From the NCBI GenBank assembly GCA_964247135.1, contig CAXTTL010000013.1, forward strand, positions 1-40,805: a stretch of DNA of 40,805 bases, written 5' to 3'. The translations under genes were made by a program, and so were the position numbers. Each line of letters opens with the position of its first letter. Within the stretch, counting starts at the first letter, position 1. Positions 1 to 40,805 of this stretch are shown here, one piece after another. This DNA is from an uncultured Deinococcales bacterium (GTDB lineage: Bacteria > Deinococcota > Deinococci > Deinococcales > JAAFIG01). The notes under the pieces are model-generated. The model was not told where the DNA came from, ran no database searches, and saw nothing but the letters and a program-made list of their open reading frames with translations.

Positions 1-53
1 AAAACTCGAGAGGTGCGGATTTCAAACCGATGTTTATGTTGTAATGTCGTTCA

Positions 54-239
54 TCACCTCCTTTTCAAGTGCTTTAAAACCCGAGGCAAGTCCAAACCTC
101 GAGCCAGCAAGATCAATTTCTGTACCGCAAGTTTGAAAACATTCCGCCGCTTGGGGACAAGACGACGCTGCTCAGCCTCGAACAGCAACTCCCTGATTTT
201 TTCATCGTTGAGTTTTTCCAAGTAATAATCGTTCTTCAC
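54..239 (-). CDS. Small basic protein (61 aa), probable paralog of 4231..4419
   Basis: GTG start with AAGGAGG RBS just upstream; shares the pattern L-x-D-[EK/R]-x2-L-x2-EA-x3-[R/L]L with 4231..4419. Confidence 0.65.
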   Translation of the reverse strand: MKNDYYLEKLNDEKIRELLFEAEQRRLVPKRRNVFKLAVQKLILLARGLDLPRVLKHLKRR

Positions 240-543
240 CGCTCACCTCCTTGTGGTGAACCGCATAAACCTCTGAACGCTCGAGATGCCACCGATGCCC
301 CAACCGTGACTGTTGATGAGCATGGTGGGCTTTGGACATCCTCCAAACGTCCACCAGCGTTTTGCGTTTTAAACACACTAAAGAAATCTGAGTGTGATCT
401 TGTCAATTCAGGTCAAGCAAAAACCTCGAGCAACCACGTACACGTCAAGCCAAAGATTAAAGCTCGAGTCGGGTGCAAGTTGTTTTTGACCTCGAGAGGC
501 AACAGCTTTATTTGGTTGCCTCAACAGAAAATGCTGGTTTTAT

Positions 544-919
544 TCACAAACCGAGCAACTGCCGTGAAAAATCACGCAACACCTGCGCAGCCCGTAAAAT
601 CGCCTGTGCTTCCTCGAGCGTCGGTTCGGGTTGATTGCCTGGGTAACGGTTTGGGACAACCGCCTGTGCGATCAACTCCGCCGCGCTGCGTTCCAAACTG
701 GGTGTTGTGCTCGGCAGCAACTCGAGCAAAGCCACCAGATCATGCGTGCGTGGGGCTGGGCACACCAGCCTGCAAAATGACCGCTTTGAGGTACTTCTCG
801 CAGGCTTGTGCCAACAACTAACACGCCCCTCGCGGGTGCGCTTCTATACCCTCGAGCGCATACTGAAAGTCATCTTCGGCATATGCCAACCAGTCTCTAG
901 AGTTATGGCTGTCGGGCAT
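544..919 (-). pseudogene. HEPN-domain toxin partner of the MNT, disrupted
   Basis: ATG at 919 overlaps the MNT end and reads MPDSHNSRDWLAYAEDDFQYA..AC*LLAQACEKYLKA. There is an in-frame TAG at 820-818 and a one-base frameshift near 758-765, after which PRTHDLVALL..NRYPG resumes (typical HEPN motifs). The span is 376 nt, i.e. 3n+1. Confidence 0.75.
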
Positions 920-1235
920 ACAACACCACACCATCACGCTTGGCTTCGAGCGACAAGCCATTTTGCGGGTCAAGGAAATCACGTTCGTGAAGCGTCACAA
1001 AATCCATTGGGAAACGCCGTGGACTGAATTCCCGTTGCGCCCTTAAACCCGCCTCGAGCAAATTGCTGTGATCGTCAAGCACCAACAACAAGTCCAAATC
1101 ACTGTCTGGCAAAGCCTCACCTCGAGCAACACTGCCAAACACCAAGACCAGTTTTGCGCCAGAAGCCACGCCCGCACGTTGCGCGATTTCCCTCAAAGCC
1201 GATTGAGACTGTGGTGGAGGCTCGAGCGTTGGCAT
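903..1235 (-). CDS. Minimal nucleotidyltransferase (MNT) antitoxin
   Basis: VFGSVARGEALPDSDLDLLLV (GS-x10-DxD) motif, 110 aa; TAAACT 6 nt before the ATG. Confidence 0.9.
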   Translation of the reverse strand: MPTLEPPPQSQSALREIAQRAGVASGAKLVLVFGSVARGEALPDSDLDLLLVLDDHSNLLEAGLRAQREFSPRRFPMDFVTLHERDFLDPQNGLSLEAKRDGVVLYARQP

Positions 1236-1364
1236 GAAATCAGTTTAGCATCCAGGCATAACGCATTCAATTGAGCGACCTGAATGCCCTTTGGTCGGGC
1301 GTTTGTTCTTGCCATAAAATGGAAAATTTACTTCCGTCTTGCCCATGATAAGCTGCGACACCAC

Positions 1365-1940
1365 ATGCTCGAGATTGAAACAACATTTGCAACCACATGC
1401 ACAACCACGCTCGATCTGGAGCAAACAACAGCTTTACTCGAGATGTTTTCCAACATTGGAATCGGTGCTTGGTTGACACAACATCCTTTCGCGGGACTGC
1501 ATTTCAAACCTCGGGTTTTGCTTGGTGAAATCGAAGTCTATGGTCTTTACAGTTACCTCGAGAGAACCGCCGAAATTGCCGTTGCTCGAGAAGAAAACAG
1601 TTTTGGGCAAGCGTTGGTTTGGGGAAAAATTGACAAACTCAGTTACGCCGCACCAAATGCCTTGGATGCCGTGCTTTACACCATGTTGCACGAATTGGGG
1701 CATCATGTACACAATTGTTTAAGAGCCGCTGAACTCTTTCAATTTGCGCTGAGTTTAAGAACCATTCGCAGCGATGGTGTCAGCCATTACGCCAAAAAAT
1801 CAACTGCACCCATCGAGTATTTTGCCGAAAACTTTCTGGCATGGGTGGTCGCTCGAGAAGCACTTTTTCAAAACGACAAATTGGCTTATGCTATGATCAG
1901 TCAGGCTTTAAAAACCTTGCAATTGGAGGTTGGCGCATGA
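1365..1940 (+). CDS. Putative zinc metallopeptidase-like protein (HExxH ... ExFAE); start uncertain (1284 or 1365)
   Basis: LHELGHHVH plus downstream SHYA...EYFAENF. Confidence 0.6.
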   Translation: MLEIETTFATTCTTTLDLEQTTALLEMFSNIGIGAWLTQHPFAGLHFKPRVLLGEIEVYGLYSYLERTAEIAVAREENSFGQALVWGKIDKLSYAAPNALDAVLYTMLHELGHHVHNCLRAAELFQFALSLRTIRSDGVSHYAKKSTAPIEYFAENFLAWVVAREALFQNDKLAYAMISQALKTLQLEVGA

Positions 1941-2152
1941 AAGTCATCACAGAGCAAATCAATGCTGAAGACGCTGGAGTCGAACTGATTGAATCGATTT
2001 TGGCTGGGACATTGACCGAAGCGCGATACGACCTTTTGATTGAAGCCATCGCCAAAAACGGTATCGATGAAGCTTTTGCTGGCGCAATTTATCAGGGCAA
2101 ACCAGCTTGGCGCGAGAAACATTACAAACGCTACGGATTGATCAAAGTCTAA
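1937..2152 (+). CDS. Hypothetical 71-aa protein translationally coupled to the peptidase
   Basis: GGAGG RBS and ATGA overlap at 1937-1940. Confidence 0.7.
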   Translation: MKVITEQINAEDAGVELIESILAGTLTEARYDLLIEAIAKNGIDEAFAGAIYQGKPAWREKHYKRYGLIKV

Positions 2153-2163
2153 AAACTCGAGCG

Positions 2164-3846
2164 TTAATTCAAAGTGCGTTTAGAATCGTAATGACCCGAC
2201 AACCCCTCAAGCGATTGCGCGGTTTCAATCGCCCAACTCGAGTAGACACCCTTGAAAAACTCGCCCTGAAACACCCCAGCCGCTCGAGCCTCGGTGATGT
2301 CATACTGCCAGATCGCATCCTGGTCGAGCATGTACGCGCCGCGCAAGGCTTGCACCGCGTTCTGCCAGCCCAGCGCGTGCCGCAACTGATCGGAAAACTT
2401 CCAGATCGCTTTCCGCGCCCGATTCTGATCGGCGCTGCTGGTGGCATCTGGAAAAAACGCATCCATGATGCGCTCGAGCGACGCCATACCACCCTGCTCG
2501 AGCAAGAACACCAGCAACTCCGCAGGGCGACCCGTGGGTGCAAGCTCGAGTTTGCGGTCATTGATGAACACCCGCAGCACCCCTTGCGCCAAAACCCGCA
2601 CGATGGTTTTGGGAATGTACTCGAGCGGCACTGGCACGGGCTTCTCGGCAAGGGACAGAAGCTCGAACAATTTGGGGAACATTCGCACCTCCTCGCGCAT
2701 GTGAAGCGTCTGCACGGGCATCCCCTCGAGCAAGTCCACCGCATCGGTCAAACGCCCCTCGCGCCGTGCGAGTTCGGCGCTGGCAACACGGTAGAGCCAT
2801 TGATCCGAGACACTGACCAGCGTCCCCACCCGCTCGAGTGCGATTTTGGCGTGCTTGGTATCGTTCAGCGCCAGAAACGCCATGCTTCGCGCCACGTTGA
2901 CGATGGGCGTTTCGGTGTCGTAAATGTGCAAGGCAAGCTCGAGCGTCTCCAAAGCTTCGGTGGGACGACCTGAAAGCCGCAAGGTGCGAGCCAGCCCAAG
3001 ATGGGATTCTTCACGGTCACTGAGGTCAGACGCAATTTGAAGCGCTTGACGGTACGAAAATTCTGCCCTGTGCCATTCGCCCAGCACCCGCCGCGAAGCC
3101 CCCAAACCGTTCAGAATGGCGGCTTGCATGGATGCCGCTTTTGGGTTTTTGGTTAAGCGCACACCCTCGAGAAAATGATGTTCGGCTTCAGGCTCAAGAT
3201 CACGTAACGTAGAAATACCAAGGTTATAACGGATCAATGCCAAAGTGCTGGGACGTGATCGAAATATTGGCAATGCTTCAAGCCAAACGACTCGAGCTTG
3301 AGCATTTTGATCACTATATGAAAAGCAATGACCTTCATTAATCAAAACTAAGCCAAGTTGGATACCTTTAAGGAATTTCTTCGCTATTTTAAATGCTTGA
3401 ATCCAAGGTTCTCCCAATTCAAACAATGACCATCCAAGACGACCCCATGCTAATCCAAGTGAATTATGATCTGTCAAATGCAGAATAGTAATCTCTAATA
3501 TTTTCTTTGCCTGAGCATAAAATCCCTGTTGTTGTAAGCTAATTGCATATTGAATTTGAATTAAATGGGCATTAGAAACACCACAACGTTCAATGACCTG
3601 ACTTATAAAATCATTCAAGACATTGTGATGAGCGTTAAGTACCAATGTCTTAGCATAAATTTCACGTACCGAAGACAATATAATACGCTTTTCAGTGGGT
3701 ATCCGCTCGAGCATATCAAGTAGTTTTTTTGCCTCATCAGTGGTTGAAATTCGCTCAAAAACGCTTTCTAGCAAACGCGCAATTTGATCAAACTGCTTTT
3801 CACGCAAAAGCGATTCGCAAGAATTCAAGGCATCATCAAATTTCAA
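2164..3846 (-). CDS. TPR-repeat protein with C-terminal SARP/OmpR-like wHTH region (putative regulator)
   Basis: TPR-like helices (YNLGIS, LNGLGASRRVLGEWHRAEFSYRQAL); C-terminal GVLRVFINDR..AELLVFLLEQGG..ERIMDAFF..QLRHALG resembles a SARP N-terminal wHTH; AGGAG RBS before TTG. Confidence 0.75.
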   Translation of the reverse strand: MKFDDALNSCESLLREKQFDQIARLLESVFERISTTDEAKKLLDMLERIPTEKRIILSSVREIYAKTLVLNAHHNVLNDFISQVIERCGVSNAHLIQIQYAISLQQQGFYAQAKKILEITILHLTDHNSLGLAWGRLGWSLFELGEPWIQAFKIAKKFLKGIQLGLVLINEGHCFSYSDQNAQARVVWLEALPIFRSRPSTLALIRYNLGISTLRDLEPEAEHHFLEGVRLTKNPKAASMQAAILNGLGASRRVLGEWHRAEFSYRQALQIASDLSDREESHLGLARTLRLSGRPTEALETLELALHIYDTETPIVNVARSMAFLALNDTKHAKIALERVGTLVSVSDQWLYRVASAELARREGRLTDAVDLLEGMPVQTLHMREEVRMFPKLFELLSLAEKPVPVPLEYIPKTIVRVLAQGVLRVFINDRKLELAPTGRPAELLVFLLEQGGMASLERIMDAFFPDATSSADQNRARKAIWKFSDQLRHALGWQNAVQALRGAYMLDQDAIWQYDITEARAAGVFQGEFFKGVYSSWAIETAQSLEGLSGHYDSKRTLN

Positions 3847-3879
3847 CTCTTAACTCCTACACAACCTAATATGGATTCG

Positions 3880-3915
3880 ATGTGAGTGGCACAGCATCTA
3901 CTGCACCACTCACAT
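3880..3915. other. Intergenic hairpin between the peptide gene and the TPR gene
   Basis: ATGTGAGTGG (3880-3889) pairs with CCACTCACAT (3906-3915); no long U-tract. Confidence 0.55.
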
Positions 3916-3924
3916 TAGTCAACT

Positions 3925-4110
3925 TCAGCAGAGGTTGCTTGCACAAGGTTTAGTATGGTCATCTACCAAAATAATACCTCTCAATCCATTATCTGCCACT
4001 TGTGGATACCTCACCTGTTGCATAGTCACCTGAGCACCCACAAAAGCCGCCACAACCGTCACCAATGCCACCATCACACCTTGCTTTGCCAATTTTACGA
4101 TACGATTCAT
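3925..4110 (-). CDS. Small secreted or membrane-anchored peptide (61 aa) ending in CASNLC
   Basis: AGGAGG RBS; basic N-terminus plus hydrophobic stretch (VMVALVTVVAAFVGA). Confidence 0.7.
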   Translation of the reverse strand: MNRIVKLAKQGVMVALVTVVAAFVGAQVTMQQVRYPQVADNGLRGIILVDDHTKPCASNLC

Positions 4111-4230
4111 AAGTTCCTCCTAGATCGGGGAATGCCGGATGCGGGGGTTTGCCGACCTGATACCGCATCCGATTTCTGATGCCGTCCATCACCAATTCAC
4201 TGCGCTGCCTTCACAGGTGTTCCAGGCGTT

Positions 4231-4419
4231 TCACCCCCTCCCCCTCGAGTTGCGCCAAAACCAAACAGCGCGTTGCAGGTTGTGCCAAAGATTTGCCAGT
4301 CGAACCCTCATCGGGGTGCGTGATGTCTGGAGGCTCGAGAGCAGGTGGTGCTTTTGCGCCTCTTGCCGAAGGGATTGCAGGCGGTCGTTTGCCAAGAATT
4401 CAAACCAGTGCTCGTTCAT
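4231..4419 (-). CDS. Small basic protein (62 aa)
   Basis: GAAAGGAG RBS; own operator and -10 box upstream; similar pattern to 54..239. Confidence 0.7.
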   Translation of the reverse strand: MNEHWFEFLANDRLQSLRQEAQKHHLLSSLQTSRTPMRVRLANLWHNLQRAVWFWRNSRGRG

Positions 4420-4493
4420 GGGGACTCCTTTCTCTTGGGCGCGAAACCCGAGTGTCTGAAAGGGTTTTGCTGGTGCTTGCCCTCTCGAGCGTT

Positions 4494-4548
4494 AGGTTAG
4501 AAAAAGGGCTGTAACCCGAGCGTGATAAAAAAAGGGCTTGGGCGTGAC
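4494..4548 (-). promoter_or_regulatory. Promoter with direct-repeat operator: GTCAC-N17-ATCACGCTCGGGTTAC-N11-TAACCT
   Basis: Pentamer repeats at 22- and 11-nt periodicity next to a -10 hexamer, no good -35; near-identical copy at 4793-4825. Confidence 0.65.
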
Positions 4549-4551
4549 AAG

Positions 4552-4580
4552 AAAAAACCCGAGCCTGAAAAGCTCGAGTC
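4552..4580 (-). terminator. Intrinsic terminator downstream of 4602..4772
   Basis: Minus strand GACTCGAGCT-TTTCA-GGCTCGGGTT followed by a T run. Confidence 0.65.
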
Positions 4581-4601
4581 TTAACTGCAATGGGTTTTGG
4601 T

Positions 4602-4772
4602 TTAACGCAAACCTGGTGGTCTGAACGGCGGCGGCAACCCGCGAAGGTAAGTGTTTAGTGCCTCGAGGTTGTAAAACACGCGCTTAGTGGTGTCTTTTTC
4701 CTCGAGAATAAGCGTCCAAGGGTGGGTGGCGGTGGCGGGTTGAATGCGAATGTGAAACTCGAGTTGCTGCAT
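4602..4772 (-). CDS. Small protein, 56 aa, below the ORF-track cutoff: MQQLEFHIRIQPATATHPWTLILEEKDTTKRVFYNLEALNTYLRGLPPPFRPPGLR
   Basis: AGGAGG RBS at 4786-4781, ATG at 4772, TAA at 4604-4602; three in-frame CTCGAG (LE) sites as in host genes; own promoter and terminator. Confidence 0.75.
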   Translation of the reverse strand: MQQLEFHIRIQPATATHPWTLILEEKDTTKRVFYNLEALNTYLRGLPPPFRPPGLR

Positions 4773-4792
4773 GGTGCTGACCTCCTGAGTGG

Positions 4793-4825
4793 AGGGTAGC
4801 GGATGGGGCGTAACCTGAGCGTGAT
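4793..4825 (-). promoter_or_regulatory. Promoter/operator ATCACGCTCAGGTTAC-N11-TACCCT
   Basis: 15/16 identical to 4511-4526 with the same spacing to a -10 hexamer. Confidence 0.65.
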
Positions 4826-4955
4826 ATTGGCTCGTGTGCTGCTAAACTAATGATAAAAGTAAAGACGCATTCGTGAGCAAAATTACATTGACCTGAAAAT
4901 CTCTGCCTCAACTCAAAAGCAAAATGCAGGGTAATAAAAATTAGCAAGCATTCAA

Positions 4956-5447
4956 CTATTGCAAGCGATGAGCAAAAAATCTGTGAAGAATTTCAAACTC
5001 AGATTGTCGAGTCCTTCCAGAAATTCCCTCATTGTTAAAAATCATAATTAAGTTATATTTTTTATTTATGTCTTCTTCGAGGAATGTTAGATGTCCGCTA
5101 AATTCCTCTGACAAAAACTCTCTTATTAAGTCTTTGTCTACGTGCGAAACATCTATTTGAATTTTATTTAAATTTTCAAGTTGAATTTTACCCTTAATTG
5201 TTATGCTAGGTGTAATTTCATTATCTAAATCTAGGATTAAACTAAAAGTATCATTTACAAGTAAGTTAAAAATTTCTAATGAAATTGAATCAAAAGTTAA
5301 TTTAACTAATTTAGTTTTTGGTGGTCTAATTCCACCATTTAATGGGAGAATACTAATTGAATCAATTTTAAATTGAATCTTATTCTCTGTTTCATATATT
5401 ACATGTATTTCCAGTAGAATTATATCTATATTTTCAGTATTCATCAT
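4956..5447 (-). CDS. AT-rich hypothetical protein (163 aa)
   Basis: Long open frame in very AT-rich DNA; AGGAGG RBS at 5461-5456. Confidence 0.7.
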   Translation of the reverse strand: MMNTENIDIILLEIHVIYETENKIQFKIDSISILPLNGGIRPPKTKLVKLTFDSISLEIFNLLVNDTFSLILDLDNEITPSITIKGKIQLENLNKIQIDVSHVDKDLIREFLSEEFSGHLTFLEEDINKKYNLIMIFNNEGISGRTRQSEFEILHRFFAHRLQ

Positions 5448-5539
5448 ATGTATAGCCTCCTATTTTTAAACTATTACTATTTATATTAATAGTAAGTTAC
5501 ATATCTATAAGCGTTTATAATTTATTAAATTAGTAATAT

Positions 5540-8500
5540 TTAATTCAAAAATTCATCAAAGCCAAATTTACTTAAAAATATTAGGCGCTCTTTTTTTTCT
5601 AAAGAATTTGCTAATTTTTTAGCAGTAGTATAAATTTCTTCCTGAATTTTGTTTAATAAGTCAAATTTATTCAGTATAATTAAATTATTTAATATTGCAT
5701 ATCTTAATTTTAAAGCTTCAATAGCAGGTATTTGTTTTTCTGAAAGAATTTTCAACCCATCTTTAATATTAATTAATCTATTTTCCGAATTTAAAAGATT
5801 CAAACGCAGTTTGATAGAGAGTAGCATTGGATATAAAGGATAGTTTCTTTGAAATTTTTCAAAAATCTGATTTAACTGACTAAAATTTTCACTTTGCATA
5901 TAAATTTCTGCAAGTAGCCATAAAACTGTTGATTTTTCTTCAAGATCAAGCTTTTTAAAGTTAAAAAGATTAATTAATCTTTTTTCAGCTTTTTTAAATT
6001 TAAAGTTTTCAACTTCATAATGCGCAAAAAGTATTTCAAACCAAGATTTAAATGCATCTAATTTAGCTTGAGTTTGTATTTTTTTTACCTCTTTTAGAAT
6101 TTTAAATGCACTTAAAACATCACCAAATTCAAGATACATTTTAGTATAATTTAAACGTTCATGTATTTGTAGGCGTACAAGAGAGTGCGTATCTGCAATT
6201 TTAATAGATTCAATTGAACTTTTGAGAGCACCACCAAAGTTTCCATTTGCACGTTGAATTAAGCTACGAAGGGAAAGAAAAGTAGATTCATCTCGTGGGT
6301 CTTTTGGGGCACTTGATAATTGGAGTCCTTCATCAACAAGTGGAAGAGCAGATTCAAAATCATTTTCATAAAGAAAAGAGTTTGCCAAGTTAGATAATAC
6401 TAATCTTTGCCAAGGAACATATCCGATAAAACGTGAACTTGCAAGAGCCTGTTTCAAATAAGAGCGTGCAACTATATGGTTGTCTGCAAAAATTTCTATA
6501 ACACTTCCAATATTTAGTGCTAATATTTCGCCTGAATAATTTTTAATTGCTCGGAATGCTGTTAGTGCTATCTCAAAGTGCTGACGACCTGAAGTAACGT
6601 CTCGTTTTTCAAAATCACAATTTGCCAACGTATTATTTAACCGTCCAATCAATTCAAATGCTGTCTTTGGTGCTCTCTCAAGCCCCATCTTTAACAGTTT
6701 TTCCGCTTCTGCAATCCGTCCTAACCTCACCATTGCATTTCCAGCCTCGAGATGCGCTCGAGCCATCCACTCATTAGGTACGTCTTGTTGCTCGAGTATT
6801 TCTGTGGCGTGCTCGAGGGCTTTGTGGTACTGCCCAGAGTAAAAGTAAAATTCCGCCAGCCCAAGTCCAGATTCAATCTCGAGGTTGCGCTCACCAAGGT
6901 ACGTGGCGATTTCGATGGCGGCATGAACATCTTCGCTCCACCCAATGCGTTCGTCCAAAGCTTTCCACAGCGCGGCTCGAGCGGTGTGAATGCGAAATTG
7001 CTCGTGTTCGCTCACGCCAAGCTCGAGGGCGCGGGCGTAATGTACCAGCGCGTCGCGGTAGGCGTACACGGCTCGGGCGGCTTCGGCGGCTTTGATGCGC
7101 CACGGGGCAGCTTGGGTCTTCAGGTCGGCTTGCTCGAGGTGGTCGGCAATGCGGGCGGGTTGTCCGTGGTTGGCTTCCAGGGTGGCGGCGAGGCGTTTGT
7201 GCAGCAGCTTGCGGCGGTCTGCGCCAAGGGCGTTGCTGAGGCTGCGGCGGATCAGGTCGTGGTGGAAGCGGTGTCCTTGCGGGTTGGGGCGTAAAATGCC
7301 GGCGCTGCTGGCTCGCTCGAGGGCTTCCAAACCCAGCCATTCGTCCAGGGCGGTGGCTTGGGTCAATTCGGAAAGTTGAAAGTCGTCTCCGGTCAGGCTG
7401 GCGGCGTCGAGCATTCGGCGCACGGCGGGTCTAAGGCGGTCGATGCGTTGCAGCACGGCTTGACGCACACTTTGCGCCAGGGGAAGTTCGGCGTAATCTT
7501 CGGTCTGGGCATCATAAGGGGTGCTCCAGACACCGCTCGGGTCTTTGAACAGCGTTCCAGCCTCGAGCAGGTCGCGCAGTGTCTCGAGGACGAACAGGGG
7601 GTTTCCGGCGGTGGCATCGAACAATCGTTTGGCAAAAATCGTGCCGCTGGTGCTGCCACTGAGGGCTTGTATCAGGCTGAGAATCATGGTCTCATTCAGT
7701 GGCTCGAGGCTGATGCGGGTCAGCAGTCCATCGCGCTCGAGGTGCTGTATGGCTCGGGTCGCGGCGGGGTTTTCGCTCAGTTCGCTTGGTCTGGCGGTGG
7801 CAATCAATTTGATGCCTGCGGCTTTGGCGCGTTTGGAGAGTTGCACCATCAGTTCGCTGCTGGTCGCGTCAAACCAGTGAAAGTCATCGAGCAGCAGTGT
7901 GCCGCTTTGTTGCACGGCGGCAATCAGGGCGTGGGTCAAGCCTTCCAAAAATCGGGCGCGACCTTCTGGCAGGGCTTCTGTGGCGGCGCTGGGTGCATCT
8001 GGCTCGAGTTCTGGCACGAGTCTGGCGGCTTCGTGTCGCCAGATGGTTTCCAACTCGAGGTTCTGGCTGGCAAGATGCGCTCGCAGGGCGCTCGCCACGG
8101 GGAACAAGGGCGTGCCGCTCGAGAGTTCCTGACCGCTTAAAACCAAAGTGTTGCCGCTGGCGTGGACAAATTCTGTCGCCAGTCGGGTTTTGCCGACACC
8201 TGGTTCGCCCTCAATCAAAATCAGGCTGGCTTCGCTGGTCTCGAGTTGCGTCCAAAATTGATCGCGTCCGATCATGGGCGGGGTTTGAAATGGATTTTCG
8301 CTTGGCGCGGCTTTGGCGGGTTTGAGGCTCAGGTTTCGTCCTGAGCGAATCCGTTCGGCTAAACGCAAGGTTTCGGGCAGAGGCTCGAGTCCAAGTTCTT
8401 GCTGCAAAATCTGGCGGCAGCGCTCAAACCGCGCCAACGCCTCTTTGCGCTCACCCAGCATCGAATGCAGGCGCATGGCTTCACGGTGATGGTGCTCTTG

Positions 8501-9031
8501 AAGTTCATCCTCCTCGAGCAGCGTCAAATGAGCTGCCAGTGCGCCGCGTGGGTTGCCTGCCGCCTCGAGCGCCACGGCTTGACGTTTCAGGGCGTTGCGG
8601 CGTTGGCTGGACAGCGTTTCGCGCCAGGCGTCCACCCATTCCTGGAACGCAGGAGCACCGCGCCATTGGGTCCCCTCGAGAAATACGCCCTTGCAATGCT
8701 CGAGGGCTGCCTCGAAGTGTTCGGCTTTGATGGCGTTTTGAAAACGTGTCACGTCCGTCTCGAGCGGAGCTTTAAGGTTGAGCGCATCACCTTCAACCAG
8801 CAAGTGATCCTCGAGTGTGGTGGCTCGGATGCGGCGCAATTCTTGGCGCAAGTTGGTGCGGGCGGCGGAATCGTCGAGTTCGCCCCACAGCAAATCCGCC
8901 AGCTTTGCACGGCTGGTTGCTCCCTCGAGCGCCAAGTAACCTACCAAGCCAAGCGCCTTGCGCGTCGAAAGTGCAACTTCGAGCGCATTGACCCGTATTG
9001 TGGGTTTGCCGAACAATGAAACCTCGAGCAT
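5540..9031 (-). CDS. AfsR/SARP-like regulator: wHTH-BTAD + STAND-type ATPase + TPR
   Basis: Starts MLEVSLFGKP after an AGGAG RBS; RAKLADLLWG..ARTNLRQEL (SARP); BTAD helices (EHHHREAMRL); Walker A GEPGVGKT; LLLDDFHWFD; FHHDLIR; C-terminal TPRs. Confidence 0.9.
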   Translation of the reverse strand: MLEVSLFGKPTIRVNALEVALSTRKALGLVGYLALEGATSRAKLADLLWGELDDSAARTNLRQELRRIRATTLEDHLLVEGDALNLKAPLETDVTRFQNAIKAEHFEAALEHCKGVFLEGTQWRGAPAFQEWVDAWRETLSSQRRNALKRQAVALEAAGNPRGALAAHLTLLEEDELQEHHHREAMRLHSMLGERKEALARFERCRQILQQELGLEPLPETLRLAERIRSGRNLSLKPAKAAPSENPFQTPPMIGRDQFWTQLETSEASLILIEGEPGVGKTRLATEFVHASGNTLVLSGQELSSGTPLFPVASALRAHLASQNLELETIWRHEAARLVPELEPDAPSAATEALPEGRARFLEGLTHALIAAVQQSGTLLLDDFHWFDATSSELMVQLSKRAKAAGIKLIATARPSELSENPAATRAIQHLERDGLLTRISLEPLNETMILSLIQALSGSTSGTIFAKRLFDATAGNPLFVLETLRDLLEAGTLFKDPSGVWSTPYDAQTEDYAELPLAQSVRQAVLQRIDRLRPAVRRMLDAASLTGDDFQLSELTQATALDEWLGLEALERASSAGILRPNPQGHRFHHDLIRRSLSNALGADRRKLLHKRLAATLEANHGQPARIADHLEQADLKTQAAPWRIKAAEAARAVYAYRDALVHYARALELGVSEHEQFRIHTARAALWKALDERIGWSEDVHAAIEIATYLGERNLEIESGLGLAEFYFYSGQYHKALEHATEILEQQDVPNEWMARAHLEAGNAMVRLGRIAEAEKLLKMGLERAPKTAFELIGRLNNTLANCDFEKRDVTSGRQHFEIALTAFRAIKNYSGEILALNIGSVIEIFADNHIVARSYLKQALASSRFIGYVPWQRLVLSNLANSFLYENDFESALPLVDEGLQLSSAPKDPRDESTFLSLRSLIQRANGNFGGALKSSIESIKIADTHSLVRLQIHERLNYTKMYLEFGDVLSAFKILKEVKKIQTQAKLDAFKSWFEILFAHYEVENFKFKKAEKRLINLFNFKKLDLEEKSTVLWLLAEIYMQSENFSQLNQIFEKFQRNYPLYPMLLSIKLRLNLLNSENRLINIKDGLKILSEKQIPAIEALKLRYAILNNLIILNKFDLLNKIQEEIYTTAKKLANSLEKKERLIFLSKFGFDEFLN

Positions 9032-9198
9032 CGTTTCATCTCCTGTGGCGTAATTCTTGCATGGTAGCAAAGAATGAGCTTTCAGATGCAAAGTTGCGTC
9101 TGAGACAACATCAGGACTTGATTTTCTCGAGCCGCTCAGTCTGGTTATTGGGGTTCGGCTTCACCATTTGTTCACCCTCCAACCCTTAAACTTTACGC

Positions 9199-9666
9199 AT
9201 GTCAATCCGTGAAACCGCTTTAAAACTTTTAATTCCAGTGTTTGTCGAAAACCCCGCGCAAAAGCAATCGTTCGCGCAACTGACGTTAAGACTCGAGCAA
9301 TCCCAAGGCGAAATCGCAAACCGAATCACTGCCGCATCAAGCCAGAACCTCGAGAAGCACCGCGCCACATTGCGCCATATCATTGGCATTGAACGCTGGG
9401 GCACAGAGCGCCTGAAAGTTGCCTTGGGTGAACCCTTCAAGCGTGACGGGCAAAAAGATTATCACCCAAGCCCAAGCAGTGATTTCTCAGCGTTGCTCGA
9501 GGATTTTAACAGCACCCGACTCGAGACGCTGCGCATTGCAAAACTGGTCGAGCAGCAAAACCCGAACGCGAAAATTGAGCACAATGGTTTTGGACCACTT
9601 TCGGTCAAGGGTTGGTTGAGATATTTAAACGTTCATGCCGAAAGCGAAAGCAAGAAACTGCGCTAA
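9199..9666 (+). CDS. DinB/DinB_2-like protein
   Basis: LRHIIGIE ... HNGFGPLSVKGWLRYLNVH pattern; TAAACT 6 nt before the ATG. Confidence 0.65.
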   Translation: MSIRETALKLLIPVFVENPAQKQSFAQLTLRLEQSQGEIANRITAASSQNLEKHRATLRHIIGIERWGTERLKVALGEPFKRDGQKDYHPSPSSDFSALLEDFNSTRLETLRIAKLVEQQNPNAKIEHNGFGPLSVKGWLRYLNVHAESESKKLR

Positions 9667-9734
9667 ACCTCGAGTGACACGAGCCAAAAACCAATCTCAA
9701 AACGTTTTCTCGAGATTGCGTTTATGCTGGTGAA

Positions 9735-10904
9735 ATGTGGCACAGGTTGATCTCTGCACTGGCGATTGTCATCATCTTGTTATTCGTTTGGCAAGAGGTC
9801 AAACAGGGTCGTGCGGGTATCGTTCCGGCGGGCGTGGTCAAGATCAGTTCCAACACCGATGCCCAAGTTTACGTGGACAACCAATCAAAAGGCACGATCA
9901 GGGCAAATCAACCTCGAGTCCTGAGCGATCTCAAACCTGGACGGCACATCATTGGTTTAACTGCATTGGGTTTTAAAAGCAAAAACGTTGTGCTGACGGT
10001 GCAAAACGGGCAGCAACTCGAGCAAACTTTTAACCTCGTGCCCGAAGCGATTGCCACGCCGAACACCAAAACCGTGGGCTTTAGAGACTTGGCGCAAAGC
10101 ATTGAAAACGCTGAAGACGGTGCGGTGTTGTTCCTCGCGGCGGGGGAATACCAACTCTCGAGCAACCTGAAGGTTGAAAAATCCATTTCTTTGATCGGCG
10201 CAGGGTATTCACAAACGCGTATCACCTCGAGCTTGAGCGGCATCATGCTGCGTTTTAACGGTGGCGAGCTGCATTTGAAAGGCATCGGTTTTGTGCATAC
10301 CGGCAAACAAAAATCGGATGTGCTGAGCATCGAAGACGCCAAAATCAACATCGAAGATTGCCGCTTTTCGGGCGGGTACAGCACCGACAAACCGCGTAAA
10401 GACGGCGACGGCTTGTGGCTGCACGGTCACTCGAGCGGCAGCATCGTGCGCAGCCATTTCGAGAACAACGCCATGAACGGACTCGAGATTCAAGACGGCA
10501 GCAACATCAGGCTCGAGCGTAATGATTTTATGCGAAATGACATTGTGGGTTTGTCGATTTGGAACACTGCCAAAGTAGAAGCTTTTGACAACACGATGTT
10601 ACTGAATAAAAAGAAAGGAATTCAAGTTTCCGATCAGGCTTCGGTCACGCTTGCCCGCAATAAAATAACCTTCAACACCGACAGCGGCATCTCGTTTTTT
10701 GGGACAACAAGCGGCACCGTCGAAAACAACACGCTAATTGCCAACCGATACGGTTTAGAAATCATGGGTGAGAGCACGGTTTCGGTCAGCAAAAACGTAA
10801 TCACCAAACACCAGGAAGCCATTTACACGGGTAAAAAAGCGCATCCAAAAATTGGGCAGAATACGTTCTTGAAAAACGATAAAAACCTGACGTATGAAAA
10901 GTGA
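9735..10904 (+). CDS. Membrane-anchored PEGA + right-handed beta-helix (NosD/pectin-lyase-like) protein
   Basis: N-terminal TM; PEGA-like SSNTDAQVYVD..LKPGRHII; L-x-AGEY followed by N/G-rich beta-helix repeats. Confidence 0.8.
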   Translation: MWHRLISALAIVIILLFVWQEVKQGRAGIVPAGVVKISSNTDAQVYVDNQSKGTIRANQPRVLSDLKPGRHIIGLTALGFKSKNVVLTVQNGQQLEQTFNLVPEAIATPNTKTVGFRDLAQSIENAEDGAVLFLAAGEYQLSSNLKVEKSISLIGAGYSQTRITSSLSGIMLRFNGGELHLKGIGFVHTGKQKSDVLSIEDAKINIEDCRFSGGYSTDKPRKDGDGLWLHGHSSGSIVRSHFENNAMNGLEIQDGSNIRLERNDFMRNDIVGLSIWNTAKVEAFDNTMLLNKKKGIQVSDQASVTLARNKITFNTDSGISFFGTTSGTVENNTLIANRYGLEIMGESTVSVSKNVITKHQEAIYTGKKAHPKIGQNTFLKNDKNLTYEK

Positions 10905-10997
10905 AACCCAAAACCGTTAGCAGCATTTAAACTCGAGCAGCACAGGCTTTTTAGAATCTCGAGCGGTGATTTTTGATTTTGGCGCTATGCTGTTTGA

Positions 10998-11846
10998 ATG
11001 TCACCCAAATTGATGCTGGCAACCACAATGGGATTGGTCGTGTTTCTCGTTTGGGTGAACGCCCCAAGCGTCGCGCTGAACAAAACCGTGGCGCTGGGCG
11101 ACCTCGAAAGAAGTCTGAAAGCCGCCAAAGACGGCGATACCCTGTTTTTAGCCGAAGGCGATTACAAACTTGCACACTTGGTCAACGTGCAAAAATCCAT
11201 TTCTTTGGTTGGGACGGGCGCAACAAAAACCCGTGTGATCTCGAGTTTGAATCAAGAAGTCATGCGTTTTGTGAACGTGAGTTTGAATCTAAAAGGCATT
11301 GGCTTCGTTCACTCGGGAAAGCAAAAAGCCGATGTGCTCAACATTGTCGATTCAAAAATAAAAATTGAGGATTGCAGTTTTTCTGGGGCGTTCAGTCCAG
11401 ATTCGCCAGCCAAAGTCGGTGATGGCATCTGGCTTCATGGGCGCTCGAGTGGCACAATCAGCAACAGCTTTTTCGAGAACAACAGCTTGCGCGGACTCGA
11501 GATCACCGACAATTCCAGTCTCGAGCTTGACCATGTTCAACTCAACCACAACAGGTCTGGTTTAAGCCTGTACAAGAATGGCAAAGTTCATGTGGTGGGC
11601 AGTGTTGTCCAGTTCAACACCTACAGCGGAATCAGTTTTGCCAACACTTCGACCGGCGAAGTCTCGAGCAACACGATTGACAGCGACAATTACGGCATCG
11701 AAATTCTGGACTCGAGCAGTGTGAGCGTTTCAAACAACAAAATTTCGTCGCAAAAAGAAGCGATTTATGTGGGGAAAAAAGCCCACGCCAAAATTGGTGA
11801 AAACACCTTCGAGTCAAATGGCAGCGATGTTGTGTACGAGAAGTAA
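10998..11846 (+). CDS. Right-handed beta-helix protein, tandem paralog of 9735..10904 lacking PEGA
   Basis: Shared LKGIGFVHxGKQKxDVL, GDGxWLHGxSSG, EAIYxGKKAHxKIG and terminal YEK. Confidence 0.85.
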   Translation: MSPKLMLATTMGLVVFLVWVNAPSVALNKTVALGDLERSLKAAKDGDTLFLAEGDYKLAHLVNVQKSISLVGTGATKTRVISSLNQEVMRFVNVSLNLKGIGFVHSGKQKADVLNIVDSKIKIEDCSFSGAFSPDSPAKVGDGIWLHGRSSGTISNSFFENNSLRGLEITDNSSLELDHVQLNHNRSGLSLYKNGKVHVVGSVVQFNTYSGISFANTSTGEVSSNTIDSDNYGIEILDSSSVSVSNNKISSQKEAIYVGKKAHAKIGENTFESNGSDVVYEK

Positions 11847-11929
11847 AAATTGAATCTCGAGCTTTGAAAACGCCCTGTACGTGTGACCAAATCTCGAGTT
11901 TGCAGATTTTGGTTTGGTATGGTGCTGGC

Positions 11930-12064
11930 GTGTGGCGAAGATTGATTCCAATGCTGGTGATGACGTTTGTTATTTTTTACGTTTGGCGAGAAGCAGAACT
12001 TAAAGTTTTCAAACCAAACAAATCTCGACTCGACCATACTTTTGATCAGCTTGAAATGTCATAA
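11930..12064 (+). pseudogene. Truncated 5' remnant of a third paralog of 9735..10904
   Basis: TATGGT-6nt-GTG start; MWRRLIPMLVMTFVIFYVWREAE aligns with MWHRLISALAIVIILLFVWQEVK; stops after 44 aa beside the AT-rich island. Confidence 0.5.
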
Positions 12065-12175
12065 TTGGTCAGAATACGTTTCAGAAAAACGGAAAAGACT
12101 TTACGAGCAAGAGGTAAAAATCAAAGCCCGAGTTTCGAGTTTCGAGAATAAACTGAGTTTAATAAAGGAGTTAAA

Positions 12176-13357
12176 ATGCCAGAAAATAATATTACTTTAA
12201 ACTTAATAAAAGATACGAAATTACAATGTTATTCCATTATCACAACCACAGATACAAAAAGTTATCTTAATATTGTTGAGAAAGCATATAAAGACAAGGG
12301 AGGAATAAGAGGTCAAAGAGACCCTTTAAAAACAAGTAGCGCAATCAGAATTAGAAAAAGAATGATAGATGACCTAAAAAATGGTGCGGTTATACCACCA
12401 ATTGTAATCGGAATAGTGATTGATGAAGATAAGTTTCAAGATATAGAAAAAATGAATGAGGCAGATTTTTCTAATTTTATTTTACAATTAGAAAAAAATC
12501 AAATTTCAATTATAGATGGAATGCAGAGAACAACAGCACTTACAGAAATTGAGGACCTAAAAAGCTATAAATTAAGAGTTGAATATTGGATTTCAACAAA
12601 TATAAACAGCTTAATTTATAGAATGCTTGTTTTAAACACTGGTCAAGTTCCTTGGAACATTAGAAGGCAAGTAGAGGTTGTTTTTGATTCACTAATAGAA
12701 GAATTAAAAACAAAAATTACAAGTACAGGTTTTCAAATACATAAAACTGATGATAAAAAGCGACGGGTAAGATCAGGTGTATTCCAAGCAGATCAAATTA
12801 TTGAATTATACCTAGTATTTGGCGCAAGAAAAGAAAACATTAATAGGCAGGAAAAATTAGCTGATGAATTTGCGCGTCTTGATTTTATAGAAGCTACGTC
12901 AAATTATCAATTTACAGATATTTTTAGTGACGTTTTGAATATTTTGATTCAATTTGATCTTGTTTTTGAAAAATTTGAAGGAAATAACATTGATGGGCGC
13001 TTTCAAATTGGAAAAGACTTATTTAGCAGTGAGCCAGCACAAGCTGGTTTAATAGCTTCTTTCGCAATAAAGATCATGGGAAGACCAGGAAGCCCAGAAA
13101 AATCTATAGAAATGCAGCAAGAAAAATTAACAGAAATTAAAGCGTCGGCAGGCATACTTCTTCAACGGCTCGGCGCTATGAATTCGCAACAAATGGGTGA
13201 ATTTTTGGACTTTGAAACATTAAACTCGGTAATAGGTGGAAAAACTTCAGGTGCTGTTGGTGATTTTGAAAGGTCTGTTTTTTTAAAAGCATTTGAAACA
13301 CTGATAAACGAAGAGTTTAGAGTTGATTCAATGACTGTTTGTTGGAGATCACATTAA
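12176..13357 (+). CDS. DUF262/DGQHR (ParB-superfamily)-like protein
   Basis: IPPIVIG..IIDGMQRTTAL..LNTGQVP motifs; AAGGAG RBS; AT-rich. Confidence 0.7.
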   Translation: MPENNITLNLIKDTKLQCYSIITTTDTKSYLNIVEKAYKDKGGIRGQRDPLKTSSAIRIRKRMIDDLKNGAVIPPIVIGIVIDEDKFQDIEKMNEADFSNFILQLEKNQISIIDGMQRTTALTEIEDLKSYKLRVEYWISTNINSLIYRMLVLNTGQVPWNIRRQVEVVFDSLIEELKTKITSTGFQIHKTDDKKRRVRSGVFQADQIIELYLVFGARKENINRQEKLADEFARLDFIEATSNYQFTDIFSDVLNILIQFDLVFEKFEGNNIDGRFQIGKDLFSSEPAQAGLIASFAIKIMGRPGSPEKSIEMQQEKLTEIKASAGILLQRLGAMNSQQMGEFLDFETLNSVIGGKTSGAVGDFERSVFLKAFETLINEEFRVDSMTVCWRSH

Positions 13358-13359
13358 AA

Positions 13360-14421
13360 ATGTCAAGAAATATGATAAATACTCATATAAAAGTCTTTGA
13401 TATGCTTAAAGACTTTGTTTTATCAAATGAAGCTAACTTAGAAATTAACCCTTCGGCAGTAAGATATATTTCATGCAACGATAGTGAAGAAAAAATACTA
13501 AAAAATTTAATAATTGATTCTAGAATACCAGTATACTCAGGATTATTAATAGCATTTTGCACACATAATGATACAGAAAACAATGTAGAAGAAAAATACT
13601 TTGTGATTACTGGCAAAAGAAATTTTTCACTACAAGAAGAATTTCTTCAAGAAATAGACTTAAACGCTGGATTTGCAACATGTCTAATAGGCGACTTGGA
13701 AATACCTATTAAAGATGATTACAGTCACTTGAACATCGTAAATGAAATCCTTTTTCTTTACAAAGGTAGTAGCTCAGAATTATATACTGGACATAACTTT
13801 TCAGATATTATTAAACCTTTTGAGCATATTTTAGTCTTCAAAATTTTACCTAACTGTCCAATTAAATTTGAGGATTCTTTCAAATTTTCGTGTTTTGCTT
13901 GTATAAAAAACAAAAAGAAAATATTACTTCTTCCATTTTCTGATAAATTAACAACTTTATTGGAAGATTTAATATTTGAAAACGAAACTAAATTTCCATT
14001 TGAAAATACTTTTTACGCACTAAACTCAACCAAATGGGAATATGTATTTCTGGAGTTTTATCGATGCGTGGAAAAATTTTTTCCTATTGTTTTAACTTCT
14101 AGACTATACGCAGATTTAGGACTAGGAATAGATGTTTTTGAATTTTCCAACAAAATTGAGGGACTCTTAAACTGGAAAGCCAAAGAAGATCAAGCAATTA
14201 AATCAATTTTTAATGATTTACCAAAGGAAATGACTAGAATTCTAACAGGTATCACTAATGAAAATTTAGGTAAGTGGTACTATGGTTTAAGGAATAAAAT
14301 AGTCCATCACCGAAAAAATGAATCGAAAATTAGTATTACAGACAAAGATTGGAATCAAATTATGGAATTTTCTATAAATTTAATAGATTTTTTTTATAAA
14401 AAATATTCCAAATTCATCTAA
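13360..14421 (+). CDS. Protein with C-terminal HEPN-like RNase motif
   Basis: FLEFYRCVE helix and YGLRNKIVHH (R-x4-H) near the C-terminus; ATG follows the upstream stop after a 2-nt gap. Confidence 0.65.
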   Translation: MSRNMINTHIKVFDMLKDFVLSNEANLEINPSAVRYISCNDSEEKILKNLIIDSRIPVYSGLLIAFCTHNDTENNVEEKYFVITGKRNFSLQEEFLQEIDLNAGFATCLIGDLEIPIKDDYSHLNIVNEILFLYKGSSSELYTGHNFSDIIKPFEHILVFKILPNCPIKFEDSFKFSCFACIKNKKKILLLPFSDKLTTLLEDLIFENETKFPFENTFYALNSTKWEYVFLEFYRCVEKFFPIVLTSRLYADLGLGIDVFEFSNKIEGLLNWKAKEDQAIKSIFNDLPKEMTRILTGITNENLGKWYYGLRNKIVHHRKNESKISITDKDWNQIMEFSINLIDFFYKKYSKFI

Positions 14422-14484
14422 ATTCGAATCTATAACTTCTATAATTATTTAGTACAAAAAATTCCCATGAGAATTAGGTTCAAT

Positions 14485-16725
14485 CTATTCTTGATGCTTC
14501 TCAACTTCAATCCCAGCGAACAACACCCGCACTATCCTCGAGAATGCCATGTCATCCGCGTGCCTGTAAGCTTGCAAGAATCGCTCGAGTTGGTAGTGTT
14601 TGGCTTCTTCGGCAACCAGTTTGGGACTCGAGCGGTAGGATTCGATTGGTTTAAACTCGAGTGGACGAAGTTCATTGAGTAACTCGAGCACCTGAGGTGA
14701 GAATGGCTCGCCGCGTTTGCGGGCTTGTTCGGCGATCTTTAGTTTCTCGAGCGTCCACGATTCGCGGGTTTCAAGGTCAACCAGAGTGCGTTCGGTGAAG
14801 GCAAATTGCAGTTGCACACCCGCTAAAATCCAAGCCTCGAGCAAGTCCAAACTGGGCATTGAAATCAAAGTCAAACTTGAAACGAAATCTGATGAATTGT
14901 GCAATGGAATCGTTGGGTAATTTTTGCTCACAAACTCGAGCGCCGCACCATCGGCGAACACAGCACTCGGCTCGAGTTTGAGTTTCTCGAGCGTGGTTTT
15001 GGTATCAGTACGCGGGTAATTCAGACCGCCGTCCAAATCTTCCTCGAGAAGTTTGAGGCTGGATTGATAACGCATTTTGACGGTTGAAAACTCGAGACTG
15101 CTTCTCCCCTGCCAGAGGTTTTCTTCGACTTGCACGGCGGCATCGACGCGATCACCACCCGCGAATGGCACGCCAACGCCCCATTGCTTGCCTTTTAATC
15201 CACCGGCGCGGTACTGAAAATGCTTGCCATCCTTGCCCAAGCTGCCCGCCGCCTCGAGCGTTTCGCGCAGCCAGAACACGGGGGCAGGGTTGCCCTGCCC
15301 GAACGGTTCGAGCGATTCGAGGTGCTTGATGAGGGTGCTCGAGATGTCGCGCGGCGCGATCATGGCGTCGCAGGTCACGGTTTCGAGTGGTTCTGGGTGA
15401 CGGGCGGCAAACTCGAGGATGCTGGCACGAAAATCGGGGATGCTGGCATCGTGAAGCGCAAAACCGCCAGCCGCCGTATGACCGCCGAAGCGTTTCAGGT
15501 GGCTCGAGGCGTGGGTCAACGCTTTCACGGCGCTGATGCCAGGGGTCGAGCGCACACTGCCTTTGCCCGCCGCGATGATGAATACGGGTTTGTAAAAACG
15601 CTCGAGCAATTTGGACGCCACAATGCCCATCACGCCAGGATGCCAATTGTCTTTGGTCACAACCAGCGCGGGCGCTTCGGGGTCAACAATCAACAATGCT
15701 TCACGGTACATTTCGTCTTGAACTTTTTTACGCTCGAGATTTCGGGCATCAAGGTAGGTGGCGAGTTCCAGGGCGCGACGTGGACTGTCCGTGGTCAGCA
15801 GCTCGAGGGCAACATTGGCTTCACCGAGCCGCCCAGCCGCGTTGACCCGAGGCGCAATCATAAAACCGACATCTTTGGCAGACACCGTTTTTAAATTCTT
15901 CGCGTCCACCATCGCCCGAATGCCCACCCACCTCGAGTTTGCCATGCGTGCCAGACCAAATTTGACCAGCGCCCGGTTTTCGCCCAAAAGCGGTGCAAGG
16001 TCTGCCACCGTACCGATGGTGGCAAGGTCGGCATAATCCCAGGGTGGCTCGAGTCCTAGGGTTTGGCGCACCGCCCAGAGCAAGTGAAACGCCACGCCAG
16101 AACCCGTGAGCGCTGGCAAATCGGGATGAAAGTTTGGCGCAAGCGCAGGATGCACGACCAGACAACCTGGCAGGTCATGCCCAGGTGCGTGATGATCGGT
16201 GACAATCGCCTCTGCGCCACCCGCCACAATCAAGGCAATTTCGGCAAGGTTGCTGACGCCGCAATCGACGGTGATGAACAAATCACAACTCTCGAGGTGC
16301 TCGGGCACACGGTCGGGATGCACGCCGTAACCATCGGTCAAACGGTGCGGAATAAACGTGTGAACATTCGCGCCCAACTCGCGCAAACCCAGCATCAACA
16401 GACTTGCGCCTGTGATGCCGTCGGCATCGTAATCGCCGTGAATCCGAATGCGTTTTTTGGCATTGATCGCCGCAATGATTCGCACCGCCGCCTCGAGCAG
16501 CGCAGGGTTGGGACTTAAAGCCAGCTCTGGCTCGAGCGCGTCGGCGCTGTGAATGCCCCTGGCGTACAAAATCGCGGCGATTTTGGGCGGCAAACCCAGG
16601 GTTCTCGAGAACACCTCGAGCTTGGCGATGGGTGCGGGCGCACGAAGTCGCCATTGCACGGGACGGACACGTTCGATGGGGACAGTCTCGAGGGTTGGGA
16701 CAGGTTTGCTCGAGATGATGGTCAT
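14485..16725 (-). CDS. recJ: Single-stranded-DNA exonuclease RecJ
   Basis: HGDYDADG, ITVDCG, TDHH, GTVAD, PRVNAAGRL, GSVRS, FGGH, LEPFGQGNP; C-terminal extension. Confidence 0.96.
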   Translation of the reverse strand: MTIISSKPVPTLETVPIERVRPVQWRLRAPAPIAKLEVFSRTLGLPPKIAAILYARGIHSADALEPELALSPNPALLEAAVRIIAAINAKKRIRIHGDYDADGITGASLLMLGLRELGANVHTFIPHRLTDGYGVHPDRVPEHLESCDLFITVDCGVSNLAEIALIVAGGAEAIVTDHHAPGHDLPGCLVVHPALAPNFHPDLPALTGSGVAFHLLWAVRQTLGLEPPWDYADLATIGTVADLAPLLGENRALVKFGLARMANSRWVGIRAMVDAKNLKTVSAKDVGFMIAPRVNAAGRLGEANVALELLTTDSPRRALELATYLDARNLERKKVQDEMYREALLIVDPEAPALVVTKDNWHPGVMGIVASKLLERFYKPVFIIAAGKGSVRSTPGISAVKALTHASSHLKRFGGHTAAGGFALHDASIPDFRASILEFAARHPEPLETVTCDAMIAPRDISSTLIKHLESLEPFGQGNPAPVFWLRETLEAAGSLGKDGKHFQYRAGGLKGKQWGVGVPFAGGDRVDAAVQVEENLWQGRSSLEFSTVKMRYQSSLKLLEEDLDGGLNYPRTDTKTTLEKLKLEPSAVFADGAALEFVSKNYPTIPLHNSSDFVSSLTLISMPSLDLLEAWILAGVQLQFAFTERTLVDLETRESWTLEKLKIAEQARKRGEPFSPQVLELLNELRPLEFKPIESYRSSPKLVAEEAKHYQLERFLQAYRHADDMAFSRIVRVLFAGIEVEKHQE

Positions 16726-16853
16726 TTGGTAAGGCTAACCCAAATGATGCGTGGGTTGGAAGGGGGTTCGTACAATCACTTGTTCTGACATCTCGAGATA
16801 CAATCACTGGAATCGCAAATCTCAATTCTTAAATATTTTTCACAGGAGCTTTC

Positions 16854-17984
16854 ATGACGCAACGCAACACGCTGGTTTTTGGCGCAGGCAAAGTTGGTTC
16901 GACCATCGCGCATTTGCTGCATCACAGCGGTAATTTCTCGGTCACATTGGCAGACAAGGACAGCGCTGCACTGAAGCGGGCAAGCAAGCAATTGGGTGTA
17001 CACACCAAACTTCTGGACGCCTCAGACCCCAGCGCTTTGGCTCGAGGTTTAGAAGGTTTTGACGCGGTGGTCTCGGCAGGACCATTTTTCGTGAATGCCC
17101 CCATCGCACAGGCGGCGCTCGAGACGGGCATCAGTTATTTTGACCTGACCGAAGACCGTGAAACCACCAGCCTGGTTCGTGCTTTGGCAGAACGAGCCAA
17201 TGAGGGTCAGATTTTTATGCCCCAGTGCGGGCTTGCCCCAGGGTTCATCGGCATTCTGGCGGCACATTTGACCCAGGGTTTCGATTCGGTTCATGACATC
17301 AAAATGCGGGTCGGTGCGCTGCCCAAATACCCGTCAAACATGCTGATGTACAACCTCACCTGGAGCACGGACGGCATCATCAACGAGTACATCAACCCCG
17401 CCGAAGCCATCGTGGGTGGCAAGCTCACCGAGCTGCAGTCACTCGAGGGACTCGAGGAGTTCTCGCTGGACGGCATGACCTATGAGGCGTTCAACACCTC
17501 GGGCGGTCTGGGGACGCTGTGCGAAACGCTCGAGGGAAAAGTGCAAAACCTCGATTACAAATCGGTGCGTTACCCTGGGCATCAGTATTTGATGCGCTTT
17601 TTGTTGCACGATTTGCGCTTGTCCGAACAGCGCGAACTGGTGAAAGACATTCTCGAGCGTGCCTTGCCGATCACGCCGCAAGATGTGGTTTTGACCTTTT
17701 GCACCGTGTCTGGCGAACGCAATGGACGGTTCACGCAAGTTTCCGATGCGAGAAAGATTTACGACACGACGGTGCATGGTCAGCACTGGAGCGCCATTCA
17801 ACTGACCACCGCCGCGAGCGTCTGCGCCGTGATGGACTTGCACGCCGGCGGGATGCTGCCCTCAAAGGGTTTTGTGCGTCAAGAGCAAGTGCCGTTTGAA
17901 GCCTTTCTCGAGAATCGTTTTGGACGGCATTATGCGACTTCGGGAGGTCTGCTCGAGGATCAGAGGATCAATGCTTTGGTTTGA
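16854..17984 (+). CDS. Saccharopine dehydrogenase family (lysine 6-dehydrogenase-like)
   Basis: GAGKVG Rossmann motif, YFDLTED, CGLAPG, VGALP, TWSTDGIINEY, YKSVRYPGH. Confidence 0.88.
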   Translation: MTQRNTLVFGAGKVGSTIAHLLHHSGNFSVTLADKDSAALKRASKQLGVHTKLLDASDPSALARGLEGFDAVVSAGPFFVNAPIAQAALETGISYFDLTEDRETTSLVRALAERANEGQIFMPQCGLAPGFIGILAAHLTQGFDSVHDIKMRVGALPKYPSNMLMYNLTWSTDGIINEYINPAEAIVGGKLTELQSLEGLEEFSLDGMTYEAFNTSGGLGTLCETLEGKVQNLDYKSVRYPGHQYLMRFLLHDLRLSEQRELVKDILERALPITPQDVVLTFCTVSGERNGRFTQVSDARKIYDTTVHGQHWSAIQLTTAASVCAVMDLHAGGMLPSKGFVRQEQVPFEAFLENRFGRHYATSGGLLEDQRINALV

Positions 17985-18213
17985 GTTGGTTGATTCGGTC
18001 TTGTTTGATGATGTCATCCAGGTTTGCTTCAAAAGTAGTGTCTGTCTGATCAAGCTGCCGTGTCCAATTCGATATTAAAGCGTTTTGGAATGTTTGGCGT
18101 TCAGTCACTTCCCTGAGTAATTTTTCAAGCGCTTGCTCACGAGACAACCGTTCACCGCGTCGGTACGACTCGAGCATTGTTGCGGTTTTGTCGTTCAGGG
18201 TGACGCTTAACAT
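17968..18213 (-). CDS. Small ribbon-helix-helix/CopG-like protein (81 aa)
   Basis: MLSVTLNDKTATMLESYRRGERLSREQALEKLLRE pattern; TACCAT 6 nt before the ATG. Confidence 0.55.
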   Translation of the reverse strand: MLSVTLNDKTATMLESYRRGERLSREQALEKLLREVTERQTFQNALISNWTRQLDQTDTTFEANLDDIIKQDRINQLKPKH

Positions 18214-18270
18214 GTGTCTATGGTATGTCACTGCAAGCATTGATGCAAGTTAAAATACAAATCTCGAGCT

Positions 18271-19371
18271 TCAAATCACATCATGGATTCTGCCACTCCG
18301 CCCATTCAAAACTCCACCCGTAAACCCGCGCCTGACGGCAATCAATTCGCCCATGATCGACAGCGCGACCTCGTCTGGGCTTTCCGCGCCAATGTCCAAA
18401 CCCACAGGGTTTCGGGTACGCTCGAGTTGCGCAGGTGTGGGCGTAAATCCTTTTTGCTCGAGGCGTGAAAGCAAATCCAAAAACCGTGCTCGCGGTCCAA
18501 GCACACCGACGTAAGGCGCGACGCTCTCGAGGGCAAATTTGAGGCTGCGTTCGTCTCGCTCGAGGTGGTGGTTCATGACCATGACAAAAGATCGCGGGTG
18601 GAGTTTGAGGTTGCTGTACTCTTCGCGGACTTCGAGGCGAGCGCCTGGGAAACGTTCAGGCGTTAAAAACCTGGCTCGAGCGTCAAACACACTGACCGCC
18701 CAACCAAGGTCGGTGGCTCGGGCGCAGAGCGGAATGGCGTCATGTCCCGCGCCGAGGATCACGAGTTCTGGCGGTGGGGCGCTGGCAGCGAGAAACACGC
18801 TGACCGAGCCAAAATTTTGGGTTTCGGAACGTGGATACAAGGCTTTCATCATCTCGAGGGCGCTGGCTTTCACGGCTGACTCGAGGCTTGCGCCGATCTC
18901 GCCGAGCGTTTCACCGTTTTCACGCACCAGCACACGCCCGAGGGCGGGTGACGGAATACCGGTGGTTTGATCTGGCAGCAGGGTGGCAAGCACCGCCAGT
19001 TCGCCGCGCTCGAGAATGGTTAACCACGTGTTGAGAATTGGGTCGTCGTTCACGGGTTCGACGTAAATGTCCACGCTGCCGCCGCAACCGATGCCCAAAC
19101 CCCAAACGACATCTTCGGCGAGGTCATAACCGGTCAAACTTGGCATGTTGTCCTGCATCACGTATTTTGCGCCGAGCACCACTTCAGGCTCGAGGCAACC
19201 GCCCGAGAGCATACAGACGTGACTGCCATCGTTTCTGATCAGCATTTGCGCCCCCTCGCGGCGGTAGGCGCTGCCACGGACGCGCACGACGCTGGCGAGG
19301 GCGATGCGTTCATTTGAGACTCGAGCTTCTTTGATGCCGCGCAGGATGTCGTTGATTTCTCGGCGTTCCAT
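18271..19371 (-). CDS. xdhC: XdhC/CoxI family molybdoenzyme maturation factor
   Basis: GSAYRREGA, SGGCLE, GLGIGCGG, GAGHDA, NPVGLDIGAESPDEVALSI. Confidence 0.93.
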   Translation of the reverse strand: MERREINDILRGIKEARVSNERIALASVVRVRGSAYRREGAQMLIRNDGSHVCMLSGGCLEPEVVLGAKYVMQDNMPSLTGYDLAEDVVWGLGIGCGGSVDIYVEPVNDDPILNTWLTILERGELAVLATLLPDQTTGIPSPALGRVLVRENGETLGEIGASLESAVKASALEMMKALYPRSETQNFGSVSVFLAASAPPPELVILGAGHDAIPLCARATDLGWAVSVFDARARFLTPERFPGARLEVREEYSNLKLHPRSFVMVMNHHLERDERSLKFALESVAPYVGVLGPRARFLDLLSRLEQKGFTPTPAQLERTRNPVGLDIGAESPDEVALSIMGELIAVRRGFTGGVLNGRSGRIHDVI

Positions 19372-19429
19372 GATGGTAGGAGTTTAACGCGTTTGGGAAA
19401 TCCAGAATGTTATCGGGTAAACTCATGTT

Positions 19430-20383
19430 GTGACCCTAACCCTGCCAACATCGAGTGCCATCATTGGTCATGCTCGGGTCAAAACCAATTTGGCGCAAAC
19501 CACGGCGCATTCAGTGTTGCTTTGCGGTCCGGCGCGGGTTGGACGACGCGAGTTGGCACGCTGGTGGGCGCAGCGTTTGAATTGCTTACAGCCGAACGAC
19601 CTCGAGCCTTGTGGGATTTGCGCCTCGTGCCAGAATTTTAGGGCTGGCACGCATCCAGATTACCTCGAGATCAGCCCGAAAACCGAGACCAGCACGGGCA
19701 AAAAGGCGCGTTCGAGCATCATTCCGATCAAAGCCATCTCGGGTTCGCACGACCCCGATCACGATTACGAGTTACACGTTTTGGACTGGCTCGAGACTGG
19801 GGGCAGGTACCGGCATAAAGTTGTGGTCTTTGATGGCGCGGAATTTTTGAACGAGGCGGCGGCGAATGCACTTTTAAAAATTGTCGAAGAACCACCGCAC
19901 CAGGCGCGGTTTGTCTTTGTTGCCGAGGATGTCAGCGGCGTCATGCCGACCATCGTTTCGCGCAGCGTACAAATTCGGGTGCCGCCAGTGTCCGGCGTTG
20001 ACCTCGAACGCGCTTGGCTTAAGCATCACCCACAACTGGATACCGAACTGCTCGAGTTTGCCTCGGGCAGACCAGGCTTGATTTTGAACAGCGACCACAC
20101 CCGCGATTGTTTGGATGCCGCCAAAGAATTCTGGACGGCGCTCGAGCATGATTTGCTGGCAGCGTTAACCGCCGCCGATGTGCTCGAGAAAAACTTTGAC
20201 CGCGATTTAACCCCCGATGCGCTGCGTTTTTTGCTGCGCGACAAACCCGCCGGCGCTCGGGTGAAGGCAGATTTAGCCATCGAAAAAGCTTTGGAGGCGC
20301 TCGAGCGTTACGCCACGCCCTCACTGGTGTTTGTGGTCTTGGCGCTCGAGTGTCGGGCGGCGTTTGGCGTTGCGGGGTCGTAA
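19430..20383 (+). CDS. holB: DNA polymerase III delta' subunit
   Basis: Degenerate P-loop GPARVGRR; Zn motif C..PCGICASC; HPDY; AANALLKIVEEPP; PTIVSRS. Confidence 0.9.
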   Translation: MTLTLPTSSAIIGHARVKTNLAQTTAHSVLLCGPARVGRRELARWWAQRLNCLQPNDLEPCGICASCQNFRAGTHPDYLEISPKTETSTGKKARSSIIPIKAISGSHDPDHDYELHVLDWLETGGRYRHKVVVFDGAEFLNEAAANALLKIVEEPPHQARFVFVAEDVSGVMPTIVSRSVQIRVPPVSGVDLERAWLKHHPQLDTELLEFASGRPGLILNSDHTRDCLDAAKEFWTALEHDLLAALTAADVLEKNFDRDLTPDALRFLLRDKPAGARVKADLAIEKALEALERYATPSLVFVVLALECRAAFGVAGS

Positions 20384-20386
20384 AAC

Positions 20387-20414
20387 GTGTGGGCGAGACG
20401 CGTCTCGCCCACAC
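20387..20414. repeat. Perfect 28-bp palindrome, REP-like
   Basis: GTGTGGGCGAGACG|CGTCTCGCCCACAC, just after the holB stop. Confidence 0.7.
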
Positions 20415-20467
20415 AGGACATTGTTATATTCGTGACCACCCAACAAACGCAATGAAAGTCGAGGGTC

Positions 20468-23152
20468 ATGCCAGGTTCCAAAGGTCGAAGTCTGAGTACC
20501 GTTCAAGTCGCGCTTCGCGTGATGGGTTTTATGACCGCGCATCCCGAAGGCGTTGAAGCCAGCACCGTGGCGGGCTGGCTCGGTAAAAGCTTGTCCAGCG
20601 CGTACTCTATTTTGAACAGTTTTGTTCAAGAAGGCGTTGCCGAACGGGTTGGGTCGGCGTACCGTTTTGTGGCTGGCGTGCCAGGTTTTGGGTCAGACCC
20701 CAGGATGCAGGCAATATCGTTTGAATCCGACTTGCAGTTGGCGCTCGAGAAACTGTACGCCAAAACCCATGAGCGCGTGTACCTGGCGCTCTGGGCGGAC
20801 GGTTGCTTGAAGGTCGTCTCGAGGGGGCGGCAGGGGCAGCCCAAACCGGCGGGGGCGGAGGGCAATCTCACCCGTGGTTTTCATGCGCTGGCGATGGGCA
20901 AGGCGGTGCTGGCTTGGCTGCCCGAAACGGTGGTGCAAACTCAAACCCTGCAAGCGTTCACACCGTTTACCCTGACCGATTTTGAGGTGTTACGCGCCGA
21001 GTTTGATTGGATTCGCCAGCATGGAATCGCCGTGCAGCTCGAGGAGTTCAGTTTGGGTTTTAGCGGTGTCGCCGCGCCCATCTTTGGGAAAAACGGCGAG
21101 GTGATCGGCGCGTTTGGCGCGGTCATGACCTCGAAGCGTTTCGCGGCTGCCTTTGTTCGTTTGACCCAAGCCCTGCGCGAGGTGGCGTTTGCCAGTTCGA
21201 TTCTGCCCGCCAAAGATTTGCACACACAGGACAGCCCGCCAAAACTCGAGCCTTTGATTCAAAGCAAAAACCGTGCGCCCCAAAAGACCGGCACTTCCCA
21301 GTGGGCAAGCAGGGAGGTTCAAGCCAGCGCCAACCTGCAAGATTACAAGCTCGAGCACCAGCGCAGTTTGGAAGATTCTGATGGGTTCTGGAGCGAATGG
21401 GCGGCGCGTTTTCACTGGTTTAAACCCTGGCAGCAAACGCTCGATTGGCAGTTCCCAGAACACCACTGGTTTGTCGGTGGGCAGACCAATATTTGTTTTA
21501 ATGCCCTGGACCGACACGCAGAGGGCAGCAAACGCAATCAACTGGCAATCATCGCGCTCTCTGGCGACGGAACAGTCCATAAACTTTGCTACCGCGAGTT
21601 GCTTGACCGCGTGGCGCGGCTCGCCAGCGCCTTCAAAACGCTGGGTTTGAAGCCAGGTGATCGTCTGGCGACCTATTTACCAACCGGCTTGGAGGCGGCA
21701 TTGTCGATGCTCGCTTGCGCCCGAATCGGGGTGATTCACGTGGTCATTCCGGCGGGTTTGGGGGCGCAACCCTTAAAAGAACGGCTCGAGCATTCGGGCA
21801 CGGCGGTGCTGGTGGCGGCGGATCGCGTCTTTCAACGCGGGCGGGTGGTGTCCCTCACCGCCAACGTCGAAGAGGCAACCGCTGGTTTAAACATTCGTAC
21901 TGTCTGGCATTGTCGCGGTGAATTAAAGAGCGATCTCGGGTTTTGGGATTTGCTCGAGGCACATGCGCCCGATACCGCCGCCGTCAAACTCGAGTCTGAA
22001 CATCCGTTGTTTATTTTGTACACGGGTTCTGGTGACAAATCCAGAGGCGTGATTCACAGCCACGCCGGAATCATGGTTGGGGCAAGTTACCAACTTCGCA
22101 GTTTATTTGATGCCAAAGACACCGATGTGATCTGGTGCACCGGCGATCTAAGCTGGATTTTTGGTCATGTTTACGGCTTGTACGCGCCGTTGCTGGAAGG
22201 TTTAACCACGATTTTGCGCGAGGAAAAACTGGATTACCCAGACCCAAACAGTTTTTACGCGACCCTCGAGCAACACGGGGTGAATGTCTTGTTGACCAGC
22301 CCAGCTTGGTTGGGTTTGCTGTCCGACCACGGACTTGAACCGCTGGCAGGAAAAAACATCTCAAATTTGCATCTGGTCGTCTCTGGGGGCGCCGTTTTAA
22401 CCCCAGACGTTTGGCACTGGACCAGGGATCACTTGCTGGCAGGTGGGCAAAACGGTTTTGTGATTGACCACTGGTGGCAAACCGAAACCGGAGCGCCCGT
22501 GCTGGGCACGCCACTGGTCATGCCGTTCAAAATGGGACAGGTTGGCGTCTCACTGCCTGGCATCGATGCGGCTGTGATCGATTTAAACGGTCAAGAAGCG
22601 CCTGCGGGCACTGTTGGGCAGTTGGTCCTGCGGCGACCCTTTCCGCACCTGTTAAAAGGCTTGTGGAATGACGCGAGCGGTTTCTCGGCGCTGTGGGATG
22701 CAAACACCAAAGCCTACCTGAGCGGCGATCTGGCAGTCATGGACAAAGATGGTTACTTCGGCTTGCGCGGACGCGTTGACGACGCGATCAAAGCCGGCGA
22801 TTACCTGATTGCCGCCAGCGAGATCGAACAGGTGCTGACCAGCAATCCCAACGTTTTGGAAGCTGTGGTCATTAAACTTGGGAACTCCGAACAGGACAAT
22901 CTCGAGCGCAGCAATCTCGAGCGCAATACACTGCTTAAAATTTTTGTGGTCTTTACCGACACCAACGCCACCCACGAGATCGAATCGGTTTTAAAACAAC
23001 GCCTTCAAGCCCAGTTGCAAAACCATTTTGGACCGACGCTCGGCGCCTCGGAAATTCTGGTTCTCGAGCGATTGCCACGCTCAAAGGGTGGTAGTGTTTT
23101 GCGCCACGAATTGCGAAATACCGCCATGCGTCAAAGCCGACCGACGGAATAA
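20468..23152 (+). CDS. IclR regulator fused to an acetyl-CoA synthetase-like domain with degenerate catalytic motifs
   Basis: N-terminal HTH (KSLSSAYSILNSF), HALAMGKAVLA, GVAAPIF (IclR); then FNALDRH, MLACARIG, WCTGDLSWIFGH, DHWWQTETG, GRVDD (Acs). Confidence 0.88.
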   Translation: MPGSKGRSLSTVQVALRVMGFMTAHPEGVEASTVAGWLGKSLSSAYSILNSFVQEGVAERVGSAYRFVAGVPGFGSDPRMQAISFESDLQLALEKLYAKTHERVYLALWADGCLKVVSRGRQGQPKPAGAEGNLTRGFHALAMGKAVLAWLPETVVQTQTLQAFTPFTLTDFEVLRAEFDWIRQHGIAVQLEEFSLGFSGVAAPIFGKNGEVIGAFGAVMTSKRFAAAFVRLTQALREVAFASSILPAKDLHTQDSPPKLEPLIQSKNRAPQKTGTSQWASREVQASANLQDYKLEHQRSLEDSDGFWSEWAARFHWFKPWQQTLDWQFPEHHWFVGGQTNICFNALDRHAEGSKRNQLAIIALSGDGTVHKLCYRELLDRVARLASAFKTLGLKPGDRLATYLPTGLEAALSMLACARIGVIHVVIPAGLGAQPLKERLEHSGTAVLVAADRVFQRGRVVSLTANVEEATAGLNIRTVWHCRGELKSDLGFWDLLEAHAPDTAAVKLESEHPLFILYTGSGDKSRGVIHSHAGIMVGASYQLRSLFDAKDTDVIWCTGDLSWIFGHVYGLYAPLLEGLTTILREEKLDYPDPNSFYATLEQHGVNVLLTSPAWLGLLSDHGLEPLAGKNISNLHLVVSGGAVLTPDVWHWTRDHLLAGGQNGFVIDHWWQTETGAPVLGTPLVMPFKMGQVGVSLPGIDAAVIDLNGQEAPAGTVGQLVLRRPFPHLLKGLWNDASGFSALWDANTKAYLSGDLAVMDKDGYFGLRGRVDDAIKAGDYLIAASEIEQVLTSNPNVLEAVVIKLGNSEQDNLERSNLERNTLLKIFVVFTDTNATHEIESVLKQRLQAQLQNHFGPTLGASEILVLERLPRSKGGSVLRHELRNTAMRQSRPTE

Positions 23153-23169
23153 ACCAGGCTCGAGCCGAC

Positions 23170-23820
23170 TCAACCTCGAGCCGATTTTTGCGCCAGCAAC
23201 GCGGCTTCGACCCGATTTCTGACCTGAAGTTTTTGCAAAATGTTGGTCATGTAATGCTTGATGGTTTTTTCGGTCAACTCGAGCCGCCCACCAATTTCTT
23301 TGTTGCTGCGCCCATCGGCGACAAGTTCAAGAATTTGTCGTTCGCGTTCGGTCAGCTCATCGAGCAAACTGCTCGGTTGATTGCGACCTGACCCACCTCG
23401 AGCCATTTCGGACAACACACCCGCCGCGAGGGTCGGCGTGATGTAAACCTCGCCGTGATACACGGATCGAATCACGCTTTTGAGTTCCCTGCCCGAAACG
23501 CCTTTTAGAATGTAACCTCGAGCGCCGGCTTTGAGGGCGCTGAGCACATCGTTTTCTTCTTCACTAAAGGTCAGCATGATAATTTTGGTGACGGGGCAGG
23601 CTTCGGACACGGTTTTGGCTGCCAGAATACCGTTTCCTGGCATGTTGATGTCCAAGAGCACAACGTCGGGCAGCAAACTGGTCGCCAGTTTCAGGGCATC
23701 CTCGGCGTTGCCGCCCTCGCCAATCACGCGCATGTCAGATTCGGCGTTGAGGGTGCTGGCGACGCCTTCGCGGTAGAGCGGGTGGTCGTCCACGATCACC
23801 AGTTGAATCGGTTCACTCAT
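23170..23820 (-). CDS. NarL/LuxR-family response regulator
   Basis: VIVDDHPLYREG, LLDINMP, GYILK, LTERE..SNKEIG..TIKHY; ATG at 23820. Confidence 0.95.
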   Translation of the reverse strand: MSEPIQLVIVDDHPLYREGVASTLNAESDMRVIGEGGNAEDALKLATSLLPDVVLLDINMPGNGILAAKTVSEACPVTKIIMLTFSEEENDVLSALKAGARGYILKGVSGRELKSVIRSVYHGEVYITPTLAAGVLSEMARGGSGRNQPSSLLDELTERERQILELVADGRSNKEIGGRLELTEKTIKHYMTNILQKLQVRNRVEAALLAQKSARG

Positions 23821-25369
23821 GGTGGTTTCCTGAATTGAGATCGGTATGACTCGAGGATGGATCGTGCATTCCCGAGGACGGATCGTGTATTCCCGAGGAC
23901 GGATCGTGTATTCCCAAGGACGGATCGTGTATTCCCGAGGACGGATCGTGTATTCCCAAGGACGGGTTGAGCGGCACGAGCGCGATGATGGTTGTTCCCT
24001 GCCCAGGACTCGAGACAACCTCAAACCGTCCACCAAGGCTTTCGACCCGTTCCCTCATGCCAAGCAAGCCCAAATGACCGCCGTCCACCAGGTTTTCATT
24101 CCAGGTGAAACCAGAGCCATTGTCGGATACTTTGAGCTTTAAGGTGTCTCGCATTCTGATCAATTCTACCCTTTGCGAGTCTTTGCAACCATGCCGAAAC
24201 GCATTGTTCAAGGCTTCTTGAATCAGTCTAAAAATCGTGATCTTGACAGGCAACACGACCTGTTCGGGCAGGTTCTCGAGTTGCACTTGAACTTTGGATT
24301 GCGTGCGCCGCTGATGGTCGCGGATCACTCGAGCCACGGTTTCGGATAGGTTTAAAGCCTCCAGGTCGGGCAGGCGCAAATCGCTGGCGATGGCTCGCAT
24401 TTCTTTGATCGATTTGGCGAGCGCACTTTCGATCAGGGACAGGTCGGCGAGGTTCGGGTCGAGCAATTCGGAGGGCAGTTTGGAATTGGCGAGCCTCGAG
24501 GCGACCCCATCGGTTTTCAGCAGCGCAAAACTGAGGTCTTGGGCGGGTCCGTCGTGCAGCTCAGAGCTGACCCGTTTTAAAAAGCGCTCATTCAGGGTCG
24601 TGGTGCGCACCGTCGCCCGCCTGGCACGGTCACGCAAGACCTGATTCTGCTCGAGCAGCGCGTTCAGGTCAGTCACTTGCCGACTGAGTTTGCTGCGTTG
24701 CCTCAGAATCGTGTTGCTGGCTTGCCGCACCAAGGAAATTAACAACAGGTACGTGAGCAGGGTCAAAACCCCCACCACCCACCAACTGCGAATTTGGGCA
24801 GCCCGAATCTCGAGTTCGAGATCGTCGGTGACCGCGTAAAATTCTGCCACGGCAATGACACGGTTGTTTTGGCGCATCGGGCTGTAGGTTTCGAGCAAGC
24901 GGTCCCGAATTTGACGGTCATCGGCATTCTCGAGGTTGTCCAACCGACTGATGCTCGAGATCACCTGCCCTTTCCAGGCACGCTCGAGGCTGTCGTCTAC
25001 CGGGAAACGTTTGGCAATCTGTTTTTTGTTGGTGCTGTAAAGCACCAGACCATTTTTCCCCCAGAGTTTAAACAAGACAATCTGACGCCCGATCACGGTG
25101 TCACGCAGCAAACGATCCAAATGCGCCATGCCCGCGCTCGAGATGGCATTGGGCAGTTGTAAATCCTGAAATTGTGGCGCCAAAAAACTGTTAACGTACA
25201 AGGCGGTGGTGGCAGCCGTGCGTTGCACCACGCCCTGCTCGATTTCGCGCCCAACCCACCAGCCCAGCAACACGCCGCTGGAAAGCAACACGATCAGGCT
25301 GCCGAGCGTAAATTTTTGCAATAAATTGAGTTGCGCCGCAAAACGCCACAAACTGTTTTTGTGGCTCAT
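23813..25369 (-). CDS. Membrane sensor histidine kinase (HisKA_3/NarX-type) with C-terminal heptapeptide repeat
   Basis: Two TM segments; SELHDGPAQ H-box; QEALNNAFRH; DNGSGF; GLLGMRERV; start at 25369 inferred. Confidence 0.92.
   Translation of the reverse strand: MSHKNSLWRFAAQLNLLQKFTLGSLIVLLSSGVLLGWWVGREIEQGVVQRTAATTALYVNSFLAPQFQDLQLPNAISSAGMAHLDRLLRDTVIGRQIVLFKLWGKNGLVLYSTNKKQIAKRFPVDDSLERAWKGQVISSISRLDNLENADDRQIRDRLLETYSPMRQNNRVIAVAEFYAVTDDLELEIRAAQIRSWWVVGVLTLLTYLLLISLVRQASNTILRQRSKLSRQVTDLNALLEQNQVLRDRARRATVRTTTLNERFLKRVSSELHDGPAQDLSFALLKTDGVASRLANSKLPSELLDPNLADLSLIESALAKSIKEMRAIASDLRLPDLEALNLSETVARVIRDHQRRTQSKVQVQLENLPEQVVLPVKITIFRLIQEALNNAFRHGCKDSQRVELIRMRDTLKLKVSDNGSGFTWNENLVDGGHLGLLGMRERVESLGGRFEVVSSPGQGTTIIALVPLNPSLGIHDPSSGIHDPSLGIHDPSSGIHDPSSGMHDPSSSHTDLNSGNHHE
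23852..23965. repeat. 21-bp tandem repeat, about 5.4 copies (coding VNTR)
   Basis: Unit C[G/A]AGGA[C/T]GGATCGTG[T/C]ATTCC, encoding G[I/M]HDPS[S/L] in the kinase tail. Confidence 0.95.
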
Positions 25370-25606
25370 GGGACCAAAGACTCGAGTTTGCTCGAGGTCT
25401 GTCAATATGGCGCTTTGATTGAAGCTTTTGCTCACCTTGTGCTGACCTTTCAAGAACGCCCATGTACGCACGGTTTTTTCATTATGAAGCTTTTTTGCCG
25501 CAATTGCTTCCGACCAAGGTCGGATGCCAGGTTGGACTTTAGAGGATGTTGCCGTGCAGATTTTCGCCCTAAGCTTCTGGCAAGAAAGCACCAAGAGGAG
25601 AAAACC

Positions 25607-26641
25607 ATGAAAAACTTTAAAACCGCTCTCGCCGCCATTGTCGTCCTTGGAGTTGCTGGTTGCAACCAAGTCACGATCCAACCACCACTCGCCACGCAAA
25701 CCGTGGCTGGCAAGATTACAGCCATGACCGCAGACCGCAGCAGCATCACCGTGGCTGGACAAAACATCAAACTCCTCAGCGTTGCTCCAGCCTCACAAGG
25801 CACAGTCCAAACTCGGGCGTACTGGAAAGGGCACGTCAAGGTCAACGACTCGAGCGCCAGCGTGAGCGCCCTCAGCGTCGGACAATCGGTCAGCGTGACC
25901 ACCTCGGGCGACGAAGCCAGCGAGGTGGTGGTCAAACTCGAGGTCAAGGGCGCCATCTCGAGCATCGGAGCAAATTCTTTGGTGGTGGCTGGAAAAACCG
26001 TGACGATAGACGCCAACACCCGAATCGATTTGGCTGCGGACAATGATGATGCCTCGAGTTCGGTGCATACCTTGGCAGACTTAAAAGCAGGCGATTTTGT
26101 TGAGGTGACTGGCTCGACGGATGCCGCAACGGGCAATGTTCTCGCCAGCAAAATTGAAGTCAAAAGCGCCACCGAGCTGAGCGAAGACGGCGAGAATAAT
26201 GACTCCGAGATCAAAGGCACGGTCGCAGCGTTGAGCACCGATGGCTTCACCCTTGGCACACTCACCGTCCATTGCGTCAGCCCTTGCGCCCTGCCGACAG
26301 GCTTAAAAAATGGCGACATGGTCGAAGCCGAAGGTGTGCTGACGGGCAGCAGCCTGGAAGCCAAAAAAGTCAAACTCGAGGATGAACTCGAAAGCCATCC
26401 CGCAGCAGGCTCGAGCATTGTCTTCAGCGATGACCTGAACCACCTGAGCGCGACCAGCAAAACCTTTGACCTCGGGCGTTACAGCGTGGATTATTCAACC
26501 GCCACCGTGACTGGAACACTTGCCGACAAAGCCACTGTCAAAGTCGAAGGCAAGGTTGACGCCAGCAACACCAAGTTGATCCATGCCACAAGCGTTACGG
26601 TTCTTGCCAGTGGCGGCAACGACGGCGGCGGACACAAGTAA
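25607..26641 (+). CDS. Lipoprotein with repeated DUF5666-like OB domains
   Basis: GAGGAG RBS; lipobox VAGC; repeats L-x-[V/A/N]G-[Q/D]-x-V-x-V-x-G..A-x2-[I/V]. Confidence 0.8.
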   Translation: MKNFKTALAAIVVLGVAGCNQVTIQPPLATQTVAGKITAMTADRSSITVAGQNIKLLSVAPASQGTVQTRAYWKGHVKVNDSSASVSALSVGQSVSVTTSGDEASEVVVKLEVKGAISSIGANSLVVAGKTVTIDANTRIDLAADNDDASSSVHTLADLKAGDFVEVTGSTDAATGNVLASKIEVKSATELSEDGENNDSEIKGTVAALSTDGFTLGTLTVHCVSPCALPTGLKNGDMVEAEGVLTGSSLEAKKVKLEDELESHPAAGSSIVFSDDLNHLSATSKTFDLGRYSVDYSTATVTGTLADKATVKVEGKVDASNTKLIHATSVTVLASGGNDGGGHK

Positions 26642-26668
26642 ATCAAACCTCAACCTCTCCGATAGAGA

Positions 26669-26700
26669 CAAGCTCGAGACTCCCCCAAGGCTCGAGCTTG
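26669..26700. terminator. Hairpin built from two CTCGAG sites, possible terminator
   Basis: CAAGCTCGAG / CTCGAGCTTG stem downstream of the lipoprotein gene; weak U-tract. Confidence 0.45.
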
Positions 26701-26718
26701 CTCTCTGATTTGATGCCC

Positions 26719-26746
26719 TAGGGGATGGTCTGAGACCATCCCCTAC
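26719..26746 (-). repeat. GTAG-type REP palindrome
   Basis: Minus strand GTAGGGGATGGTCTCAGACCATCCCCTA; T-rich flank on the plus strand, so it may also terminate transcription. Confidence 0.65.
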
Positions 26747-26778
26747 ATTTTTTTGTTTCAACACGGTATTCTCGAGCG

Positions 26779-28059
26779 ATGACTGAAGATTCCAAACCCG
26801 AACATGGTTTCGCCACCAACGCCGTTCACGTTGGCACGACCCGCAACCCTGGCGACCCGCTCGGCACACCGATTTACCCCGTCATTGCCTGGGAGTTCGA
26901 GAACCTCGAGCACGCCGAGTACATATTCAAAACCAACGATGGGCGCTCCTACAGCCGCATTCAAAACCCGACCACCGAGGTTCTCGAGGAGCGCCTGACG
27001 GCACTTGAGGGGGCGCGGGGTGCAATTGCCACCACGACTGGGCAAGCGGCAACCTTGCTGACCATTTTGACGCTCGCCAAAGCTGGGGATCACATCGTGG
27101 CGACCTCGAGTTTGTTCGGCGGTTCGGCGGGACTTTTTAACAACGTTTTTCCAAACATGGGCATCTCGAGCACGCTTGTGCCAAACGATGTCAGCGCCAT
27201 TGCGGCGGCAGTCAAACCGAACACCCGCGCCATTTGGGTCGAGATCATCGGCAACCCCGCGATGGACGTTCCAGATTTGAGTGCGATTGCCGAAATTGCC
27301 AAAGCCGCCAACATTCCGTTTATCGTCGATAACACTTGGGGCGCGGTGGGTTATTTGTGCCGTCCGCTCGAGTTTGGCGCGAGCCTGAGCGTGCATTCTT
27401 TGACCAAATGGGCTTCTGGACAAGGCGCGGTGATGGGCGGCGCGGTGTTGGTTGGAGAAATTAATCTCGAGAACAACCCGATTTTCAACACGCCAGACGC
27501 CAGCGGCAAATCACTGCTCGAGCATTTTGGCGAGAATGCGTTTTTGACTCGAGCACGCAATTTGGGCTTGCTGTCTTTGGGGTTAACCCTTGCCCCACAA
27601 AGCGCCTGGACAATCAATGCAGGCTTGGAGACGCTCGAGGTGCGGGTGAAAAGGGAATGCGAAACCGCGCTCGCGCTCTCAAGTTGGCTCGAGACTGAAC
27701 TTGGTGTGGCATGGGTTTCTTACCCTGGATTGAGCACCCACGCCTGGCACAAAAACGCCAGCAAGTACCTGCAAAACGGTTTCGGTGCGGTGTTCACCTT
27801 TGGCATTGAAAATGGACTTGAAGGCACAAAACGCTTTTACGACAACCTCAAACTGATTCGCAAAGCCACCAACCTCGGCGACGTTCGCACCCTGGCGGTT
27901 CACCCCTGGACGACCACGCACGGACGCCTGAACGACGCTGGACGCGCCGCCGCAGGGGTCACGCCCGAAATGATTCGGGTGTCTGTCGGACTCGAGGAGG
28001 TGAGTGATTTGAAACGCGATTTGCGCCAAGCGCTCGATTTGGTCGTTCGAGCTTTGTGA
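26779..28059 (+). CDS. metY: O-acetylhomoserine aminocarboxypropyltransferase (Cys/Met PLP enzyme)
   Basis: YSRIQNPT, LEERLTALEG, VDNT, HSLTKW (PLP lysine), NLGDVRTLAVHPWTTTH, IRVSVGLE. Confidence 0.85.
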   Translation: MTEDSKPEHGFATNAVHVGTTRNPGDPLGTPIYPVIAWEFENLEHAEYIFKTNDGRSYSRIQNPTTEVLEERLTALEGARGAIATTTGQAATLLTILTLAKAGDHIVATSSLFGGSAGLFNNVFPNMGISSTLVPNDVSAIAAAVKPNTRAIWVEIIGNPAMDVPDLSAIAEIAKAANIPFIVDNTWGAVGYLCRPLEFGASLSVHSLTKWASGQGAVMGGAVLVGEINLENNPIFNTPDASGKSLLEHFGENAFLTRARNLGLLSLGLTLAPQSAWTINAGLETLEVRVKRECETALALSSWLETELGVAWVSYPGLSTHAWHKNASKYLQNGFGAVFTFGIENGLEGTKRFYDNLKLIRKATNLGDVRTLAVHPWTTTHGRLNDAGRAAAGVTPEMIRVSVGLEEVSDLKRDLRQALDLVVRAL

Positions 28060-28252
28060 AGGTGCAACCCGTTTGAGCACTTGTTAACTCAGGTTATTTG
28101 AGAATGCTCACCAGGATGGCAATAGCGATCCCGCCCGAAGGTGCGTCTTGGGATCAAGAAACGCCAGCCGTGATGGTCACAATCGCTGCCCAAAATTCCA
28201 CTTTAACCTTGACGTTTTTCAGCGTTTTGGTATTGTGAAACTTGCGTTTGCC

Positions 28253-28281
28253 TTGCGGTTTAACGCGTTTTTTGGTATGCT
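28253..28281 (+). promoter_or_regulatory. Sigma70-type promoter
   Basis: TTGCGG-N17-TATGCT with extended -10 TG. Confidence 0.6.
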
Positions 28282-28287
28282 GTTTGC

Positions 28288-28351
28288 GAGAGATATGAAA
28301 CCTCCTTTCTGGAGGCGATACCCGCACCCTCTGAACCAGGGTGCGGGTTTT
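28288..28351 (+). ncRNA. Candidate ~65-nt sRNA or attenuator leader
   Basis: Promoter upstream; CCTCC/GGAGG hairpin; 11-bp GC-rich stem ACCCGCACCCT/AGGGTGCGGGT followed by a T run. Confidence 0.45.
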
Positions 28352-28508
28352 CCGTGTTATCGGTCATCCGACCCTGAATGTGAACCTGAGTTTTCAAAGA
28401 ACGCTGCCCAAACGAGCTACGCTGGCAGCATAACACGCCAATTTCTCGAGTGTTAAACTTGCAACACGCAACAAAATCTGGTCGCTCGAGAATCTTGAGG
28501 AGAACATC

Positions 28509-29834
28509 ATGTCAATGGGGCAGAAAATCGGGTGGGGCGTTCTGGGCTTGGTGGTTGTTGGTTTGTTTTTTGGTGTGCGTTTTGGGCTGCAATACTTGAA
28601 CATTGCCACCTCTTACGCGGCAAAAACCATGTGCTCGGGCGTGTTCGTGGCAGGTCGAACACCTGAAGCGATGGTTGAAGATTTGTATGCAGTGTCTTTT
28701 GTTGGCACGCAAGTTGACACTGAAAATAAAAGCGTAACCTCGAGCTTGTACGGTCTGGCAAAATCGCAAGCCGTGTACCGCCCAGGTTTGGGTTGCACCC
28801 TCGTGAACGGCAGCACCGAGGCAGAACTTCGGGCGCAACCAAGCCCACCCATCTCGAGCGTCAAAGCTGAGAATTTCACAGTCGAGCCGAAGAATGCAAA
28901 ACTCGAGGCGTTGTTGGCTGAAACCTTTAACCCAACTTCAAGCAAACAAAACCCGACCCCATCAAACAAAACTCGAGCCGTGGTGGTGCTGCAAGATGGC
29001 AAGTTACTGGCAGAACGATACGCGAGCGGCTTCAACGCGCAAATGCCACTTCTGGGTTGGTCAATGACCAAAAGCGTCACCAATGCCCTGATCGGCATGA
29101 TGGTGCTGGATCAAAAACTCGAGGTTGAAAAACCTGCGCCCATTGATGAATGGAAGAACGACGCTCGAGCCAAAATTACCTTGGACAACTTGCTGCGCAT
29201 GAGTAGCGGTTTGGCTTTTGTTGAAGATTACGCCTCGCCGAGCGATGCGACCAACATGCTGTTTCGCGCGAAAGGTGCAGGCAAATTTGCGATTGGCGGG
29301 AAAATTGCTGCCGAACCTGGCGCGGTCTGGTCGTACTCGAGCGGCACAACCAACATTTTACAAGAGATTGTGCGGCGGCAATTTGCCAATTACGCCGATT
29401 ACCTGGCGTTCCCGCACACACGTCTTTTTCAAAAACTCGGCATGACCAGCGCCATCCTCGAGCCTGACGCCAGCGGCACATATGTCGGTTCGTCGTTCAT
29501 GTACGCCACCGCCAGAGACTGGGCGAAATTTGGGCAGTTGTACCTGCAAGACGGCGTTTGGAATGGTGAACGGATTCTGCCCGAAGGTTGGGTGGCGTAC
29601 TCGAGCACCGAAACCCCGCATTCGGACGGGACTTATGCCGCGCATTTCTGGTTGGCGCACAACGACCCAGAATTTCCCAAAGATGGTTTTATGGCGGAGG
29701 GTTTTGAAGGGCAAACTGTAGCGATTTTACCGACGCAAAAATTGGTGATCGTGCGGCTCGGATTGACGCACGGCGACGCGGTGTATGACGACGTGGCGTT
29801 CGTGAAAAGCATTATTGCCGCTCTGAAAAACTAA
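28509..29834 (+). CDS. Beta-lactamase-family serine hydrolase, N-terminal membrane anchor
   Basis: WSMTKS (SxxK), LLRMSSGL, YSS, ARDWAKFGQLYL. Confidence 0.88.
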   Translation: MSMGQKIGWGVLGLVVVGLFFGVRFGLQYLNIATSYAAKTMCSGVFVAGRTPEAMVEDLYAVSFVGTQVDTENKSVTSSLYGLAKSQAVYRPGLGCTLVNGSTEAELRAQPSPPISSVKAENFTVEPKNAKLEALLAETFNPTSSKQNPTPSNKTRAVVVLQDGKLLAERYASGFNAQMPLLGWSMTKSVTNALIGMMVLDQKLEVEKPAPIDEWKNDARAKITLDNLLRMSSGLAFVEDYASPSDATNMLFRAKGAGKFAIGGKIAAEPGAVWSYSSGTTNILQEIVRRQFANYADYLAFPHTRLFQKLGMTSAILEPDASGTYVGSSFMYATARDWAKFGQLYLQDGVWNGERILPEGWVAYSSTETPHSDGTYAAHFWLAHNDPEFPKDGFMAEGFEGQTVAILPTQKLVIVRLGLTHGDAVYDDVAFVKSIIAALKN

Positions 29835-29850
29835 AACTCGAGGTCGGTTG

Positions 29851-30327
29851 ATGAGATGTAAAATTCTGGTCACAGGCATGTCGGGCACAGGAAAATCCAG
29901 CGTCTTGCTCGAGTTGGCACGGCGTGGACACCAGGTTGTGGACACCGATTCGGAGGAGTGGTGTGAATGGGTGACTTCCGACGGCGAACCCGACTGGATT
30001 TGGCGCGAGGAAAAAATCAGGGCGTTGTTGACCTCTCACTCGAGCGGACTGCTTTTTGTGGCGGGATGCAAGTCAAATCAAGGCAAGTTTTACCCGCAGT
30101 TTGATGCCGTGATACTCCTCAGCGCACCAAGCGAGGTTATTTTGAAACGCATCGAGACTCGAGACACCAACCATTACGGCAAGAACCCACTCGAGCGCCA
30201 AAAGATTCTCGAGCATCTGGAATGGGTCGAGCCGTTGTTGCGTGCGACTGCCACGGCAGAAATTGATGCCAGCAAACCGTTGTCTGAAGTCGCGGATGAA
30301 CTTATCGCAATTGGGTCAGGTTGGTAG
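29851..30327 (+). CDS. P-loop kinase (shikimate/nucleotide kinase-like)
   Basis: ILVTGMSGTGKS, VDTD, LSAP..ILKRI. Confidence 0.8.
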   Translation: MRCKILVTGMSGTGKSSVLLELARRGHQVVDTDSEEWCEWVTSDGEPDWIWREEKIRALLTSHSSGLLFVAGCKSNQGKFYPQFDAVILLSAPSEVILKRIETRDTNHYGKNPLERQKILEHLEWVEPLLRATATAEIDASKPLSEVADELIAIGSGW

Positions 30328-30381
30328 GGTGCGCCTCGCGCACCGTCGTTTAAACCCTGCGGTGCGCGAGGCGCACCCTAC
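30324..30381. repeat. GTAG REP doublet (REPIN-like)
   Basis: Perfect 22-bp inverted repeat GTAGGGTGCGCCTCGCGCACCG with a 14-nt spacer; each arm is itself an imperfect palindrome. Confidence 0.8.
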
Positions 30382-30432
30382 AGTTTTTTCTTTCCGAGAA
30401 CTTGCAACCTCGAGATCATGTAATCTAAAACC

Positions 30433-31212
30433 ATGAGTTACAAAAATATTTTTTCACTCTCGGGCAAAACCGCGCTGGTGGTCGGCGCGGCTTCGGGCAT
30501 CGGTCGGGCTTCCAGCTTGGGGCTGGCAGATTTCGGGGCGCACGTGATTGTGGCAGATCAGAACCTCGAGGGTTTAACGAGCGTGGTGCAGGAGATTGAG
30601 GCGAGCGGCGGCACGGCTGAGGCTCGAGCGGTCAACCTGAATGATGCTGCAAGCATTCACGCGCTTCTCGAGAGTTTTGAGAAACTCGAGGTGCTGGTGT
30701 GCACGCCCGCCATCAACGTGCGCAAACGAATTCTGGATTATTCGGACGAAGAATTCGACAAGGTCGTGGGTTTAAACCTGAAAGGCAATTTCAGGTTGTT
30801 GCGCGACGGTGGGCGCAAAATGGTGGCTTCGGGCGGCGGCAGCATCATTGTCTTCTCGAGCATCCGCAGTTTGGTGGTCGAACCAGGGCAGGGCGTGTAC
30901 GCGGCGACCAAAGCGGGGGTGCTGCAACTCGTGAAGACCCTGGCAGTAGAACTTGCCGACAAAGGTGTGAGGGTGAATGCCATTGGTCCTGGGGTGGTCA
31001 ACACGCCGCTCACCGCGCAAATCAAAAACAACCCAGATTGGTACAACGCCTACGCCAGCAGAAGCGCCCTGGGACGTTGGGCGGAGGTGGATGAAATGGT
31101 CGGTCCTGTCGTGTACCTTGCCAGCCAAGCCTCGAGTTATGTAACTGGAACGATTCATTTTGTGGACGGTGGTTGGACGGCAATTGACGGACGGTTCACG
31201 CCACCACTTTAA
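30433..31212 (+). CDS. Short-chain dehydrogenase/reductase
   Basis: GAASGIG, YAATK, VRVNAIGPG, VDGG. Confidence 0.93.
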   Translation: MSYKNIFSLSGKTALVVGAASGIGRASSLGLADFGAHVIVADQNLEGLTSVVQEIEASGGTAEARAVNLNDAASIHALLESFEKLEVLVCTPAINVRKRILDYSDEEFDKVVGLNLKGNFRLLRDGGRKMVASGGGSIIVFSSIRSLVVEPGQGVYAATKAGVLQLVKTLAVELADKGVRVNAIGPGVVNTPLTAQIKNNPDWYNAYASRSALGRWAEVDEMVGPVVYLASQASSYVTGTIHFVDGGWTAIDGRFTPPL

Positions 31213-31215
31213 AAT

Positions 31216-33615
31216 TTACCCTCGAGCGCCCTGTCTGACCACGTTTTTAACATCCCGCACCTCGAGCAAGGCATCTTTGATGAACTGGTACTCGTCTTGG
31301 TTGCGGACTTCAAAACGCAGGTAAATGTGCGCTTCAAAGCTGCTGGAAACGTTCGCCTCGACTTTTAAGGCGCTCTTTTTCAAACGATCCAAAACGTCCA
31401 GCACATCTTTTAACAGTCCACTGCGGTCGCTCGAGATCACGTCAATGTCCACGGTTTGGCTGCCGAAGGCGCTGGCGTCCCAACTGGCGTTGACCACGCG
31501 GTTGGGTTCCTCGAGCCGCCAACGGTTGATGGTCGGGCAGTCGTCGCGGTGAATCGTCACGCCGCGCCCTCGGGTGATAAATCCGGCAATCGCGTCGCCT
31601 TTGATCGGTTTGCAGCACTGCGCGAATTTGATCGGGGTGTTCATGCCTTCAACGTACACGCCACTCACCACGGGTTTTTTAGGGGTTTTGGCATTTGGCA
31701 CACTGGCAATCGGTTGTTCGGCTTCTGGCGCTAAAACCCGAGCCACCTGCACCGGACTGAGGCGGTTGGCGTGCAGGTTGATGTACAAATCGTCGGGGTT
31801 TCTCGAGCCGAGCAATTTTTCGGCGGCATCCTCGAGGTTTTTGGTGCGCATCAGCTTACGGGCTGGTAGACCGCGTTTTTTCAGGTAACGGTCGAGAATG
31901 GTGTGCCCCATCAAGAGCGCATCGGCACGTTCTTGCACGCGGAAGAACTGGCGAATTTTGGCTTTGGCACTGCGGGTTTTGGCGATGCTCATCCAGTCTT
32001 TGCTGGGTCCTGGGCTGTTGCGGTTGGTGATGATTTCAACGCGGTCGCCATTGTCGAGTTCCTGTGAAAGTTGCACAATATTGCCGTTGACCTTCGCACC
32101 GATGGCATGGTGTCCAATGTTGGTGTGAATGTGGTACGCCAGATCGATTGGCGTCGCGCCCTGCGGCAAACTGATGGTGTCGCCCTTTGGCGTAAAAACA
32201 AACACGCGCTGCCCGAGCAAATCTTGTTGCACCGCATCGACAAAATCGCCCGCATCTTTGATCTCGCTCGAGAGCGCCTCGAGGCTGGAAATCCAGTTCA
32301 TGCCCTTGCGCAGTTCGTCCAGCCCTTGCGAGCGCTGCTCGAAACCCGTGCCGTCCTCGATGCCCTGCTTGTAGAGCCAGTGCGCGGCAACGCCGTACTC
32401 GGCGACAGAATGCATTCGGTTGGTGCGAATTTGCACCTCAATCGGTTGTCCCTCGAGCGAGATCACGGTGCTGTGCAAACTCTGGTAGCCGTTGGGTTTT
32501 GGCACGGCAATATAATCTTTGAACCGCCCAGGAATGGGCGTCCAGATCGAGTGAATGATGCCCAGCGTGTGATAGCAAACCCGTTTTTCTCGGGTGTCCT
32601 CGGCGAGCATTTTGGCGCGGTCGTGCTTTTCGCGCTGCACGGTCACGGGGTCAGTTGGGTCTGGCACAAAATCGAGTTCGGTTTCGGTGACTGCTCGCGG
32701 CTCGAGGATCACGCGAATGGCGAGCAGGTCAAAAATTTGCTCTAAATGTTTGGTGTCGCGGTGCATTTTGGTGTAAATCGAGTACAAATGCTTGCTGCGC
32801 CCAGAGACATCGAACGAAATCAACCACCGCCCAAGTTCGCGGTCGGTCTCGAGGTTTTTCAGTAAATCATTGATGGCGCGTTGCACGTAATCGTCGCGTT
32901 CGGTTTGCTTCAAGCGAATCTGCGTTGCCAGCTCTTTGTAGGCTTCAGGCTCGAGGTATTTAAAACTCAAATCCTCGAGTTCCCATTTGATCTGCCCGAT
33001 GCCCAGGCGGTGCGCCAAGGGCGCGTAAATGTCGCGGGTCTCTTTGGCGATGCGCACCTGTTTGTCTACACTCATGCTGTCCAGCGTGCGCATGTTGTGC
33101 AGACGGTCTGCCAGTTTGGCAATGATGATCCGCACGTCCTTGGTCATGGCAATTAAAAGTTGCCTTAAGTTCTCGGCTTGTTCATCCTCGAGCGCATCTT
33201 TGGCACGCTTGGAGAGCTTACTGACTTTGGTTTCACCCTCGACGATCCGTGCGACTGCCACACCAAATTCGCGTTCGACATCCTCGAGCGTGGCGCTCGT
33301 GTCCTCGACGGTATCGTGCAATAAACCCGCCAGCAGCGTATCCACGTCGGGTTGCAAGCCCGCCAAAATTGCCGCCACCGCCACCGGATGCGTGATGTAA
33401 GGCTCGCCCGATTTGCGCATCTGTCCGTCGTGGGCAAAGGTCGCAAAACGGTACGCCAGTTCGACTTTGGCGCGTTGGGCGGCGTTCAGGTACTCGAGTT
33501 TTTCCAGGAGTTCTGGATAGCCGTGCATCCCCAGCAGCGCCTCGCCACCAAAAGTCCGCCATTCGCTCGAGAGTGGCACAACAGAATCGGTGGAGGTGGC
33601 TTTGCTGGCGCTCAT
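31216..33615 (-). CDS. relA: Bifunctional (p)ppGpp synthetase/hydrolase Rel
   Basis: RKSGEPYITHP, LLHDTVED (intact HD), KLADRLHNMRTL, RFKDYIAVPKPNGYQSLH, EVQIRT, TGS, CC and ACT regions; start at 33615 supported by TACACT-7nt-ATG. Confidence 0.95.
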   Translation of the reverse strand: MSASKATSTDSVVPLSSEWRTFGGEALLGMHGYPELLEKLEYLNAAQRAKVELAYRFATFAHDGQMRKSGEPYITHPVAVAAILAGLQPDVDTLLAGLLHDTVEDTSATLEDVEREFGVAVARIVEGETKVSKLSKRAKDALEDEQAENLRQLLIAMTKDVRIIIAKLADRLHNMRTLDSMSVDKQVRIAKETRDIYAPLAHRLGIGQIKWELEDLSFKYLEPEAYKELATQIRLKQTERDDYVQRAINDLLKNLETDRELGRWLISFDVSGRSKHLYSIYTKMHRDTKHLEQIFDLLAIRVILEPRAVTETELDFVPDPTDPVTVQREKHDRAKMLAEDTREKRVCYHTLGIIHSIWTPIPGRFKDYIAVPKPNGYQSLHSTVISLEGQPIEVQIRTNRMHSVAEYGVAAHWLYKQGIEDGTGFEQRSQGLDELRKGMNWISSLEALSSEIKDAGDFVDAVQQDLLGQRVFVFTPKGDTISLPQGATPIDLAYHIHTNIGHHAIGAKVNGNIVQLSQELDNGDRVEIITNRNSPGPSKDWMSIAKTRSAKAKIRQFFRVQERADALLMGHTILDRYLKKRGLPARKLMRTKNLEDAAEKLLGSRNPDDLYINLHANRLSPVQVARVLAPEAEQPIASVPNAKTPKKPVVSGVYVEGMNTPIKFAQCCKPIKGDAIAGFITRGRGVTIHRDDCPTINRWRLEEPNRVVNASWDASAFGSQTVDIDVISSDRSGLLKDVLDVLDRLKKSALKVEANVSSSFEAHIYLRFEVRNQDEYQFIKDALLEVRDVKNVVRQGARG

Positions 33616-33673
33616 GGGTTGCAGTGTAACGTTCCAAAGAAATTCTGTAAAACCAGGACGTACAATTGGGGTC

Positions 33674-34546
33674 GTGAAACTCGAGCCGTTACAGCCCCAA
33701 AATGCTTTGATCGCGCTCGAGTTTTCCGTTGGCATTCAATCTCGGGCAGTGGCATTAAAAGGTTATCTCGAAGAGTTGTTGCAGAGTCTCGAGCAAAGTT
33801 TGGCTCGAGCATTCGCAAGCGTGACGTTGCTGGTTTTCAACCAAGCCGATTGGGTCAAAAATGCGCCTTACCCTTACGGGTTCACGTTTTACCGACGCCT
33901 GAAAAACGCTCAGGGGCTTATTTTCGCCCCTGCCGATTACCCCGCCCGAATGCTCTGGACTTACCGCGAGGTTGTGCTTCAAGCCCAAAAGGCAGGCATC
34001 AATGCTCCAGGCACACTCGAGGAATTCTTTGATTTAACCCTCGGGCACGAACTGGGTCATGCGGTCGCCGATCAACTCGAGCTTCGGACAAAGGTACGCT
34101 GGATTGACGAATTTATGGCAACCTTTTTGTACCTGTTGGCGCTCAAAAATACCAACCCAGAGGCGCTGGCGCGGGTCTTGCAATGGGCAAAAATTTTTGG
34201 TGTCGCCAGCCCCGAGAACACCCTCGACTCGAGCCTGACCAAACCCGCCGGCATTCGGCTCAAAAAAGCCAAAAAACGCCTCGAGCAAGCAGGGGACAGT
34301 CAAGTCAACCGCACCGATTTGGGCGCGTTTGAATTTCCATTTTCGCGTTTAACCACCGCCAACCAAGCCTGGTTTCAAGCTCAACTGTTACAACAGGCGC
34401 ACAGCATCTTGGAGGCTCGAGGGGCAGATTTTGTGATTCAAGCCAGCGAGCAATTCAAAAACACCAAAGGGCGCGGCGAAATCTCGAAGCTACTCTTGAA
34501 ACTCGAGCCTGGGTTGAGGGCTTGGTTTAAGGTTTTTGGCAGTTAA
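33674..34546 (+). CDS. Hypothetical protein with HExxH zinc-peptidase-like motif
   Basis: GHELGHA..WIDEFMA; TACAAT-7nt-GTG start. Confidence 0.65.
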   Translation: MKLEPLQPQNALIALEFSVGIQSRAVALKGYLEELLQSLEQSLARAFASVTLLVFNQADWVKNAPYPYGFTFYRRLKNAQGLIFAPADYPARMLWTYREVVLQAQKAGINAPGTLEEFFDLTLGHELGHAVADQLELRTKVRWIDEFMATFLYLLALKNTNPEALARVLQWAKIFGVASPENTLDSSLTKPAGIRLKKAKKRLEQAGDSQVNRTDLGAFEFPFSRLTTANQAWFQAQLLQQAHSILEARGADFVIQASEQFKNTKGRGEISKLLLKLEPGLRAWFKVFGS

Positions 34547-35424
34547 AACGGCAAGCCGCCCTGACGAATCCACGCCAGTTTCTTGGTTAATTCCTCAAGG
34601 TTTAGCATTTCGCCGTCCGCACCCACCTGCACATGCAGCCACTCGAGAAATTGATTGATCAAAAACGCTCGGTCACTGGCGGCGGCGACGGCAGGACTCA
34701 AACGGTTGGTTGGCAATGCCGCCGCAATCTGACGGCGCAACTCGAGTTGAATGCGTTCACCCGTTTCGCCCAATCCTCCAAACTGCCAGACCCGCCACGC
34801 AGGGTCGCTCGAGCGCACAAGGTTGGCAATCAAATCCAAATCAAATCCCGAAAATTCGCTGGAAATCGGGGCTGCACCGTCCAACTGACAGGTTTTCTCG
34901 AGCCAGACCAGCGAGCTTTGCAGTGCCGCGACAGTTTTATCAAACGCCTGTTGCCCACGGTCGGGGTAGGAGAGCGAATCTGGGTCAGAACCAAAAAACG
35001 TCGGCACGGCATGACCCAAACCAGGCGCAAAACCCGAATGGGCAAAACTGTCCTGGTCAAAATGCAGCAATTGTCCCAAGAAATGAAGTCGTTTGATACG
35101 GTTGGGTTCGTTTTGCACCCGTGCCCACAACTCGAGCTTGCGGGCGGCGACGGCTTCGGGTGTGCCGAACGCGTGCCAGTTTTTCTGGCTTGGAACGTCC
35201 AACACTATCACCTTGAAAAAATCCTTTTCGGCAACCACGGTGCTGTTCGTGTCCTGACTCAGGTCGCTGCTGGCAATAAACAACGAATCCGCCAGGTCAA
35301 AACATGGCAGGTGCAACGCCAGGTACAAACTCAAGTCAAAATGCGTCTCGCGTTCATACGCCAAAGCGCTCGAGAACACAGCCCAGAGCATGAAAAGCAG
35401 CAAACCTCGAGCAAAGGATTTCAT
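34543..35424 (-). CDS. Secreted protein, possibly with a phospholipase C/P1-nuclease-like Zn fold
   Basis: Signal peptide ending ALA; His/Asp set YERETH, WHAF, LHFDQDSFAH. Confidence 0.55.
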   Translation of the reverse strand: MKSFARGLLLFMLWAVFSSALAYERETHFDLSLYLALHLPCFDLADSLFIASSDLSQDTNSTVVAEKDFFKVIVLDVPSQKNWHAFGTPEAVAARKLELWARVQNEPNRIKRLHFLGQLLHFDQDSFAHSGFAPGLGHAVPTFFGSDPDSLSYPDRGQQAFDKTVAALQSSLVWLEKTCQLDGAAPISSEFSGFDLDLIANLVRSSDPAWRVWQFGGLGETGERIQLELRRQIAAALPTNRLSPAVAAASDRAFLINQFLEWLHVQVGADGEMLNLEELTKKLAWIRQGGLPF

Positions 35425-35657
35425 AAATAGAGCTTAAACCCACAAGTGACCAATTTGACGCTCGAGTTGCAGAACTTGGTCAACCTGATTGAGAACGTCC
35501 GAGCAAGTCAAGTGCCTTTTGGTCACAAGGCTGTCATAAATTCGTGAGCTTGGTTGTGAAATGATGGTCAACAGTAACTTACAAAGGCTATAGGCTTGGC
35601 GTGTCACAATGAAAAAAATCAGTCCACGGTTGAAATTGGCTTAAAGGGGTTGCTCGA

Positions 35658-38600
35658 GTGTCGGTGGCGGAGTCGGATCGTTATCAGTTCGTTAAAGACT
35701 TGGGTCAGGGCGCGATGGGTCGCGTCAGCCTGGCGCTGGATCGGGTCTCGGGCGAATTGGTGGCGATCAAGCGCCTTCATGAGGTCGTGGCGTTGCAGGG
35801 CGGTGCGCGGCTGCGGCGCGAATTTCGGGCGCTCGAGCGCATAGAGCACCCAAATGTTTTGAAAGTGCTGGGTTTTGGCGATGATCGCGGTTTGCCTTTT
35901 CTGGTCATGGAGTACGTGCGCGGCACGGATTTAAACGACTGGCTCGAGCAAAAACCCAAACTCGCGGATATCGTGCGGGTGTTCGCTGGGGTTGCCAGTG
36001 CGCTCTCGGCGGTTCATGCGCAGGGCATTGTGCACCGCGACTTAAAACCCGAGAATATTCGGGTCACGGCAGCGGGTGAAGCCAAACTGATGGATTTTGG
36101 GCTGGCGAAATCCTTGCAGGGTTCTGTCGCGCTGACCAAGGCGGGGGCGGTGGTCGGCACGGTCTTGTACATGGCACCCGAACAATGTCGGGGGGCGCAA
36201 CTCGATTACCGCGCCGATTTGTACGCCCTTGGCGCAGTTTTGTACAGCGCCCTGACGGGGCGTCCACCATTTGTGGGCGACGGACTGGCGCAGGTGGTCA
36301 TGCAGCACATCTCGCAAACCCCAGTCACACCGCGTCAGTTCAACCCTGGCATTCCCAATAAGCTCGAGGCACTGATTTTATTGATGCTCGAGAAAAACCC
36401 GCTTGATCGTCCCCAGAGCGCCTTGGCGGTGCGCGAGGCGTTGCTGGGCATTCTGGAAGAACCAACCGCCGACCTTGGCGCCTCGAGTGCTGAGACTGCA
36501 CGGGCGGACGCCTTGCTGGTCGCGCCGCTGATCGGGCGCGACCTCGAGTTGGGATCGTTGCTGCCCTTGCTCGAGCGTCCACCGGAGACGGGCGTGGTGG
36601 CAGTCACGGGCGATGTCGGTTCGGGCAAAACGCGGCTGTTGCGGGCTTTTTCCGAACGCGCCCGAAACGTTGGCGTTCGGTTGGCGGTGGGTGAAGCCAT
36701 CGAGCACGACCCGACGCCGTTCGGTGCGGTATCGCGTTTGATTCTGGACGTGCAACGCAACAACAAAGGCATTCTTGAAGCCCTGCCTGAAACTGCCAGG
36801 GCAGAACTGGCACGAATCGCGCCGACCCTGGGCGAAGTGCCAGCCCCAGACTCGGGTTTGCCTGCCGACGTGGCGCGTTTGCGCCTTTTCGAGGCGTTCA
36901 CGAAACTGCTCGAGTTGCTGTGCAGCGTGACGCCCGTGGTGTTCGAGAATTTGCACTGGGCGGACGCCAGCACCCTCGAGTTGCTGGCGCACGCCACACG
37001 AAGCGCCGAGAATCCCCGAGTCATCATCAGTTACCGCGTCGAAGATTTGCCCGAGGAAACAACCGTACCCAAAGGTTTAAAACCAAAACGGGTCATCAAT
37101 TTACAGGCTTTGCCCGACAGCGCCATGCAGGAACTGCTGGTCGCCTGGCTGGACTCGAGCATCGACCCGACCCTGGTCAATGAGTTGGTCTTGCACGCCG
37201 CCGGCAACCCCTGGGTGCTCGAGGAACGATTAAAAGCCATGCTCGAGGCTGGGGCGGTCTTCAGGCGCGGCGGCATGTACGAATGGAATCGCAGCTTGCT
37301 GGGTTTGCCGAGCGGTCTGAACGAACTGCTGGCACACCGCTTGGCGGCATTGCCAGCCAACGCCCTCGAGTTTGCGCGGGCGGGCAGCGTTTTGGGTCGT
37401 GCTTGGATGTTCGACGATGCCAAAGGCTTGCTGGGTTGGGGCGATGACGCCGCTTTGGACGCGCTCGAGGCGTTGGTGCGGGCAAAGTTGGTTTCAGAAA
37501 TTCCAGGCTCGAACGGTGAGGGTTTTCGCTTCAGACATCCGCTTTACACCGACATTTTGACCAGCAGCATCATGAGCTTGAAACGCCGCAAAATGCACGC
37601 CAAAGCCGCCACACTGCTCGAGGGTCGGGCGGCAGCCATCGAACTGTGCATTCATTACCTGGAGGCGAACGCTTTTGAAAAGGCGCTCGAGAAAGGTTTT
37701 GAGGCGGGTTTGTTGGCGCAGAACACCTTCGCTTACCCGCAAGCCGAACGCGCCTACCGACTGGCGTTGGAAGCCGCCGAACACCTCGAGATGCCGAATT
37801 TAATGGTTTTAAAGGTTCAGCATCAGCTTGCCGAGGTGCTCTCGATTGGTGGGCGCAACAGTGAAGCCATTAAACTCTGGGAAGACGTGATCGAGCACGC
37901 CCCGTCGCTCGAGGGTGGCGCTGAGGTGCTGGCGCAAGCCAAAGTCTCGTTGGTCAAAGTCTTGCGTTTTACCGCCTCCTTAGAGCACAGCCTCGAGTTG
38001 CTGGGCGAACCCATTGTCGGCACACCCTTTTTTGAGGAATTGTGCGCCGAGCTGGCGGCGGTCTACATCCGCACCGGAAAATGGGATCAAGCCAGAATGT
38101 ACGCGATTCGGGCATTGAAAGCCGCCCGCAAAACGGGCAAACTCGAGACTGAGGCGCTGGCGCTCAGGCATTTGGCGTGGATGGAAAGCAACCGTAACAA
38201 GCGCTTTAGACAAGTCGATAAACTGATGGCGCTCTCGATTGCCAAAGCCGAGGCGTCGGGCAACAACCATGTGCTCTCCTCGATCTGGGTGGATCGCGGC
38301 ACGCTGTACAACCGCGAGAAGTGTTTTGATGATGCCACCCAAGCTTTTGAACAGGCATCAAAATACATTCAAAAAACCGCCAACATCAAACTTCAAGCCA
38401 CGATTGCGGTCAATTTGGCAATCTCGCTCGAGAATCAAGACGAATTTGAAGAGGCTTGCCAGAGCCTCGAGCCTGCGATTTTGCTGGCGAAACGGGCTGG
38501 GTACACCATGATTGAACGCCCCGCAACCTTCAATTTGGGCACCTACAAATACGCCCTGGGGAAATTTGACGAGGCGCTGGCAATCTTCAAGCAACTGCAA

Positions 38601-39065
38601 GAAATCACGAATGACACCGCCTTTGAACGCTCCAGATTTTTTGAGACACACATCATGCTCGAGCGCGGCGACGGTTTTATCATGCAACTGCCAGAGATCA
38701 AAAACCCCGAAGACCAAGACATGTTGCATTTGCTCGAGGTCGAACACGCCCTCAGCTTTGGCAATTACGCCACCGCCCTCGAACTGACCCACCAACCCAA
38801 CCTCGAGTACGCCTGGTTTTGGGCGCTGGCAAAACTTCATGCCACCTGGCGGCTGGGGTTAGAAACCGACGCGGCGCTGCTCGGGTTTCAAAACGCTCCA
38901 GCCCCAAGCCTCAAATCGAGTTTGCACCAAACGTACTCGAGGTTTATCCATCAGGTTTTCAAGAAAGACATTGACGAGCAGAGCCTTAAACTGCAAGCCG
39001 AGGCATTGTTTCAAAGCTTGATCGGTATTTTCGCTCGAGATGTCGCCCTTTCGCTGCGCGATTGA
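35658..39065 (+). CDS. Hanks-type Ser/Thr kinase + STAND-type ATPase + TPR protein
   Basis: GQGAMG, VAIK, HRDLKPEN, DFG, YMAPE; Walker A GDVGSGKT; ENLHWAD; GNPWVLEE; FRFRHPL; C-terminal TPRs. Confidence 0.92.
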   Translation: MSVAESDRYQFVKDLGQGAMGRVSLALDRVSGELVAIKRLHEVVALQGGARLRREFRALERIEHPNVLKVLGFGDDRGLPFLVMEYVRGTDLNDWLEQKPKLADIVRVFAGVASALSAVHAQGIVHRDLKPENIRVTAAGEAKLMDFGLAKSLQGSVALTKAGAVVGTVLYMAPEQCRGAQLDYRADLYALGAVLYSALTGRPPFVGDGLAQVVMQHISQTPVTPRQFNPGIPNKLEALILLMLEKNPLDRPQSALAVREALLGILEEPTADLGASSAETARADALLVAPLIGRDLELGSLLPLLERPPETGVVAVTGDVGSGKTRLLRAFSERARNVGVRLAVGEAIEHDPTPFGAVSRLILDVQRNNKGILEALPETARAELARIAPTLGEVPAPDSGLPADVARLRLFEAFTKLLELLCSVTPVVFENLHWADASTLELLAHATRSAENPRVIISYRVEDLPEETTVPKGLKPKRVINLQALPDSAMQELLVAWLDSSIDPTLVNELVLHAAGNPWVLEERLKAMLEAGAVFRRGGMYEWNRSLLGLPSGLNELLAHRLAALPANALEFARAGSVLGRAWMFDDAKGLLGWGDDAALDALEALVRAKLVSEIPGSNGEGFRFRHPLYTDILTSSIMSLKRRKMHAKAATLLEGRAAAIELCIHYLEANAFEKALEKGFEAGLLAQNTFAYPQAERAYRLALEAAEHLEMPNLMVLKVQHQLAEVLSIGGRNSEAIKLWEDVIEHAPSLEGGAEVLAQAKVSLVKVLRFTASLEHSLELLGEPIVGTPFFEELCAELAAVYIRTGKWDQARMYAIRALKAARKTGKLETEALALRHLAWMESNRNKRFRQVDKLMALSIAKAEASGNNHVLSSIWVDRGTLYNREKCFDDATQAFEQASKYIQKTANIKLQATIAVNLAISLENQDEFEEACQSLEPAILLAKRAGYTMIERPATFNLGTYKYALGKFDEALAIFKQLQEITNDTAFERSRFFETHIMLERGDGFIMQLPEIKNPEDQDMLHLLEVEHALSFGNYATALELTHQPNLEYAWFWALAKLHATWRLGLETDAALLGFQNAPAPSLKSSLHQTYSRFIHQVFKKDIDEQSLKLQAEALFQSLIGIFARDVALSLRD

Positions 39066-39155
39066 TTTACACAAGGGTTACCTCTGAAACTGAGTATTTT
39101 GCTGGTGAACCTATAATTTTTTTGGAAGGGCTATAATTAAAACAGGAGGTTTGTC

Positions 39156-39836
39156 GTGAAAAAATATCTGTTGATTTCCGCACTGGGATTGTCGGTGATC
39201 CTGTCATCGTGTTTTCTCATTAAAGGACTCAGGGTTGAAGTGCCAGGCGAAAATCCTGTCGGTTTGAATGGTAAATCCATCGACGTTGGCTCGAGCGGCG
39301 TGGGTCGCCCAGAATTGATGTCCAACCGCGTTGCCAAAGCCTTTAATGCCGCCATCACCGACGCCACTTTTGAAGACACCCCAAATATTTCCACCGAATT
39401 CAACAAGTACGGCATCAGCGTCGGTGGCTTAACGGCTTGGGGCGCGTGCGTTAAATTCTCTGGCAGCGCCACCCTCAAAAACAACACTGCCGCCGTTCCA
39501 GCCGCGATCACCTTAAGCGACGTTTCTGCCGAATTGACTTTGAAAGACGCTATTAACGCAGGGATTTCCTTCACCCTCAAAACCGATCCCGCCAATGCCA
39601 GCGTGACCTTAAACAACACCACGGCAAACAATTACAGCTTTGACCCCAGCAAACTCGTGCTTTGCGCCAGACTCGAGACGGCAAGCCTGACCCAACTGGT
39701 CGGTATCCTCGAGTCAGGTGGGACAAACACGGTCTCTGGTACGCTGAAATACAGCCTAGATGGCATCAGCGGTTTAAGTGCGGGCAGCACGTTGACCCTG
39801 ACTTTTGGGGCTGGAAGCTCGTATATTATTTTGTAA
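39156..39836 (+). CDS. Hypothetical lipoprotein
   Basis: AGGAGG RBS, GTG start, lipobox LSSC; TATAAT boxes at 39112 and 39132. Confidence 0.8.
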   Translation: MKKYLLISALGLSVILSSCFLIKGLRVEVPGENPVGLNGKSIDVGSSGVGRPELMSNRVAKAFNAAITDATFEDTPNISTEFNKYGISVGGLTAWGACVKFSGSATLKNNTAAVPAAITLSDVSAELTLKDAINAGISFTLKTDPANASVTLNNTTANNYSFDPSKLVLCARLETASLTQLVGILESGGTNTVSGTLKYSLDGISGLSAGSTLTLTFGAGSSYIIL

Positions 39837-39960
39837 ATCCTTGATTTCTTTTGGGACGAAACCCGTCGGTAAGTGTTTCTTGACCATAAAACGCACCTTA
39901 CGGGCATGGTCGCTTCGTCCCTTTTGCTTCTCGAGGTATCTCTGCTACAATCCTCGAGCC

Positions 39961-40805
39961 ATGACCGAAGTTTTCACAAAACCAGATTTTCACCGCAGCC
40001 GCCTCGAGACGGGTCGTGCGGTGCTTGCACCGATGGCAGGTTTTTCGGACGCACCGTTTCGCTTGTTGTGCCGCGAATTTGGGGCTGCCTGGGCGGTCAC
40101 CGAAATGGTCTCGAGCATCGGTGTGCTGATGAACGGCAAGAAGAGTTTTGAAATTGGCGAACCGTACCCTAATGAGCCTGATTTGGTGATTCAAGTCTTC
40201 GGCGCTGACCCCCAAATGGTCGGCGAAGCCAGCGCCAAACTGTACGAGGAATTCAAACCCGCCGCGATTGATGTCAACATGGGTTGCCCCGTGCCGAAGG
40301 TCGTGAAAAACGGTGGCGGTGCGTGCCTGCTGCAAAACCCTGACGCCGCCCAAGCCATCATCTCGAGCATGAGCCGTAGCGTTCCAGTACCGGTCAGTGC
40401 CAAAATCCGTTTGGGTTGGGATAAATTCAACGCCATCGAGGTTGCACAGGCGCTCGAGGCTGGCGGCGCAAACTGCCTCGCACTTCATGGGCGCACCCGT
40501 TCGCAGGCGTACACGGGTTTTGCCGATTGGGACAAGATTCAAGCGGTTCAGGAAGCCATCAACATTCCGCTGGTCGGCAGTGGCGACGTTGTGACCGCCC
40601 AGCAATTCAATGAACGCAAAGCCCGAGCCTCGGGCGTGATGATCGGACGCGGCGCAATCGGACGCCCCTGGATTTTTGCTGAGGTTCAAGGTGGCGCGAC
40701 CCTCGAGATTCCCGACATCGTGCGTCTGGCGTACTGCCACGCGCTGTTGAACGTCGCCTGGTACGGCGAGTTAAACGGAATGCGGCAAATTCGTGGACCG
40801 CTCGG
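39961..40805 (+). CDS. dusB: tRNA-dihydrouridine synthase (runs off the window end)
   Basis: LAPMAGFSD, TEMVS, IDVNMGCPVPKV, SAKIRLGW, LHGRT, GVMIGRGAIGRPWIF; absent from the ORF track because no stop lies in the window. Confidence 0.92.
   Translation, partial: MTEVFTKPDFHRSRLETGRAVLAPMAGFSDAPFRLLCREFGAAWAVTEMVSSIGVLMNGKKSFEIGEPYPNEPDLVIQVFGADPQMVGEASAKLYEEFKPAAIDVNMGCPVPKVVKNGGGACLLQNPDAAQAIISSMSRSVPVPVSAKIRLGWDKFNAIEVAQALEAGGANCLALHGRTRSQAYTGFADWDKIQAVQEAINIPLVGSGDVVTAQQFNERKARASGVMIGRGAIGRPWIFAEVQGGATLEIPDIVRLAYCHALLNVAWYGELNGMRQIRGPL

Follow-up and report, generated by a model that had tools for sequence, protein, structure and literature searches.

CTCGAG is a hyper-abundant, hexamer-specific palindrome in one family of uncultured Deinococcales bacteria

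For three decades, cyanobacterial genomes have posed the puzzle of highly iterated palindromes. Among other words spread through bacterial genomes, the uptake sequences of Pasteurellaceae (USS) and Neisseriaceae (DUS) are non-palindromic, have 9-12 bases and recur at intervals of about 1 kb; their uptake bias and receptor have been demonstrated experimentally. Spread by biased fixation is known for those of Neisseria and Haemophilus, and uptake bias with recombination can account for such words without direct selection. Very-short-patch repair by Dcm/Vsr in E. coli goes with a small excess of CCWGG and a depletion of the T:G precursor words, and restriction-site avoidance in prokaryote genomes is a word-level selection on short palindromes. 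The cyanobacterial palindrome HIP1 (GCGATCGC) is quoted as being in 15- to 300-fold excess (PMC5861425), is described as periodic at the 10-90 kb scale (Xu et al. 2018, PMC5861425), and is of a type reported to have a cognate, usually orphan, methyltransferase (Elhai 2015, PMC4390886).

Here we show that the palindrome CTCGAG is truly hyper-abundant in one uncultured family of Deinococcales, and that its excess arises at the DNA level and is specific to the hexamer. The window, that is, the whole stretch of DNA analysed (40,805 bases, the entire contig C13 of a 5.09-Mb assembly in 386 contigs that is 84% complete), contains 291 copies (7.13 per kb) on both gene strands and in spacers, compared with 7.25 +/- 3.00 and a maximum of 17 in 100 dinucleotide-preserving shuffles. 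Genome-wide, 33,925 copies (6.66 per kb) exceed expectation 24.8-fold at Markov order 0, 35.2-fold at order 1 and 14.4-fold at order 2, and CTCGAG is the sole hyper-abundant palindrome of the genome. An earlier note on this DNA had counted 11 copies in bases 1-1200, which we locate at positions 5, 98, 280, 425, 463, 491, 613, 721, 851, 1053 and 1121; it had put the enrichment at roughly 30-fold by a hand estimate. Ratios of 3.45 (order 3) and 1.24 (order 4) were rejected as tests because the sub-words come mostly from CTCGAG itself, which contains 88% of genomic CTCGA and 62% of genomic TCGA. The mean spacing is one copy per ~150 bases.

Like HIP1 and the alternate cyanobacterial palindromes, CTCGAG is a short GC-rich palindrome that lies far above expectation in all frames and in spacers; it further resembles HIP1 in being conserved above background, lineage-wide with exceptions, and missing from islands. 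Its order 0 excess falls within the range quoted for HIP1 (PMC5861425), and its density is 6,660 per Mb, with HIP1 quoted at 300-2,700 per Mb (PMC4390886). It differs in being another word in another phylum, and its unit is a hexamer rather than an octamer. HIP1 proper is excluded, as CGATCG has only 47 copies (0.034 of expectation), and a cyanobacterial host is ruled against by the Deinococci-type C-terminal domain of RecJ.

We considered whether composition, codon usage, Leu-Glu richness, a dispersed repeat or the assembly could have produced this excess as an artefact. The three frames hold 16,399, 4,173 and 6,215 genic copies (genes taken from a crude ORF call), so that 61% lie in the Leu-Glu frame, as an artefact would have it. 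However, a synonymous shuffle that keeps the proteins and each gene's codon usage leaves a 7.2-fold excess, and the reversed word GAGCTC has zero copies in the genome. The density is 9.47 per kb in short spacers, 46-fold over expectation, versus 6.53 per kb in genes. The excess over a codon-order shuffle is 16.8-fold, and 77% of Leu-Glu pairs (n=21,281) are encoded as CTCGAG versus about 5% expected. The excess over local composition, taken in 1-kb windows, shows no trend with GC, each bin from 0.30 to 0.65 lying at 23-29.5-fold. The same trait in separately assembled genomes and the lack of conservation in the flanks also speak against an artefact, and a dispersed repeat element as the carrier is ruled out by flanks that are almost without information. 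Two other families, f4 and f5, behave otherwise: a 3- to 7.5-fold excess of CTCGAG is accompanied by a 2.3-2.6-fold excess of GAGCTC, so part of the excess there is a codon effect. For the studied genome, the synonymous shuffle, the spacer excess and the zero count of GAGCTC refute an artefact, to which we assign next to no probability; the spacer excess likewise makes it implausible that a codon-pair-aware null would reproduce the counts. The view that the word occupies all frames and intergenic DNA without being an amino-acid effect is thus upheld, and the excess persists in the codon-shuffle check that had been proposed for it.

The pressure favouring CTCGAG targets precisely these six bases. 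Congeners are 94.5% identical within the word and 82-85% identical over the next nine bases, and the flanks are slightly less conserved than distant DNA, with a weak preference for G before (0.39) and C after (0.38). One-off variants are at or above expectation, and neither deamination product is depleted (CTTGAG, 1,442 copies; CTCAAG, 1,436). Spacing is slightly more even than random, a small effect measured against a simple exponential that lacks coding constraint: gaps of 300-800 bases are rarer than the exponential predicts, at 0.73-0.86 of its value, and counts per 500 bases have a variance/mean of 0.91. Along genes, the density by decile is flat, at 6.3-6.95 per kb.

CTCGAG is hyper-abundant in each of the 12 family genomes sampled, across five genera and a GC range of 0.46 to 0.63, which makes the word a trait of the whole family, as had been expected from the window; in Deinococcus it is depleted. 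Five congeners share 530 of 666 CTCGAG sites (79.6%) versus 44.5% for other hexamers, and where the dipeptide is conserved the sites are kept in 321 of 357 cases (89.9%) versus 53.8% for other codon pairs. This retention at synonymous positions, together with the excess over the synonymous shuffle, is the behaviour of a highly iterated palindrome that the earlier note had proposed. We used recJ, also the anchor gene for finding relatives, and the relA/spoT homologue to compare site ages: in both, members of the genus have 80-94% of sites in common, the figure being 11-60% for word-carrying loci of other genera. The density of CTCGAG is therefore maintained while individual positions turn over. 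Proteins bear a cost, as the pressure increased the Leu-Glu dipeptide by a factor of 2.3: over a common set of aligned columns, Leu-Glu occurs 999 times in the studied genome versus 399 in Deinococcus, and Glu-Leu 447 versus 377 times. The pressure thus overrides synonymous codon choice, alters amino acids and is strongest where coding constraint is absent. These divergence data cannot separate selection on sites from biased conversion.

The window contains two long stretches without the word (Table 1). The earlier note had seen no CTCGAG in 4765-6745 or 12176-14421, and both regions are indeed bare; at the excess of the core genome, 3.2 copies would be expected in gap 1 and 4.3 in gap 2. Its statement that AT-rich islands lack CTCGAG is right for these two stretches but cannot be extended to AT-rich DNA generally, which retains an undiminished 26-fold excess. 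Incoming foreign DNA starts without CTCGAG and slowly fills up, on which basis both stretches are read as recent arrivals. Gap 1 also spans the C-terminal ~370 codons of the BTAD protein gene, where GC drops from 0.53-0.68 to 0.21-0.37 beyond codon ~800. Two congeners match the N-terminal ~815 residues at 83-89% identity, the alignment covering residues 11-819 only, and the tail has no counterpart in them; the C-terminal module is a recently swapped-in, AT-rich cassette free of CTCGAG. At the site of island 2, the flanks in a congener (locus L002) are joined by 28 bases. The first ORF of this island matches PADLOC DzbA with an E value of 5.7e-49 (residues 11-392 aligned to positions 8-384 of the 393-position profile) and has no Pfam match; searches of its partner against Pfam, PADLOC (DzbB included) and NCBIfam gave no match. 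Six CTCGAG-free stretches had no match in Rfam and so do not represent any known RNA gene family. Genome-wide, CTCGAG-poor windows contain 0.8 words per kb that the genome otherwise avoids, versus 0.125 per kb, and low CTCGAG density therefore marks young DNA. With the insertion absent from the congener and the ORF tail unmatched, these counts agree with the suggestion that local motif density can date acquisitions. CTCGAG density and purged restriction sites together offer a simple marker of recently imported DNA in the family.

Table 1 Features of the window
Feature	Position	Strand	Description
CTCGAG-free gap 1	4764..6745		1,982 bases, GC 0.30; fourth longest gap in the genome
ORF inside gap 1	4956-5447	-	
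BTAD / AAA_16 ATPase / TPR protein	5540..9091	-	1,183 residues; Pfam domains
Island 2	11847..14496		2.65-kb insertion between beta-helix protein gene and recJ
CTCGAG-free gap 2	11899-14536		GC 0.30; longest gap in the genome
DzbA-like gene	12176..13357	+	Dazbog-type anti-phage system; PADLOC DzbA
Partner ORF of island 2	13339..14421	+	360 residues; no family match
recJ	14485..16725	-	Pfam DHH, DHHA1, RecJ_OB, RecJ_C_Deinoc; 28 CTCGAG
relA/spoT homologue	31216..33735	-	Pfam HD_4, RelA_SpoT, TGS, ACT_4; 19 CTCGAG

The reading that we favour, with a probability of about one in three, is that, in natural transformation, CTCGAG marks DNA as coming from kin and is recognised at uptake and/or in homologous recombination, in which case it would spread by biased fixation arising from a preference in uptake or recombination. 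The slightly even spacing, the less conserved flanks and the presence of ComEC and DprA (each in 20 of 21 genomes of the order, the studied genome included) fit such a word, but both proteins are equally present in CTCGAG-depleted Deinococcus, so their presence does not discriminate. Similar to USS and DUS, CTCGAG occurs throughout the genome, in genes as well as spacers, and leaves its mark on protein sequences; it also favours positions under weaker constraint, has rather even spacing and is lacking in foreign DNA. Unlike them, it has six bases, is palindromic, recurs at much shorter intervals and is known here from sequence alone. An uptake-sequence role has also been proposed for HIP1, for which transformation is reported to increase 7- to over 100-fold. 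This effect is reported as methylation-dependent, which counts against our reading because no candidate CTCGAG methyltransferase was found. Tentatively, CTCGAG may be an independently evolved kin-DNA word in a lineage that also purged nearly half of the hexamer palindromes under heavy restriction; if so, the family's DNA would be both recognisable, being dense in CTCGAG, and restriction-proof, lacking the sites of the pan-genome.

Alternatively, a CTCGAG methyltransferase might mark the word, with repair or methyl-dependent uptake creating and keeping sites; the repair could be a very-short-patch-like correction or methyl-directed strand discrimination, as in Elhai's model of HIP1. HIP1 abundance is reported to accompany CGATCG and GATC methyltransferases, with m5C and m4C enzymes interchangeable (PMC4390886), CTCGAG-specific m5C methylation is reported in Halorubrum (PMC8112702), the weak G before and C after CTCGAG resemble the G...C frame of HIP1, and each of five other family genomes searched has at least one methyltransferase of some class. 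Nevertheless, we regard this explanation as unlikely. In the studied genome, each of six small type II methyltransferase genes adjoins a restriction endonuclease gene of another specificity (PvuII, NgoPII, Eco29kI, SacI and MvaI/BcnI families, and weakly NotI; specificities of these enzymes are deduced from the names of their families), and the genome has been purged of the sites typical of those endonuclease families: CAGCTG has 15 copies, GGCC 380, CCGCGG 11 and GAGCTC none, and CCSGG stands at 0.066 of expectation. Of six methyltransferase proteins searched across relatives, none was conserved in the family and all were patchy; N6_N4 enzymes are missing from a family genome in one contig, and C5 enzymes from another of 91% completeness. 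The 84%-complete genome yielded no MutH gene, no match to Vsr (PF03852; the control matched 3 of 14 known genomes) and, among enzymes other than the type I and MmeI-like ones, no candidate CTCGAG methyltransferase. The XhoI family (PF04555) matched neither here nor in any of 61 of the Deinococcus-like family, but its control also matched nothing, so this search is uninformative. Dcm/Vsr, which shares with this idea a repair enzyme linked to a methyltransferase site that biases sequence towards the site, differs from the CTCGAG case, where the excess is 25-fold, the precursors are not depleted and no Vsr was found. The coupling to a methylase that the earlier note had suggested is thus not borne out, nor did the search for an orphan enzyme succeed.

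The undepleted one-off variants, which argue against methylation-coupled repair, also weigh against a function-free drive in which a bias in mismatch correction or gene conversion pushes near-cognates to CTCGAG without use to the cell, since such variants would be its feeders. That the word is densest under the lowest constraint, that its positions turn over while its density stays and that proteins visibly pay for it would all suit such a drive, yet a search for an enzyme with this bias found none and the trait has been held over five genera of differing GC, and we find it improbable. The flat density within genes and the slightly even spacing could instead reflect an abundant dimeric nucleoid or chromosome-organising protein that binds CTCGAG, with selection keeping one copy per ~150 bases; a structural role based on periodicity has been proposed for HIP1 (PMC5861425). 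We doubt this as well, as no candidate protein was found and binding sites usually have conserved flanks, whereas the conservation of CTCGAG ends at the sixth base. The purge of palindromes from the genome is extreme: 28 of the 64 hexameric ones fall short of a tenth of their expected count, beside matching restriction-modification genes that include complete pairs. This resembles restriction-site avoidance elsewhere, but the hyper-abundance of CTCGAG has the opposite sign. Such a purge, together with incoming islands that lack the word, could point to CTCGAG as a self-mark in defence that tags resident DNA so that a nuclease system spares word-dense DNA, or as a decoy. We know of no nuclease system that senses such word density and found none of this kind in the genome, and bare islands are tolerated, one of them itself a defence system; we therefore hold a role in self-marking to be very unlikely.

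A second HIP-like case, with another word, at higher density and in another phylum, would turn a curiosity of one lineage into a comparable phenomenon. If this is correct, a HIP-like system beside CTCGAG-poor Deinococcus would allow the function of such palindromes to be found by comparison, and because sister lineages span near-absence to hyper-abundance of CTCGAG, phyletic profiling could be used for reader and writer genes. A literature search, which did not extend to supplementary tables, found no publication on CTCGAG hyper-abundance in this phylum. Among at least 80 loci on viral contigs, selected by the CTCGAG pattern itself (three clustered copies) and without a link to the studied family, some reach 3-6.8 copies per kb at a GC content of 0.58-0.70.

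CTCGAG occurs 291 times in the window (7.13 per kb), compared with 7.25 ± 3.00 copies (maximum 17) in 100 dinucleotide-preserving shuffles, and 33,925 times (6.66 per kb) in the whole assembly, which has 5,091,702 bases in 386 contigs, is rated 84% complete with 1.8% contamination, and includes the window as one entire contig, C13. The earlier note had counted 11 copies within the first 1,200 bases and described two stretches as bare; the count is exact, and both stretches have zero copies (see table). CTCGAG stands far ahead of all other hexamers of the genome, and the runners-up are overlapping sub-words of CTCGAG itself. Observed-to-expected ratios under Markov models of orders 0 to 4 were 24.8, 35.2, 14.4, 3.45 and 1.24; orders 3 and 4 are no real tests, because 88% of CTCGA and 62% of TCGA in the genome fall inside CTCGAG.

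Neither codon usage nor amino-acid content explains the excess. A crude set of 3,740 non-overlapping ORFs, each of at least 150 codons and together 4.1 Mb, contains 26,787 CTCGAG, which is 7.2-fold more than after shuffling synonymous codons within genes (3,742 ± 45), a null that keeps each protein and the codon usage of each gene and bears out the earlier note on this point, and 16.8-fold more than after shuffling codon order (1,590 ± 40). Leu-Glu pairs (n = 21,281) are encoded as CTCGAG in 77% of cases, whereas approximately 5% would be expected, because away from Leu-Glu CTC makes up 15% of leucine codons and GAG 33% of glutamate codons. The three reading frames hold 16,399, 4,173 and 6,215 copies. 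In spacers of 30–250 bases (n = 1,387, 148 kb), the density was 9.47 per kb, 46 times that expected from composition and above the genic density. Along genes it was flat by decile (6.3–6.95 per kb); genome-wide it doubled, to 12.65 per kb, over the 30 bases that follow stop codons, and fell back within approximately 60 bases. Flank preferences were weak (preceding G, 0.39; following C, 0.38; A at −3 and T at +3, 0.37), and per-base identity with genomes of the same genus was 94.5% within CTCGAG, 82–85% over the next nine bases and 86–87% beyond 46 bases. The unit under pressure is thus exactly these six bases.

We aligned approximately 86 kb with five genomes of the same genus (84–88% identity, overlapping loci removed) and found that 530 of 666 CTCGAG sites (79.6%) were shared, as against 44.5% for all other hexamers; in a first pass with duplicates still included, CTCGAG ranked first for sharing among the 222 hexamers that occurred 60 times or more. 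In-frame CTC-GAG pairs were identical in 321 of 379 cases (84.7%) and other codon pairs in 10,765 of 23,991 (44.9%); where the dipeptide was conserved, the figures were 321 of 357 (89.9%) and 53.8%. Outside CTCGAG, CTC and GAG were retained at 54% and 70%. Between genera, the positions turn over while the density stays. Sharing within the genus was 25/28 and 26/28 for recJ (28 sites) and 16/17 and 12/15 for relA (19 sites). For recJ it was 9/27, 10/26 and 9/25 at loci with 64–67% protein identity, 6/27 and 3/15 at two more distant loci rich in CTCGAG, 0–4 of 16–25 at eight Truepera-like loci and 0 of 117 comparisons at six Deinococcus loci; for relA it ranged from 2/18 to 9/15 in seven genomes of other genera.

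CTCGAG has also altered the proteins of this genome. Relative to amino-acid composition, Leu-Glu occurs at 2.38, Glu-Leu at 1.01 and Ser-Ser at 1.63. Counting aligned columns only, with a single best match per protein, we found 999 Leu-Glu here and 399 in Deinococcus-like DNA (195 proteins; dipeptide ratios 2.34 and 1.02), with 447 and 377 Glu-Leu in the same columns. Against other genera of the same family (236 proteins), the Leu-Glu counts were 1,370 here and 1,274 there (ratios 2.32 and 2.22). A separate Leu-Glu count, in which recJ matches were repeated, was in agreement with this.

The excess is a property of the family of this genome. It was present in all 12 sampled family genomes (five genera, GC 0.46–0.63), at 9.7- to 32.5-fold in samples of 1.7–20 kb and 13.6- to 28.1-fold for seven genomes sampled at 28–120 kb. 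A recJ search matched records titled Deinococcales, Trueperaceae and Deinococcus. The seven nearest loci (L001–L006 and L024) carried 6.1–8.9 CTCGAG per kb, which is 20–30 times expectation, and the remaining loci not titled Deinococcus (Trueperaceae, Deinococcales, Deinococcota and untitled MAGs) carried 0–3.3 per kb, mostly 0.8–3.3. Other families showed smaller excesses (4.8-fold in f2, 5.7- and 7.5-fold in f4 and 3.0-fold in f5), part of which in f4 and f5 is a CTC/GAG codon effect, because the reversed word GAGCTC is also enriched there, by 2.3–2.6-fold. Deinococcus (family f3) behaves in the opposite manner, being depleted of CTCGAG: one genome had a single copy in 100 kb, and among loci titled Deinococcus or uncultured Deinococcaceae the ratio to expectation was at most 0.5 in 28 of 29 and 1.5 in the other. 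Two loci titled ‘Deinococcaceae bacterium’ were at 4.6 and 6.7. An XhoI-family profile, searched without a positive control, had no match in 61 genomes of the Deinococcus-like family. Across 150 further genomes of the phylum, none from the family of the window, three CTCGAG within approximately 100 bases matched 0–112 times in f5, 0–81 in f4 and 1–58 in f2, compared with 990 in this genome; three of 82 f3 genomes had one match each. The reversed control gave 0–14 matches. Among the IMG/VR matches listed, which were selected by the search pattern, four loci on viral contigs (L255, L243, L213 and L239; GC 0.67–0.69) carried 4.3–6.8 CTCGAG per kb, 13–20 times composition.

CTCGAG is the sole palindrome driven upwards in a genome that purges palindromes. 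Hexamers below a tenth of expectation include 28 of 64 palindromes and 160 of 4,032 other words; GAGCTC has 0 copies, GGGCCC 1, CGGCCG 3, AGGCCT 4, CGTACG 5, GGATCC 7, CCGCGG 11 and CAGCTG 15, and degenerate sites are likewise purged (GRGCYC, 11 copies; RGATCY, 80). Palindromes below a tenth ranged from 7 of 32 to 34 of 64 testable ones in other family genomes, with a set that varies between genera, and numbered 20 of 64 in f2 (genome G013), 10 of 56 in f3 (G014) and 0–6 in three f4 and f5 genomes. Methyltransferase candidates comprise one large Eco57I/SNF2 fusion, two MmeI-like, one HsdM-like, four N6_N4 genes or fragments, two C5 and one Dam-class. The methyltransferase ORFs of the genome are located on contigs C36, C207/C4, C14, C178, C189, C320, C169, C21, C192 and C112. 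The small ones are no orphans, because each adjoins an endonuclease gene, with sites predicted from family names and counts taken genome-wide: PvuII on contig C36 (E = 9e-67; CAGCTG, 15 copies), NgoPII on C14 (2.9e-85; GGCC, 380 copies, 0.016 of expectation), Eco29kI on C178 (8e-68; CCGCGG, 11 copies), SacI on C320 (8e-7; GAGCTC, 0 copies), MvaI/BcnI on C189 (3.5e-64; CCSGG, 0.066 of expectation, with CCWGG at 1.15) and a weak NotI-like match on C207 (1.1e-5; GCGGCCGC, 0 versus 117 expected). Because these neighbours match purged words, word statistics here respond to sequence-specific enzymes.

The orphan CTCGAG methyltransferase suggested by the earlier note did not emerge from this survey, in which the small enzymes pair with endonucleases of other families and the proteins searched are patchy in the family. 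The remaining stand-alone methyltransferase-like ORF (466 residues) is limited to 3 of the 12 family genomes, two of which have in-frame stops in it, and five other methyltransferase proteins are also patchy across 20 relatives. No N6_N4 enzyme was found in a one-contig family genome, and no C5 enzyme in another at 91% completeness; N6_Mtase matches in five of five family genomes searched were HsdM-sized or larger, and none was in common with this genome. Neither Vsr nor MutH was found in this genome (84% complete). Given the pairing, the patchiness and these absences, we see no support for a cognate CTCGAG methyltransferase in the 84% of the genome covered, type I and type IIG enzymes aside.

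The earlier note also held that CTCGAG is missing from AT-rich islands. Two such stretches are bare, but AT-rich DNA as such is not, because the excess over local composition in 1-kb windows was 23–29.5-fold in each GC bin from 0.30 to 0.65. CTCGAG-free gaps that reach 1,500 bases or more number 16 in the genome, where an exponential predicts 0.9, and the longest and fourth longest of them lie in the window; at core excess these two would hold 4.3 and 3.2 sites, a post hoc comparison of gaps picked as extremes. Where the window has the recJ insertion, one congener has 28 bases between the upstream gene and recJ, and another carries a different 970-base filler, so the content of this hot spot varies. 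Of the two ORFs in the insertion, the first matches DzbA of the two-gene Dazbog defence system over its full length (E = 5.7e-49); the second had no family match in Pfam, PADLOC or NCBIfam. In the other stretch, two congeners align to residues 11–819 of the large protein at 83–89%, where the match ends, and GC falls from 0.53–0.68 to 0.21–0.37 at its AT-rich C-terminal module of approximately 370 residues. Contigs C5 and C174 carry weak paralogues of this tail (24–25% identity). The other long gaps hold genes for an O-antigen ligase-like protein, a fusion of reverse transcriptase and trypsin-like protease, an AAA_21 ATPase, a GH30 hydrolase, an S41 peptidase and a solute-binding protein, along with unmatched ORFs. 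Genome-avoided words occur at 0.8 per kb in CTCGAG-free windows and 0.125 per kb in the richest (Spearman −0.147), so low density marks young DNA, as the earlier note had anticipated. Both bare stretches of the window are recent.

Features of the window by position
Positions	Strand	Feature
2156; 11856		CTCGAG just after a gene end
4764–6745		Zero CTCGAG; last ~370 codons of the gene at 5540–9091 plus a small ORF
5540–9091	−	BTAD/AAA_16/TPR protein (STAND-like)
6052; 16055; 17433; 19806; 26717; 32410		Avoided words, only 6 in 40.8 kb
11847–14496		AT-rich insertion of 2.65 kb, immediately downstream of recJ; DzbA-like gene and 360-residue partner
11899–14536		Zero CTCGAG
20468–23152	+	Single ORF, putative fusion
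28123–28160		Stretch with small inverted repeat
30324–30381		Hairpin repeat

Together, these data show a DNA-level pressure specific to these six bases that keeps density and not positions, costs protein changes and fills imported DNA slowly, as the between-genus turnover in recJ and relA indicates. Uptake sequences affect proteomes, lie in less constrained DNA and are missing from foreign DNA, and CTCGAG resembles them in all three respects. Its copies are spaced slightly more evenly than at random (gaps of <20 and 300–800 bases under-represented; variance/mean 0.91 at 500 bases), ComEC and DprA are present, and passages in the HIP1 literature report transformation gains for HIP1 sites and propose a role in uptake. 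From this pattern and the analogy with HIP1, we suggest, with a probability of about one in three, that CTCGAG is a word by which kin DNA is recognized in uptake and/or recombination; it might then spread through the fixation bias resulting from that preference. Counting against an uptake role, competence genes are equally present in CTCGAG-depleted Deinococcus, and the HIP1 effect on transformation is described as needing methylation, for which no such enzyme was found here.

Methylation-coupled repair could instead make and keep CTCGAG. A passage in Elhai (PMC4390886) raises the possibility that one site is served by unrelated methyltransferases from genome to genome; with the survey giving no support for a cognate enzyme, we consider any methylation-coupled explanation unlikely. 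The retention of sites within the genus reflects either purifying selection on CTCGAG or biased conversion, which look the same in divergence data, and a conversion drive without function is similarly improbable in our estimate, as is an architectural binding site, a role beside which the slightly even spacing may be set. A self-mark for defence seems less probable still; the bare insertion beside recJ itself carries a DzbA-like gene.

As the earlier note proposed, CTCGAG is, like HIP1, a highly iterated palindrome, but it is a different and denser word in a different phylum and lacks a methyltransferase signature. We found no published account of its abundance in this phylum in the full-text literature, supplementary tables being outside reach, and the text of the two main HIP papers (PMC4390886 and PMC5861425), supplementary tables aside, mentions neither ‘CTCGAG’ nor ‘Deinococ’. 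For HIP1, gene families have been related to word density through phylogenetic regression (PMC13756078). CTCGAG is thus a new word of this class in a new phylum.

The hairpin repeat in the window, of approximately 58 bases (GTAG...CTAC), recurs at 84–91% identity on several contigs here and also in congeners, contains no CTCGAG and looks like a REP element. Another stretch, of 37–38 bases with a small GATCCC...GGGATC inverted repeat, is 98–100% identical on other contigs and in two congeners. The putative fusion, a mechanical ORF call, places an IclR-type regulator (HTH_IclR, IclR_C) and an acetyl-CoA-synthetase-like AMP-binding enzyme in one reading frame.

Follow-up and report, generated by a model that had tools for sequence, protein, structure and literature searches.

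A conserved signal-type peptide gene paired with a TPR winged-helix regulator gene in Deinococcota: a candidate peptide-sensing module mostly linked to cas genes

Introduction

What is the function of a 61-codon reading frame that lies directly upstream of a gene for a TPR protein in an uncultured Deinococcales bacterium, and does its product act as the ligand of that protein? The question arises from a 40,805-nt stretch of DNA (hereafter the window), in which a first-pass annotation had proposed a peptide communication system whose ligand and sensor move as one cassette. RRNPP systems, which would be the closest precedent, belong to Bacillota and their phages, and cytoplasmic peptide-receptor signalling of this kind is regarded as a trait of that phylum and its phages. 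A convergent or very distant counterpart in the Deinococcota would widen the range in which peptide communication is searched for. We therefore asked how far the pairing, the exchange of the two parts and the predicted folds are borne out among relatives of the locus.

Results

A signal-type pre-peptide gene precedes a TPR regulator gene

Both genes lie on the minus strand. Four features were assigned to the peptide gene, of which the reading frame and the RBS were read from the sequence:

3925..4110, minus strand: pre-peptide gene, 61 aa, with a 35-aa tail ending ..IILVDDHTKPCASNLC
4116..4121, minus strand: RBS of the peptide gene, AGGAGG, 5 nt upstream of the ATG
4033..4110, minus strand: predicted Sec-type signal or signal-anchor, residues 1-26, by heuristic only
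3928..3975, minus strand: conserved C-terminal tail IILVDDHTKPCASNLC, family consensus at the extreme C-terminus and candidate mature signal

The reading frame, its strong RBS, its sequence and its tail are thus as first annotated. The predicted product starts with a basic N-terminus (MNRIVKLAKQG), which is followed by an uncharged hydrophobic stretch and the 35-aa tail, and cleavage after VGA appears possible. For relatives, public annotation independently calls identical ORFs and lists them as 'hypothetical protein'. Searches of Pfam, NCBIfam and PADLOC gave no match for the peptide or for two small ORFs further upstream (described below), and the best score in an ESM Atlas search with the peptide was 0.79, which is below the level of a lead.

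The second gene and its two domains are as follows:

2164..3846, minus strand: receptor/regulator gene, 560 aa, TTG start, co-oriented with the peptide gene and 78 nt downstream of its stop
2650..3840, minus strand: TPR-type helical solenoid, residues 3-399, presumed peptide-binding sensor; 24 helices in the AlphaFold2 model; Pfam TPR_12 (E 3e-11) / TPR_2
2197..2604, minus strand: C-terminal SARP/OmpR-type winged helix-turn-helix (wHTH) and final helix, residues 415-550; separate domain model, pLDDT 94

The spacing and the Pfam TPR_12 match are in agreement with the earlier description of a co-oriented 560-aa TPR protein about 80 nt downstream of the peptide. The receptor, in which no signal or membrane segment was seen, is modelled by AlphaFold2 with a mean pLDDT of 93.7 and a pTM of 0.88. 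Its solenoid aligns with peptide-binding TPR proteins (among them LGN, Rap, NprR and AimR) at VIA-align Z scores of 17-21; the scores for Rap, NprR and AimR (Z 17-20) are on a par with those for LGN, OGT and designed TPRs. A profile search placed RapJ (E 1.5e-3) and RapH (E 6.8e-3) among generic TPR matches. The likeness of the receptor to RRNPP receptors is no better than its likeness to generic TPR proteins. A complex prediction of TPR residues 1-410 with the 35-residue mature peptide (score 0.02, mark 0.32) carries no weight either way.

Since Foldseek with the whole receptor model returned only generic TPR proteins, the C-terminal domain was folded alone. With this domain, Foldseek matched AfsR (8hvr_I, E 5.9e-6, TMq 0.65, 164 columns), EmbR (E 9e-3) and the PhoB DNA-binding domain (E 2e-2), and a profile searched against the PDB matched the CarR DNA-binding domain (E 0.0024) and AfsR (E 0.084). 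The wHTH proper comprises residues 415-523 of 560 and is followed by a single long helix. Structure prediction and fold search thus bear out the C-terminal wHTH of the first-pass annotation, which Pfam misses at its thresholds (Trans_reg_C at E 0.02-0.05, in two paralogs only). An AfsR-like BTAD-AAA-TPR gene adjoins at 5540-9091, and BLASTP of the receptor C-terminus against the N-terminus of this neighbouring protein showed no similarity (E 1.6).

Peptide and receptor genes are paired across Deinococcales

The earlier proposal had been staked on the presence of adjacent secreted-type peptides at receptor homologues. A co-oriented, signal-type peptide ORF was found upstream of 80 of 94 distinct homologues in Deinococcales genomes by automatic classing; in most of the other 14, either little upstream sequence is available or the classing rule missed the tail. 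By tail, these 80 fall into a Gly class (61), a CC class (10) and a CxC class (9). Their common architecture is a basic N-terminus followed by a hydrophobic helix and a C-terminal tail that is conserved. By heuristic criteria, the n-region is net-positive in 80 of 85 unique peptides, and an uncharged stretch of at least 15 residues is present in 82 of the 85. The family consensus at the extreme C-terminus reads hydrophobic-hydrophobic-A-G/D-D-D/G-P-K-x-G-T/G-G-G, with Cys variants such as that of the window. In the clade of the window the tail takes the form ..VDD..KPC-x2-4-C. A ring-forming Cys pair had also been suggested; the C-x4-C spacing is indeed present in the window copy but is particular to it (the clade ranges from C-x2-C to C-x4-C), and a Cys ring is not a family-wide feature, as most members lack any Cys.

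The peptide ORFs are under purifying selection, with a pN/pS of 0.31 over 8 independent pairs. An HMM of the tail, searched against 11,918 six-frame ORFs, matched 82 distinct ORFs at E < 1, of which 77 were upstream and co-oriented; because the HMM was trained on these tails, the informative part of this result is the 5 matches elsewhere. Tail class follows the receptor tree (FastTree), requiring 17 changes against a shuffled mean of 31.1, a value reached in 0 of 200 shuffles. Paralogs within one genome differ in their tails: a single genome (G000) has PCASNLC, TGAGGG and PAGGGG/PTGG. Position, architecture and tail motif of the peptide ORF are kept across three families of Deinococcales. The pairing of peptide and receptor is beyond chance, and the peptide and TPR-regulator genes make up a single module that is conserved in Deinococcota.

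Within 1.5 kb of the modules, no gene for a dedicated exporter, protease or importer was found to recur. The genome holds 26 matches to SBP_bac_5 (Opp/Dpp-type binding-protein genes), which could provide uptake capacity for the peptide, a permissive finding only.

The peptide body and the receptor N-terminus are exchanged together

Comparison of the window with its ortholog L007 at the DNA and amino acid level delimited the following feature:

3457..4091, minus strand: variable cassette that takes in the peptide (from codon ~7 on), the spacer and the receptor up to about residue 130

The cassette has no DNA similarity to L007, while its flanks are 91% (4092-4826) and 76% (2222-3456) identical. 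The same mosaic is seen in the receptor protein, where amino acid identity is 27-35% over residues 1-140 versus 91-94% over residues 211-350. Metagenome contigs diverge from the window at 4025, 4101 and 3195; the metagenome runs concerned (X2 and X3) have no cover over 3220-4011, and only contigs diverging at the edges were used. Relative to the ortholog, the peptide body and the first ~130 receptor codons are replaced, as in a pherotype-like cassette. The mosaic identity, the DNA alignment and the edge-diverging contigs therefore support the view that ligand and sensor moved as one cassette. The AT-richness previously noticed for the peptide and the N-terminal receptor part, as compared to the wHTH end, is also real: GC content is 0.34-0.38 over 3300-3900 versus 0.60-0.62 over 2250-3000, within one ORF, and 0.40 for the cassette. 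A depletion of CTCGAG in the cassette (1 site versus 4.5 expected, P 0.06) is suggestive.

Peptide-tail distance correlates with the distance of receptor residues 1-140 when the other segments are removed (partial r 0.19, reached in 0 of 300 permutations) and shows no correlation with the wHTH (r -0.01). As the peptide and the receptor N-terminus adjoin on the DNA, physical linkage by itself may account for this co-variation. When receptor columns were screened for convergent change with the CC versus the Gly tail class, no clear signal emerged: there were five columns, none of them common to all three CC clades.

Non-coding elements and further small ORFs

Four features flank the peptide gene:

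4093..4170, minus strand: conserved block of non-coding DNA that holds the inverted repeat CGGATGCGG-N18-CCGCATCCG (4136-4144/4163-4171), a candidate promoter, operator or 5'-UTR element
3880..3915, minus strand: strong stem-loop between peptide stop and receptor start (arms 3880-3894/3901-3915, 15 nt, 87%), attenuator/terminator-like, without U-run
4231..4419, minus strand: conserved 62-aa ORF (MNEHWFEFLAN...), which also precedes the peptide gene in L007/L012, L014 and L016
4602..4772, minus strand: conserved 56-aa ORF with relatives in L007, L015 and L016, followed by a terminator-like site at 4582-4554

An inverted-repeat search recovered both hairpins that had been placed on either side of the peptide gene. 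The stem-loop behind it has a folding energy of -25.9 kcal/mol (z = -6.2), which none of 200 shuffles equals. Such a hairpin is a family trait: among 70 distinct spacers (median 80 nt), 38 have z < -2 and 23 have z < -3, and some spacer hairpins of relatives carry U-runs. The repeat upstream of the gene consists of two fully complementary 9-nt arms, 18 nt apart, with an energy that is by itself unremarkable (z = -1.5). Hairpins upstream of peptide genes are not general in thermodynamic terms (median z -0.75, 13% below -2), and long-loop inverted repeats occur in subgroups only. The block that contains the repeat is 91% identical to that of L007 and is the sole non-coding DNA alignable with L014, L015 and L016 (80-84%), and relatives retain a repeat of like layout with different stem sequences. 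Rfam gave no match over 3800-5000 at E up to 1.

The usual targets of SARP and OmpR-type domains are direct repeats. The repeat here is inverted, and the wHTH domains of the window and L007 are only 53-60% identical as against 91% for the shared upstream element; the inverted-repeat element may therefore not be the operator of this receptor. The 62-aa ORF is possibly part of the unit in the clade of the window.

Most relatives stand next to cas genes

WYL/cas genes (types I-C, I-E and III-B) lie directly downstream of 58 of 85 relatives, and a paralog on another contig of the same genome (C9) also adjoins WYL/cas genes. The copy in the window lies by itself in a defence island, with no cas gene in all 40.8 kb. 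A search of viral contigs with alignment A1 gave no relative. In PADLOC, the receptor matches PDLC01171 (E 2.7e-110, over positions 3-502 of 504) and PDLC01092 'C3a198' (E 1.6e-84). C3a198 is catalogued as a CRISPR-linked 'TPR protein' with 3 members, type III-B and the representative Mrub_1490 (Shah et al. 2018, PMC6546367); its catalogue entry gives no function, DNA-binding domain or peptide partner (PMC6546367). We found no literature on a peptide partner of a TPR-wHTH regulator, be it in Deinococcota or in cas loci, and the supplementary tables of PMC6546367 and 10.1101/270033 may say more. Within this scope, the receptor family is known only as CRISPR-linked C3a198, and its peptide partner and DNA-binding domain appear to be unreported.

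Discussion

The reading that we favour, with a probability of roughly 0.55, is that the module is an RRNPP-like peptide-sensing regulator, in which export, processing and binding of the peptide are inferred. The product of the small gene would be a pre-peptide that begins with a Sec-type signal or signal-anchor and closes with a short, conserved acidic-Pro-Lys tail with a Gly-rich or Cys-containing end, and that of the large gene a cytoplasmic sensor-regulator with an N-terminal TPR solenoid and a C-terminal SARP-type winged helix. The pre-peptide would be exported and trimmed to a C-terminal fragment, which would build up outside the cell, be re-imported (possibly via products of the 26 Opp/Dpp-type binding-protein genes) and bind in the TPR groove. 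Binding would switch how the winged helix acts on the promoter of the module and on genes downstream. For most relatives these genes would be those of the cas operon that follows, and the window copy probably targets at least its own promoter block at 4093-4170. The stem-loop after the peptide gene would make the peptide transcript short and abundant and restrict read-through into the receptor gene. Joint swapping of the peptide and the sensor N-terminus as an allelic cassette would create pherotype-like specificities. Of the peptide communication proposed in the first-pass annotation, the functional pairing and the co-varying ligand and sensor are thus partly supported, and the Cys ring as a family feature is not. 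For a specificity code the tail motif is conserved to an unusual degree, and its Gly class varies mainly at two positions; the motif could therefore alternatively be a processing, sorting or modification signal.

The peptide could instead be a membrane-tethered signal-anchor protein that serves as sensor or anti-activator of the TPR regulator, for instance if envelope or phage stress alters its stability, with no diffusible signal; ECF/anti-sigma control of a CRISPR-Cas system in Myxococcus (as presented in PMC6061681) offers a model. The basic N-terminus with a single hydrophobic helix suits a signal-anchor equally well, and an infection sensor is plausible for a family that sits in defence loci. 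We nonetheless consider this doubtful, since the cytoplasmic N-terminal part would be only ~4-12 residues long and is variable, and the positive-inside rule would put the conserved tail outside the cell, away from a cytoplasmic receptor without membrane segment; many copies also have Ala-x-Ala-like sites after the helix, as judged heuristically. TPR domains often clamp free C-termini, as in PEX5 and Hop, and the tail could be bound in the producing cell before export, or the peptide never be exported, which would make the pair a timer or feedback device, or a chaperone-like TPR protein with its client, instead of a means of cell-cell communication. PEX5 chains are indeed among the profile matches of the receptor, and the conserved motif is at the extreme C-terminus in nearly all copies. 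However, 80-82 of 85 peptides retain a signal-type N-terminus, for which export is the most obvious explanation, and we regard this intracellular reading as quite improbable.

Another unlikely alternative is that the peptide is an exported effector (bacteriocin-like, adhesive, metal-binding, for kin recognition or a ribosomal natural-product precursor), whose expression is controlled by a TPR-wHTH protein that senses something else. Tails with a Cys pair, with CC or rich in Gly are reminiscent of small peptides that are modified or bind metals, the tight D-D-P-K conservation could mark a processing or modification site, and a weak NCBIfam match to the RiPP-linked TPR protein HaaT (E 1.3e-4, far below the cut-off) is a lead only. 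Yet no modifying enzyme, transporter or immunity gene recurs beside the pair, there is no obvious reason for an effector to head the cas operons of three different subtypes, and the peptide and the sensor N-terminus are exchanged as a unit. Lastly, the small ORF is short and without a database family, as would be expected for a chance reading frame with ordinary terminators for hairpins. This is refuted by the conservation of its position, architecture and tail motif across three Deinococcales families, the pN/pS of 0.31 and the strong RBS, which leave it next to no probability.

A bolder scenario can also be drawn, which we put forward tentatively and at somewhat less than even odds. Deinococcus-Thermus would have a peptide quorum sensing of its own, with a TPR sensor and a SARP-type winged helix, encoded by the first two genes of cas operons (I-C, I-E and III-B), in which a secreted peptide switches adaptive immunity, while stand-alone copies, such as that of the window, swap peptide-plus-sensor cassettes into distinct pherotypes. 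Two firsts would be set: an RRNPP-like system with a cytoplasmic peptide receptor in a phylum other than Bacillota, and a dedicated module for signalling within cas loci. The location at the head of cas operons would tie cell-cell signalling to CRISPR immunity in a concrete way that can be tested in cultivable, harmless hosts (Meiothermus, Deinococcus). A CRISPR-linked "TPR protein" that is catalogued but still unexplained would moreover acquire a function, as would dozens of "hypothetical" ORFs of 35-85 aa, and the cassette structure would offer a natural set of orthogonal peptide-regulator pairs.

Comparison with known systems

RRNPP systems (Rap/Phr, NprR/NprX, PlcR/PapR, PrgX, Rgg/SHP, AimR/AimP) are described in general terms as an adjacent secreted pro-peptide with a cytoplasmic TPR receptor (PMC10075063). 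The module resembles them in its adjacent small pro-peptide gene with a secretion signal (here predicted) and a C-terminal active part (here a candidate), in its cytoplasmic TPR-type receptor, which in RRNPP systems is usually a transcription factor, and in the several paralogous pairs per genome with different peptides. It differs in its DNA-binding domain, which is a C-terminal SARP/OmpR winged helix instead of an N-terminal XRE-type HTH (absent in Rap), in its deinococcotal host and the absence of detectable specific sequence homology, in the DDPK-x-G-x-GG tail motif common to the whole family, and in being mostly embedded in cas loci, with no viral copy found.

The predicted structure of the C-terminal 150 residues best matches the SARP protein AfsR, followed by EmbR, and AfsR also joins a SARP domain with TPR repeats. 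The order is inverted here, with the TPR first and the wHTH last; the ATPase domain is absent, and the BTAD helical domain is reduced to a stub behind the wHTH, with Pfam BTAD and Trans_reg_C below threshold. The window protein matches the C3a198 and PDLC01171 models end to end, but its gene lies away from cas genes, unlike those of the 58 of 85 relatives.

Control of CRISPR-Cas by acyl-homoserine lactone quorum sensing has been reported for Serratia (PMC5179492) and Pseudomonas aeruginosa (PMC9563714, PMC6393702). The tuning of CRISPR immunity by cell density would be common to both, but the regulators in those reports are global, LuxIR-type and encoded elsewhere in the genome, whereas here a dedicated peptide-type module would make up the first two genes of the cas operon. 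In the agr and com pherotype cassettes of staphylococci and streptococci, a hypervariable stretch between conserved flanks comprises the gene for the signal peptide and the part of the receptor that senses it. The variable stretch described here has a like extent, from the peptide gene into the presumed sensor, and likewise lies between conserved flanks; the agr and com receptors are membrane histidine kinases, whereas the receptor of this module would be a cytoplasmic TPR transcription factor.

A small peptide gene precedes a TPR-wHTH gene across the Deinococcales

The two co-oriented genes described in the first-pass annotation were borne out, including the strong ribosome-binding site of the small ORF (AGGAGG, 5 bases ahead of the ATG), the TPR ORF about 80 nt 3' of it (gap 78 nt) and both flanking inverted repeats:

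3925-4110 (-), peptide gene, 61 aa
2164-3846 (-), receptor gene, 560 aa, TPR with C-terminal wHTH
4093-4170, 79-nt block upstream of the peptide gene, containing a 9-nt inverted repeat

The stem-loop 3' of the peptide gene is exceptionally stable (-25.9 kcal/mol, z -6.2). The window, contig C13, belongs to a 5.1-Mb Deinococcales metagenome-assembled genome (84% completeness), which encodes four paralogs of the large protein, three with a small co-oriented ORF of the same build directly upstream. A profile search of the receptor gave matches in 185 of 201 Deinococcales genomes, with full-length matches at E <= 1e-40 in about 70 (hand count), spread over three of the five families sampled. We gathered 96 receptor ORFs with flanks (94 distinct), and automatic classing, which called for a hydrophobic-helix ORF lying upstream in the same orientation and having an identifiable tail (the conserved C-terminal residues), found the expected signal-type ORF at 80 of the 94 (tails Gly-rich in 61, CC in 10 and Cys-x-Cys in 9).

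Receptor loci left unclassed by the automatic rule (n = 14)
L013, L042: less than 200 nt of upstream sequence
L065, L068, L075, L081, L093: visible candidate overlooked by the rule
L027, L050: peptide ORF farther upstream
L008: weak candidate
L002, L024, L087, L098: no candidate ORF seen

When all 11,918 six-frame ORFs at these loci were searched with an HMM built on the 14 C-terminal residues, 82 distinct ORFs matched at E < 1; 77 were upstream and co-oriented, with the motif nearly always at the extreme C-terminus. Because the HMM was trained on these very tails, the telling result is the small number of matches elsewhere (5). The peptide ORFs are under purifying selection (pooled pN/pS 0.31, 8 independent equal-length pairs), and several were independently called 'hypothetical protein' in Meiothermus and Deinococcus records. 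The module is almost certainly real and functional.

The conserved part of the peptide is its tail

The 85 unique peptides have a median length of 49 aa (range 35-85); by our own heuristic for predicted signal features, the N-terminus is net positive in 80, and 82 contain 15 or more consecutive uncharged residues. Conservation lies in the tail, whose Lys-anchored consensus runs up to the stop codon as hydrophobic-hydrophobic-A-(G/D)-D-(D/G)-P-K-x-G-(T/G)-G-G. The tail of the window clade differs (..V-D-D-x-(x)-K-P-C-x2-4-C), and a third class reads P-K-C-C-x-G-G. The proposed Cys pair thus holds for the window copy, which has C-x4-C, as one variant among several; it is not a family feature. 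Tails also differ between paralogs of one genome. Two receptor loci carry tandem peptide genes ahead of one receptor: L003 (446-920; tails ..ADDGSTKPTGG and ..ADDGAKPAGGGG) and L015 (tails ..DDNPKPCSVC and ..ADDPKPCPACRR).

Peptide body and receptor N-terminus differ as one cassette

Within the large ORF, as previously noted, the 5' part is poorer in GC (about 0.35) than the 3' half (about 0.61), and GC content remains low across the peptide gene. This low-N/high-C gradient is common to the window clade (the window copy, L007, L013, L042, L016, L015 and L045) and absent in cas-linked receptors. Against its ortholog L007, the window receptor is 27%, 35%, 56%, 94%, 91%, 78%, 53% and 60% identical in eight successive segments; between L007 and L013, the N-terminus is 33-43% and the wHTH 99% identical. 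At the DNA level, window and L007 agree at 91% over 4092-4826 and 76% over 2222-3456, while 3457-4091 (peptide body, spacer and first ~130 receptor codons) is unalignable, in line with the suggestion that ligand and sensor form one cassette. In two metagenome runs, contigs matching 4025-4178, or ending at 4101 or 3195, carry on with 73 to at least 255 nt of sequence unlike the window, and these continuations differ between runs. With the other segments partialled out, distances between peptide tails track receptor residues 1-140 (partial r 0.19, 0/300 permutations) but not the wHTH; the former correlation could stem from physical linkage as well as co-adaptation.

Regulatory DNA

Stem-loops between the peptide and receptor genes characterise the family (z < -2 in 38 and z < -3 in 23 of 70 distinct spacers; median length 80 nt, several with U-runs). 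Upstream of the peptide gene, non-coding DNA can still be aligned within the clade only in the block 4093-4170 (80-91%), and in other clades the corresponding place holds different inverted repeats; an Rfam search of the block gave no family match. Window and L007 are 91% identical in this candidate operator but only 53-60% in the wHTH domain. At loci L023-L071, short clade-specific palindromes (GCGACA-N5-6-TGTCGC, CTGCAC-N5-GTGCAG, CGCGCA-N7-TGCGCG) lie 30-110 nt ahead of the peptide start and could be operators of the TPR-wHTH protein, a WYL regulator or a CRP-type regulator.

Genomic context

Among the ORFs that come first downstream of 85 receptors on the same strand, 53 encode a WYL/WCX regulator, some fused to or followed by Cas3-HD, and five more encode Cas6, Cas10/Cmr2 (three) or Cse1 (WYL or cas in 58/85). 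On contig C9 of the window genome, peptide, receptor, WYL, Cas3, Cas5d, Csd1/Cas8c, Cas7 ... Cas1 follow one another in that order on one strand, and in genome G029 a 12-repeat CRISPR array (L102 16736-17575) lies directly upstream of the peptide gene. Two PADLOC models match the window receptor end to end, "TPR repeats containing protein" and "C3a198 TPR protein"; in the available text of Shah et al. 2018 (PMC6546367), C3a198 (Mrub_1490, 3 members, III-B) is catalogued without function. The window clade itself lacks cas linkage, its downstream genes varying by locus, and the 40.8-kb window holds no cas gene; its module belongs to a variable island that also carries an AfsR-like BTAD-AAA-TPR gene, a nucleotidyltransferase toxin-antitoxin-like gene and a homolog of Dazbog DzbA. 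Features observed alongside were:

L101 (contig C9) 652-11320, complete type I-C cas operon, paralogous peptide and TPR-wHTH genes first, then the WYL/WCX regulator
L102 11313-14549 (-), 1078-aa ORF after the receptor, WYL/WCX regulator seemingly fused to Cas3
544-765 (-), small ORF, which we take to be HEPN-like in look
903-1235 (-), adjoining nucleotidyltransferase-domain protein (NTP_transf_2, E 2.7e-10)
1284-1940 (+), 218-aa ORF running towards the receptor gene, with an HELGHH motif that on inspection suggests a zinc metalloprotease, no Pfam or PADLOC match
4956-5447 (-), 163-aa ORF after and co-oriented with the AfsR-like gene, GC ~0.24, no family match
5540-9091 (-), AfsR-like regulator, 1183 aa (BTAD, AAA_16, TPR), GC 0.68 falling to 0.20 toward the C-terminal TPR end
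12176-14421 (+), AT-rich island (GC 0.27-0.34), DzbA homolog (E 5.7e-49) followed by a 360-aa ORF with no family match

The ORFs at 544-765 and 903-1235 may be a toxin-antitoxin pair. CTCGAG is hyper-abundant in the window (291 sites in 40.8 kb, ~1 per 140 bp, against 7.25 expected from shuffles), and the AT-rich islands stand out by lacking it. No site occurs in 4827-6700, where 13.4 are expected, and the AfsR-like gene looks like a second island regulator with its sensor end replaced. With 0 sites against 18.8 expected, 12176-14421 looks like a defence island acquired recently.

Possible mechanisms and comparison with known systems

An RRNPP-like mechanism is the most economical reading, with a probability of roughly 0.55. 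Every step is inferred: the pre-peptide would be exported and trimmed, the product would be taken up again, for which the 26 Opp/Dpp-type binding proteins of the window genome may be cited, and it would bind the TPR groove of the receptor, whose wHTH would control transcription, with the cas operon as usual output. That the small protein is instead a membrane-tethered sensor or anti-activator of the TPR regulator seems unlikely, and slightly more so that it is an exported effector with the TPR protein merely its regulator; binding of the peptide inside the cell, without communication, we regard as improbable.

Full-text literature searches turned up no account of a peptide partner or wHTH domain of the TPR family, on which supplementary tables may hold more, nor of peptide signalling in Deinococcota or inside cas loci. 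Homoserine-lactone quorum sensing is already known to control CRISPR-Cas, according to the available part of PMC5179492.

In the AlphaFold2 model of the receptor (50-sequence alignment, pLDDT 93.7), helices span residues 3-399, and residues 415-523 form three short strands, three helices and a beta-hairpin before the last helix. The proposed C-terminal wHTH was confirmed by folding this domain alone (pLDDT 94) and by structure search, in which the AfsR SARP domain was the top match (E 5.9e-6; TMq 0.65 over 164 columns), followed by EmbR and many OmpR/PhoB DNA-binding domains; its sequence profile matched CarR (E 0.0024), AfsR and EmbR. Structural alignment of the solenoid with peptide-binding TPR proteins gives Z 17-21, as much for LGN, OGT and designed TPRs as for pheromone-bound Rap proteins, NprR and AimR; the alignments, while not proof, are compatible with a sensor of RRNPP-like kind.
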